The notes under the pieces are model-generated. The model did no database searches and had not been told where the DNA came from. It saw only the letters and a list, made by a program, of their open reading frames with translations. This document shows positions 1 through 32,000 of a stretch of 32,000 bases of DNA, one piece after another. Both the position numbers and the translations under genes were made by a program. Positions within the stretch are counted from its first letter, which is position 1, and each line of letters opens with the position of its first letter. This stretch comes from Candidatus Saccharimonadota bacterium (GTDB lineage Bacteria; Patescibacteriota; Gracilibacteria; BD1-5; UBA6164). The stretch is from assembly GCA_965229705.1 (NCBI GenBank), contig OZ245922.1, forward strand, positions 840,001-872,000. The letters run 5' to 3'.

Positions 1-301
1 TTTTCTACAATATGTATATGTATTTACAGTGTATCATATATTTATTAAGAGAACAAATATTTAAATATAGTAGTAGTAATAATAGTTCTTGTGAAAAACC
101 TGAGTCCCATAATAAAGCGAAAAAAATAAGACTTTTTTTCCATTTTTTCAGAGAAATATTTCTCTATATTGTGTATTTTGCAAAGGATATTAAGAGATAT
201 TATAGAGTTTTTTACAAAAGTTTTCTTCTTTCTTTGACTTGCTTTTACTTTCATAAAAGTATGATAAAAATGTGTAAGATAATTTTTAAAGTGTTTTGTA
301 T

Positions 302-1570
302 ATGCAAGAGTGAAAAAATAGAGTTTTTCTGAATTTTATCATTGTTTTGACATCTTTTTTGCTGGGATTGTGAATTTCTCATATATTCTATACACAGAAA
401 CTGGCACATAAAGATATCGAGACTCGATTTTTAGGAACTTCCTACAATCTTGATATGCAAGAGTTTTGGGATGTATATCAGCTGATATGAGATGAGTTTT
501 TTTCTCAAGATGGCGTGAAGAAACAAGACCTTGTATATGGCGCAATAGAGTGAATGGTTGCAGCTCTATGAGATGAACATAGTGAGTTTTTTTCTCCAAG
601 TGCGACAGAAAAGTTTCATACTTCGCTCTCATGAGATTTTGAGGGAATAGGAGCCGTAGTAGAGAAAGTTCCTCTTTGAGTAAAAATTGAAAGAATTTTC
701 AAAGGTTCTCCCGCAAAAAAATATGGACTCTTTTCCGGAGACATCCTGATCTCTGCAAATGGTGAGAGTCTGGTAGGCCTCGATATATTTGATGCGGTTG
801 AAAAGATCAAAGGACCTGCAGGAAGTGAGGTGATTTTAGAGATACTGAGAGTATGAGAAAGTGATATTATAGAGCGAACGGTTGTGCGGGATAAGATACA
901 TATTCCTTCGGTAGAAATAGAAGAAATATGAGAAGATGTTCTCTATATTTCTCTTAATATGTTTGGTGACTCAAGTGTGGAAGAGTTTTGAGAAGCAATT
1001 TCTTTGGCAATATCTTCACAAAAACAAGGACTTATTATTGATCTTAGAGATAATGGCTGATGATATCTCGACAGCGCTGTAAGTATTTTGTCATATTTTA
1101 TAGATACTGGAGAAGTACTGGTAGAGACAAGATATAGAAAATCTTTTCTTGGAAAGACCTATACTTCACAAAAGAATGATCAAAAATATACCGGAAAAAT
1201 AGTTGTACTCATCAATAGAAACTCTGCGAGTGCTTCTGAAATAGTTGCTTGAGCACTCAGAGAGTATCACAAGGCAATTCTTGTAGGAGAAAAAAGTTTT
1301 GGAAAAGGGTCAGTCCAAGAGGCATACAATCTCGTTTCTCAGAGTCTGTTAAAACTTACGGTTGCTCAGTGGTTCACTCCTCAAGGGAAAAACATCGAAG
1401 ATGAGGGAATACAGCCAGATATAGAAGTATTTTTTGAGTGAGAGGATTTTGAAAATGACTATGATAGACAGCTAGAGGAGGCAAAAAAAGTTCTTCGTAT
1501 GTTTCAGGTAGAAAACACTCTTTGACTTACTTTGGAGAAATATCATGAGGAGAATAGTAAAGAAGAGTAA
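302..1570 (+). CDS. S41 family carboxyl-terminal processing peptidase (Ctp/Prc-like) with N-terminal membrane anchor and PDZ region
   Basis: Read with TGA=Gly from ATG 302 to TAA 1568-1570, 422 aa. N-terminal TM NFIIVLTSFLLGLGISHIFY. PDZ-like GSPAKKYGLFSGDILISANG. S41 motifs DLRDNGGGYL (both central G are TGA), NRNSASASEIVAGAL and GEKSFGKGSVQ. In-frame TAA at 287-289 bounds the start. Confidence 0.85.
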
Positions 1571-1600
1571 TTTTTGAGGGGTAAGAAAGTTCTGAGTATG

Positions 1601-1631
1601 AACACCGGGCTGTAGCCCGGTGTTGTTTTTT
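1601..1631 (+). terminator. Rho-independent terminator after the peptidase gene
   Basis: Perfect 10-bp stem aacaccgggc/gcccggtgtt with loop tgta, followed by gttttttg. Confidence 0.8.
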
Positions 1632-1685
1632 GCGTGTTTGGAGGAAATCATAAGAAAAAAGATTCAAAATATCAGTCACAAAAAA

Positions 1686-1713
1686 TTGCATCCTTTATCT
1701 ATTCCTATACAAT
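1686..1713 (+). promoter_or_regulatory. Candidate sigma70-type promoter for glyA
   Basis: TTGCAT (1686-1691), 16-nt spacer, TACAAT (1708-1713). Would give a 5' leader of about 150 nt before the glyA ATG. Confidence 0.35.
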
Positions 1714-1867
1714 ACACGGAGTTATACATTATGGAAAAAATATGAACTACCTCTATACAACAAAGCTTGTACTCTTAGGATAATACCATACTCCCTTTCT
1801 CTATCCTGTTAGAAATACTGCTATCAGGATGGAGATTTTTTATATATTATTTTTTTATATTTTCCCT

Positions 1868-3202
1868 ATGAACTATTATAATCAATTCCAACATCTCCAA
1901 AAAACAGACCCCGAACTCTTCTGACTCATACAACAAGAAACCGAGAGGCAAGAAAGCTCTCTCGAACTCATACCCAGCGAATGCGTTGCGAGTCTCGCAA
2001 CCATAGAATGTTTATGAAGTCCTTTTACCAATAAGTACTCTGAATGATACGCAGGAAAGAGATACTATGGAGGAAACGATGTAGTAGATAAGGTTGAAAC
2101 TCTTGCTATTGAAAGAGCAAAAAAACTTTTTGGAGTTGCGTATGTCAATGTGCAACCCTATTCTGGAAGTCCCGCAAATTTTGCAGTATATAATGCTCTA
2201 TGTCAAGCGTGAGATACTACCATGTGACTCTCTCTTACTCAGTGAGGACACCTCACACATGGCTGGAACGCATCGGCAACGGGAAAGTTCTTTACTCCCG
2301 TTTTATATGGACTCAATGAGGAAGGATATATCGATATGGATGAGGTAGAAAAACTTGCGAAAGAACATCAACCAAAACTTATTTGGTGTGGAACAACAGC
2401 GTATTCACGAGAAGTAGATTTTGAGAGATTTGGAAAAATAGCTGACAGTATCGGAGCATATCTCGTAGCAGATATATCACATATTTCATGACTTGTTGCC
2501 GCGAGAGCTCATAAGAGTCCTGTCGATTATGTACATCTCATCACTACTACCACACATAAAACTCTGAGAGGACCACGAGGAGGAATGATCATGACCACAC
2601 AAAAAGGAATAGATAAAAATCCTGATCTCGCAAAAATGATAGATAAGTCTGTCTTTCCTGGACTTCAGGGCTGACCACACAATCACCAGACCCTCGCTAT
2701 TGCCTGTGCTCTTGGAGAAGCACTTAAACCGGCGTTTTGAGAAATGGCTCATCAAATTGTAAAAAATGCAAAAACTCTTGCAGCAGAACTTCTTTCCTAT
2801 GGTTACGAGTTGGCAGCTGGAGGAACTGACAATCATCTTATATTGATGTCTGTGGGGAAAGGGCGTGGTCAGTTTGCTCAGGATGCCCTTGATATTGCTG
2901 GTATTACCCTCAACAAAAACACTATTCCCAATGAACCATGTTCTCCATTTTTTCCATCAGGGATTCGCATGGGAACACCTATTATGACGATGAGGGGAAT
3001 GAAAGAAGATGATATGAAGCAGGTAGCTTCATGGATGAAAAGAGTCTTTGATGAGATTATTGGTTTTGATCATCTTGAAGACAAAGAATCTCGAAAACAG
3101 CAAAAAGCAGAGTTTCAAGAATTTATCAAAAACAATGATGAGTTGAAAAAAATACGATGAGAAATAGGAGAATTTTGTAAGAATTTTCCTATTTATTCGT
3201 AG
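1868..3202 (+). CDS. glyA: Serine hydroxymethyltransferase
   Basis: 444 aa with TGA=Gly, ends TAG 3200-3202. Motifs [25 protein letters not shown] (G=TGA), [24 protein letters not shown] (PLP lysine), FPGLQGGPHNH. The track shows only fragments 2094..2348 and 2744..3160. Confidence 0.95.
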
Positions 3203-3256
3203 GATTTTTTTCAATATACGAATACTTCCAAAATATATTTCTCGTCTTCACAGCTA

Positions 3257-4330
3257 ATGGAATTATGGACATACATACTTAGCTTTGCTCTTTCACTTAT
3301 ACTCTCGTATACTATGGTACAAGCTCTTTCATGTCTATTTCATCACTATAACATAGTAGACAATCCAGAAAAGTACAAAAAAAAGAGACCCCCCATTCCA
3401 TATAGTATGGGAATCGTATTTATTTTGTGTTTTCTTCCTTTAAGTTATTTTTTTGTTGATTTTTCCTATAAACTCTTTTTATTATGGGTATTTTGAATCA
3501 TTATTAGTCTTGTGAGTTTTGGAGATGATATGCTCGGTCTATCCCCTAAAATACGTCTCTGTATTCAAGTACTTATAGGGCTTACTATAGGACTGACTTC
3601 TATAAAAATTGGTTATGTAAGCAATATATTTGGGGGCATTATCGATTTGGATACATGGGCCTTTAATATTTTAGGAAAGGATATTTTTCTTATACCTGTT
3701 TTTTTTACGGTTGCCTGGTATGTTTTTGTATTTAATGCGCTGAATTGGTCAGATGGAATAGGAGGAAACACCTCGGGATTATCACTTATTTGCTTTCTCG
3801 TTATTTTTCTCCTTGGACTTAAACTGTATCTGACAGATGATCAGTCCGCTCTCAAAAATAATGCTGAATTTATCATGCAAATATCCCTTATTCTTGCTGG
3901 AATACTTATTCCTTTTTTCTTCTTTGATTATAAAGAAAAGATCCTTATGTGAGACTCGGGGACAATGTTTCTTGCGTTTATGTTGGCAAGTTTAGCCATC
4001 ATTTCCTGAGGAAAAATAGCAACAGTATTAGCAGTCTTTGGGATATATGCGGTTGATGCGGTATATGTGATTGTGAGGAGAATTATCAGGTGAGACAATC
4101 CTATGAAAGGAGATTTTACACATTTTCATCATCGTCTACAGGAAATAGGGTTTTCTCATTTACATATCTTGATGCTGATATTTTTTCTTTCATTTTTCTT
4201 TGGAGTATCTTCACTATTTTTAGAGAAAGGAGGAAAAATAATAGTATTGTGCATTATTGCTATATGTGTCGTATCTCTCTCACATTTTGGGAAATATATA
4301 GCATCCTACAAAAACCCAAGAGATATATAA
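3257..4330 (+). CDS. Glycosyltransferase family 4 polyprenyl-phosphate sugar-1-phosphate transferase (WecA/MraY family)
   Basis: 357 aa polytopic membrane protein. Track fragments 3257, 3512 and 4103 are all in the same frame and joined by TGA. Motifs NALNWSDGIGG (NxxNxxDGxDG), MGDSGTMFLAF, HFHHRL. Confidence 0.8.
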
Positions 4331-4351
4331 ATATATTGTTTACATTGTTAT

Positions 4352-5323
4352 ATGAAAATCGCATTTTTTTGAACTCCGGAGTTTGCTGCAAATATCCTTG
4401 AATGAATAGTATGTTTTTCTCAGATAGATTGCGCTCTCGTAGTTTCTCAGGCAGATAAAAAAGTATGACGAAACAGGTATCTCGAAAAAACAGCTGTAAA
4501 ATGCATGGCTGAAAATCATGATATTGTTATAGTTCAACCAGACAAAATCAAAAAAAATAAGGATTTTCATGATATGCTTCGTGAGCAAGATTTGGACTTC
4601 ATTGTGGTGGTTGCGTATGGAAAAATGATTCCTCAAGATATACTAGATATTCCAAAATATGGTTGTATCAATCTTCATGGAAGTATACTTCCTCGTTATC
4701 GTTGAGCAAGTCCTGTTCAAGCAGCTATAAAATCATGAGACACAGAAACCTGACTCACGACGATGTATATGTCCTCAGCAATGGATGAGTGAGATATTTT
4801 AAAAACAGTAAAGATTTCCATAGGATCAGCAGATACGCCCGAAGATATTTTTCGTGCATTTGTAGAATACGGACCGCAACTTTTATATGATACACTTCAA
4901 GAAATTGTTTCTGGTAATCTGCGAGGAGTTGCTCAAGACACTGAAAAAGCGACATATTGTTCTCAGATATCTCGAGAAGATGGGGAGGTGTTTTTTACTC
5001 GTCAGTCTTCTCGAGATATATATAATACTTTGCGGGCCTATACTCCCTGGCCATGAATATATACCTCTTATCAGGGAAAGAGACTCATTTTAGAGAAGTG
5101 CTGTGTTGTCGAACGAATTGATCTACGAACAGACCAGTGAGATATAGAGGGAGGTTTATGTGTAGGAAAATGTATCAAGATTGCTAAAAATCGTTATGGG
5201 ATTATGTGTCTTGATGGGAGTATTCTTGAGCTTTTACAAGTGAAGCTTGAGGGGAAAAAATCTCTGGATATACAGAGTTTTGTTAATGGAAATAGAGAAG
5301 TGGAAGGATATATTTTTTCCTAA
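4352..5323 (+). CDS. fmt: Methionyl-tRNA formyltransferase
   Basis: 323 aa. MKIAFFGTPEFA (G=TGA), INLHGSILPRYRGASPVQAAI (G=TGA), TGLTTMYM, C-terminal Fmt domain. Ends TAA 5321-5323. Confidence 0.9.
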
Positions 5324-5326
5324 AAT

Positions 5327-5350
5327 AAAAGCCGGCAATTGCCGGCTTTT
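5327..5350. terminator. Bidirectional intrinsic terminator
   Basis: Perfect palindrome aaaa-gccggc-aatt-gccggc-tt​tt directly after the fmt stop. A/T runs lie on both sides. Confidence 0.8.
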
Positions 5351-5505
5351 ATACAGTTCTGAGTTATGAAAACAAAAATTCAGAAATGAAATGCAACTTT
5401 TAGATAAGAGTATATTTTATAAAATAGGAGAATATTATGTCAAATATTTTTTTCCTACAAGAAATGCAATCTGCACCAATTTCTCTACACTACTCTTTAA
5501 GGAAC

Positions 5506-5594
5506 CTCTGAGAAACTCATTTTTTCTCTCCTTTTACAAAGGAGAGATGGCTCGTGAGAGCTAGAGCGGATTGAAGATTTTTTGTTTTTCAAAG
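5506..5594 (+). ncRNA. Unclassified structured RNA element, copy 1 (5' of the ABC-2 permease gene)
   Basis: 89 nt, gap-free alignment to 17691-17779 with most positions identical. Outer stem ctctgagaaac/gtttttcaaag, 9-bp hairpin tctctcctt-ttaca-aaggagaga, and 5-bp hairpin ggctc-GUGA-gagcu with a GNRA loop. G-U pairs exist only if the + strand is transcribed. Ends 34 nt before ATG 5629. Confidence 0.45.
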
Positions 5595-5628
5595 CCTCCT
5601 TAAAACTTATACACTTAGGATATTTCCT

Positions 5629-6390
5629 ATGCTCAATATCGCCATAAATACCTTTAAAGAAATTGCGAGAAACAGGCTCCTCTACCTCATAGTATTTTTT
5701 GCCTTTGTATTTATCATATTTTCCCTTATTCTCGGACAATTCACGATAGCAGAATCAGAGAAGATCATTGTCGACTTTGGGCTCGCTATGATAGAAACAT
5801 TTGGTATCATCTCTGTACTCTTTGTTGGAAGTCAGCTCCTATTTAAAGAAATAGAGGGAAAAACTATTTTTCTGATCCTCTCAAAACCTATAGCGCGCTC
5901 AGAATTTATTATGTGAAAATTTCTCGGTTTTTCGGCTATCATTGCCAGCATTATTTTCCTACAATCACTTGTATATATAACTATGCTCTTTGCCTCATCT
6001 GTTGAGATATCCGCAATAATCGTATGGGCATTACTCTTTACCTTCCTCAAACTCCAAATACTTCTCGGAATCGTATTTTTATTTTCCACCTTTATGAGTC
6101 ATATACTCACGATTGTTTGCTGAATGATGATATACTTTATCAGCCACAGCTACAGTTTGATACTCGATATATTTTGAAGAATGGAAAATGTATCTGCTCT
6201 TGTAAGTGCAAAAGTTTTACACATATTCTTCCCTCCACTCGAAGCCATGAATATCAAGAACTTCATTTGAAGCACTCTTTCTCTTGAAATATCATATTTT
6301 TTGAGCAATATGCTCCATGGATGACTCTATATTGCGTGTTTGATGACATGCACCATCATCATATTTTCTCGTAAAATGTTTGAAGAATAA
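5629..6390 (+). CDS. ABC-2 type transporter permease (NosY-like family); no cognate ATPase gene adjacent
   Basis: 253 aa with about 6 hydrophobic helices. N-terminus MLNIAINTFKEIARNRLLYLIVFF is typical of ABC-2 permeases. Joined across 5 TGA codons, ends TAA 6388-6390. Confidence 0.65.
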
Positions 6391-6438
6391 TTACCAAATT
6401 TCATCACTACTAAGGGGCTACTAACAGTATATCAATAT

Positions 6439-7302
6439 ATGAAAAAGCAGGAATACATAGACTTTGGACTTCATTTTTGACTGAGTCCTGACACTATAGA
6501 AAGGACACTGTGTAAGATTTTTGGTATGACTCCGGAAGATTTTTTTTGTAAAAAAGAGTTTTCCAGTATGCATATATATGAAACGGCAAAAATGTTTTTT
6601 TCACTGAAAAATGGAAAACCAGAATCATATTTGCTTCAAAGTGCAGAGTTTTATGGTCATACATTTCATATACATGATACCGTTCTCATTCCGAGAAATG
6701 ATACAGAAGTTTTAGTAAAAGTATGCCTGGAAACACTTTTGAAAAAAGGAGATACAAAAAATACTTTTTATGTTGATGTATGAACCGGAAGTGCTTGTAT
6801 TGCTATTAGTGTGATAAAAGAGTTAGAGCCTTTGAGATTTACATGATCTTACGCTCTTGATATCTCAGATTCTGCTTTGGAAATCGCAAGAAAAAATATT
6901 GAAAGTCACGAGATTGAGTCATTACACCTACAAAAAAGCAATCTCCTTGAATCACTCTATAACGAAACAGATATACAAGGAAAAAAGCTCTGCATTACTG
7001 CAAATCTCCCATATATCAAAGAAGGAGATTATGAAAACATGGACCAAAGCGTCAGAGACCATGAACCAGATATTGCTCTGTATGGAGGAGCTGAAACAGG
7101 TTTTGAGCTCTATCAAAAACTGATTAAACAGTGTTTTCAGATACAGCAGATTCATGCATTGGAGAGTATCGATCTTTTTATAGAAATAGGTTTTGACCAA
7201 AAAGAATATTCTGAAAAATACCTGCAAGAACTCGGACTCTCGTTTACATATTTTCCTGATAATGCTGGAAAATCAAGGGTTATATATATTTATGGATTTT
7301 AA
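6439..7302 (+). CDS. prmC: Release factor glutamine N5-methyltransferase (HemK/PrmC)
   Basis: 287 aa. FYGHTFHIHDTVLIPRNDTE, SAM-binding VDVGTGSACIAIS (first G=TGA), catalytic NLPY (NPPY variant), EPDIALYGG. Confidence 0.85.
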
Positions 7303-7319
7303 GAGTTTTACGCTAAGTT

Positions 7320-8009
7320 ATGAGTATAGAATCCTACATTCCTGATGAGTCGGCTGAGTCGTGAAGTAATTCGGCAGAGATATCAGAAAAATACAAGCAA
7401 GCAGCCAAGAAGGCACGATCTGGTATTCGGCGAACACAAAAAGATGAAAAAAAGGCAAAAAAATATGATTTTCTCTTGGCAAAGTTTTTGGTAGAGATGA
7501 TTCTTAAGAAAAAATATGATGAGCTTTTAGATGAGCTTTTTTCTTGCTTAGACGCTGGATATGGAACAAATTTTTTGTTGTGAATTTTGTCGCTCATTTA
7601 TCTGCCTATCAGCCAAGAAATTCGTCAGCATGCAGGCAAGAAGGAGCTCGAGTTTTCTTATCAACCTTCTCAAGAAATGCTTCCTTTTGATGACCACCAT
7701 CTTCCAGGAGAAGTGCGTGATAGGGTAAATGCGTGGATAGAAGATATGGAAATAGTGACACATATGGAGGCCTCAACAGAGATCACGCGGCGAACTCTGA
7801 GTCTTATTTTGTATGATGAAAAAATACGTGAGTTTACCGCAAAAGTTTTTTCGTTTTTCTTTCGAGAGATTCGTATACATATCTCTGCCTCAAAGTCTCG
7901 AAGTTATAGTGACTTTATCCTCGAAGAACTTCAAAAAAAGACCAAAAAACTTTTGCCTCTAATAGAAGCAGAGCTAGAGGAAAGTGTGGATGATAGTTCT
8001 GAAAAGTAA
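7320..8009 (+). CDS. Hypothetical protein
   Basis: 229 aa from ATG 7320 to TAA. Extends track ORF 7587..8009 upstream through two TGA codons in the same frame. No family recognised. Confidence 0.5.
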
Positions 8010-8080
8010 GTTTTTATGAGAAAAAAACAAAGGAAATATACTATAATGGCTCTTTTTACTAGCCTCAAAAAAATCACAAT

Positions 8081-8108
8081 TTGACACACACTCTCTTTTC
8101 TATAGAAT
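8081..8108 (+). promoter_or_regulatory. Candidate promoter for fusA
   Basis: TTGACA (8081-8086), 16-nt spacer, TAGAAT (8103-8108), about 90 nt upstream of the fusA ATG. Confidence 0.4.
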
Positions 8109-8195
8109 CTCCGAGCAAAAATATCAAGCTAAAATACAAAAAAATAAGAATTCTAAGCCAAAAACTCAAGAATTCTCACTTTTATTTTTAATCAT

Positions 8196-10334
8196 ATGAT
8201 TATGAGTCAAACGCCCTTAGAGCGAGTAAGAAATATAGGGATTATTGCCCATATTGATGCTGGAAAAACAACTTGTACAGAACGAATTCTCTACTATACA
8301 GGAAAAATACATAAAATAGGTGAAACCCATGATGGTGAATGAACCATGGATTGGATGGAACAAGAGCAAGAAAGAGGTATTACTATCACTTCTGCTGCAA
8401 CAACATGTTTTTGGAAAGATCACCAAATCAACATTATCGATACTCCAGGTCATGTGGACTTTACGATAGAAGTAGAACGGTCACTTCGTGTTCTTGATGG
8501 AGGAGTTGCCGTGTTTGATTGATCTCAAGGTGTAGAACCACAGTCAGAAACAGTATGGAAACAGGCTGATAAATACAATGTTCCACGAATCTGTTTTGTG
8601 AATAAAATGGATAAAATGGGTGGGGATTTTGATATGTCGATTGACACTATCAAAAAGCGCCTTGCCGGAAACAAAGTTGTTGCTATTCAGTACCCTATTG
8701 GTGCGGCAGAAACTTTTGAAGGGATTGTGGACATCATTGAGATGAAGGCATATCATTTTGAGTGAGATAGTGGAGAAAAGGTAACAGAAATAGAAATCCC
8801 TGCAGATGTGAAAGACACAGTAGAGGCGCTCAGACTCGAACTTGTAGAAAAAGTTGCAGAACAAGATGAGGCTCTTATGGAAAAATATTTTTCTGAGGGT
8901 GATCTCAGCGTTGAAGAAATAAAGGTAGGACTTCGAAAAGGAGTATGTGCAAATGAACTTTATGCAGTAACATGTGGTTCAGCGCTACAAAATATCGGAG
9001 TACAAATGGTCATTGATGCTGCTGTTGCATACCTACCAGGACCACTTGATGTGAATGGAGGAATGCTCACGGTTTCAGATATCGATGATGCTGAAAAAAC
9101 AGAAGATATTCAGGTAAGCTCTAGCTCACCACTAGCGGCTCTCGCCTTTAAGATTGCTACGGATCCATTTGTTGGAAAACTGGCATTTGTGAGGGTATAC
9201 GCCGGAACACTCAAATCAGGTTCATATGTATACAATGCTACTAGTGGAGAAAAAGAAAGAGTTGGACGACTTGTACAAATGCACTCAAATTCAAGAGAAG
9301 AAGTGAGTGAGATACAGGCAGGGCATATTGGCGCCGTAATCGGTCTCAAAAATACAAAGACGGGAGACACTCTCTGTGATGTGAATAAAAAATTTCTTGT
9401 AGAATCAATGGAGTTTCCAGAACCAGTGATTTCTATATCAGTAGAGCCAAAGACAAAAGCAGATCAAGAAAAAATGTGACTCGCACTCTCAAAACTTGCA
9501 GAAGAAGATCCATCTTTTCGTGTCAGAACTGATGAAGAAACAGCGCAAACCATTATCTCTGGTATGTGAGAGTTGCACTTAGATATTATCGTTGATCGTA
9601 TGAAGAGAGAGTTCAAGGTGGAGTGTAATGTTGGAGCTCCTCAAGTGGCATACAGAGAAACTATCAAGGCAACAGCAACAGATGTAGAACACAAATACTC
9701 AAAACAAACTGGTGGACGCGGTCAATACGGTCATGTCGTTATTACTTTTGAGCCATATACTCAGGCAGATGAAGATGATGAAAATGGAGTAAAACAAACT
9801 AATAAGTTTATTAACAAGATTGTTTGAGGAGTAATACCAAAAGAGTATATTCCTGGAGTACAAAAAGGTCTCAATGAGGCATATGCTCGAGGATTTCTTG
9901 CAGGATATCCAATGGTGGATATCAAGGCAACTCTGACTTTTGGATCATTTCATGATGTGGATTCTTCGGAGCTCGCGTTTAAGATTGCTGCATCAAAGGC
10001 ATTCCAAGATGCGTGTAGAAAAGCTCAGGCAGTATTGCTTGAACCAGTGATGAAGGTCGAGGTAAATACGCCAGAGGAGTATATGGGAGATGTTATTGGT
10101 CAGATTAACTCAAAGCGTGGACGAATTGAAGAAATGGGAGATAGAGGACAAGCAAAAATTATTAGTTGTTATGTACCACTCTCAGAAATGTTTGGATATG
10201 CAACAGAGCTTCGTTCGGCTTCACAAGGTCGTGCAACCTACGCAATGGAGTTTGATCATTATGAAGAAGTTCCTAGTGGAATTGCTACAAAAATCCGAGA
10301 AGAAAGAGGGTTTCAGCTTCCTGATGATGAATAA
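8196..10334 (+). CDS. fusA: Translation elongation factor G
   Basis: 712 aa. [41 protein letters not shown] and [12 protein letters not shown] (G=TGA at conserved glycines). Five track fragments lie in one frame. Alternative start ATG 8202. Confidence 0.95.
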
Positions 10335-10351
10335 TTAGTGTGATATTTGTA

Positions 10352-10383
10352 AATCTCAAGGAAAAATCCTTGAGATTTTTTTG
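10352..10383 (+). terminator. Rho-independent terminator after fusA
   Basis: Stem atctcaagga/tccttgagat, loop aaaa, then a T run of 7 or more. Confidence 0.8.
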
Positions 10384-10395
10384 TCATTTAAAGAA

Positions 10396-10441
10396 AATAA
10401 AATAAAATATTTCTTGTATACAGGAAATATTTTATTTTATT
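10396..10441. repeat. Long AT-rich inverted repeat (21-nt arms, 4-nt loop)
   Basis: aataaaataaaatatttcttg-tata-caggaaatattttattttatt with one G-U position. Lies between the fusA terminator and ATG 10451. Confidence 0.6.
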
Positions 10442-10450
10442 AAAGATATT

Positions 10451-11692
10451 ATGGTTATAGAAAAAATATTACAAGAACCCCTTCGAGAGAGAAACGCATA
10501 TTTAGATCGTATACAAAGCTATATTTGAAGTCCTTTGATAAAAGTACTCATTGGGCAAAGACGTGTTGGAAAGAGTAGTATCATCAAATCCCTGATACAA
10601 AATTTTGTGAAATCATGAATACCAAAAGAAAATATTTTTTATATCAATAAAGAATTGTCACACTTTGATTTCATTGAGAACTACGACGATTTGAAACAGT
10701 CTTTTTTTCATTTCTTGGATACGGGAATACAAGGAAAAATTATTATTGCCATCGATGAGATTCAAGAAATTCAATGATGGGAAAAGTTTATCAACGGAAC
10801 TCTTGCAGAGTATGGTACGCAGGCTGAGATATTTATTACAGGAAGTAATAGTTTTCTTGTATCAGGAGACTTGGCAACATACCTTACTGGAAGATATATA
10901 GAGTTTCCTATATTTCCATTGTCTTTCACAGAATTTTGTGACTTTAAAAATATTATCCCTTCAAAAAATGAATTTTATGAGTATCTCCAATATGGTGGTC
11001 TTCCTGCCATTTTTACCATGCATTACTCGCAAGAAGTAATTTTTCCATATTTATATGGAGTATATAATACGATTGTTATGAAGGATATACTGCAATATCG
11101 AGAGATACGCAATATTGATTTTTTTCAAAATTTGTACAAATATACTCTTGCAAATATTTGATCTCTTGTGAGTGCTAGCAGTATCCAAAAATACCTTCGT
11201 TCACAGCAGATAAAAATAGGAAATGACACGATATTAAATTTTTTATATTACGCATGTGAAGCCTTTGTTCTCTATAAGGTATGATCTGTAAATCCAAATA
11301 CCAAAAAATCTTTTGAAATATACAACAAATACTATGTTGGAGATCTATGACTTCGAAATGCATTAGTCGGATATGATTTCTCAAGGGATATTTGAAAACT
11401 CCTTGAAAATTACGTTTTTCTTGAACTGAAGAGGCAGGGGTATGATATTCAGATATGAAGATTAGATGGAGAGAGAGAGGTAGATTTTATTGCTTCAAAG
11501 CAATGAATAATAAAATATTTTCAGGTTGCCTATACCTTGAACGGGGAAGAAACTCTTCACAGAGAGTATGCTTCTTTGCAAGATATTTGAGATAATTGGG
11601 AGAAATATATTATCAGTATGGATGAACATAATATTTCCGAACATGAAGGAATAAAACACATAAATATCTTAGAACTAGAAAGTATTCTATAA
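10451..11692 (+). CDS. AAA-family ATPase with DUF4143-like C-terminal domain (AAA_14/DUF4143 type)
   Basis: 413 aa. Walker A GQRRVGKSS, Walker B IIIAIDEIQEIQ. The C-terminal half resembles the restriction-endonuclease-like DUF4143 fold (EVDFIA...). About 9 in-frame TGA codons. Ends TAA 11690-11692. Confidence 0.7.
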
Positions 11693-11923
11693 CTATATTT
11701 AAAAATAAATCAAATAAAAAATCTCAGAGTCGTTGGAAAGATTCGTAAATTATAGAAAAATTTGTACAATCATACTTACTAATAGAAATATTAGTCCAAA
11801 AGTTATTCAAACATGTTATCCTTCAGGTTATCTTATAGCCAAAAACTTCAATAATTCCGATATCAAAAAATCGTATATCAGAAAGTACTTGAATACTTTT
11901 TTAGTTTTGATAAGTATATTACT

Positions 11924-13462
11924 ATGCATATTTCAATGATTATAATGTGAGTCATATTTGGTATGTCTCTCTCTGTCGTGATATTTTTCCTCTGGGAAAA
12001 TAGAAAAACCAGTCTTGCCGAGTCACGATCTGAAAAAATTGTCTCAAAGGCAGAAAAAAAACGTGAACACATGCTTTCTGATGCGCGAAAAGAGTCAGAA
12101 GAAATGATTCACGAAGCAAAAAATGAGGCACGGAGCATCATGCAAAAAGCTCAAAATACCGAGGACCGCGTTGCAAAAACAGAAGCGCGAGTAATAGAAC
12201 GAGAAGAAAAAATAGAACAAAAACTTGACCATATCAGCGCAAAGCAAGACGAGCTTGTTCTCGAAGAAGAAAAAATAAAAAAATCTCAAGAACTCCTCGA
12301 GAAAAAAACAAAAGAACTTGATGGAAAACTCTGAGAAATAGCAAAACTTTCAAAAGAGCAGGCTCGTGAACTTTTTCTAGCACAGATTGCTAATCAGTAT
12401 GAAGATGAGGCAAAAAACCTCATTGAAAAGCATAAAAAAAAGATAGAAAAACAAAAAACAGAAGCTGCCAGAGAAATACTTCTCAAGTCTATTCAACAAT
12501 ACGCAGGTGATGTCACCAGTGAAGTAACAACAACTCTTATTGAAATTCCGAGTGATGATATAAAGGGAAAACTCATCGGAAAAGAAGGAAGAAATATCAC
12601 TACTTTTGAGCGATACGCTGGAGTTTCTCTTATCATAGACGATACTCCTGATACAGTTTTCATTTCTGCTTTTGATCTCTATAGAAGATATATTGCAAAA
12701 AAATCTCTTGAGAAACTTATAGAAGATGGTCGTATCCAGCCTGCTCGTATTGAAGAAGTGATTGAGGCGACCCAAGCAGAGGGAGAAATACTCCTCAGAG
12801 AACTTTGAGGAAAAGTCATCGAAGAGCTGAACCTGCACAATATCCCTGATGAAATAGTTCCTATTATTGGTCGTCTACGCTTTCGAACGAGTTACGGACA
12901 AAATATGCTCAAGCATTCAAAAGAAGTAGCCATTATTGCTGAAGCAATAGCGCGGGAACTCTGAGTTGATCAAAAACTTGTACGTATGTGAGGATTACTC
13001 CATGATATAGGGAAGGCGCTTGATCACGATATTGAAGGAACTCATCCAGAAATATGAGCAAAAATATGACGAAAGTATGGTCTTCCTGAAGAAGTCATAG
13101 ATATGATAGAAAACCACCACGGAGAACAATTTAGTATTTCTATTTATGCCGCAATAGTACAAGTGGCTGATGCTATTAGTTCAGTACGCCCATGAGCGCG
13201 AAGAGAAGCAATAGAACAATACCTCAAGCGTGTTCAAGAGATAGAAGCTCTTGTACAAAGTTTTGCAGGAGTAGAAAAAGCCTATGCCCTCTCTGCTGGT
13301 CGAGAAGTACGCGTCTTTGTCAATGCAGAAACACTTTCAGATATAGATGCTCAGAAAACAGCAAGTGAAATAGCAGGAAATATAGAAGCAAATCTCCAAT
13401 ATCCATGAGAAGTCAAAGTCTCGGTAATTCGTGAAACAAGAGTCGTCGAATATGCAAAATAA
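11924..13462 (+). CDS. rny: Ribonuclease Y
   Basis: 512 aa. N-terminal TM, long coiled coil, KH motif KGKLIGKEGRNI, HD domain LLHDIGKA...ENHHGE, RPGARRE and YPGEVKV (G=TGA). Confidence 0.92.
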
Positions 13463-13509
13463 AGGAGAAATATAAACCTGTTTCGATTTTAATTTTTAAA
13501 TATTATCTC

Positions 13510-14067
13510 ATGTATAATGGGAATGATCTCAAAGTAGGAAAAAAATTTGTTATGGATGATATGCCATTTGAAGTTGTCTCTTACGCACAAAAAGTGATGG
13601 GACGATGAGGAAGTATCATTAATATCAAGGCAAAGAATCTTCTCAATGGAGGAACTATTGCAAAAACACTCTCAGATACTGATAAATTTCCTCCCGCAGA
13701 TATTGCCACAAAGAGTTATGACTATCTCTACAATGATGGAGAGAATTATTTTTTTATGTCTCAAGAGAGCTATGAGCAAGTCGAGCTCCCAAAATCAGCT
13801 CTTGATGGAGCTGAACTTTTTCTCAATGATGGAGATAAGGTGATGCTCCAGGAGTTTAATGGAAATCCTATTAACGTGAGTCTCGAACCGAGTTGTACTC
13901 TCGAAGTACAAGATACTCCTCCTGGTGAAAAATGAGATACCGCAACATGAGGAAAAAAACCAGCAACACTCTCTACAGGACTCGTAGTACAAGTTCCGCT
14001 CTTTATCAATGCTGGAGACTGTATCAAAATAGATACGCGAACAAAAGAATATATCTCAAGAGCATAA
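13510..14067 (+). CDS. efp: Translation elongation factor P
   Basis: 185 aa. [56 protein letters not shown] (loop glycines are TGA). Ends TAA 14065-14067. Confidence 0.9.
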
Positions 14068-14143
14068 CTTTCTCTTTGTGTGGAGATTGCATTTTTGAGA
14101 CGCAAGAATATAGTGGGAGTATTATATATGTAAAAACTGGGGT

Positions 14144-14938
14144 GTGTTTCCATTTATAGAAATAGGTTCATTATGAGTACAGGTTTATAGCTTTGGCGTA
14201 ACTTTGGCACTCTGTTTTTTCTTATTTTTATGGAATCTCGAAAGGCTCTCTCAGAGATTCGGTTATAGTTTTTCCTTCTTTTCGGGAAATATTTTTTTCT
14301 TATTTTTTTCTACATTTTTCTTCTCTCGACTTTTCTATATTATTTCAAAGTGGAGTGATATGAGATTTATTAAAAATCCTTTTGAGTTTTTTTTCATGGG
14401 AGATTTTCATCTGTCTCTTTTTTGAGCAATTTTTGGTTTTCTTCTTATGTTATCACTTCTTGCCTATAGAGAAAAATCGAGCATGGTGCGTTATATAGAC
14501 GGTGTAGTGCTTTCATTTTTTTTAGTGCTGGTCTTTTGATACATCGGAGCATTTTTGTGATGACAGGTCTATGGAAGAGAAACACTTTTTGGTATAGAAA
14601 TAATGTATACACACCCTTATAGTCCTGTACCATTTCAGGTACCTATATTTCCTCTGGCTATTGTCTACGCCATAATGAGCTTTATGGTTTTGAGTATATT
14701 ATATATCCTCTCGCTTTTTATCAGAGTAAAGGGCTTTATATGATATTTTTGACTTATAGCACTGAGCGCTATGATTTTGATATTTGAGTTTTTTAGTGGT
14801 AAGCAGGATATTCTTTCATTGATGACATTTTTTAATGTTCCGCAATTTTGTGCTCTGATACTCTGTCTGTGGAGCTTTTACCAACTTTCCCTTCTTTTTC
14901 AAAGAGATAGTGGAGAGGTGTTTCATCATATAGATTAA
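14144..14938 (+). CDS. lgt: Prolipoprotein diacylglyceryl transferase
   Basis: Polytopic membrane protein. FGYIGAFLGGQVYGRE matches the Lgt GRIGNFxNGExxGR box (three G are TGA). The frame opens at 14114 with no in-frame ATG, so GTG 14144 is proposed and the start is uncertain. TAA 14936-14938 lies 2 nt before comEC. Confidence 0.65.
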
Positions 14939-14940
14939 AA

Positions 14941-16431
14941 ATGAGAGTTCCTCTGCATATATATTTTGCAGGATTTTTGGGCGGTATTCTTGCCTGAATA
15001 TTACTTGCAAATATTTTTGTGTTTTCTCTTTTGGGACTTGTTTTTTTGCTGTGTTTTTTTTGTCTCTTCGTCCTCATATCATACTTTTTGGAAAAATATT
15101 TTTGTTCTTTGTTCTGCGTATTGCTCGTGGGATTTTCTCTCGGGCTTGGTATATCATATGTTTCTTTTGTCTCATACACAGAGCAACTTCAAGATCTGAG
15201 TATTTATACAGATGAATATTATACCTATACATCAAAAGTGCTTTCGGTACATAAGAGAGATACGTATGAAGATACCTATCTTATGGCACTCTATTCTATC
15301 GAGAATACACGATATACCTGAGTAAGACATCTACTTACCGTTCCAAAAAACTTTTCTCTTCAATATGGAGACAAGGTTTCACTGAGAGGAAAGATGTATT
15401 TTTTTGAAGATTTTGATGGTGTTTCATATCAGAAATATATGCTTTCTCAGCGGATATATTTTTCTCTCAGAGCTTCTCATATACATACGCAAGAAAACAT
15501 AGGAAATTATTTTTTTGGTCAGCTGTTCTCTTTGAGAGATACCATGCTATTACAAATTCACTCGCTCTTTCCGAGAAAGGAAGCCATATTTCTCGCAGGA
15601 ATCCTCATAGGAGCAAGAGAGGATATTCCTGATGAGCTATCAGAGGATTTCAATAAATCTTGACTGACACACTTTATTGCGGTAAGTGGTTTTAATATTA
15701 GTTTGTGTGTGATCTTTATCGTATTCTTGGTGCAGTATTTTCCCCCGTGGATTCAAAGGATATCCGTAACTCTATGTGTCACTGTTTTTACAATATTTGT
15801 ATGAATGTGAGCACCTGTTGTTCGAGCAGGGATTATGGGAGTACTTGGATATATATTTTTACAAAGTGGAAATAAAGTTAATAGTCTGGTTCTTCTCTTG
15901 TTTGCCGCAGTATGTATGAGTATATACTCGCCTTTGAGTTTGAACTATGATGTAAGTATGCATCTGAGTTTTTTGGCAGTTTTAGGTATCATCCTCACGC
16001 AAGGTTTTTTTATGAAGATTTTTTCATTTGTTCCACAGAGTTTTGCCCTCAGAGAAGCGCTGGTACTGACATGTAGCGCTTTTGTTCTGACATTGCCGAT
16101 TATGCTGTTTCAGTTTGGGCAATTTACAGCCCTTGCTCCTATCAGCAATGTTCTTGTTGCTTGGACGATTCCTCTCGCTATGCTCCTGTGAGCATGCACA
16201 CTTATTGCTGACGCTATTTGGTGACCACTGGGTTTTTTGTTTGCCTACACGACTTGGCTTTTACTACACTATGATATGATCATCGTAGAGTTTTTTGGAA
16301 ATCTTGAGTGGGCAGTGTGGCAAAGAGATTTTTGACTCTATAAAAGCTATTTTCAGGCCCTGTATTTTATAGTGATATGATGGGGTATTGCATATTTTTA
16401 TTTGCAGGAACATTTGCGTAATAAGACCTAG
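14941..16431 (+). CDS. comEC: ComEC/Rec2-family DNA internalisation channel (short form, no C-terminal metallo-beta-lactamase domain)
   Basis: 496 aa. Competence-domain motifs FNKSGLTHFIAVSGFNIS and GMGAPVVRAGIMG, with many TM helices. Track fragments 15019, 15394 and 15835 are all in one frame. Ends TAG 16429-16431. Confidence 0.8.
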
Positions 16432-16453
16432 GATTCCTATTTTCCGTGTTCCC

Positions 16454-17455
16454 CTAAGATATAGCAAATGAGGTCTTGGTTCTTTCACCCAAACTATCAG
16501 CCTCTCATCCTGCTAAAGCGCTTACATCACCAGATACAGGAAGAGGATTTTCATTTCATAGACCTTCTTGTTGGGAGTCGTATGGGGCAGCAAGATTAGG
16601 GTTCTGAGTCTGTGCTCGTTGTTGGGTATAAAAGAGAGTATTTTTTGCATATGCTTGGGCTTGTCGCGCTTTCATATTTTTATATTCTTGCGCCTGTTTT
16701 TTTCCTCCTCTTCCAACACTAGTTTCTACGAGGGTATGAATCTCTCCAAAAATTCGGAGTTTTTCATAGGGAGGGGTATGTATATCTTGTATATCAGATA
16801 TGAGGGTCTGTATATGTTCTTCAGGATAATTTACTCGTCACGTAAGTGTATGTTCATATATCTCTAACAAAAAGCCATCAACGAGGGCATCATGTACTAT
16901 TTTGGCGTCTCGGGGATGAGTGTTCCATATATCACTGAGGCTTTTACCTCTAATATGTTCAGGGAGCATGCAGTGCTCCATAATTCTCTCAAATGATGTA
17001 TGTAATGGACCGTCAGGTCATGTATTTGCCTCAAACCATTCTTGGTTCTGGGCTCTCTTTTCTCCAGTGTGGTCTTCATATGCAATATACTGTTTTTCAA
17101 GATGTTGAGGTGCAAAAAAGAGTTTAAGAGTGGTATCTTTATTTTCTTTCTTTTGATAGGAGCTTAGTGCTTCTTGTCATTTTTCAGGTACTTGTCATCT
17201 ATGTCTTTTCCATATCCTCGCGCGAATATCTGGTGACGGATTGCTCGTATCAGAAACTACTGCTACTGTTTCTATATTTTTTGCTGGAGTAAATGTTCAG
17301 TAGAGAGATTTTCGTAACTCTTCGGCGCTTTGTGAAAAATCTGCAGTTTCTCAGCGTCTTGCAAAGTCTTTATCAAGCTCTGCGTTTCTTGCTGCTATCT
17401 CGGGGGATTCTGCAAGAGGATTCCAATCTCATGTTATAGGTACAGAAGGGTTCAT
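16454..17455 (-). CDS. Hypothetical soluble protein, no recognisable family
   Basis: 333 aa under TGA=Gly, from ATG 17455 to TAG 16454-16456. The standard code shows only a 72-aa fragment (16897..17115). Convergent with comEC. Confidence 0.5.
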
Positions 17456-17470
17456 AGGAAAAAAATAAAA

Positions 17471-17507
17471 ATATCTCTCATATTGTAACATATGAGAGAT
17501 ATTTTTT
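17471..17507. terminator. Strong symmetric hairpin with U-runs on both strands (bidirectional terminator or 5' regulatory hairpin)
   Basis: atatctctcatat-tgtaac-atatgagagatat, a 13-bp perfect stem. On the minus strand it ends only about 15 nt upstream of ATG 17455. Confidence 0.5.
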
Positions 17508-17649
17508 GCAAGAAAAAGAGACTCTTTTTACTTTTTTCTCCTTTTCTCCTTTGTCTCAAACTCTAAGAGATACTCTCTCACACCCTCAAAATTTCATTCT
17601 TGGATAAGTGTTTCAAGATCTCATTTTTCGGTCCTTTCTCTAAACACCC

Positions 17650-17683
17650 AAAAAACAACCCCGGGGTATCATACCCCGGGGTT
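17650..17683 (-). terminator. Rho-independent terminator (minus strand), AACCCCGGGGTA stem family
   Basis: 12-bp perfect stem aaccccggggta/taccccggggtt with loop tca. The minus strand reads the hairpin followed by gtttttt. Confidence 0.75.
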
Positions 17684-17690
17684 AAACAGG

Positions 17691-17779
17691 CTCTGAGAAA
17701 CTCCTTTTCTCTCTCCTTTTGCAAAGGAGAGATGGCTCGTGAGAGCCAGAGAGGATGAGAAATTTTTTGTTTTTCAGAG
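17691..17779 (+). ncRNA. Unclassified structured RNA element, copy 2
   Basis: Same 89-nt architecture as 5506-5594. Outer stem ctctgagaaac/gtttttcagag is fully paired with one G-U. Hairpin 17710-17732, and GNRA hairpin ggctc-GUGA-gagcc at 17734-17747. Sits between two near-identical minus-strand terminators. Confidence 0.45.
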
Positions 17780-17806
17780 CTTTCTCTAGAGTACAGAGCA
17801 ATCCCC

Positions 17807-17839
17807 AAAAACAACCCCGGAGTATCATACCCCGGGGTT
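17807..17839 (-). terminator. Rho-independent terminator of the pilin-FISUMP gene (minus strand)
   Basis: Near-duplicate of 17650-17683 (aaccccggagta/taccccggggtt, one mismatch) with a minus-strand T run. Begins 12 nt after stop 17851-17853. Confidence 0.7.
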
Positions 17840-17850
17840 GAAACCACGCC

Positions 17851-19308
17851 CTAATCCTTGATACATCTGACTGAATATCAATACGATTGTGAAGAATCGC
17901 TACTACCAACAGTAGTATAATTATACAAAAAAAATCTTCTATAAGCCTTAGATCCATTTACCGTACTAGACCATAGATACCCATAGTACCCACGACGATA
18001 GAATTCTTTATTACTATTACTCCAACCACTCAGAGGAATCTGGAGGACTGAGGCAATACTTGTATCACTATTAGTCGTTGAGTGGTACGTCCATCACTGT
18101 CATTTACACTGGAAACTATCACTGTCTGAAGTTCTACAATTTGATCCATTCAAGTATTCTTCGAGTGTTTCCCATTCTGCTCTACTTGGTACATGGTATC
18201 CCACTCAACATACAAGGTTCGTATCATTTGCGTCTATATCATTATCATTATCCGTATCGAGAGAATCCCAAGTGTAGAACTTTCCCCATATATTATCTAC
18301 GGCAGTATCTCCATATATATTCGTTCCAGTAAACCAATCATTGGCTTTAGAGGTACTCGCCATCGTTATATCTCAAGCAGTACAGTTACTTGTATCTATG
18401 TAGTTTCCACTATAATTATAACAACCATAAGAAGAATGTACCTCTCCACTATAATTATTCGTCCCTATATCCGCATCTGTTTGTCACCACTCAAGTCATG
18501 CTCCTAGCGTCGAGTTACATCATGCCCACGTCTGTGTTCAGATAGTCACATCTGCTCTGTCACAGTTTGGGTCTTGATCTCTCCAGTCTGTAGGAGCAGT
18601 AGAAGCAGTCGTTGAACTACTCGAAACACTCGAAGTACTCGTCCCTTCCTCTCTCTCCTCCTCTATCGTCTCTCATAGATTTTCTCCTGTATCCGTTGCG
18701 GTATCATCATTTTTAAAGTAGGCAGTATAACTCTCCGTGCTTCCATCTAAATCTAACGCTCCAGCCGTCTTGACTGCCTCTATCTCATGAACGGGAGTCT
18801 TCGTTGTCTCATCAAGGAGTATTCCTAACTTTTCTCCAAATACGACTGGATAAAGATTACTATAGTCTTTATCGGCATATGCCTGAGGAAAAAATACCGT
18901 TGGAACATTTTGTTCTTCCTCGAGAAATGCCATAAGCTGAAAATCACTTTTATCTGCAGAGAGATAATACACAAAATATGAATCATCTTTTGGATCAACA
19001 CCTCCTCGACTAAAGTCGAGGATATCGAGGATATTTGCTCCAATATTTCCTTGGTATCCTAAGAGACTCGATCCGTCTTGTATCTCTACAGCGTCATCAG
19101 GCATAGGCAGATCATACTTTGTCGCGTAGAGCTCTAAACCGTCATAGATAGATGTAAGTTGAGAAAGCCTATTGGTATCTCGTACTCCTGCGAGATACCC
19201 AGAAAAAGAGACAAATCCTATAGCAGAGAGTACAGCGAGGATTGTTACTACCGTGATCAGTTCTACCAGAGTAAAACCCTGAGTTTTTTTTAAGAAAGAT
19301 GGCTTCAT
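17851..19308 (-). CDS. Type IV prepilin-like protein fused to a C-terminal FISUMP (Fibrobacter succinogenes major paralogous) domain
   Basis: 485 aa from ATG 19308 (alternative ATG 19377). Class III signal MKPSFLKKTQG/FTLVELITVVTILAVLSAIGF. Track ORF 18673..19377 stops at TGA. Read-through gives an acidic/Ser-Thr linker, then VTIGTQTWAGCNS...GYHVPSRAEWETL...GYLWSST...GYSVRCIKD, then TAG 17851-17853. Confidence 0.8.
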
Positions 19309-19430
19309 AAAGAAATAATTAAGAAAGTATTTTCCAAGAGAAAAATACTTCTTTTTCACGAAAATACAATAGAGCAAGAGTTTTTTCGTTGACTCAAGAA
19401 AGAATCTTGTGTGTGGATATAGTTCTTCTT

Positions 19431-19465
19431 AAAAAAACAACCCCGGGGTTGCTACTCAGGGTTCT
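19431..19465 (-). terminator. Probable terminator of gatA (minus strand)
   Basis: Minus strand reads aaccctg-(11-nt loop)-cggggtt followed by gttttttt. Shares the AACCCCGGGGTT core with the 17.6-17.8 kb terminators. Confidence 0.5.
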
Positions 19466-19466
19466 C

Positions 19467-20924
19467 TTACCCCTCAAAACCTTTTGGTATGAGTTGATCC
19501 CGAATACCTAAACGCTTCTCGAGAACATGAGCAATTTCAAAAAGGCGTTCTTCTTGGAGTCTTGGGCAGAGTATCTGCACTCATACAGGTAGAAGTTCTT
19601 GATCATCATCCTCACTTTTCGCAAATCCACATGGGAGAGAGAGTCCTGGAAGGCCAGCAAGAGAGGCAGGAATAGTATATGAATCAGCAAGATACATCTT
19701 GAGAGGATCTTCAGATTTTTCTCCTATCTTCCATGCAACAGAAGGAGCTGTTGGTCAGACAATGATATCCACATCTTGAAAAGCTTTTTCAAAATCTTGA
19801 ATAATCTTTGTGCGTACTTGAGCTGCTTTTTTAAAGTAGGCGTCATAAAATCCTGCAGAAAGAACATAACTTCCGAGAATAGATCGCCTCTGAGGTTCTG
19901 CTCCAAGTCCCTCACCTCTGTTGTGAAGATATATTTCTTCGAGATTCTCATTTGGCGCGCTGGAGTTATATCCATAACGAATACCATCAAGACGAGCAAG
20001 ATTGGTTGAAACTTCAGCAGGACATATCACATAATATGCTGCTACTGCGTAGCGCGTCATAGGGAGTGAGATATCCACTCTTTCGGCTCAGAGCTCCTGC
20101 ATAGCGTTGATAGTTTTTTCTATTTGTTCACGCACACCTGCATCAAGACCTTCTTCAAAATACTCTTTTGGAACTCCTATTTTGACTCACTTTAGATCTT
20201 CTGTAGACCAGATACTTTCATTGATTACATCTTTTCCTGGAAGAGAAGAGCTTTCATGTTCATCATAACCGTTCATGATTTCATACAAGAGCGCTGCATC
20301 ACGCACGGTATAGGTCAGTGTTCCTGGGCTGTCGAGACTAGATGTCATAGGCATGATTCCGTAGCGAGAGTTTCTTCCATAAGTGGGCTTAAACCCCACA
20401 ACTCCACACATACTTGCGGGCTGACGAATAGATCATCCGGTATCTGTTCAGAGACTTGCAGGAACAAGTCATGCAGCAACTGCAGCAGCTGATCCTGAGC
20501 TTGATCCACCAGGAATTCTACCAGTCCCCCAAGGATTGATGGTGTTTCAAAAGGCAGAGTTTTCTCCAGAGCTTCCCATCGCAAACTCATCCATATTACA
20601 TTTTCCAAAACTATTCATACCTGCCTGTTTGAGTTTTGTAATAACGCTGGCATCATAAGGAGGCTGAAAGTCTTTGAGCATCTTACTTGCTCCAGATGTT
20701 GGGATAGCATTCTCGCAAAAGATATCTTTTATTCACAGGGGGAGTCCTCACAGTAGTGTGTCTGGCTTTTCTTCAAATTTTCAGAGAATATGTAAAAAGG
20801 CATTGAGTTTTTTATTGTATTTTTCATTTCTTTTGAGGAAATAATTCCAAACTTCTTTCGCGCTTATTTCTCCGGAGTCGATAAGCTGTTTGAGTTCTGT
20901 AAGGCTTTTATAGGCGAGGTTCAT
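19467..20924 (-). CDS. gatA: Glutamyl-tRNA(Gln) amidotransferase subunit A
   Basis: 485 aa. [56 protein letters not shown] (G=TGA). Start taken at [15 protein letters not shown]. Ends TAA 19467-19469. No gatB or gatC adjacent. Confidence 0.92.
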
Positions 20925-21020
20925 AGCGAGTGATAGTATATGAAAATATGATACAGGGAGTATAGGAATAAAATACAACATCTCAAGAGAGATAGCAGTA
21001 TTTTTCTGTGTTTTTCAAAA

Positions 21021-21048
21021 TTGAAATTCTTTCACATCATAGTATACT
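21021..21048 (+). promoter_or_regulatory. Candidate promoter for the 21072-22882 gene set
   Basis: TTGAAA (21021-21026), 16-nt spacer, TATACT (21043-21048). Lies in the divergent intergenic region with gatA. Confidence 0.35.
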
Positions 21049-21071
21049 TCGTGGATAAATAATTTCACCAC

Positions 21072-21299
21072 ATGAATATTCTCCTACTACAGCCTTATAT
21101 CCCCATTTTGAGAATAGTCGTTCTTCACTATAGCAATTTTCGACTTATTGATATGGGTTATGAAGACTATGGATATATTTTTTCAAAAGAACTGACACAG
21201 ATACAATCTCTCGTTGGTCATAAAAATATTTTTTTCTACGAAAATACGGCAAAGAGTGAAGAGAGGTTTTTTTCCAAGAGCATGAAGATATTTCCATAG
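21072..21299 (+). CDS. Small hypothetical protein (75 aa)
   Basis: ATG to TAG ORF with no homology recognised. Same reading frame as the next ORF, separated from it by TAG 21297 and TAA 21330. Confidence 0.35.
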   Translation: MNILLLQPYIPILRIVVLHYSNFRLIDMGYEDYGYIFSKELTQIQSLVGHKNIFFYENTAKSEERFFSKSMKIFP

Positions 21300-21338
21300 A
21301 GCTCCGAGTATGCCTATGATTACTCCCTCTAAAAAAAG

Positions 21339-21686
21339 ATGCTAGAGCGACTCTCGAAGAGAAGAAAAGAAATATTGAAAATCAAAAATACTTGTGAAAA
21401 AAATTTTCAAGAAGCACTCTGTATAGCTTTTTATATAGCTGAGAGTATACAGACGAGTACTATCACTACGCAGGAGTATATACTCCTACATAAGTGATAT
21501 AAACAAGACTATAGGGATATAAATATTCCTCTTGATGATCTCTCAAATTTTCAGTTTCAAAAGCTCATAAATGACTATGAAGTCTCACAAGATATTCGAG
21601 GGTTTTTTCCTTATATGAGGCGTAACTTTCATAGATATTTTTTAGATCAGGCTGAGCATGCTATAATACTCAAATTTCAAGAGTAA
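21339..21686 (+). CDS. Small hypothetical protein (115 aa)
   Basis: Visible only under TGA=Gly (one internal TGA), so it is absent from the supplied track. Runs ATG 21339 to TAA 21684-21686. No family recognised. Confidence 0.4.
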
Positions 21687-21781
21687 CTGTTTTTTTGAAA
21701 ATACGGAAAAATTTTGAGAGAAGTCTTTTAAAAATACGCTTTCAAATTATACTCAAGACATTAATTTTTTATACAAAACCC

Positions 21782-22882
21782 ATGCAAGAGATGTATAGCG
21801 TCCTATGATACAAAAATAATCCTCTTCTGGATACCTATCGAGAAAAACAAATAGTAACACTTCAACAAAAACTCTGAGAAGTAGTGTGAGATACAGGTCT
21901 TTTACAGCAGTTTTCCAAGCTCTGAGAAGATATACAAAGAGATTTTCTCACACATCCAGATCAGTCATCTATACTTTTGAGTGACAGTTTTATAGAGAAG
22001 AGAGAACTCCACAGAAGTAGGCTGATATGAGAAATGCGCAAACTCATTTCGTGAGATGAAAAAGCGCTCATCATGAACTCTGGATATCTCATAAGCGGAA
22101 CAAATATACGCCTCAGCGTTGATGATCACAATCCGTGTAACTCCTACGATGCACATCCTGATAGTTCTTGAGATGAGAGTGGATGAAAACTCTGATGGTG
22201 ATCACAAAGTCCCGAAGAGTGGAAGAAAGTCTATGACAACACCTTTCATATTCTCAGACAAGCAGATGAGTGATGTTTTTTCGAGCTATGTTCCATGATA
22301 CAAAAGATAGTTCCTTTTGGAACAGCAAAAAATATTCATTACTCAGCATCATACAAAGAATGTATCGGGACGCTCTATATGGGGTTTACTCTTGATACAG
22401 ATATCCCTGAACTTCATGTACTTGAGGGACTCATTCACGAATCAAGTCATAACAAACTCAACCTCATTATGCAATATGAAGATATAACACTTAATGATTT
22501 TCAGGAAAAATATTATTCTCCATACAGACCAGATGCAAGGCATATATATGGTGTGTTTCTGGGAATACATGCACTTATACCGACCGTATATGTCTTACTG
22601 AAAGCTATAGAAAAAGGACTTATTAGTGATAAAAGATGGCAAGAGAAGATCATTATGTATCACATCAAAAATAAGCTCTGAATTGCGACAATAAAAAAGT
22701 TTGGGATACTCTCCCCTATGTGACAACGAGTATTTTCAGAGCTGATTTCGGTAGCACAAGTGTCAGATATCCTTGCAAAAGACTGCATCAAAAAATATTC
22801 TCTTCCCTTGTGAGATATTCAAAAAAGGGTAAAAGAACATTTTTCACAGGTGAGTCAAAACTATCCTCACATGATATATTAA
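21782..22882 (+). CDS. HExxH-motif domain protein (peptide-modification / aKG-HExxH hydroxylase-like family)
   Basis: 366 aa with at least 14 in-frame TGA codons. The track shows only 22295..22681. Core IVPFGTAKNIHYSASYKECIGTLYMGF...LEGLIHESSHNKLNLIM...YYSPYRPDARHIYGVFLGIHALIPTVYVL matches, from memory, the HEXXH-motif domain family seen with RiPP maturases. Ends TAA 22880-22882. Confidence 0.6.
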
Positions 22883-22907
22883 GGAGGATCTGAAAAATAG
22901 AAAAATC
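22879..22907 (+). repeat. 29-nt conserved box, copy A (TTAAGGAGGATCTGAAAAATAGAAAAATC)
   Basis: 27 of 29 nt identical to 31576-31604. Overlaps the stop codon of the HExxH gene. Confidence 0.6.
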
Positions 22908-22919
22908 TTGTGTAAGAGA

Positions 22920-22958
22920 CCAGTCTCAAGGCCTTGAAACTGAGTAACTTGAGACCGG
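22920..22958. terminator. Hairpin between convergent HExxH and rplS genes
   Basis: ccagtctcaag-(17-nt loop)-cttgagaccgg, an 11-bp stem with one G-U on the minus strand. No adjacent U run, so terminator function is tentative. Confidence 0.35.
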
Positions 22959-22976
22959 CCTCAGGAGAAAAAACGG

Positions 22977-23501
22977 CTACTTTTCTTCTTGTTTTCGAGT
23001 TTCTGCAGAAGTTTCTACAGATGTCTCTTCTGCTACAGGAGGTGTTACTTCTGGAGCTTGTTCTGGAGTATCTGCGACTTCTTGTTTTTTTACTTCAGGA
23101 TACTCTATAACAGGAAGAGCTTTTTCAGCGTTGAGAGTTTGCTTATCCATGCGCACTTCTTTGAGTCGAGCAGCTTTACCAGTGAGATCACGGATAAATT
23201 TGATAGATTTTCTTCTGACTTTAAACTGGCGAAGGACCTCTATTTTTTCAATAGTACTTGAGTGTACAGCAAATATTTTTTCTACACCAAACGCTCCTAT
23301 TTTTCTTCGAACGGTGATAGTTTTTTCTAACTCAGATTTCCCCGCTGTTTTGATGATAATTCCTTTAAATCTTTGTATTCTTTCTTTATTTCCTTCTGTG
23401 ATTTTTTGATACACTTCGACTTCCATTCCTGTTTTGAGGTCAGGTCGACCAGATTGCAAAAACTCATTTTGAGCTTTTCTGACGATATCTACATTTGTCA
23501 T
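22977..23501 (-). CDS. rplS: 50S ribosomal protein L19 with an acidic/proline-rich C-terminal extension
   Basis: 174 aa with no internal TGA. L19 core RPDLKTGMEVEVYQKITEGNKERIQRFKGIIIK...VRRKIGAFGVEKIFAVHS...RAKLYYLR-like FKVRRKSIKFIRDL. The tail of about 55 aa reads EYPEVKKQEVADTPEQAPEVTPPVAEETSVETSAETRKQEEK. Confidence 0.9.
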   Translation of the reverse strand: MTNVDIVRKAQNEFLQSGRPDLKTGMEVEVYQKITEGNKERIQRFKGIIIKTAGKSELEKTITVRRKIGAFGVEKIFAVHSSTIEKIEVLRQFKVRRKSIKFIRDLTGKAARLKEVRMDKQTLNAEKALPVIEYPEVKKQEVADTPEQAPEVTPPVAEETSVETSAETRKQEEK

Positions 23502-23654
23502 ATTGATGATAATTAGTCGGTAAAACGGGGCATATCATAAAAAAAAGAAAGGCTTTTGCAAATTTTTTTTATCTCAATATACTTCAAGAGACATAGGTCT
23601 TGTAAAAAAAGTGCCAATAGATATAAATACAGAAATATTTTTTAGAAACATTTT

Positions 23655-23900
23655 ATGATTGAACTGAGTATTGCAGAGCTATTATATCTCGTCCTAACAT
23701 TTTTTTGTATTGTCTTAGGAACACTTCTGACGATCATTTTGATACGCATTTTAAAAATACTCCATGTAGCTGTTGAGCTTACGGAGTACTATTATGTTCT
23801 CAAGTGATATATGCAGCGAGGTTTAGAGATTCCTCAGATGATTCAGGAAAAAATATCAGCCTATATGCAAGAACAGGCAGAAAAAAATCATAAAGAGTAA
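23655..23900 (+). CDS. Small membrane protein (81 aa), hypothetical
   Basis: ATG 23655 to TAA 23898-23900 with one internal TGA. One TM helix, [22 protein letters not shown]. Ends 17 nt upstream of mutL. Confidence 0.4.
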
Positions 23901-23917
23901 AAGAAATCTCTATATAT

Positions 23918-25702
23918 ATGAAAGATCACAAAATCATCACACTCCCCGTAGAACTCAGTAACCAAATAGCAGCAGGAGAAGTAGTTGAACGACCTCTTTC
24001 GGTGGTAAAAGAACTTTTGGAAAACGCTCTTGATGCAGAAGCTCATCATATAGAGATCGAGGTAGAAAATGGTGGGATTGATCTGATACGCGTAAAAGAT
24101 AATGGAGTTGGTATTCCAAAAGAAGAAATACCCAAAGCGCTCTTAAAGTATTCTACATCCAAGATATCCTCTCTCGAAGACCTTTATCGCGTCATGACTT
24201 TTGGTTTTCGAGGAGAGGCTCTTGCGAGTATTAGCTCTGTAAGCGAGTTTTCTCTCTGCTCAAAAACGCAGTGAGAGACAGCAGGAACTATAGTGCAAAC
24301 AAGCTCAGGTCATCAAGAAATATCAGAAACAGCGCACAATGTAGGAACCAGCGTAGTAGTCAAAAACCTCTTTTATAACACTCCTGCGCGCAAAGCCTAT
24401 CTCAAGACTCCCCGAACAGAATACCAAAAGATAGCTGATTTTGTTCAAAAAACAGCTCTGTGTTTTCCTCATATATCTTTTCAGCTCAGACATGATGGAA
24501 AAAATACTTTTTCTTACCCAAAAGCTAGCTCTCTCAAAGAAAGAATTCGCAGTATATATGACAGAGAGTATGCCGAGAGTATGCTCGATATTCACTATGA
24601 GTTTGCGTGAATAACTCTTAGAGGGTACATTAGTGATCCAAAAATATTTTATACCAATAAACAAAAACAGGTACTATTTGTGAACAATCGTTATATACAT
24701 TCCCCTATGATATCCAAGGCTATTATAGATGCATATAATAGATTTATTCCTCCTGGGAAATACCCTGGCTATGTGCTCTTTCTCGATATTGACCCTACAC
24801 AGATAGATGCAAATGTGCATCCAAGAAAAATGGAGATTCGCTTTGCGGCAGAACAACAAATATATAGAGCCTTTTATCACGCACTGAAAGACCGACTCGA
24901 AAAAGTGAGTCTTTCTTCATCATTTCATACTGAAACTACCATACAGGATACTTCCCTTTGAGAGAAAATTTCTCATAAAAAAAATACTCCTCTCAAGTAT
25001 CATACCGGTTCGGGGACACGCTTTAAAAACTATTCTCCATACACCAATACACTTCCTCATCCTACCCAGAATGCAATAGAATTTACAAAAAATATTCTTC
25101 AAGATTCGAAAAGTTCCGAAGCAATTTTCCCAAAGAATCCAAAAATAGGAAGAGTCCTCTGACAGCTGCATCACTCTTATATCGTGGTAGAAACAGATAC
25201 AGGACTCAAAATACTCGACCAGCATGCACTGGCAGAAAGAGTTATCTATGAAAAACTCTCACATTCGTCCTATACACCAAATACGCAAAAACTTCTCTTT
25301 CCTACAGAAGTTCATCTCGAAGGCGCTGAGCAAGAACAGTTAGAGCAATATAGTGATATGTTTGTCTCTATGTGATTTCAGATACACTGGCAGTGAGATA
25401 TCTTGGAAGTAACAGAAATTCCTGACTTTGTTTCAAAAAATAATATAGAGCAACTGATAAAAAATATTCTGTGAGATATGACGAGCGTGGGATCAAAGTC
25501 TCTGGAAGAAATTCGACATAAGATGTGGGCATATACTGCCTGCCGAAGTGCGATCAAGTTTGGTGATCCTCTCACACATTTTGAGATGGAAAAACTTTTA
25601 GAAGATGCGAGTATACATTATTCTTCTACTTGTCCTCATGGCAGACCAGTAGTGTATGAAGTCAGTCTTGATGAGCTAGCGAAAAAGTATGAAAGAGAGT
25701 AA
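23918..25702 (+). CDS. mutL: DNA mismatch repair protein MutL
   Basis: 594 aa. GHKL ATPase motifs [42 protein letters not shown]-terminal [11 protein letters not shown]...[16 protein letters not shown] (G=TGA), [18 protein letters not shown]. Confidence 0.93.
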
Positions 25703-25710
25703 AAAAATAT

Positions 25711-26103
25711 CTATCTATATATCCATGGAGCTATAGCATTGAGAATTACTCATGAAAGCATAAGTATTACCAGTCCTATGAGCGTTTTGGTAATTCTGTC
25801 CTTGGCGCTTGTTTTCAGACCATCATTTAGCCCAGCCATAGAATACAATATTCCGTTTATTACAATAAATAGCACACAGGCAAGAGATGTAATATAGGTA
25901 AAATACTTTATCACTTCTCCAGCTACGAGCATCACGCTCTCAAATCCTGGTTGTATATTACAGGTATAGATACCCTTACTATCAGGCTCCTCATAACAAT
26001 TTGCTCCAGGGATAGGCTCGGTTACCTGTACCTCTACTGCTCATACCTGAAATGCAAAACAGAGGCAAAGACAATATACAGAGAAAAGAAGAATATTTTT
26101 CAT
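25711..26103 (-). CDS. T4SS-type pilin (TrbC/VirB2-like, CPR/Gram-positive T4SS pilin family), single module
   Basis: 130 aa. Signal peptide MKNILLFSVYCLCLCFAFQ, TM1 YITSLACVLFIVINGILY, loop SMAGLNDGLKTSAKDRITKT, TM2 LIGLVILMLSGVILNAIAPWI. Starts 16 nt after the upstream gene stop. Ends TAG 25711-25713. Confidence 0.65.
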
Positions 26104-26118
26104 AATGATTTTTTAGTA

Positions 26119-27024
26119 TTAAATAGTTGCCAAATCAAGTAAAAATGTGTATGCCGCAAGCAAAATCAGCGTTGCAAGTATCGTACTCACAACAATACTC
26201 TTTGCTTTTTTGACTTGCTCTTCTTCACCGTTTGATCCAACATAATAGTATCCTGCAAGTGTCAGAAAAAATATGGCAACAGGAGCGGCAAAAAAGAGAG
26301 CAAGGTTTGCAAGAGACTCAAAAAGGTTGATACCAGACTCTATACTTCCTCAAAAAGCGACTCATTTCCATGCTTCTATGATCCCGACAAATACGAGAGC
26401 AAGAATCGTGTATATCAGTTTTTCTTTTGCTTCTTTCATGCGGTCTTCTCGTCATCTTGAAGTTACGAGAGTTACTCCTGCGAGTGTCAGAAAAAATACA
26501 GCACCTGCAAATATCGCAACCTCAAGAAAAAGGACAATCTGATCATTAAGCGTATTTTCAAATACAAAAAAATCAAAAAGGATATTTCCCGAACTTTCAG
26601 TAGACTCTTCTCAGAAAGCGTCATCTGATATTCGTGATCCAACACGGGTTGTTCCATCTTTATAAAAAGCTTCATAGAGGGTTCCTGGTATATTGATAAA
26701 TATGAGTGCTATAAGAGCATACCAGAGTTGTCTTTTGGATCCCGAGAGTTGTTCTTCATCAGACCCCATAGACATAACCATCATTGCTCAGGCATATACG
26801 ATATAGATGATCATCACTGCCATGAGTATCCATTTTACAAAAGCGAGAATAGAAAACCCTGTATTACTTACATCTTGTAAAGTGTTTCCTGATGTAGGGA
26901 TATCTAGAGAGGCATCGCGTATTTCACTTGATCCTGGGATATTAACGACTCCAGCGTTTGCAAGCTCTCCTCCAAGCACTAAGAGTGAGAGGCTGAGGAG
27001 TATGAGGAGGATTATTTTTTTCAT
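26119..27024 (-). CDS. Membrane protein made of three tandem T4SS-pilin-like modules (signal peptide plus 3x [TM-acidic loop-TM])
   Basis: 301 aa from ATG 27024 (alternative ATG 27057), checked codon by codon to TAA 26119-26121. Loops are MSMGSDEEQLSGSKRQLWYALIALIF, LVTSRGREDRMKEAKEKLIYTILALVF and YYVGSNGEEEQVKKAKSIVVSTILATLIL. The track shows only 26788..27057. Confidence 0.65.
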
Positions 27025-27190
27025 AGTTTGGAAAATATTTTGAAATATTTGTCTCATTATAGCATAACTTTTCTCAATACACGAAAGGATACAAAAAAAA
27101 CCTGAAAATAAAAATTGACATATAAAAATAAAAATATATACATCCTTTCAAACAAAAACACAACAACTCAAAAATGAAAGGGACTCAAGA

Positions 27191-27490
27191 ATGGGGATTA
27201 TTTTGATTCTAGTAGGAGGAGCGATAGGATTTTTTATCCTAGGATTTGCGCTAGCGTATATAGGATATAATTTTTTTTCGAAAGCTTCTATAGGGCTTTC
27301 AGCTATTGCAAGCGTAATTTCGTTTGCGATGAGTTTATATTTTCTTCCTTATGAAAATAAGGAGTCACCCGGTTATGAAACCTTTCCATCATATAATGAT
27401 AATGGTGGTTACTACAACCATCAGGGAAATGGTTATTACCATTTGGGTAGACACCGCTATATGATAGTGGGACCGTATATCAAAGAGTAA
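27191..27490 (+). CDS. Small membrane protein with Tyr/Gly/Asn-rich tail, hypothetical
   Basis: 99 aa with two TM helices, then PGYETFPSYNDNGGYYNHQGNGYYHLGRHRY. Has its own promoter-like TTGACA-16 nt-TATACA (27114-27141) and a terminator. Lies opposite to the surrounding pilin genes. Confidence 0.5.
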   Translation: MGIILILVGGAIGFFILGFALAYIGYNFFSKASIGLSAIASVISFAMSLYFLPYENKESPGYETFPSYNDNGGYYNHQGNGYYHLGRHRYMIVGPYIKE

Positions 27491-27528
27491 TTACATTAAT
27501 TATCTTTTTGATACACTCAACATAGGAA

Positions 27529-27550
27529 GGGGCCTTTAGGTCCCTTTTTT
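27529..27550 (+). terminator. Rho-independent terminator of the 27191-27490 gene
   Basis: ggggcc-ttta-ggtccc (one G-U) followed by T6. The T run overlaps the stop codon of the convergent minus-strand gene. Confidence 0.6.
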
Positions 27551-28538
27551 ATATCACTCCTTCAGGACGCAAGAAAAATGTGAGTATGAGATAGTTGAGA
27601 GCCAGGATTACCAGTCATACAGCAATATAGATAATAGACTGTTTTCACTTTTTGATTTTTTCCTCGTCTCCACCAGAGAGTAGTATCTGAGACCCTGCAT
27701 ACATGATCATCAACAGCACTACAAGAGCCACAAAACCATTAAACCAATTTATTAACATTATTACGATATTGATTCATTCTGATACATCAGCCTGATTGAC
27801 ACATTTTCCTCCATCAACCACAATAAACCCGTTTCCGTAATCTTCACAGTTTATCTTTCCATAAAATGCTTCTACCACCTCTTGCGCAAAACGCACGATA
27901 AGAAAACCTATCAGTGCATAAACAATAGAATTCTTAGAGTTTTTGATAGCTTCCTCATTTCCATTTGCAGTAACAAGAGTATAAAAGGCAAAGACCGCAA
28001 TCGCGATAAAGAAAAGAGATACCAGCGTTTGCAAGAGAGCTATCAAGGGCATCACAATATAATCCATAAATCCAACAGCGGTATACGCTGAAACCCCCTT
28101 ATCATATCATACCGTGACAAAGGCGTAGGCAACCTGCATAATGATGAGTCATACACTGATCCATATGATCCCTTTTTTAAAGTTTCCTAGCTCTTCTTCG
28201 CTATTGTTTGAAAAAATAAGCTTGAGAGTAATAATCAAAAAATACACACTCGCAATCATATAAAATAGATTTTTTATATCTCGAGCAAGTCGGATAAGCG
28301 TATTATAGAGTCATTCTCATCATCATTTACTTACACTGATAAATTGATCATTTTCATCAAAGTCCTTGAGCTTATCATTTTTTCGAGCACTACTCGATTC
28401 ACTCCCATCAACACTTCCGATAGAAAGATTATTTGCCTGAGAAAACAGACGATTATCAGCGCTTGCTTCTCAGACAAAAGAAACATATACCAACATCGTG
28501 CATATGACAAACAAAAGAGTGATAAGTATTTTTTTCAT
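27549..28538 (-). CDS. Membrane protein made of three tandem T4SS-pilin-like modules (signal peptide plus 3x [TM-acidic loop-TM])
   Basis: 329 aa, checked codon by codon from ATG 28538 to TAA 27549-27551. Signal MKKILITLLFVICTMLVYVSFVGEASA. Loops are LIFSNNSEEELGNFKKGIIWISVGLII, TLVTANGNEEAIKNSKNSIVYALIGFLIV and QILLSGGDEEKIKKGKQSIIYIAVGLVIL. A Cys pair lies in the second inter-module loop. Confidence 0.65.
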
Positions 28539-28611
28539 AGGTATTATATCTCTAAACATATATACTGAGTATAACATAAGGTGTTTTTATAAGCGAGTAT
28601 TGAGAATTGAC

Positions 28612-31437
28612 TTATGATTTTTCATCTTCACTCATAATTCCAAGTCGCGCTTCTATCTCTATATCGACATATTTTTTCTTTCGTCCATATTTTTTTCGTG
28701 AGTACTCTTTGATGATAGCAGCTGCCTTTGGATTTTTATAGGTATTGTCCCAAATAGTCTTGAGATCAAACGGTCGAGTAGTAGCGTTGTCTATATTGAG
28801 CTTACAGTAGGTAGTGAAGTTGGCAATTCCTATGATGTCCTGCTGAGAAAGCAGAGGAGCGTATTCTTTTTCCATATACTCAGCATCATCAGCACCAACC
28901 TTAAAAGATTGTATGGTTCCAGCATTTCCAAATACGGCATCTTTGATAGAGGGCTTATCCCCTGTTCGTGCACCATTTCCTCAGATTTGCGCAATAAACT
29001 GATGAGCCATGATCAGAGCCAGTCGATATTTTCGGGCTTCTGAGAGTATTTCTCCAAAAGTTTCTGTGGCAAAGTTTTGGAACTCATCTACATAGAGATA
29101 AAAATCTTTACGCTCAGACTCATCAATATCAGCTCGACTCATAGCTGCCATATTGATTTTTGATACAAATATCAGACCAAGGAGCTGAGCATTGAGAGCC
29201 CCTATTTTTCCTTTTGAGAGATTTACGAGCAGGATTTTTCGGTTATCCATGACTTCGCGAAGATTAAAAGCAGATTTTGGTTGACCGATAATGTTACGAA
29301 TCGTTGAATTGGTGATAAATGGTCAAAATTTTGCAGAAAAGTAGGGAATCATTTCTTGTTTTTCTCTATCACCCGTATTGGCATATTCATGGTCCCAAAA
29401 GGACTTAACGACAGGATTTTTGAGATTACGAGTTTTGTATTTCATAAACGCTTCATCAACGAAGAGTCGTGGAACATCGATGAGTGTTCCTCCATCTTCT
29501 TCATCTTCCATAAGTGTCAAACATCCGTTACGAAAGTAGTGTTGTATACGAGGTCCAAATATTTCATCACCAAATATTTTGATAAATATTTCTGTTGCAT
29601 CAAGCGCGGCTCTATCCATTTCTCTTTTGCGAATTTCAGGATCAGAAGAGATGATATCGAGCATGTTCATTCCCATAGGTCTTTCGGTATCAGAAGGATC
29701 AAAGATGATAACATCTTTTGCTCTTTCTTTTGGGACAAAGTCGAGCACATCTTCGACGAGGTCTCCGTGTGGGTCGATAACGCAGAGTCCATCACCATTC
29801 CAAACATCTTGCCGTGCAAGGTATCCGATGTAGACAGATTTTCCTCATCCAGATTTTCCAATGATATATTGGTGTCTCCCTCTATCTTTTCGTGAGAAGT
29901 ATATTGGTGTTTTTTTATTGCGGTACTCATTCCATCCAAGAAGTACTCCATCTTTGTAGACAGGAAACCCTCAGAGGTGTCGATGAACAAGCTCAGTTTT
30001 TCCAGTTTTTTCATTTTTTTCTTCGAGCATTGTTGCCTGCGACGGAGATTTGAGATTGTGAGGAACAGGGAGTTTTTTGTACTCGAGCCAGCTGATAATA
30101 GGAGACTTATTATAGTTAATATCTGGCAGATGATAGAGCGTTGATGCTTCATCAGCTGAAAAAATAGATATATTTTGAAAAAATCCTACGAGTTTATGGC
30201 GAAAGGCAAAATGTCGACAAGGAGTAAATATCCATGGCATAGAGTCTTCGTATATTTGAGGATTATCAAGAGCATTGTTGTACTCATCAGTAAAGATACT
30301 TGCAGCTGCTACAACAGCATGGACAGCATTTTCAGATTGCTTATGAGTTTGAGATGAAACAATAATACGAATAGAGCTCTCAAAAGATGGCTGAGCAGCG
30401 GACTCTCCCATGATTTTATGAGCTTCTGTCTCTGCCTGATTAAATATTTTATACGCGTCTCACTCACTGGCTCATGGAGCGTTGTTTCATCAGACCATAT
30501 CTTCGGGCCCTTCTATCATCGCAACAATAGGATTCCACAGAAAACTCAGAGGCTTAAAAAATACTCATAAAAGTCACATTTTTCGTCATTTTTTATATTT
30601 TCCTTTTGCGACTTGTCGAGCAGCGCGAAGAGCTTTTTTATTCCATCAAGAGTTAGTGGGTTTTATCACAACTTGGTATACGGCTTTATCTGCTTTATCG
30701 AGTCCTCCAAAAACATTGGTAAAGTTATTGATAGGATCATCTTCGAGGTACTTAAATGCTTTTATCGGAAATACATCGTCATGCTCTTTTCAGAGAGATG
30801 CTGCTCGCATATGATAGCCTTTTTGTGCAAGATTGATATAGTCTACTTTATCAACTTTTTCAATTTCGGCATCATTATAGATAGAGGTAATATGTTGAGA
30901 GACAAGATTGACATAGTTTTCGTAGGTAACAATAAAAAAACTTACTTCGCCATTTTCATATACGAGCTCGAGGGCGATTTTTGAGTGTCCAAAGAAAAAG
31001 TTGAGGAGTGTGTCACGCAGTCCTGCCTCGGAGAGTTTATGGATCGCTTTGTAAAACATCGACATTTGTCAGATCTTTTCCTTAAAATCTTTTTTTGTTT
31101 CTTTTTCTTTATCGAGTTTTGAGTCTGCTCTCGGAACAGTGATCTTGAGGTAACGGAGATTTTTAGAGTACCAGAGCTCAAAACCAAGTCTGATAGACTT
31201 GTAGAGTATGAAGAGTAGCAGAGCCCAAAACAGGAGCTGCAGGATGAGATATCCTACCTCATTCATCAGACCTCAAAAATCCATGGAAAAGAGTCAGTCT
31301 CACCCCTCAGAACTGTCTGCTTGTTTTGGTTCACTACTGCCCACTTGTTGCTCGATACTTCGACCAAGAGCAGCCTGAGCTTTGGTGTATCATATACAAA
31401 ATAGAGCGATACAAATGGCAAAATACTTCAATTTCAT
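28612..31437 (-). CDS. VirD4/TraG/TraD-like type IV coupling-protein-family P-loop ATPase with two N-terminal TM segments and a large uncharacterised N-terminal domain
   Basis: 941 aa single frame joining track ORFs 31069, 30790, 29971, 29323, 28981 and 28612, with no TAA or TAG between them. Signal/TM1 MKLKYFAICIALFCIGYTKAQA, TM2 YLILQLLFWALLLFILY. Walker A IIGKSGGGKS (a G is TGA), VIDPHGDL, Walker B FYLYVDEFQNF, TraG-D_C-like RKYRLALIMAHQFIAQI...FGNAGTIQSFKVG. Confidence 0.75.
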
Positions 31438-31505
31438 GAATATTCCTAAAAAGTTATGTTAGCTTTAGGATATCAGAAAAAGAAGATATTTTCCAAGATT
31501 GAGAC

Positions 31506-31533
31506 TTGACGAAGAAGGGGAAAATAATATAGT
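31506..31533 (+). promoter_or_regulatory. Candidate promoter of a short plus-strand transcript
   Basis: TTGACG (31506-31511), 16-nt spacer, TATAGT (31528-31533). Confidence 0.3.
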
Positions 31534-31539
31534 ATCTAT

Positions 31540-31646
31540 AAAATATATTTTTAAGTGAAAATCTATATAAGTCACTTAAGGAGACTCTGAAAAATAGAAA
31601 AATCATCTTCTCCAAAATCTCTCAAGTACTCGAGAGAGTTTTTTTA
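31540..31646 (+). ncRNA. Candidate small RNA (about 105 nt) carrying 29-nt box copy B
   Basis: Predicted start after the 31528 -10 element. Hairpin ttaagtga(31551-58)/tcacttaa(31572-79), the 29-nt box at 31576-31604, then terminator tctctc-aagtactc-gagaga plus gttttttt (31618-31646). No ATG-initiated ORF. Confidence 0.3.
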
Positions 31647-31662
31647 TTGTAAAAATAGGTTT

Positions 31663-31692
31663 TTGTATACAATGTAAACATTAGTGTATAAT
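31663..31692 (+). promoter_or_regulatory. Candidate promoter/operator of the toxin-antitoxin pair
   Basis: TTGTAT (31663-31668), 18-nt spacer, TATAAT (31687-31692). The -35 lies inside the palindrome TTGTATACAA. The -10 ends 10 nt before ATG 31703, which implies a near-leaderless mRNA. Confidence 0.4.
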
Positions 31693-31702
31693 TTTTAATG
31701 AA

Positions 31703-31945
31703 ATGAACCCAGCAAAAGACACCGTTGTATCTTTTCGTATTCCTGCAGAAAAAAAGCAATTTCTTACAAAAATAGCAAAAGAGTATAAAAGAACCCCAGC
31801 TTCACTTATGCAGCAAGGACTGGACTATGTATTTGAAAATTATGAGATGGAAAACTCTATAACTCTTGCGAAAAGAGTAGAAGAATCACGAAAAAGTAAG
31901 ACTATTCCTGCTCAGCAAGTATATGAAGAACTCGGGTTGTTATAG
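31703..31945 (+). CDS. Type II antitoxin, ribbon-helix-helix type (RelB/DinJ/ParD-like)
   Basis: 80 aa. N-terminal VSFRIPAEKKQFLTKIAKEYKRTPASLMQQGL fits a beta-strand plus two helices RHH fold. Its stop lies 2 nt before the next ATG. Confidence 0.6.
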   Translation: MNPAKDTVVSFRIPAEKKQFLTKIAKEYKRTPASLMQQGLDYVFENYEMENSITLAKRVEESRKSKTIPAQQVYEELGLL

Positions 31946-31947
31946 CG

Positions 31948-32000
31948 ATGTGGAAATTGCAGTATACAGATAAGTCAAAAGACGATTTTAGGAGAATTGA
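31948..32000 (+). CDS. Probable RelE/ParE-family toxin, 5' fragment truncated by the window edge
   Basis: MWKLQYTDKSKDDFRRI resembles RelE/ParE N-termini (xYxIxFTxxAxKDLKKL) and is tightly coupled to the antitoxin. Only 17 codons are visible. Confidence 0.45.
   Translation, partial: MWKLQYTDKSKDDFRRI

Follow-up and report, generated by a model that had tools for sequence, protein, structure and literature searches.

The stretch of DNA analysed here, 32 kb in length and referred to as the window throughout, is almost certainly chromosomal DNA of a BD1-5/'Candidatus Gracilibacteria' organism that operates genetic code 25, with UGA read as glycine, UAA and UAG as the sole stop codons, UGG as tryptophan and CGA and CGG as arginine. 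That UGA specifies glycine rather than tryptophan or stop, as a sequence-only reading of the window had proposed, is supported by four independent tests that all agree: the residues found in orthologue columns, codon interchange within the clade, amino-acid composition and gene-calling statistics.

Gene calling under table 11 yields 67 ORFs covering 63% of the window, with a median of 89 aa, a longest ORF of 234 aa and none of at least 300 aa. Once TGA is treated as a sense codon, 32 ORFs with a median of 320 aa cover 95% of the window and 17 of them reach at least 300 aa. Treating TAG or TAA as sense in control runs on the window brought no gain (longest ORFs 266 and 255 aa, respectively). 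The re-calling with tables 11, 4 and 25 that had been suggested thus bears out the earlier judgement that the standard-code ORF track is wrong here. Coding density rises equally under tables 4 and 25. The curated set comprises 26 solid genes, to which up to four doubtful small ORFs may be added, and holds 9263 codons with 179 in-frame TGA and 490 GGN. The features are as follows:

302..1570, plus strand: S41 C-terminal processing peptidase; 15 TGA; Pfam PF03572, 1-165/165; PDB alignment.
1868..3202, plus strand: serine hydroxymethyltransferase (SHMT); 10 TGA; Pfam SHMT; PDB alignments.
3257..4330, plus strand: glycosyltransferase family 4 (MraY/WecA-like); 4 TGA; Pfam PF00953.
4352..5323, plus strand: methionyl-tRNA formyltransferase (Fmt); 9 TGA; Pfam; PDB alignments.
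5629..6390, plus strand: ABC-2 type membrane protein; 5 TGA; Pfam PF12679; start taken from the orthologue in strain L081.
6439..7302, plus strand: HemK/PrmC-family release-factor glutamine methyltransferase; 3 TGA; NCBIfam TIGR00536, 138.6 bits (cut-off 115.5).
7320..8009, plus strand: hypothetical protein, 229 aa; 2 TGA; conserved in strain L081.
8196..10334, plus strand: elongation factor G (EF-G); 6 TGA (8340, 8520, 8763, 9477, 9567, 9825); Pfam.
10451..11692, plus strand: AAA_14/DUF4143 ATPase; 10 TGA; Pfam.
11924..13462, plus strand: RNase Y; 9 TGA; Pfam RNase_Y_N, KH and HD.
13510..14067, plus strand: elongation factor P (EF-P); 3 TGA; NCBIfam TIGR00038, 200 bits; PDB alignments.
14360..14938, plus strand: Lgt-like prolipoprotein diacylglyceryl transferase; 6 TGA including TGA-TGA at 14558-14563; Pfam LGT, 70-235/240; the start is probably an upstream non-ATG codon within 14114-14359.
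14941..16431, plus strand: ComEC-like competence protein; 9 TGA; Pfam PF03772 and DUF4131.
16454..17455, minus strand: hypothetical protein, 333 aa; 9 TGA; fragments of at most 93 aa under table 11; no family match in Pfam or NCBIfam.
17851..19308, minus strand: fusion of a type IV pilin N-terminus with Fib_succ_major (FISUMP); 10 TGA, nine of them in the C-terminal half; Pfam PF07963 and PF09603.
19467..20924, minus strand: GatA amidotransferase subunit; 11 TGA; Pfam Amidase; PDB alignments.
21339..21686, plus strand: hypothetical ORF, 115 aa; 1 TGA; no homology support from Pfam or NCBIfam.
21782..22882, plus strand: aKG-HExxH-type peptide hydroxylase family protein; NCBIfam TIGR04267, 58.9 bits (cut-off 40).
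22977..23501, minus strand: ribosomal protein L19; no TGA from the likely start; Pfam PF01245, residues 56-165 of the long model.
23918..25702, plus strand: MutL; 7 TGA; Pfam; PDB alignments.
25711..26103, minus strand: T4SS pilin (VirB2/TrbC-like); 2 TGA; Pfam PF18895.
26119..27057, minus strand: protein with three T4SS-pilin repeats; 5 TGA; Pfam; jackhmmer domains 70-131, 175-226 and 254-307.
27549..28577, minus strand: protein with three T4SS-pilin repeats; 10 TGA, including TGA TGA TGA GAA TGA at 28311-28325; Pfam.
28612..31437, minus strand: VirD4/TraG-like T4SS coupling ATPase; 18 TGA; Pfam PF02534.
31703..31945, plus strand: RelB-like antitoxin ORF; no TGA; weak match to NCBIfam NF048017 (24.5 bits, below cut-off).

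In-frame TGA is pervasive in this set and chance is excluded. The earlier statement that every recognisable gene is interrupted has to be narrowed to 24 of the 26 curated genes, L19 (from its likely start) and the RelB-like ORF being free of TGA. Among the proteins said to become visible only after recoding, the FISUMP half of the pilin fusion, both triple-pilin proteins and the 333-aa ORF stand, and the 115-aa ORF at 21339 is an unsupported hypothetical. The curated genes end with TAA in 19 cases and with TAG in seven, which agrees with the claim that all models terminate in this way, except that 28 models had been counted and that the argument is partly circular because TGA had already been treated as sense. 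Independent support for these ends comes from a comparison of C-termini, in which the conserved genes ending in TAA or TAG reach the length of their orthologues.

Under table 11 all large genes look broken, and one could imagine that UGA is still a stop codon and that the window is full of pseudogenes or assembly and sequencing errors, or that selenocysteine insertion or programmed readthrough is at work. We regard this as practically inconceivable. It is TGA alone that interrupts the genes, in-frame TAA and TAG being absent from all 9263 curated codons while both are common in the off frames, and the TGAs are spread uniformly along the genes (KS p = 0.27). Matches to Pfam and NCBIfam families run at full length across them (SHMT 1-399/399, Amidase 2-444/445, all EF-G domains), and the independent assembly of strain L081, which is 99% identical, has 41 of the TGAs at the same positions. 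The TGAs fall on conserved glycines and not on cysteine or selenocysteine, and 179 sites in 24 genes, essential ones such as those for EF-G, EF-P, GatA and Fmt included, are far too many for recoding signals. The pattern of in-frame TGAs thus refutes a UGA that still acts as stop.

Which amino acid is inserted was read from alignments to orthologues of solved structure from standard-code organisms. Glycine lies opposite 33 of 56 aligned TGAs and tryptophan opposite none, the background frequency of glycine being 7.8% (p = 7e-20, a value that covers the first 53 of the 56 positions). The individual counts are seven of nine for SHMT (2015, 2045, 2210, 2225, 2243, 2489 and 2672, all invariant glycines), seven of eleven for GatA (glycines of the Pseudomonas aeruginosa protein, e.g. 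at 20448 and 20433), six of eight for Fmt (4370, 4466, 4703, 4736, 4751 and 4790, conserved glycines), six of twelve for the S41 peptidase, two of six for EF-G, two of seven for MutL and three of three for EF-P (13606, 13933 and 13948, all on invariant glycine). Tabulating the UGA columns of EF-G, SHMT, GatA and MutL had been recommended beforehand, and glycine indeed turns out to be the commonest residue opposite UGA overall. Residues opposite TGA comprise 56% G, 11% A and 6% S, a profile that matches the one obtained for GGN glycines of the window itself (71% G, 8% A). Non-glycine reference residues (A, S, N, K, Q and others) face 23 of the 56 aligned TGAs, and single sites are therefore no proof. 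The non-glycine scatter at TGA is the same as that of GGN glycines at variable positions. Across 80 diverse EF-G sequences the six TGA columns read G80, G79, G54/S/A/T, A/G/S, A/S and D/E/G/N, the first two belonging to 9567 and 9825, and tryptophan occurs in none of them.

The example motifs put forward for TGA on invariant glycines rather than tryptophans fared unevenly, even though the 33 glycines and the lack of any tryptophan uphold the general statement. Present as described are the SHMT motif (2045-2047), FF-TGA-TPEF (4370-4372) and PRYR-TGA-A (4703-4705) in Fmt, and GM-TGA-ELHL (9567-9569) and IV-TGA-GVIP (9825-9827) in EF-G; RP-TGA-ARRE of RNase Y, a motif read in the sequence alone, was found at 13193-13195. 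In the S41 peptidase TGA-TGA at 1058-1063 faces the GG of RGNPGGYL in CtpB, and the motif reads DLRDNG-TGA-TGA-YL and not DLRDN-GG-GYL. In GatA, TDTG-TGA-SIRQPA is found at 20433-20435, and the G quoted before TDTG is itself encoded by TGA (20448-20450). Two further examples need correction. The MutL site preceding QLHHSYIV (25160-25162) is not invariant, since Bacillus subtilis has Gly, Neisseria gonorrhoeae Ala and Escherichia coli Thr at this place, and the Walker A TGA of the coupling ATPase (29845-29847) occupies one of the variable x positions in GxxxxGK[ST] and is therefore evidence neither way.

Codon interchange among close relatives points in the same direction. Relative to strain L081, five differences involve TGA, four of them TGA/GGA and one GGG/TGA, so that all five are exchanges with GGN; not a single TGA/TGG exchange was seen in this comparison. 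The EF-G gene of a further relative, L001, carries TGA at sites where the window has GGN. Among the 120 clade relatives listed for EF-G, 50 columns mix G with a 'W' that stems from table-4 translation, no column mixes W with any residue except G, and the three true TGG columns show W in 120 of 120. With regard to composition, GGN accounts for 5.2% of codons and the glycine share rises to 7.1% when TGA is added; the tryptophan share (TGG, 0.72%) would rise to 2.65% were TGA tryptophan. TGA supplies about 27% of the window's glycine codons. Its share is lowest in translation genes (L19 0%, EF-G 10%, EF-P 18%) and highest in hypothetical proteins (43-54%); the window's maximum for a single gene is that of the aKG-HExxH protein (14 of 26 glycine codons). 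Low use in translation genes and high use in hypothetical proteins is expected if one minor tRNA alone reads the codon.

A reading of UGA as tryptophan according to table 4 draws on the equal gain in coding density and on a large public protein catalogue, which translated this genome by table 4 and shows W at all six TGAs of EF-G; in addition, UGA-to-Trp reassignment has been predicted within the Patescibacteriota for some Minisyncoccia (gTranslate preprint). We nevertheless consider it extremely improbable. The alignments refute table 4, neither the 56 structure-aligned TGAs nor the EF-G columns of 80 diverse genomes showing tryptophan, and the strict alternation of 'W' with G in the listed relatives, the lack of TGA/TGG exchanges with L081 and the tryptophan content that would result all stand against it. 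The catalogue's tryptophan translation of this genome is wrong. UGG remains tryptophan, and UAA and UAG remain stops.

It is also conceivable that UGA is ambiguous, i.e. mainly glycine with context-dependent termination or appreciable misreading as tryptophan or another residue. At top stringency, the 40 Gly peptides that Hanke et al. recorded at UGA were accompanied by one peptide each for Trp, Ala, Asp and Lys (PMC4032931), an anticodon with U34 could in principle read UGG as well (PMC8629427), and in the S41 peptidase the final TGA (1523-1525) is located beyond the end of detectable homology. On the other hand, no gene of the window needs a TGA stop, 26 of 26 ending in TAA or TAG, with orthologue length reached by those that are conserved, and TGA occurs at catalytically invariant glycine positions, where ambiguity would be costly. 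Ambiguity is accordingly very unlikely, and glycine stays the preferred reading.

Neither tRNA genes nor, judged by Pfam matches, release-factor genes are present within the 32-kb window, and the decoding apparatus is thus inferred from the clade. UGA would have a dedicated tRNA-Gly, with UCA as its anticodon and the glycine identity set G1:C72, C2:G71, G3:C70 and U73, and termination at UGA may have been lost together with the prfB (RF2) gene. Proteomics of BD1-5 has identified UGA as glycine (Hanke et al. 2014, PMC4032931). A prfB gene was detected in none of the BD1-5 genomes available (Sieber et al. 2019, PMC6851277), and the clade is expected to possess tRNA-Gly(UCA), which Codetta scored (Shulgina and Eddy 2021, PMC8629427). 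Our own search revealed nine tRNA(UCA) genes, 74-79 nt long and bearing the glycine identity set, on metagenome contigs. For eight of the nine contigs, counting TGA as sense raises ORF coverage from 0.20-0.59 to 0.51-0.89; contig L171 has relatives named Gracilibacteria, L163 and L186 are of the SR1 type, and no genes common to these contigs and the window were found. Because the window is devoid of tRNA and release-factor genes, a slim chance is left that decoding in this BD1-5 sublineage is non-standard, being either ambiguous or context-dependent (glycine plus termination or tryptophan) or operating without a dedicated tRNA-Gly(UCA).

The assignment of code 25 is correct but already known and represents established biology; as the description of the code dates from 2013 and its proteomic validation from 2014, no new principle emerges from the window. 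The practical value lies in annotation, where any standard-code ORF track for this DNA is wrong. Translation by table 4 places tryptophan at 179 glycine positions within these 32 kb alone, an error that corrupts the alignments, predicted structures and family profiles of the whole clade. As lineages on tables 4, 11 and 25 have all been reported within the same phylum (gTranslate preprint), the decision between glycine and tryptophan is needed genome by genome.

Judged by protein similarity, the organism falls among Gracilibacteria-labelled genomes of the BD1-5 lineage (CPR/Patescibacteria). Every named relative among the 120 listed for EF-G is a 'Candidatus Gracilibacteria bacterium' (78-99% identity), and, leaving aside the catalogue entry of this genome and one nearly identical strain, no match listed exceeds 91% identity to the window EF-G. 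BD1-5/Absconditabacterales correspond to GTDB class JAEDAM01 and to Ca. Gracilibacteria/Absconditabacteria of NCBI. Table 25, the Candidate Division SR1 and Gracilibacteria code, reportedly dates back to Campbell and co-workers and to Rinke and co-workers in 2013. The window shares with organisms using it the sense codon UGA opposite glycine, UAA and UAG as stops, UGG as tryptophan, the CPR-type low-GC background (36.6% in the window), pilins, ComEC and T4SS-like genes, and there is no difference in kind. The closed BD1-5 genome of 'Candidatus Gracilibacteria bacterium 28_42_T64', about 1.3 Mb in size (Sieber et al. 2019, PMC6851277), likewise uses code 25; its GC content is 28.9%, and the EF-G identity of 82% suggests that the two organisms belong to different genera at least. 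The sister lineage Absconditabacteria (SR1) has UGA as glycine in common with the window and an extended code in which CGA and CGG are in addition reassigned to tryptophan (Shulgina and Eddy 2021, PMC8629427). This extended code was rejected for the window, where CGA is frequent (93 per 10,000 codons versus fewer than 37 in SR1) and stands for arginine in four of four conserved EF-G columns, and where CGG (10.6 per 10,000 codons) lies on conserved arginines in EF-G, Fmt and the S41 peptidase, a small sample of three informative sites. The extra change of the Absconditabacteria is therefore absent, and of the two names attached to the code in the sequence-only reading Gracilibacteria fits, in line with the named EF-G relatives.

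Table 4 is used by Mycoplasmatales, some insect endosymbionts, Hodgkinia, Zinderia and others. These systems resemble the window in the capture of UGA as a sense codon, in small low-GC genomes and in the expected loss of RF2, but UGA encodes tryptophan there and glycine here.

We re-called genes in the window (GC content 36.6%) as greedy, non-overlapping ORF sets with varied stop codons. The bacterial standard code (table 11) yielded 63% ORF coverage, a median ORF of 89 aa and not a single ORF of at least 300 aa. Reading TGA as sense raised coverage to 95% and the median to 320 aa, with 17 ORFs longer than 300 aa, and no comparable gain was seen in the window when TAG or TAA was treated as sense in control runs. 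Family searches with translated ORFs, in which TGA was written as X, returned full-length matches across the TGAs for S41 peptidase, SHMT (profile positions 1-399 of 399), Fmt, EF-G (all domains), RNase Y, EF-P, ComEC, GatA (Amidase positions 2-444 of 445), L19 and MutL as well as for T4SS pilins and a VirD4-like ATPase. The curated set comprises 26 genes and 9263 codons, including 490 GGN codons and 179 in-frame TGAs distributed over 24 genes. Nineteen of the 26 genes end with TAA and seven with TAG; both triplets are frequent in the off frames and never occur in frame in the window genes. In-frame TGA throughout the window, as claimed by an earlier sequence-only reading, is confirmed. The TGAs are evenly spread along genes (KS p = 0.27) and thus do not represent leaky stops at gene ends. 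The run AAA TGA TGA TGA GAA TGA CTC even occurs within one pilin gene. Selenocysteine insertion, readthrough and pseudogene formation are ruled out as explanations because TGA alone interrupts the genes, is conserved and is uniformly spread.

Seven conserved proteins were aligned to solved structures of standard-code organisms and the residue opposite each TGA was tallied.

Glycine residues opposite TGA codons of the window in solved structures of standard-code organisms
SHMT: 7 of 9
GatA: 7 of 11
Fmt: 6 of 8
S41 peptidase: 6 of 12
EF-G: 2 of 6
MutL: 2 of 7
EF-P: 3 of 3

In total, glycine is found opposite 33 of 56 TGAs and tryptophan opposite none, at a glycine background of 7.8% among reference residues (p = 7e-20 for the first 53 positions). 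This bears out the proposal that the TGAs fall on glycines rather than tryptophans; most of the motifs put forward as examples are present in the sequence exactly as written, others needed correction. A search for an RNase Y structure to set against the RP-G-ARRE example found none. The residue spectrum opposite TGA (G 56%, A 11%, S 6%) is like that of the window's GGN glycines (G 71%, A 8%), and the TGG codons chiefly face tryptophan. In a comparison with 80 EF-G genes taken from a broad range of GTDB species, the TGA columns of EF-G are occupied by G80, G79/S1, G54/S/A/T, A53/G17/S10, A65/S15 and D/E/G/N; none of the six contains tryptophan. Composition points in the same direction: GGN codons alone give 5.2% glycine and addition of TGA results in a normal 7.1%, while a table 4 reading, i.e. 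UGA as tryptophan, would lift tryptophan from 0.72 to an abnormal 2.65%. Judged by these alignments and compositions, UGA unambiguously reads as glycine and not as tryptophan.

The public protein catalogue lists at least 120 close EF-G relatives (78-99% identity), and all of the 120 listed that bear a name are 'Candidatus Gracilibacteria bacterium'. In an alignment of these 120, W and G occur together in 50 columns, W never shares a column with a residue other than G, and the three real TGG columns carry W in 120 of 120 cases. A 'W' whose sole alternative is G, at sites that are glycine in other bacteria, is a signature of UGA encoding glycine. The best match, entry P0001, apparently stems from the window's own genome, where it is encoded on a 1,006,762-bp contig (NCBI and ENA). 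Its sequence differs from the window's EF-G (8196-10334) only by W at all six TGAs, two of which are invariant glycines, showing that the catalogue pipeline used table 4. The same cause accounts for the 3 to 34 W per protein in the catalogue's EF-G relatives. As a useful by-product, the catalogue is thus shown to place tryptophan at UGA-encoded glycines (six of six in EF-G, the entry checked).

A syntenic contig, L081 (ENA ERZ25074195), derives from a strain 94-99% identical to the window. On the DNA level the two have 41 TGAs in common and differences involving TGA amount to four TGA/GGA and one GGG/TGA; TGA/TGG differences between the two are absent, though one transition would suffice. A more distant Gracilibacteria MAG, represented by locus L001, has TGA in the EF-G motif VGGV (window residue 545), a position that is GGN in the window. 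L081 also carries extra genes that the window lacks, at three places: a 231-aa ORF after SHMT (L081 1836-2531; window 3203-3256), a block of CopG-like and DDE-transposase genes following Fmt (4613-6605; window 5324-5628) and a TM2-domain ORF before EF-G (9429-9713; window 8010-8195).

In Absconditabacteria, CGA and CGG additionally encode tryptophan, and CGG may have this meaning in some Gracilibacteria (Shulgina and Eddy, PMC8629427). Such a code is rejected for the window. At 93 per 10,000 codons, CGA is common, and it matches conserved arginine in four of four EF-G columns. CGG is rare, and the three alignable codons out of ten (EF-G R95, Fmt R228, S41 R196) all fall on conserved arginine. 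The aligned codons therefore give no sign of reassignment beyond UGA, the CGG sample being small.

Usage of TGA differs between gene classes. Its share of glycine codons is lowest in translation genes (L19 0%, EF-G 10%, EF-P 18%) and highest in hypothetical proteins (43-54%), a gradient that fits a codon read by one minor tRNA. Several regions of the window deserve individual mention:

13510-14067 (+): EF-P
14114-14359 (+): 82 sense codons preceding the Lgt ATG (14360) in the same frame
21782-22882 (+): 366-aa protein with a HESSH motif
25711-31437 (-): T4SS-like cluster of three T4SS-pilin genes and a 941-aa VirD4/TraG-like ATPase
27191-27490 (+): putative 99-aa membrane-like ORF inside the pilin cluster, on the opposite strand

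EF-P is missed by naive longest-ORF calling because its frame is open back into RNase Y; it replaces a 143-codon ORF in another frame (13556-13987), a spurious pick of the greedy gene model. The Lgt model starting from ATG at 14360 (+) lacks profile positions 1-69, and the codons preceding it resemble an Lgt N-terminus (PFIEIGSLxVQVYSFG), so that Lgt probably starts at a non-ATG codon upstream of 14360. With TGA as glycine, the HESSH protein matches TIGR04267, the aKG-HExxH-type peptide beta-hydroxylase family, above cut-off; TGA makes up 14 of its 26 glycine codons, the maximum in the window. Two of the three pilin genes of the T4SS-like cluster contain three pilin repeats each, and its run TGA TGA TGA GAA TGA is located at 28311-28325. 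Among the proteins said to become visible only after recoding, Pfam PF09603 confirms the FISUMP half of the pilin fusion, which harbors nine of that gene's ten TGAs, and both 'triple pilin' proteins indeed carry three VirB2-like repeats. A 333-aa ORF is free of TAA and TAG over a length far beyond chance and matches no family; a 115-aa ORF at 21339 found no support. All 14 glycine codons of the putative ORF at 27191-27490 are GGN and none is TGA (chance about 1% at a 27% TGA share), and exact look-up returned no record. Genes run on the + strand over 302-16431 and on the - strand over 16454-20981; the switch, at about 16430-16455, coincides with the peak of cumulative GC skew and could mark a replication terminus or merely reflect gene strand bias.

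No tRNA gene (tRNA scan), Rfam match or release-factor gene was found in the 32-kb window, nor did a tRNA scan find tRNA(UCA) in eight CPR loci around EF-G. We infer the UGA-decoding machinery of this organism from its clade. For one BD1-5 bacterium, proteomics has yielded 97 peptides unique to a UGA-Gly database versus 3 for UGA-Trp and 0 for UGA-stop (PMC4032931). In all available BD1-5 genomes, prfB was not detected and prfA is present (PMC6851277), and the Codetta authors scored a tRNA(UCA) bearing the glycine identity elements in the clade (PMC8629427). We scanned metagenome contigs for anticodon UCA combined with C70-G71-C72-U73. In 120 stretches, ARAGORN recognized nine true tRNAs (74-79 nt, anticodon UCA), most of the pattern matches being due to chance:

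L163, 13691-13764: tRNA(UCA)
L186, 418-491: tRNA(UCA)
L171, 2721-2799: tRNA(UCA)
L092, L109, L123, L140, L157 and L161: further contigs with tRNA(UCA)

All nine begin with GCG, a feature outside the scan pattern, and reside on contigs of 24-38% GC; in eight of these, TGA as sense raises ORF coverage from 0.20-0.59 to 0.51-0.89. Two structural classes occur, both with the glycine identity set. The 74-nt class, without encoded CCA, is found on SR1/Absconditabacterales-type contigs including L163; the 79-nt class, in which CCA is encoded and a CTAAGGCTTCAACCCTTGG anticodon arm is common to all members, on the Gracilibacteria-like L171 and three very low-GC contigs. The helicase gene of L171 contains 12 TGAs, and Gracilibacteria-named proteins are the closest among the matches listed. 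Since the contigs and the window have no genes in common, L163 is SR1-type and L171 is not close to the source genome, we do not assign these tRNA genes to the window's organism.

The NCBI label 'Gracilibacteria' also spans table-11 lineages according to recent work, and the EF-G gene of L012 (Ca. Gracilibacteria MAG SO_2016_GW1 bin 4, 10001-12064), which is free of in-frame TGA, fits this notion. Table-4 lineages are now reported in Patescibacteria too (gTranslate preprint), and together these findings made a test of glycine versus tryptophan necessary. NCBI table 25 was drawn up for the very lineage to which the window's organism belongs, and the window exemplifies it in textbook fashion; the code was already known and the genome is public.

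Follow-up and report, generated by a model that had tools for sequence, protein, structure and literature searches.

Type IV secretion systems (T4SSs) encoded on the chromosomes of Patescibacteria were described between 2020 and 2025. They have arrays of VirB2-like pilins, lack relaxases and encode T4CPs at a distance from virB4. In one survey, only 148 of 5,713 T4CP homologues were near virB4, pilin arrays were present, relaxases were nearly absent, and VirB6 was scarce or absent in Microgenomatia and GTDB-class Gracilibacteria (PMC12102498). The pilin array and the T4SS are essential in the Saccharibacterium S. epibionticum. The T4CP homologue of this organism is not essential (PMC12102498), and the ATPase family may therefore act outside the T4SS. 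In other Patescibacteria, the PF18895 family forms arrays of single-hairpin genes adjoining virB4, which have been interpreted as pilins. Gram-positive conjugation systems generally lack pili.

Here, we analyzed a cassette of one coupling-type ATPase gene and three pilin genes in a 32,000-nt stretch of DNA (the window) from a Candidatus Saccharimonadota bacterium (contig OZ245922.1). With a probability of about 0.68, the cassette is the coupling-type-ATPase and pilin module of a Patescibacteria chromosomal, conjugation-derived T4SS in a code-25 "Gracilibacteria" (BD1-5-type) genome. An earlier note on this DNA knew of no functional characterization of such a locus; its context is the related systems described above, among them one whose pilin array is essential.

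Gene Content and Genetic Code of the Locus

The four genes of the locus are real under genetic code 25 (Table 1). Open reading frames of at least 100 aa in the window totaled 2,847 aa with translation table 11 and 15,551 aa with table 25. At the UGA sites of the ATPase, homologues using the standard code carried G 41 times and W twice, and site 705 was G in 13 of 13 such homologues, which indicates that UGA is read as Gly in the window. The earlier assumption of code 25 was thus confirmed by both the ORF totals and the residues at UGA sites.

Table 1. Features of the cassette and its surroundings in the window.
Feature	Position	Strand	Description
ATPase gene	28612-31437	minus	941 aa, 18 UGA
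Pilin 1 gene	27549-28538	minus	329 aa; upstream ATG at 28577 would give 342 aa
Interruption	27025-27548	none	524 nt, between pilin 1 and pilin 2 genes
99-aa ORF inside interruption	27191-27490	plus	two TM segments, convergent with pilin 1
Pilin 2 gene	26119-27024	minus	301 aa; upstream ATG at 27057 would give 312 aa
Pilin 3 gene	25711-26103	minus	130 aa
mutL	23918-25702
Type IV pilin-like gene	17851-19308
comEC	14941-16431

The minus-strand order of the four genes and the positions of mutL, comEC and the type IV pilin were as previously described, but the gaps were not uniformly short: two measured 73 and 15 nt, and the one between them measured 524 nt and held a plus-strand ORF. VirB4, VirB6, hydrolase and relaxase genes, already reported missing from the locus, were absent from the whole 32-kb window, whose remaining genes were housekeeping. 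No integrase or repeat boundary was found at the cassette within the window, and the GC content of the cassette equaled that of the window. The toxin–antitoxin pair proposed as a neighbor came down to one weak DUF6290 match (E = 0.003) and a partner gene truncated by the window end.

The ATPase

The products had been named a membrane-anchored VirD4/TraG-like ATPase, two triple pilins and a single pilin, and Pfam searches agreed. In the ATPase, two hydrophobic helices at the N-terminus (aa 1–22 and 49–96) were followed by a DUF8128 domain (approximately aa 97–470; PF26449, from the precomputed annotation of homologues) and a VirD4/TrwB-type nucleotide-binding domain (approximately aa 500–935). 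T4SS-DNA_transf (PF02534) matched aa 505–858 at 2.7e-12, passing the cut-off, and DUF87 (2e-5) and TrwB_AAD_bind (1e-4) matched more weakly. In the profile search against PDB sequences, TrwB was the best match (4e-7), DotL matched at 8e-6, and VirB4 was absent among the matches. The Walker A Lys and Walker B Asp-Glu were invariant across 112 homologues. Judged by sequence, the P-loop motor is intact and nearest to VirD4/TrwB/DotL.

The AF2 model (pLDDT 85, pTM 0.77) gave a different picture of the full-length protein. Foldseek aligned it end to end with TrwK/VirB4 (E = 1.7e-14, approximately 1000 alignment columns), although the TM-scores to VirB4 were low (0.26–0.32), and the C-domain matched TrwB (E = 1e-11, TM 0.62); HerA-NurA was also among the fold matches. 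The earlier statement that no VirB4-type ATPase is present holds by sequence; given this full-length alignment, however, the ATPase differs from a simple VirD4. The whole-model matches hint that DUF8128 may be VirB4-like, but hhalign detected no sequence relationship between DUF8128 and the N-domain of VirB4 (probability 0.1%). A phmmer search with PcfC returned zero matches to the ATPases, and the CedD model scored 16.7 bits, far short of its cut-off of 600.

The Pilins

All three small proteins matched PF18895 (T4SS_pilin) above the cut-off, pilin 1 in three stretches (8.8e-17), pilin 2 in three stretches (1.5e-12) and pilin 3 in one (2.3e-8), and in all 58 homologues such matches passed the curated cut-offs. 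Pilin 1 has a Sec signal peptide and three fused VirB2-like helical hairpins, and pilin 2 a signal peptide and three such hairpins; in pilin 3, the signal peptide is accompanied by a single hairpin and an extracellular segment that carries two conserved Cys. The cassette thus totals seven hairpin units, six of them fused three by three, and all seven carry a common pilin-family signature and loop motif. Pilin 1 also scored 45.6 bits with the NCBIfam Mbov_0395 pilin-like family (cut-off 40), and its orthologue P0283 matched TrbC/VirB2 (PF04956) at 4.5e-5, under the cut-off. In the AF2 model of the L001 orthologue of pilin 1, three helix-loop-helix hairpins were packed as a bundle with modest confidence (pTM 0.50). 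Solved pilins were matched neither by the pilin model nor by the unit profile, and the assignment as putative pilins comes from the names of the Pfam and NCBIfam families together with the one weak TrbC link.

Pilins 1–3 were 36–62% identical to their orthologues overall. Pilin 1 shared 31–39% identity with the sole triple pilin adjoining the ATPase in sister lineages, and pilin 2 shared 24–26% with it; pilin 1 thus appears to be the ancestral partner of the ATPase. Pilin 2 is specific to the window's clade, and its length was kept at 297–301 aa in L001, L002, L006, L023 and L090 (42–62% identity). Orthologues of pilin 3 were 128–155 aa long and 49–61% identical, and the Cys pair was present in the sequences from the window, L001, L002 and L090.

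Conservation of the Cassette and Its Relation to VirB4

The earlier note had proposed neighborhood conservation as a check, and the cassette recurred with equal order and sizes across one clade of code-25 "Gracilibacteria" (window, L001, L002, L006, L007, L023, L090–L096, L121, L123, L136 and L145–L147). It lay in at least two distinct contexts (MutL-L19-GatA or DnaE), and flanking housekeeping genes were common to different species. These comparisons mark the cassette as a conserved operon on the chromosomes of this clade, and the identities of the ATPase (72–83% between orthologues) and the pilins point to purifying selection.

In most code-25 relatives, the ATPase and the first triple pilin have stayed next to each other. 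The order in L133 was ComM, ATPase (969 aa), T4SS_pilin x3 (8.9e-22), RadA, a 119-aa protein, SpoIIE and VirB4 (P-loop_TraG, 3.8e-25), and L164 had a similar unsplit cluster in which the ATPase and the triple pilin stood together with a true VirB4. The triple pilin of these unsplit clusters is, by its similarity, assigned as an orthologue of pilin 1. ATPase-SpoIIE-VirB4 operons were found in L008, L010, L087–L089, L097, L099–L103, L118, L134, L141 and L153, with VirB4 two genes from the ATPase in L008, L010, L087–L089, L097 and metagenome loci. SpoIIE in these clusters is a PP2C (SpoIIE) phosphatase, and the relatives' VirB4 matched PrgJ at 5e-44. In a simple NJ tree of the ATPases, whose clades we took as orthologous with paralogy as the alternative, the window's clade was sister to a clade mixing unsplit and ATPase-SpoIIE-VirB4 arrangements. 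Within the window's clade, co-occurrence with VirB4 comes from one published table entry, for GCA_010119145.1, a genome carrying the same cassette (PMC12102498, Table S1). No VirB3, VirB6 or VirB8 candidates were identified in any locus examined. Genes acting on DNA were often seen nearby: ComM upstream, RadA within the L133 cluster and, around the cassette of the window, MutL and ComEC.

Comparison with Known Systems

The closest systems are the Patescibacteria T4SSs (S. epibionticum ML1 SEML1_0006-0019; N. lyticus TM7x; PMC12102498), which are likewise chromosomal and without relaxase, have multi-copy arrays of VirB2-like PF18895 pilins, usually encode the coupling-type ATPase apart from virB4, and whose VirB4 forms part of a branch of the monoderm class MPF-FATA that is specific to Patescibacteria. 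In contrast, the cassette pilins adjoin the coupling-type ATPase rather than VirB4, six of seven pilin units lie in two three-unit proteins instead of separate genes, and a SpoIIE phosphatase stands between ATPase and VirB4 in sister lineages. Pilin arrays, relaxase loss and an ATPase away from virB4 were already known from these systems, but in the Patescibacteria T4SS literature we found no published account of three-unit fused pilins, of DUF8128 or of the close pairing of ATPase and pilin genes. The locus would thus be a lineage-specific variant with three-unit fused pilins and no novel class of machine.

MPF-FATA systems (pCF10 PrgJ/PcfC) and Mycoplasma ICEs share the single-membrane envelope, the former resembling the relatives' VirB4 through PrgJ and the latter pilin 1 through the Mbov_0395 family; unlike them, the cassette has no relaxase, oriT or mobile-element context, and PcfC does not match the ATPases. 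Archaeal Ced/Ted (CedA1 pilin, CedB/CedD ATPases) is also a compact, domesticated, conjugation-derived set without relaxase, with VirB2-like two-helix pilins and a TM-anchored ATPase bearing an extra N-domain, and there two related ATPases work together (PMC9905601). However, a CedA/VirB6-like protein is absent here, the CedD score is far under its cut-off, and the motor is VirD4-like rather than HerA/CedB-like. Compared with canonical VirB/VirD4 systems (R388 Trw, Ti VirB), the ATPase C-domain has the TrwB fold, and the pilins are predicted to be Sec-processed hairpins like VirB2/TrbC; in contrast, genes for the outer-membrane core, VirB5, VirB11 and relaxase are absent, a 370-aa domain separates membrane anchor and motor, and the pilins are concatenated.

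Interpretation and Alternatives

The earlier note had left two options, a very reduced apparatus or part of a split system. The second is supported: the cassette would be half of a Patescibacteria-type T4SS that has been split, away from its VirB4 partner, because sister lineages keep ATPase and triple pilin with VirB4 and VirB4 is listed in a cassette-bearing genome. A stand-alone minimal machine resembling Ced/Ted, in which, with no help from VirB4, the DUF8128 ATPase itself extracts and polymerizes the fused pilins, moves DNA or does both, we consider unlikely. It would accommodate the end-to-end TrwK/VirB4 alignment, whose E-value is better than that for TrwB, the build of TM, N-domain and ATPase shared with CedD (which has a VirB4-like N-domain and is required for DNA import), and the fact that most lineages keep ATPase-pilin but not VirB4 adjacency. 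DNA-acting neighbors (ComM, RadA, MutL, ComEC) are frequent, which would also suit it. Their variation between lineages, the low TM-scores, the hhalign result, the CedD score, the separate true VirB4 of relatives and the VirB4 listed for a cassette-bearing genome speak against it. It is quite unlikely that the triple-hairpin proteins are a six-TM platform or channel replacing the missing VirB6/VirB3, with the 130-aa protein, if any, the true pilin. Each long protein does have six TM helices after its signal peptide, the modeled hairpins form a bundle, VirB6/VirB3 candidates were not seen in the loci examined, and the survey found little or no VirB6 in two further classes (PMC12102498). The units nevertheless share one pilin signature and loop motif, their family occurs elsewhere as single-hairpin arrays next to virB4, and both hairpin ends would face outward, so that the linkers would be compatible with a pilus lattice. 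We know of no polymerization of concatenated pilins, a point in favor of the platform.

That the cassette is a decaying, functionless leftover of an integrated conjugative element is strongly disfavored, and we regard this as very improbable. The pilin family shared with Mycoplasma ICE proteins, the possible toxin–antitoxin pair and the insertion in this genome would suit such a leftover, but all four ORFs are intact, the ATPase is conserved across species with invariant catalytic residues, the housekeeping flanks are shared between species, GC content is that of the window, and integrase, relaxase and repeat boundary were not found. Hardly credible is an FtsK/HerA-type motor of another process accompanied by unrelated membrane proteins resembling pilins: despite the weak DUF87/HerA match, the HerA-NurA fold match and the liability of short hydrophobic hairpins to spurious matches, T4CPs were the top sequence and profile matches, every pilin homologue exceeded its curated cut-off, and the genes cluster with VirB4 in relatives. 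The HMM check proposed earlier thus returned T4SS-DNA_transf and T4SS_pilin, and the profile searches disfavor this explanation.

For the preferred split T4SS, we propose a plausible model. An ancestral cluster (ATPase - triple pilin - ... - SpoIIE - VirB4) would have split in the window's clade, with VirB4 now at another place in the genome, and the pilins would have increased to 3+3+1 units. The pilins would be inserted by Sec and their signal peptides cleaved, each hairpin sitting in the membrane with its K/E-rich loop cytoplasmic and the Cys-bearing linkers outside. A VirB4-containing base would pull them out and build a short heteromeric pilus or conduit spanning the single-membrane envelope and directed at a host cell, the fusions setting a 1:1:1 ratio and the neighbor order of distinct pilin paralogues. 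At the base, the DUF8128 ATPase would form a hexamer bound to the membrane. It might either load protein or nucleic acid substrates into the channel or control when the apparatus changes between growing a pilus and transporting, the part played by T4CPs in conjugation systems. By analogy with Saccharibacteria, the likeliest role is interaction with a host bacterium.

The 524-nt Interruption

The region between pilins 1 and 2 gave empty Rfam and tRNA searches, its 99-aa ORF had zero Pfam and phage matches, and no flanking repeats of note surrounded it. The counterpart in L001 and L002 measures 12–15 nt and is missing the plus-strand ORF, so the interruption appears lineage-specific. As a result, the four genes are probably transcribed in two separate units in this genome.

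Gene Content and Genetic Code of the Window

Read with table 11, the window's ORFs of at least 100 aa add up to 2,847 aa; with table 25 the sum is 15,551 aa. The ATPase gene has 18 in-frame UGA codons, at which 13 standard-code homologues show Gly in 41 cases and Trp in two; site 705 is Gly in every one of the 13, and UGA was therefore read as Gly (code 25). Public translations of these genomes often follow code 4, with Trp replacing Gly at UGA, as in the database proteins P0001, P0274 and P0394 and the consensus of alignment A1. P0001 and P0274 correspond to genes of the window itself, each UGA site appearing as W, and the Walker A of P0394, a VirB4, appears as 'KSGWGKS'. Identities then look lower than they are, and motif analyses could go astray.

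Under table 25, the minus-strand array of four genes described in the earlier note proved real, with all four ORFs intact and the T4SS-DNA_transf and PF18895 calls above cut-off. The ~21 remaining genes of the window are housekeeping genes, such as those for S41 protease, SHMT, fmt, EF-G, RNase Y, EF-P, Lgt, ComEC, GatA, L19 and MutL. The gene content of the 32-kb window, with no VirB4, VirB6, relaxase or hydrolase, confirms the absence of these partners that had been claimed, and a relaxase was also absent from all flanks examined. The ORFs divergent from the ATPase gene had been called a toxin–antitoxin pair; the ribbon-helix-helix-like ORF was found, and the status as a pair may be considered plausible and unproven given the weak DUF6290 match and the truncated second gene. 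Genes of the AAA_14/DUF4143 type, one of which is present in the window, are frequent in mobile or defence contexts. The type IV pilin-like protein, at 485 aa unusually large for a pilin, carries a putative binding module.

Cassette genes and other features of the window
Feature	Position (nt)	Strand	Length	Domain or remark
AAA_14/DUF4143 ATPase gene	10451-11692	+		between EF-G and RNase Y
Type IV pilin-like protein	17851-19308	-	485 aa	N-terminal methylation motif fused to Fibrobacter 'Fib_succ_major' domain
Pilin 3	25711-26103	-	130 aa	PF18895 x1
Pilin 2	26119-27024	-	301 aa	PF18895 x3
Insertion between pilin 1 and pilin 2	27025-27548		524 nt	
ORF in insertion	27191-27490	+	99 aa	two TM segments, Tyr/Gly/Asn-rich tail, convergent with pilin 1
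Pilin 1	27549-28538	-	329 aa	PF18895 x3
ATPase	28612-31437	-	941 aa	T4SS-DNA_transf
Ribbon-helix-helix-like ORF, then 17 codons of a second ORF cut at the window end	31685-32000	+	80 aa (first ORF)	DUF6290, E 0.003

The view that all intergenic gaps in the array are short had to be given up, as a 524-nt stretch with a membrane ORF on the opposite strand lies between pilin 1 and pilin 2, where relatives have 12-15 nt. The 99-aa ORF was seen in none of the relatives examined. No family, repeats, RNA family or phage homologue was found for the insertion, and promoter and terminator scans gave background level only.

Family and Structure of the ATPase

The assignment of the ATPase to a T4SS family withstood the profile check, with the curated T4CP profile PF02534 matched at 46.7 bits (cut-off 20.1; profile positions 44-381 of 468). 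In Pfam, T4SS-DNA_transf reached 2.7e-12, above its cut-off, together with DUF87 and TrwB_AAD_bind, and homologues show no variation in the Walker A Lys or the Walker B Asp-Glu. Among PDB sequences, a profile built from 112 homologues hit TrwB (4e-7) and DotL (8e-6) and no VirB4, and phmmer found TrwB alone. The named T4CP equivalogs of NCBIfam (CD1115, TraD, TraG-Ti) reached at best 34.8 bits against a cut-off of 250, all in the Walker A region only. P-loop_TraG (PF19044), AAA_10 and CagE_TrbE_VirB gave no match to the ATPase with E values of 0.1 or lower; PF19044 is matched at 1e-24 to 1e-25 by the true VirB4 proteins that relatives encode.

The anchor consists of two N-terminal hydrophobic helices, and a DUF8128 domain of ~370 aa (aa 97-470) stands between anchor and motor, whereas in the T4CPs VirD4, TraG and TrwB the anchor is joined straight to the motor. 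In the AF2 model (pLDDT 85, pTM 0.77), the two N-terminal helices are followed by a mixed alpha/beta domain (~aa 97-470) and a RecA-like domain carrying an all-helical insert (~aa 600-720). Foldseek matched the C-terminal domain to TrwB (TM 0.62), Cag-beta and HerA. The best E-value (1.7e-14) belonged to full-length TrwK/VirB4 over ~1000 alignment columns, an extent that means both domains were aligned, with a low global TM (0.26-0.32). The model thus suggests, but does not establish, a VirB4-like fold of the DUF8128 domain. In hhalign against Gracilibacteria VirB4, the C-terminal domains were homologous at 94% probability, compared with 0.1% for DUF8128 versus the VirB4 N-terminal domain, and the ATPase profile against the single sequences of PrgJ and PcfC gave an uninformative ~2-3% for both. 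Judged from the sequence, Foldseek and profile-profile results, the ATPase is a VirD4-type motor with an extra N-terminal domain.

The more than 120 database homologues of the ATPase at 70-85% identity are all from 'Candidatus Gracilibacteria' and all have a precomputed DUF8128 (PF26449). The ATPase family is very large and spans the phylum: 19,386 representative clusters were matched with E values of 1e-3 or lower, and Peregrinibacteria, Uhrbacteria, Saccharibacteria, Woesebacteria, Berkelbacteria and others have full-length matches (33-52% identity). Deep paralogues exist, since two DUF8128 ATPase genes lie within 10 kb in three of the homologous loci from other genomes and metagenomes (L108, L109 and L151).

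Concatenated Pilins of the Cassette

Pilins 1, 2 and 3 scored 61.4, 47.8 and 34.4 bits with PF18895 (cut-off 26.6), which also matched all 58 pilin-1 homologues (58/58), and by NCBIfam pilin 1 belongs to the Mycoplasma-ICE 'Mbov_0395 pilin-like' family. By hydropathy and sequence, a Sec-type signal peptide stands at the start of every pilin protein, and after it come hydrophobic two-helix hairpins whose short loop is charged. In the alignment, the helix-loop-helix pattern and the loop motif G-[DN]-E-E-x3-K-x-[AG]-K are shared by all seven units, which are only 10-31% identical to one another. Conserved Cys pairs are found in the inter-hairpin linkers and in the N-terminal part of pilin 3, which fits an orientation with the linkers outside and the charged loops inside, later facing the lumen. 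Two of the three proteins, pilins 1 and 2, carry three hairpins per chain, unlike the classical VirB2/TrbC pilin, a small single-hairpin subunit, and three hairpins were also present in the AF2 model of the pilin 1 orthologue from L001 (pLDDT 69).

TrbC/VirB2 (PF04956) matched only 3 of the 58 pilin-1 homologues, at best with 4.5e-5 and 24 bits, under the cut-off of 27.9, and the link to classical pilins is weak. Foldseek of the triple-pilin model against the PDB returned generic helical-bundle noise (best E 1.3) and no solved pilin, and a profile of 34 pilin units matched no pilin among PDB sequences. The original description as two triple-pilin genes and one single pilin gene was borne out by PF18895 and the hairpins.

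Conservation and Gene Order in Relatives

The earlier note proposed neighbourhood conservation as a test, and the same four-gene order, with nearly equal gene sizes, recurs in many loci. With the flank MutL-L19-GatA-ComEC of the window, it is present in L001 (GCA_010119145.1) and L002 (GCA_050252855.1). The cassette was also found in L006, L007, L023 and L092-L096, in the metagenome loci L121, L123, L136 and L145-L147, and in L090 and L091, where a DnaE flank replaces MutL. The observation made in the window is real and goes far beyond what chance would give. Compared with the window proteins, the ATPases were 72-83% identical and the pilins 36-62%, as would be expected if the motor is cytoplasmic and conserved and the subunits are exposed at the surface.

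The metagenome scan of code-25 relatives distinguished several arrangements, namely the ATPase with 3+3+1 pilin units (window clade), the ATPase followed by one triple pilin (many loci), ATPase - SpoIIE - VirB4, and an unsplit cluster. With pCF10 PrgJ (VirB4) as phmmer query on all ORFs of the retrieved loci, a true VirB4 (E 5e-44) was detected in L008 and L010 as the second gene after the ATPase, and the operon ComM (divergent), ATPase - SpoIIE phosphatase - VirB4 of these loci occurs again in L087-L089 and L097. In the unsplit locus L133, divergent ComM is followed by ATPase - triple pilin - RadA - 119 aa - SpoIIE - VirB4, with domain calls confirmed by Pfam, and L164 is similar. No VirB4 was present within 10 kb of the cassette in any window-clade member; VirB4 loci and cassette loci share no GenBank accession series, and the compared samples differ.

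In the NJ tree of the ATPase, the window clade is monophyletic and sister to a clade interleaving the other three arrangements. The lone triple pilin of the sister loci, with 31-39% identity to pilin 1 versus 24-26% to pilin 2, is by sequence the orthologue of pilin 1. Outside the code-25 group, linkage of ATPase and pilin was not beyond chance (3 of ~79 loci, scored with a custom pilin HMM of limited reach). We also considered that window-type and VirB4-linked ATPases might be paralogues that every genome carries side by side in its gene set; orthologues whose neighbourhoods were rearranged account better for the tree and the mixed arrangements, short of proof.

Discussion

We consider the locus of the window to be a module of a split Patescibacteria-type T4SS, with a probability of roughly two in three. 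The earlier note left open a split system or a very reduced stand-alone machine, and the clustering of ATPase and triple pilin with VirB4 in L133 and L164 speaks for the former and against the latter. In the simplest reading of the sequences, each genome would have a single orthologous ATPase, and the ancestral cluster would have read ATPase - pilin 1 - ... - SpoIIE - VirB4; lineage-specific splits would have come later, with the window clade gaining pilins 2 and 3. The source genome would then hold a VirB4, and the survey of 2025 lists VirB4 as present in the cassette-bearing GCA_010119145.1 (PMC12102498). The pilins would form a pilus or conduit, with the ATPase as a possible substrate feeder or gate; in classical systems, T4CPs modulate pilus assembly and are not needed for it.

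The survey of 3,035 Patescibacteria genomes reported a VirB4 clade that is specific to the phylum and falls within the monoderm MPF-FATA class, VirB2-like pilin arrays of 2-11 separate genes, and relaxases nearly absent from the phylum (PMC12102498). The locus has the multi-copy VirB2-like pilins, chromosomal site and lack of a relaxase of this type, and differs from its arrays of separate genes in the fusion of the units. The system type has thus already been described, and in its particular architecture the locus is a new variant. Apparently unreported are the conserved pairing of ATPase and pilin, fused pilin units, a SpoIIE gene within the operon of ATPase and VirB4, and DUF8128, whose fold may be VirB4-like. 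No report of concatenated T4SS pilins was found in the literature; the Vampirococcus paper does not mention a T4SS, and the Gracilibacteria metaproteomics paper refers to 'type IV secretion' only in general terms.

Other explanations have to be weighed against a split T4SS. A motor from outside the T4SS is disfavoured by the PF02534, TrwB and DotL matches. A decaying mobile element, which might be suspected from the insertion, is also disfavoured, as the cassette has the GC content of the window, no mobile-element marks were seen, and the four ORFs are intact. In one of the two main rivals, the triple proteins would serve as a membrane platform, a proposal partly compatible with a split T4SS; PF18895 was matched throughout, and we regard it as unlikely.

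The other main rival, a Ced-like unit independent of VirB4, is rather unlikely in our view. Archaeal CedD has the same build of TM, N-terminal domain and ATPase, a likeness in architecture only, and the NCBIfam CedD model gave the ATPase 16.7 bits against a cut-off of 600. The archaeal Ced system combines CedA, a VirB6-like polytopic protein, with CedB/CedD, whereas the window has no CedA-like gene. In a bolder form, which we hold to be quite unlikely, the DUF8128 ATPase and the concatenated pilins would be a working unit of their own, in which the ATPase, with a VirB4-like N-terminal domain fused to a VirD4-like motor, pulls out covalently joined three-unit pilins and assembles them into a heteromeric conduit through which DNA or nucleotides are exchanged with the host; this would be a bacterial counterpart of archaeal Ced, with VirB4 dispensable or acting in a separate step. 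If it were true, the recurrent neighbours ComM, RadA, MutL and ComEC would become meaningful.

As a module of a split T4SS, the locus shows no new class of machine. The T4SS cluster and pilin series of S. epibionticum are essential for epibiotic growth, the one species of Patescibacteria tested in this respect, and two features of the locus bear on its cargo and on the use of its many pilin paralogues. Triple-pilin fusions, kept throughout a clade, provide natural 'Rosetta stone' evidence, which suggests that different pilin paralogues are neighbours within a single assembly and occur there in fixed proportions; the predicted heteromeric pilus or conduit is a defined target for structural modelling and cryo-EM. 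Only 148 of 5,713 T4CP homologues were near virB4 in the survey, whose authors wondered about exaptation (PMC12102498). The tight, conserved pairing of the ATPase with pilin 1 and its variable linkage to SpoIIE and VirB4 argue that the phylum-wide family is a T4SS component rather than an 'exapted' orphan. Split and unsplit gene orders form a natural series for inferring which parts work together and, with the pilin fusions, give testable handles on an essential and mechanistically opaque machine.

Several further features were observed around the cassette and the VirB4 loci. In all code-25 VirB4 loci seen, a membrane-anchored PP2C/SpoIIE phosphatase gene lies directly upstream of VirB4 (L087 5775-11941, L088, L089, L097, L133 15801-19128), which hints that the secretion system may be subject to phospho-regulation. 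A ComM-like gene of the Mg-chelatase family divergently adjoins the DUF8128 ATPase in the sister clade (L087 4055-5569 (-), L088 1966-3486 (-), L089, L097, L133 8219-9745 (-)), RadA lies inside the L133 cluster (13900-15378), and in the window MutL abuts the cassette with ComEC ~9 kb off; these DNA-processing neighbours recur yet vary by lineage. In L009 (2467-5243), a GT2 glycosyltransferase and an unknown protein, and not pilins, come after an ATPase of the window clade (77-82% identity); since the contig end cuts this ATPase gene, the pilins may lie elsewhere. Three extra single-unit pilin genes stand right after the cassette in L023 (14915-16076 (-)), and in L042 (902-1855) a triple pilin is directly upstream of a distant DUF8128 ATPase (36-38% identity). 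A conserved protein of 305-313 aa without a Pfam match is encoded directly 3' of VirB4 (L087 11934-12854, L088 9802-10719, L089 9938-10879) and has a PilX/pseudopilin-like hydrophobic N-terminus, RGSALLVGLIIVVLL...

What the first reader, a model, noticed from the sequence alone, without database searches (positions are those of the whole stretch)
26119..28538. Two polypilin genes: three T4SS-pilin modules concatenated in one polypeptide
VirB2/TrbC-type pilins are normally proteins of about 100 aa with one TM-loop-TM hairpin. Here two proteins each contain a signal peptide followed by three such hairpins. Each central loop fits the pattern small-G/N-(D/E)EE-x3-K-x-K-x2-(I/V/L)-x-Y/W-x3-G/A-L. 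The loops are SNNSEEELGNFKKGIIW, ANGNEEAIKNSKNSIVY and SGGDEEKIKKGKQSIIY in one protein, and MGSDEEQLSGSKRQLWY, SRGREDRMKEAKEKLIY and SNGEEEQVKKAKSIVVS in the other. The single pilin has AGLNDGLKTSAKDRITK. That makes seven paralogous modules in 2.8 kb. They could be processed into monomers, or form a covalently linked pseudo-trimer building block, or have been re-purposed as a six-TM channel that replaces VirB6. The repeats are diverged at nucleotide level, so the arrangement is an old fusion and not an assembly artefact.
Basis: partly seen in the sequence, partly recalled or inferred. Interest (0 to 1): 0.7.

Follow-up and report, generated by a model that had tools for sequence, protein, structure and literature searches.

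The report
Triple-hairpin VirB2-like pilin fusion genes
Two neighbouring genes of a Gracilibacteria chromosome each join three copies of the small hairpin protein that normally builds conjugation-type pili into one six-helix membrane protein; the fusion is real, old and always next to a secretion ATPase, and related fusions of up to about 15 copies exist elsewhere but appear not to have been described.

Summary
The window reads UGA as glycine (code 25). Read that way, 25711-28538 (minus strand) holds three genes:
- a 329-aa protein C and a 301-aa protein B, each a signal peptide plus three Pfam T4SS_pilin (PF18895) hairpins;
- a 130-aa one-hairpin pilin A.

The modules are significantly alike as protein (z 7-12) but share at most 28 nt of DNA. 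AlphaFold models of orthologues show three helical hairpins.

The operon of T4CP-like ATPase, C, B and A recurs in 12 other Gracilibacteria loci. A two-gene variant (tri-pilin plus ATPase) occurs in four more. 235 of 240 database homologues have exactly three modules. Module positions are orthologous between paralogues, so the fusion is ancient and not an artefact.

Other CPR lineages carry arrays of separate one-module genes. However, a survey of 1.84 billion proteins also found unrelated fusions with 3 to about 15 modules, some matching TrbC/VirB2 strongly.

Function is inferred. I think they are most likely uncleaved pseudo-trimer subunits of a VirB2-type conduit, worked by the adjacent ATPase. 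A VirB6-like platform role or cleavage into monomers cannot be excluded. I found no paper describing fused VirB2-like pilins. Verdict: a new variant of a known kind.

The parts
28612..31437 (-). T4CP/VirD4-like ATPase (941 aa). It has an N-terminal signal-like helix and a second TM, a middle region called DUF8128 in orthologues, and a C-terminal P-loop NTPase with Walker A GKSGGGKS. It is the first gene of the operon.
   Evidence: Pfam PF02534 T4SS-DNA_transf 2.7e-12 (46.7 bits, cut-off 20.1), plus DUF87 and TrwB_AAD_bind. TrwB in the PDB, E 0.002. NCBIfam VirD4-like CD1115, TraD and CedD, all below their cut-offs. Orthologues carry PF26449 DUF8128 + PF02534. Mean identity across 12 loci is 77%.
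27549..28538 (-). Tri-pilin C (329 aa). It has a signal peptide (about aa 1-27, ...GEASA|DN), a variable N-region of about 45 aa, and three T4SS_pilin hairpins. A Cys-x14-Cys loop lies between hairpins 2 and 3.
   Evidence: PF18895, three stretches, 7.6e-17. NCBIfam NF045849 pilin-like conjugal transfer protein, 44.8 bits against a cut-off of 40, three stretches. Six TM peaks. Orthologue model with three hairpins, pLDDT 71. 129 homologues, nearly all 300-345 aa. Cys231 and Cys246 are at least 90% conserved.
28089..28331 (-). Module C1 (loop SNNSEEELGNFKKG); the most divergent module.
   Evidence: Own module HMM, 4.4e-29. hhalign C1~V1 118, against other modules at most 35.
27846..28088 (-). 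Module C2 (loop ANGNEEAIKNSKNS).
   Evidence: Module HMM 1.6e-29. C2~V2 156.
27555..27797 (-). Module C3 (loop SGGDEEKIKKGKQS); the module closest to the family consensus.
   Evidence: Module HMM 2e-30. Best Pfam stretch 260-322. C3~V3 127. B1, B2 and B3 all score highest against C3.
26119..27024 (-). Tri-pilin B (301 aa from MKKIILL; alternative ATG at 27057). It has a signal peptide (...ELANA|GV) and three T4SS_pilin hairpins. The junction between hairpins 2 and 3 is only about 4 residues and is highly conserved.
   Evidence: PF18895, three stretches, 1.5e-12. 283 homologues of about 300 aa. Orthologue model with a signal helix plus three hairpins, pLDDT 73.9. Junction length and conservation.
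26647..26892 (-). Module B1 (loop MGSDEEQLSGSKRQ).
   Evidence: Module HMM 3.8e-32.
26338..26562 (-). Module B2 (loop SRGREDRMKEAKEK).
   Evidence: Module HMM 3.6e-24.
26128..26355 (-). Module B3 (loop SNGEEEQVKKAKS).
   Evidence: Module HMM 1.1e-24.
25711..26103 (-). Mono-pilin A (130 aa). It has a signal peptide, a conserved Cys pair in the mature N-region, and one T4SS_pilin hairpin (module 25714-25956). It is the last gene of the operon and converges on mutL.
   Evidence: PF18895 2.3e-8. Module HMM 3.9e-29. Present after B in all 12 variant-1 loci. Cys36 and Cys48 are conserved.

Best explanation
C and B are polytopic membrane proteins made by ancient in-frame concatenation of three VirB2/T4SS_pilin-type helical hairpins behind one Sec signal peptide.

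After signal-peptide cleavage the N-terminus is outside. The six helices cross the membrane alternately. The three conserved, Lys-rich G-[DN]EE-x2-K-x2-K loops face the cytoplasm, and the linkers and the C-terminus are outside. This puts every hairpin in the orientation of a membrane-resident VirB2 pilin.

I propose that they are not cut. Instead they act as covalent pseudo-heterotrimers of pilin. Together with each other and with the one-hairpin pilin A, they would build the VirB2-type, lipid-associated tube (a pilus or short stalk/conduit) of the Patescibacteria T4SS-like machine. The VirD4-like ATPase encoded immediately upstream would be the cytoplasmic motor or docking partner acting on the conserved loops. 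Fusion fixes the order and 1:1:1 ratio of three specialised pilin paralogues, which other CPR bacteria encode as separate tandem genes.

Shown here: the architecture, the topology-compatible charge bias, the age and conservation of the fusion, and the operon partnership. Inferred: absence of cleavage, polymerisation, the ATPase interaction, and the transported substrate.
For: Architecture:
- Three PF18895 stretches in each protein, and internal homology with z 7-12.
- AlphaFold models of orthologues have exactly three long helical hairpins. The C-family model has pLDDT 71 and pTM 0.52. The B-family model has pLDDT 73.9 and pTM 0.51.

Topology:
- K+R density is 19-25% in the loops against 5-6% in the linkers.
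- Conserved Cys pairs lie in C linker 2 and in the N-region of A, so those regions are outside the cell.
- Some C-family relatives carry N-terminal DUF11/CARDB or TSP3 surface-type domains.

Not cleaved:
- The median gap between modules is only 4 aa (B2 to B3) and 10 aa (C1 to C2). There are no internal signal peptides.
- The B2-B3 junction is among the best-conserved parts of B.

Ancient and selected:
- 235 of 240 homologues have three modules.
- The 3+3+1 operon occurs in the window and 12 other loci, all using code 25.
- Modules of the paralogous variant-2 tri-pilin match C position by position: 118, 156 and 127.

Same role as free pilins:
- Other CPR loci hold arrays of 4-6 separate one-module genes.
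- In L024 a six-module gene sits inside such an array.
- Module number varies from 2 to about 15 across the wider class, as expected for a periodic polymer rather than a fixed channel.
- Several of these proteins match TrbC/VirB2 PF04956 at up to 144.6 bits.

ATPase partner: a T4CP-like gene is adjacent in 17 of 17 loci and is 77% identical across loci.

Literature: separate VirB2-like pilin arrays are known in CPR and are essential in S. epibionticum (PMC12102498, PMC10633639, PMC12857230).
Against: - There is no experimental or structural evidence that any PF18895 protein polymerises.
- The window proteins do not reach PF04956 TrbC/VirB2 (no match at E <= 1; only 2 of 81 C-family members hit it weakly).
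- The module profile finds no solved pilin by sequence, and Foldseek finds nothing significant.
- Within Gracilibacteria the module number is rigidly three and each position has its own conserved signature. That would suit a fixed membrane complex as well as a polymer.
- The minimal variant-2 unit is just a tri-pilin plus an ATPase, with no mono-pilin.
- No VirB4, VirB6, VirB3 or VirB8 gene lies in the window.
- I had no access to model coordinates or PAE, so I could not check whether 4-10-residue linkers fit a pilus lattice.
- Evolutionary rates of A, B and C are alike at 45-48% identity, so they give no discrimination.
Confidence: 0.45

Rival explanations
1. Pilin-derived VirB6 substitute. 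The tri-pilins would be static six-TM inner-membrane platform or pore proteins that dock the T4CP-like ATPase. They would either nucleate polymerisation of the one-hairpin pilin A or form the translocation channel themselves. In this way they would replace the VirB6 that Gracilibacteria lack.
For: - VirB6 homologues are reported absent from Gracilibacteria (PMC12102498, read).
- The module number is fixed at three and each position is specialised.
- The minimal conserved pair is a tri-pilin plus an ATPase.
- The cytoplasmic loops are the best-conserved parts of the proteins.
Against: - There is no sequence match to TrbL/VirB6 (PF04610) at E <= 1 and no structural match to solved VirB6, TrwI or DotA chains.
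- Two different tri-pilins plus a mono-pilin are kept together, which is more than one platform needs.
- In other lineages, fused pilins with 2 to about 15 modules sit inside ordinary pilin arrays. That variability is hard to reconcile with a defined channel.
Confidence: 0.27
2. Polyprotein precursors. Each product would be cleaved on the outer face of the membrane into three free pilins, by signal peptidase I acting after the in-to-out helices or by another protease. The fusion would serve only to give equimolar synthesis.
For: - Helices 2 and 4 have the N-in/C-out orientation of a signal peptide.
- Small residues follow some of them, for example ...QVAYA|F in C and ...IEA|W and GVA|F in B (read directly from the sequence).
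- Canonical VirB2/TrbC pilins undergo several processing steps (established knowledge).
- B linker 1 (median 32 aa) and C linker 2 (26 aa) are long and mostly variable.
Against: - Candidate AxA-type sites are not conserved in the family consensus.
- Two junctions are only 4 and 10 residues long, and the B2-B3 junction is strongly conserved.
- A conserved Cys-x14-Cys in C linker 2 suggests a structured functional loop.
- Both AlphaFold models give near-continuous helices across the short junctions.
Confidence: 0.15
3. Not a secretion component. The proteins would be generic multi-pass membrane proteins such as a transporter or immunity protein. Their matches to a 'pilin' HMM would only reflect TM-loop-TM composition. 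Alternatively, the long ORFs would be artefacts of reading UGA through three separate genes.
For: - PF18895 was named by inference only.
- Weak chance hits to other membrane families appear in the scans: Oxidored_q3, Cyt_bd_oxida_II and Glucos_trans_II.
- Many database homologues are mistranslated, with W at UGA positions.
Against: - The charged loop motif with an invariant Lys is conserved.
- Scores are well above the cut-offs of two independent libraries.
- Related polypilins cross-match TrbC/VirB2 at 137-145 bits.
- A T4CP-like ATPase is adjacent in 17 of 17 loci.
- UGA = Gly is proven at invariant Gly residues of housekeeping enzymes.
- UGA is used at every conserved Gly column, not specially in the linkers.
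- A six-module ORF translates without UGA under the standard code.
Confidence: 0.05

Closest known systems
Tandem arrays of VirB2-like pilin genes in Patescibacteria T4SS loci. Examples are the six essential pilins of Ca. Southlakia epibionticum ML1 and arrays of 2-11 genes in 383 CPR assemblies (PMC10633639, PMC12102498, PMC12857230).
   Same: - Same Pfam family (PF18895).
- Same Sec signal peptide plus TM-loop-TM hairpin.
- Several diverged paralogues sit side by side, and the setting is a monoderm CPR host.
- I recovered such arrays in Paceibacter, Dojkabacteria, Liptonbacteria and Portnoybacteria loci using the module profile.
   Different: Here the paralogues are covalently joined three per polypeptide. 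Linkers are 4-32 residues and there are no internal signal peptides. The genes sit next to a VirD4-like ATPase rather than virB4. The cited papers describe only separate genes.
Canonical conjugative pilins VirB2 / TrbC / TraA (Pfam PF04956 and relatives).
   Same: - Signal peptide, two hydrophobic helices and a short basic loop.
- Predicted N-out/C-out topology with the loop inside.
- Related polypilins match PF04956 at up to 144.6 bits, so the two families overlap.
   Different: - The window proteins do not reach PF04956.
- They have three hairpins rather than one.
- There is no evidence of cyclisation, acetylation or polymerisation.
- The host is a monoderm.
VirB6 / CedA / TedA polytopic T4SS membrane proteins.
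   Same: - Multi-pass inner-membrane proteins of T4SS-type machines.
- The N-terminal part of CedA and of A. tumefaciens VirB6 is reported to be homologous to the cognate pilin (PMC9905601).
- VirB6 is reported missing in Gracilibacteria (PMC12102498).
   Different: There is no detectable sequence or fold match to VirB6/TrbL here. The whole protein is made of pilin modules, not one pilin-like segment plus other helices.
Mbov_0395 / MMCAP2_0565 family pilin-like conjugal transfer protein of Mycoplasma ICEs (NCBIfam NF045849).
   Same: C scores 44.8 bits (cut-off 40) with three stretches, and B scores 24.8 bits. This fits the reported kinship of CPR T4SS with the MPF-FATA class of Firmicutes and Tenericutes (PMC12102498).
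   Different: The NCBIfam profile is 80 positions, that is, one hairpin. Here there are three per protein, in a chromosomal, non-ICE context with no relaxase in the window.

Membership tests
Pfam PF18895 T4SS_pilin | HMM score above the gathering cut-off (26.6 bits) | tested here: met
   C 61.6 bits, B 47.8 bits and A 34.4 bits, with 3, 3 and 1 stretches. 80 of 81 C-family members match.
Pfam PF18895 T4SS_pilin | Each unit is two hydrophobic helices joined by a short charged loop, behind an N-terminal signal peptide | tested here: met
   Hydropathy. Helical hairpins in both models. An N-terminal hydrophobic segment is followed by ASA|D, ANA|G or VGA|V, read from the sequence. No dedicated signal-peptide predictor was available.
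Canonical VirB2/TrbC pilin (PF04956) | HMM score above the cut-off (27.9 bits) | tested here: not met
   No PF04956 hit at E <= 1 for A, B or C. Among 81 C-family members, 2 hit it, the best at 24 bits. Homology is indirect, through other polypilins that match both families.
Canonical VirB2/TrbC pilin (PF04956) | One hairpin per mature polypeptide of about 70-100 aa | tested here: not met
   B and C have three hairpins per polypeptide. A meets the criterion.
Canonical VirB2/TrbC pilin (PF04956) | Encoded with virB4 and other mating-pair-formation genes | tested here: not met
   Within the 32-kb window, and within 6-10 kb of the orthologues, the only T4SS-type neighbour is a VirD4-like ATPase. 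The rest of the genome could not be searched.
Canonical VirB2/TrbC pilin (PF04956) | Polymerises with phospholipid into a helical pilus | not testable with these tools
   Needs cryo-EM or biochemistry.
VirB6/TrbL (PF04610) | Sequence or fold similarity to VirB6-family proteins | tested here: not met
   No PF04610 hit at E <= 1. No VirB6, TrwI or DotA chain appears among the listed Foldseek PDB matches, and none has E <= 0.001.
VirB6/TrbL (PF04610) | Polytopic inner-membrane protein with at least 5 TM helices | tested here: met
   Six TM helices are predicted.
T4CP VirD4/TraG/TrwB (for the neighbouring ATPase) | PF02534 above its cut-off, a Walker A P-loop, and N-terminal TM helices | tested here: met
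   PF02534 scores 46.7 bits against a cut-off of 20.1. The Walker A motif is GKSGGGKS. Two N-terminal hydrophobic segments are visible in the sequence. TrwB E 0.002. The NCBIfam equivalog cut-offs are not reached, so this is a distant member carrying an extra DUF8128 region.
NCBIfam NF045849 Mbov_0395 pilin-like conjugal transfer protein | Score above the cut-off (40 bits) | tested here: inconclusive
   C scores 44.8 bits, but as the sum of three stretches. B scores 24.8 bits, which is below the cut-off. A has no hit.

The most novel reading that the evidence does not exclude
Concatenated VirB2-type pilins ('polypilins', 2 to about 15 hairpins per chain) are a widespread, undescribed class of secretion-machine subunit. 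In them, covalent linkage would pre-assemble a stretch of pilus protofilament.

The Gracilibacteria tri-pilins, locked at three specialised hairpins and paired with a VirD4-like ATPase in genomes that lack VirB6, would then be a living intermediate. They would show how a polytopic VirB6-type pore or platform can evolve from pilin hairpins. They would also show that the tandem pilin paralogues of other CPR bacteria co-assemble into one hetero-polymer rather than serving as alternative variants.
Probability: 0.3. Interest if true: 0.8.

Novelty: new variant of a known kind. Interest (0 to 1): 0.6.

Why it matters
The T4SS of Patescibacteria is the only T4SS known to be essential for its owner, and the only monoderm one with VirB2-like pilins. 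What it builds and what it transports are both open questions (PMC10633639, PMC12857230).

A natural covalent fusion of three pilin paralogues works as a Rosetta-stone argument. It suggests that the separate paralogues in CPR pilin arrays work together in one assembly, in a fixed order. That differs from the antigenic-variation or host-range idea in PMC12102498.

The fusion also gives structural biologists a defined pseudo-trimer to express and image. It offers a testable candidate for the missing VirB6 function in Gracilibacteria. And it links to the proposal that VirB6 and VirB2 share ancestry (PMC9905601).

There are practical consequences too. HMM screens that expect 'small' pilins, and gene calls made with table 4 or table 11, mis-handle these genes.

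Tried and rejected
1. Structure prediction of the window's own proteins. The database copies of the window proteins, P0001 and P0121, are table-4 mistranslations with W at each UGA. I therefore modelled correctly translated orthologues instead: P0010, which is 61% identical to C, and P0204, which is 56% identical to B.

2. Foldseek of both models against the PDB gave nothing significant (best E 1.3 and 0.62). Simple helical hairpins are poor Foldseek queries, so this says little.

3. A profile of 30 modules against PDB sequences found no pilin.

4. Fusion by stop-codon reassignment. The idea was that ancestral UGA stops between tandem genes came to be read through once UGA became Gly. UGA codons do occur in every linker. 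However, UGA is used at 50-100% of every conserved Gly column. That includes the Gly before helix 1 of each module and of the unfused pilin A. The linkers also hold no remnant of a signal peptide. So there is no specific support.

5. 'The fusion also exists in standard-code Peribacteria.' The MAGs labelled Peribacteria all use code 25, so this argument was dropped. Standard-code support comes instead from L024.

6. Using evolutionary rate to tell a fast-evolving exposed pilin from a conserved platform. A, B and C are all 45-48% identical across loci, so this was uninformative.

7. The look-up of encoding contigs for P0001 failed, and the listing of cluster members gave no accession.

8. Rfam and tRNA scans of the window found nothing.

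9. Literature searches for fused, concatenated or poly-pilins found nothing relevant.
Full report
**The observation**

With the standard bacterial code the region 25.7-28.6 kb is a mosaic of short ORFs. Reading UGA as a sense codon raises the total length of long ORFs in the window from 7,465 to 25,172 residues. UGA falls on invariant glycines of housekeeping enzymes: SHMT GGHLTHG, GatA GTDTGGS, Fmt FFGTP and the Walker A GKSGGGKS. UGA is also 170 of 625 Gly codons. The genome therefore uses code 25, as in Gracilibacteria and Absconditabacteria.

Read this way, the minus strand carries four consecutive genes:
- a 941-aa ATPase (28612-31437);
- protein C (27549-28538, 329 aa);
- protein B (26119-27024, 301 aa);
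- protein A (25711-26103, 130 aa).

**The repeat is real**

Pfam T4SS_pilin (PF18895) matches three separate stretches in C (7.6e-17), three in B (1.5e-12) and one in A (2.3e-8). All are above the curated cut-off. Pairwise Smith-Waterman scores between modules within C and within B lie 7-12 standard deviations above shuffles. Thirty modules from correctly translated homologues align over 80 columns almost without gaps, with one invariant loop lysine.

Hydropathy gives a signal peptide plus six membrane helices in C, and five clear helices plus one weaker one in B. At DNA level only fragments of at most 28 nt are shared, so the duplications are old.

I therefore modelled correctly translated orthologues.
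- The C-family model (P0010, 81-sequence alignment) has pLDDT 71 and pTM 0.52. It has six long helices forming three hairpins.
- The B-family model (P0204, 87 sequences) has pLDDT 73.9 and pTM 0.51. It has a signal helix plus three hairpins.

Lys+Arg make up 19-25% of the three loops but 5-6% of the linkers. Two cysteines in C linker 2 and two in the mature N-region of A are conserved. Together these fit a topology with the N-terminus out, the loops in the cytoplasm, and the linkers and C-terminus out. Every hairpin then sits as a membrane-resident VirB2 pilin does.

**Not an artefact, and old**

C has 129 homologue clusters and B has 283, almost all 300-345 aa. With a module HMM built from the window, 235 of 240 retrieved homologues have exactly three modules. 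The exceptions are mostly fragments on short contigs.

In 16 loci fetched from other Gracilibacteria genomes, all using code 25, the ORFs are uninterrupted. Twelve loci have the same operon as the window: ATPase, then C, then B, then A. Four have a second arrangement: a tri-pilin followed directly by a shorter (about 810 aa) ATPase paralogue.

Profile-profile scores show that the modules of that second tri-pilin correspond to C position by position (118, 156 and 127, against 23-73 for other pairs). So a three-module gene already existed before that duplication. B1, B2 and B3 all resemble C3 most, and C1 is the most derived module.

**Surroundings**

The upstream ATPase matches T4SS-DNA_transf (VirD4/TraG; 46.7 bits against a cut-off of 20.1), DUF87 and TrwB_AAD_bind. 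It matches TrwB in the PDB weakly, and VirD4-like CD1115, TraD and CedD models below their cut-offs. Orthologues also carry DUF8128. It is adjacent to a tri-pilin in 17 of 17 loci. It is far more conserved than the pilins, at 77% mean identity against 45-48%.

The rest of the window is chromosomal housekeeping: SHMT, Fmt, EF-G, ComEC, Lgt, GatA, L19 and MutL. There is also a type IV pilin with a Fib_succ_major domain. The synteny is shared with L002. There is no relaxase, VirB4 or VirB6 in the window.

**Wider distribution**

In other CPR lineages (Paceibacter, Dojkabacteria, Liptonbacteria, Portnoybacteria) the same profile finds arrays of 4-6 separate one-module genes. That is the arrangement described in the literature (PMC12102498, PMC10633639, PMC12857230).

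A search of 1.84 billion representative proteins with the module profile gave 51,285 hits at E <= 0.001 and 193 at E <= 1e-30. I recounted 145 of the top 150 locally. About 72 are Gracilibacteria C/B-type tri-pilins and about 68 are other multi-module proteins. The spread is 104 proteins with three modules, 21 with four, and then five, six, seven, eight, nine and eleven or more. The remote search reported 15 stretches for one 1,775-aa protein.

These proteins are real. P0241 has six modules, translates under the standard code, and lies inside an array of single pilin genes. P0257 and P0333 match both PF18895 and TrbC/VirB2 PF04956, at 144.6 and 137.4 bits. So PF18895 modules are genuine VirB2 relatives, although the window proteins themselves do not reach PF04956. 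Some tri-pilins carry N-terminal DUF11/CARDB or TSP3 surface-type domains.

**How it most likely works**

This section is inference. Three points argue against simple proteolytic release of monomers:
- very short junctions, at medians of 4 and 10 residues;
- a strongly conserved B2-B3 junction;
- a conserved Cys-x14-Cys loop.

Three points favour building blocks of a periodic VirB2-type assembly over a fixed channel:
- the modules keep all pilin hallmarks;
- fused and free pilins share arrays;
- repeat number varies from 2 to about 15 in the wider class.

I therefore favour uncleaved pseudo-heterotrimers that co-assemble with A into the pilus or stalk of the CPR T4SS-like machine. The adjacent VirD4-like ATPase would act on the conserved cytoplasmic loops (confidence about 0.45).

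The main rival is a static VirB6-like platform (about 0.27). It is supported by the following:
- the reported absence of VirB6 in Gracilibacteria (PMC12102498);
- the reported homology of the VirB6/CedA N-terminus to the pilin (PMC9905601);
- the fixed number of three specialised modules;
- the minimal tri-pilin-plus-ATPase pair.

Cleavage to monomers (about 0.15) and a non-secretion role or artefact (about 0.05) are less likely.

**Comparison with what is known, and novelty**

The family (T4SS_pilin, VirB2-like) and its tandem gene arrays in CPR are known. Covalent concatenation of the hairpins is not mentioned in the papers I could search or read. It must, however, be visible as a domain architecture in databases. 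I rate it a new variant of a known kind, with interest 0.6.

**What led nowhere**

- Foldseek and PDB profile searches found nothing.
- The hypothesis that UGA reassignment created the fusions by read-through found no specific support.
- Evolutionary rates did not discriminate among A, B and C.
- The source genome could not be named.

Noticed in passing
window 27058-27548 (ORF 27191-27490, + strand): The gap between C and B is 491 nt here but about 3-20 nt in the other 12 loci. It holds an opposite-strand ORF of 99 aa, with two hydrophobic segments and a Tyr/Gly/Asn-rich tail, that has no Pfam or NCBIfam match. A GC-rich hairpin follows the C stop, and a TATAAT box lies just upstream of B. This looks like a small insertion that splits the operon into two transcription units.
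   Followed up: partly
database proteins P0001 and P0121 (equivalent to window C and B): The database copies of the window's own proteins, and many Logan and ENA homologues, are translated with table 4. They carry Trp at every UGA (for example KWWWEW in place of KGGGEG). This contaminates family alignments with W at conserved Gly columns.
   Followed up: yes
L008, L013, L014, L015: A second, paralogous unit occurs in other Gracilibacteria: a tri-pilin followed directly by a shorter (about 810 aa) T4CP-like ATPase. No B or A gene is present. It lies next to fmt and an ABC-2-type permease gene. L015 has a further ATPase paralogue upstream.
   Followed up: partly
L024 1777-3435; L025 950-4393; proteins P0241-P0385: Multi-module VirB2-like proteins with 4 to about 15 hairpins occur in standard-code metagenomic contigs. 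Some have nearly identical, recently duplicated modules. Others have Cys-containing linkers and strong TrbC/VirB2 matches. Their taxonomy was not determined.
   Followed up: partly
proteins P0055, P0264, P0279, P0074: These tri-pilin relatives have N-terminal extensions of 250-300 aa. The extensions carry DUF11/CARDB (Ig-like surface) domains or bacterial TSP3 calcium-binding repeats. This suggests that the tri-pilin N-terminus is used to display surface domains.
   Followed up: partly
window 17647-17686 and 17803-17842: Two copies (93% identical) of a 40-nt GC-rich palindromic element (AACCCCGGGGTATCATACCCCGGGGTT) lie 156 nt apart. They sit in the gap between an unknown 345-aa gene and the type IV pilin gene. 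The table-25 ORF called there (17563-17847) is probably spurious.
   Followed up: no
window 17851-19308 (-) and 14941-16431 (+): A type IV (T4P) pilin with an N-terminal methylation motif and a C-terminal Fibrobacter succinogenes major domain, and a ComEC competence channel gene, lie 7-11 kb from the T4SS-pilin operon. The same neighbourhood is conserved in L002.
   Followed up: no
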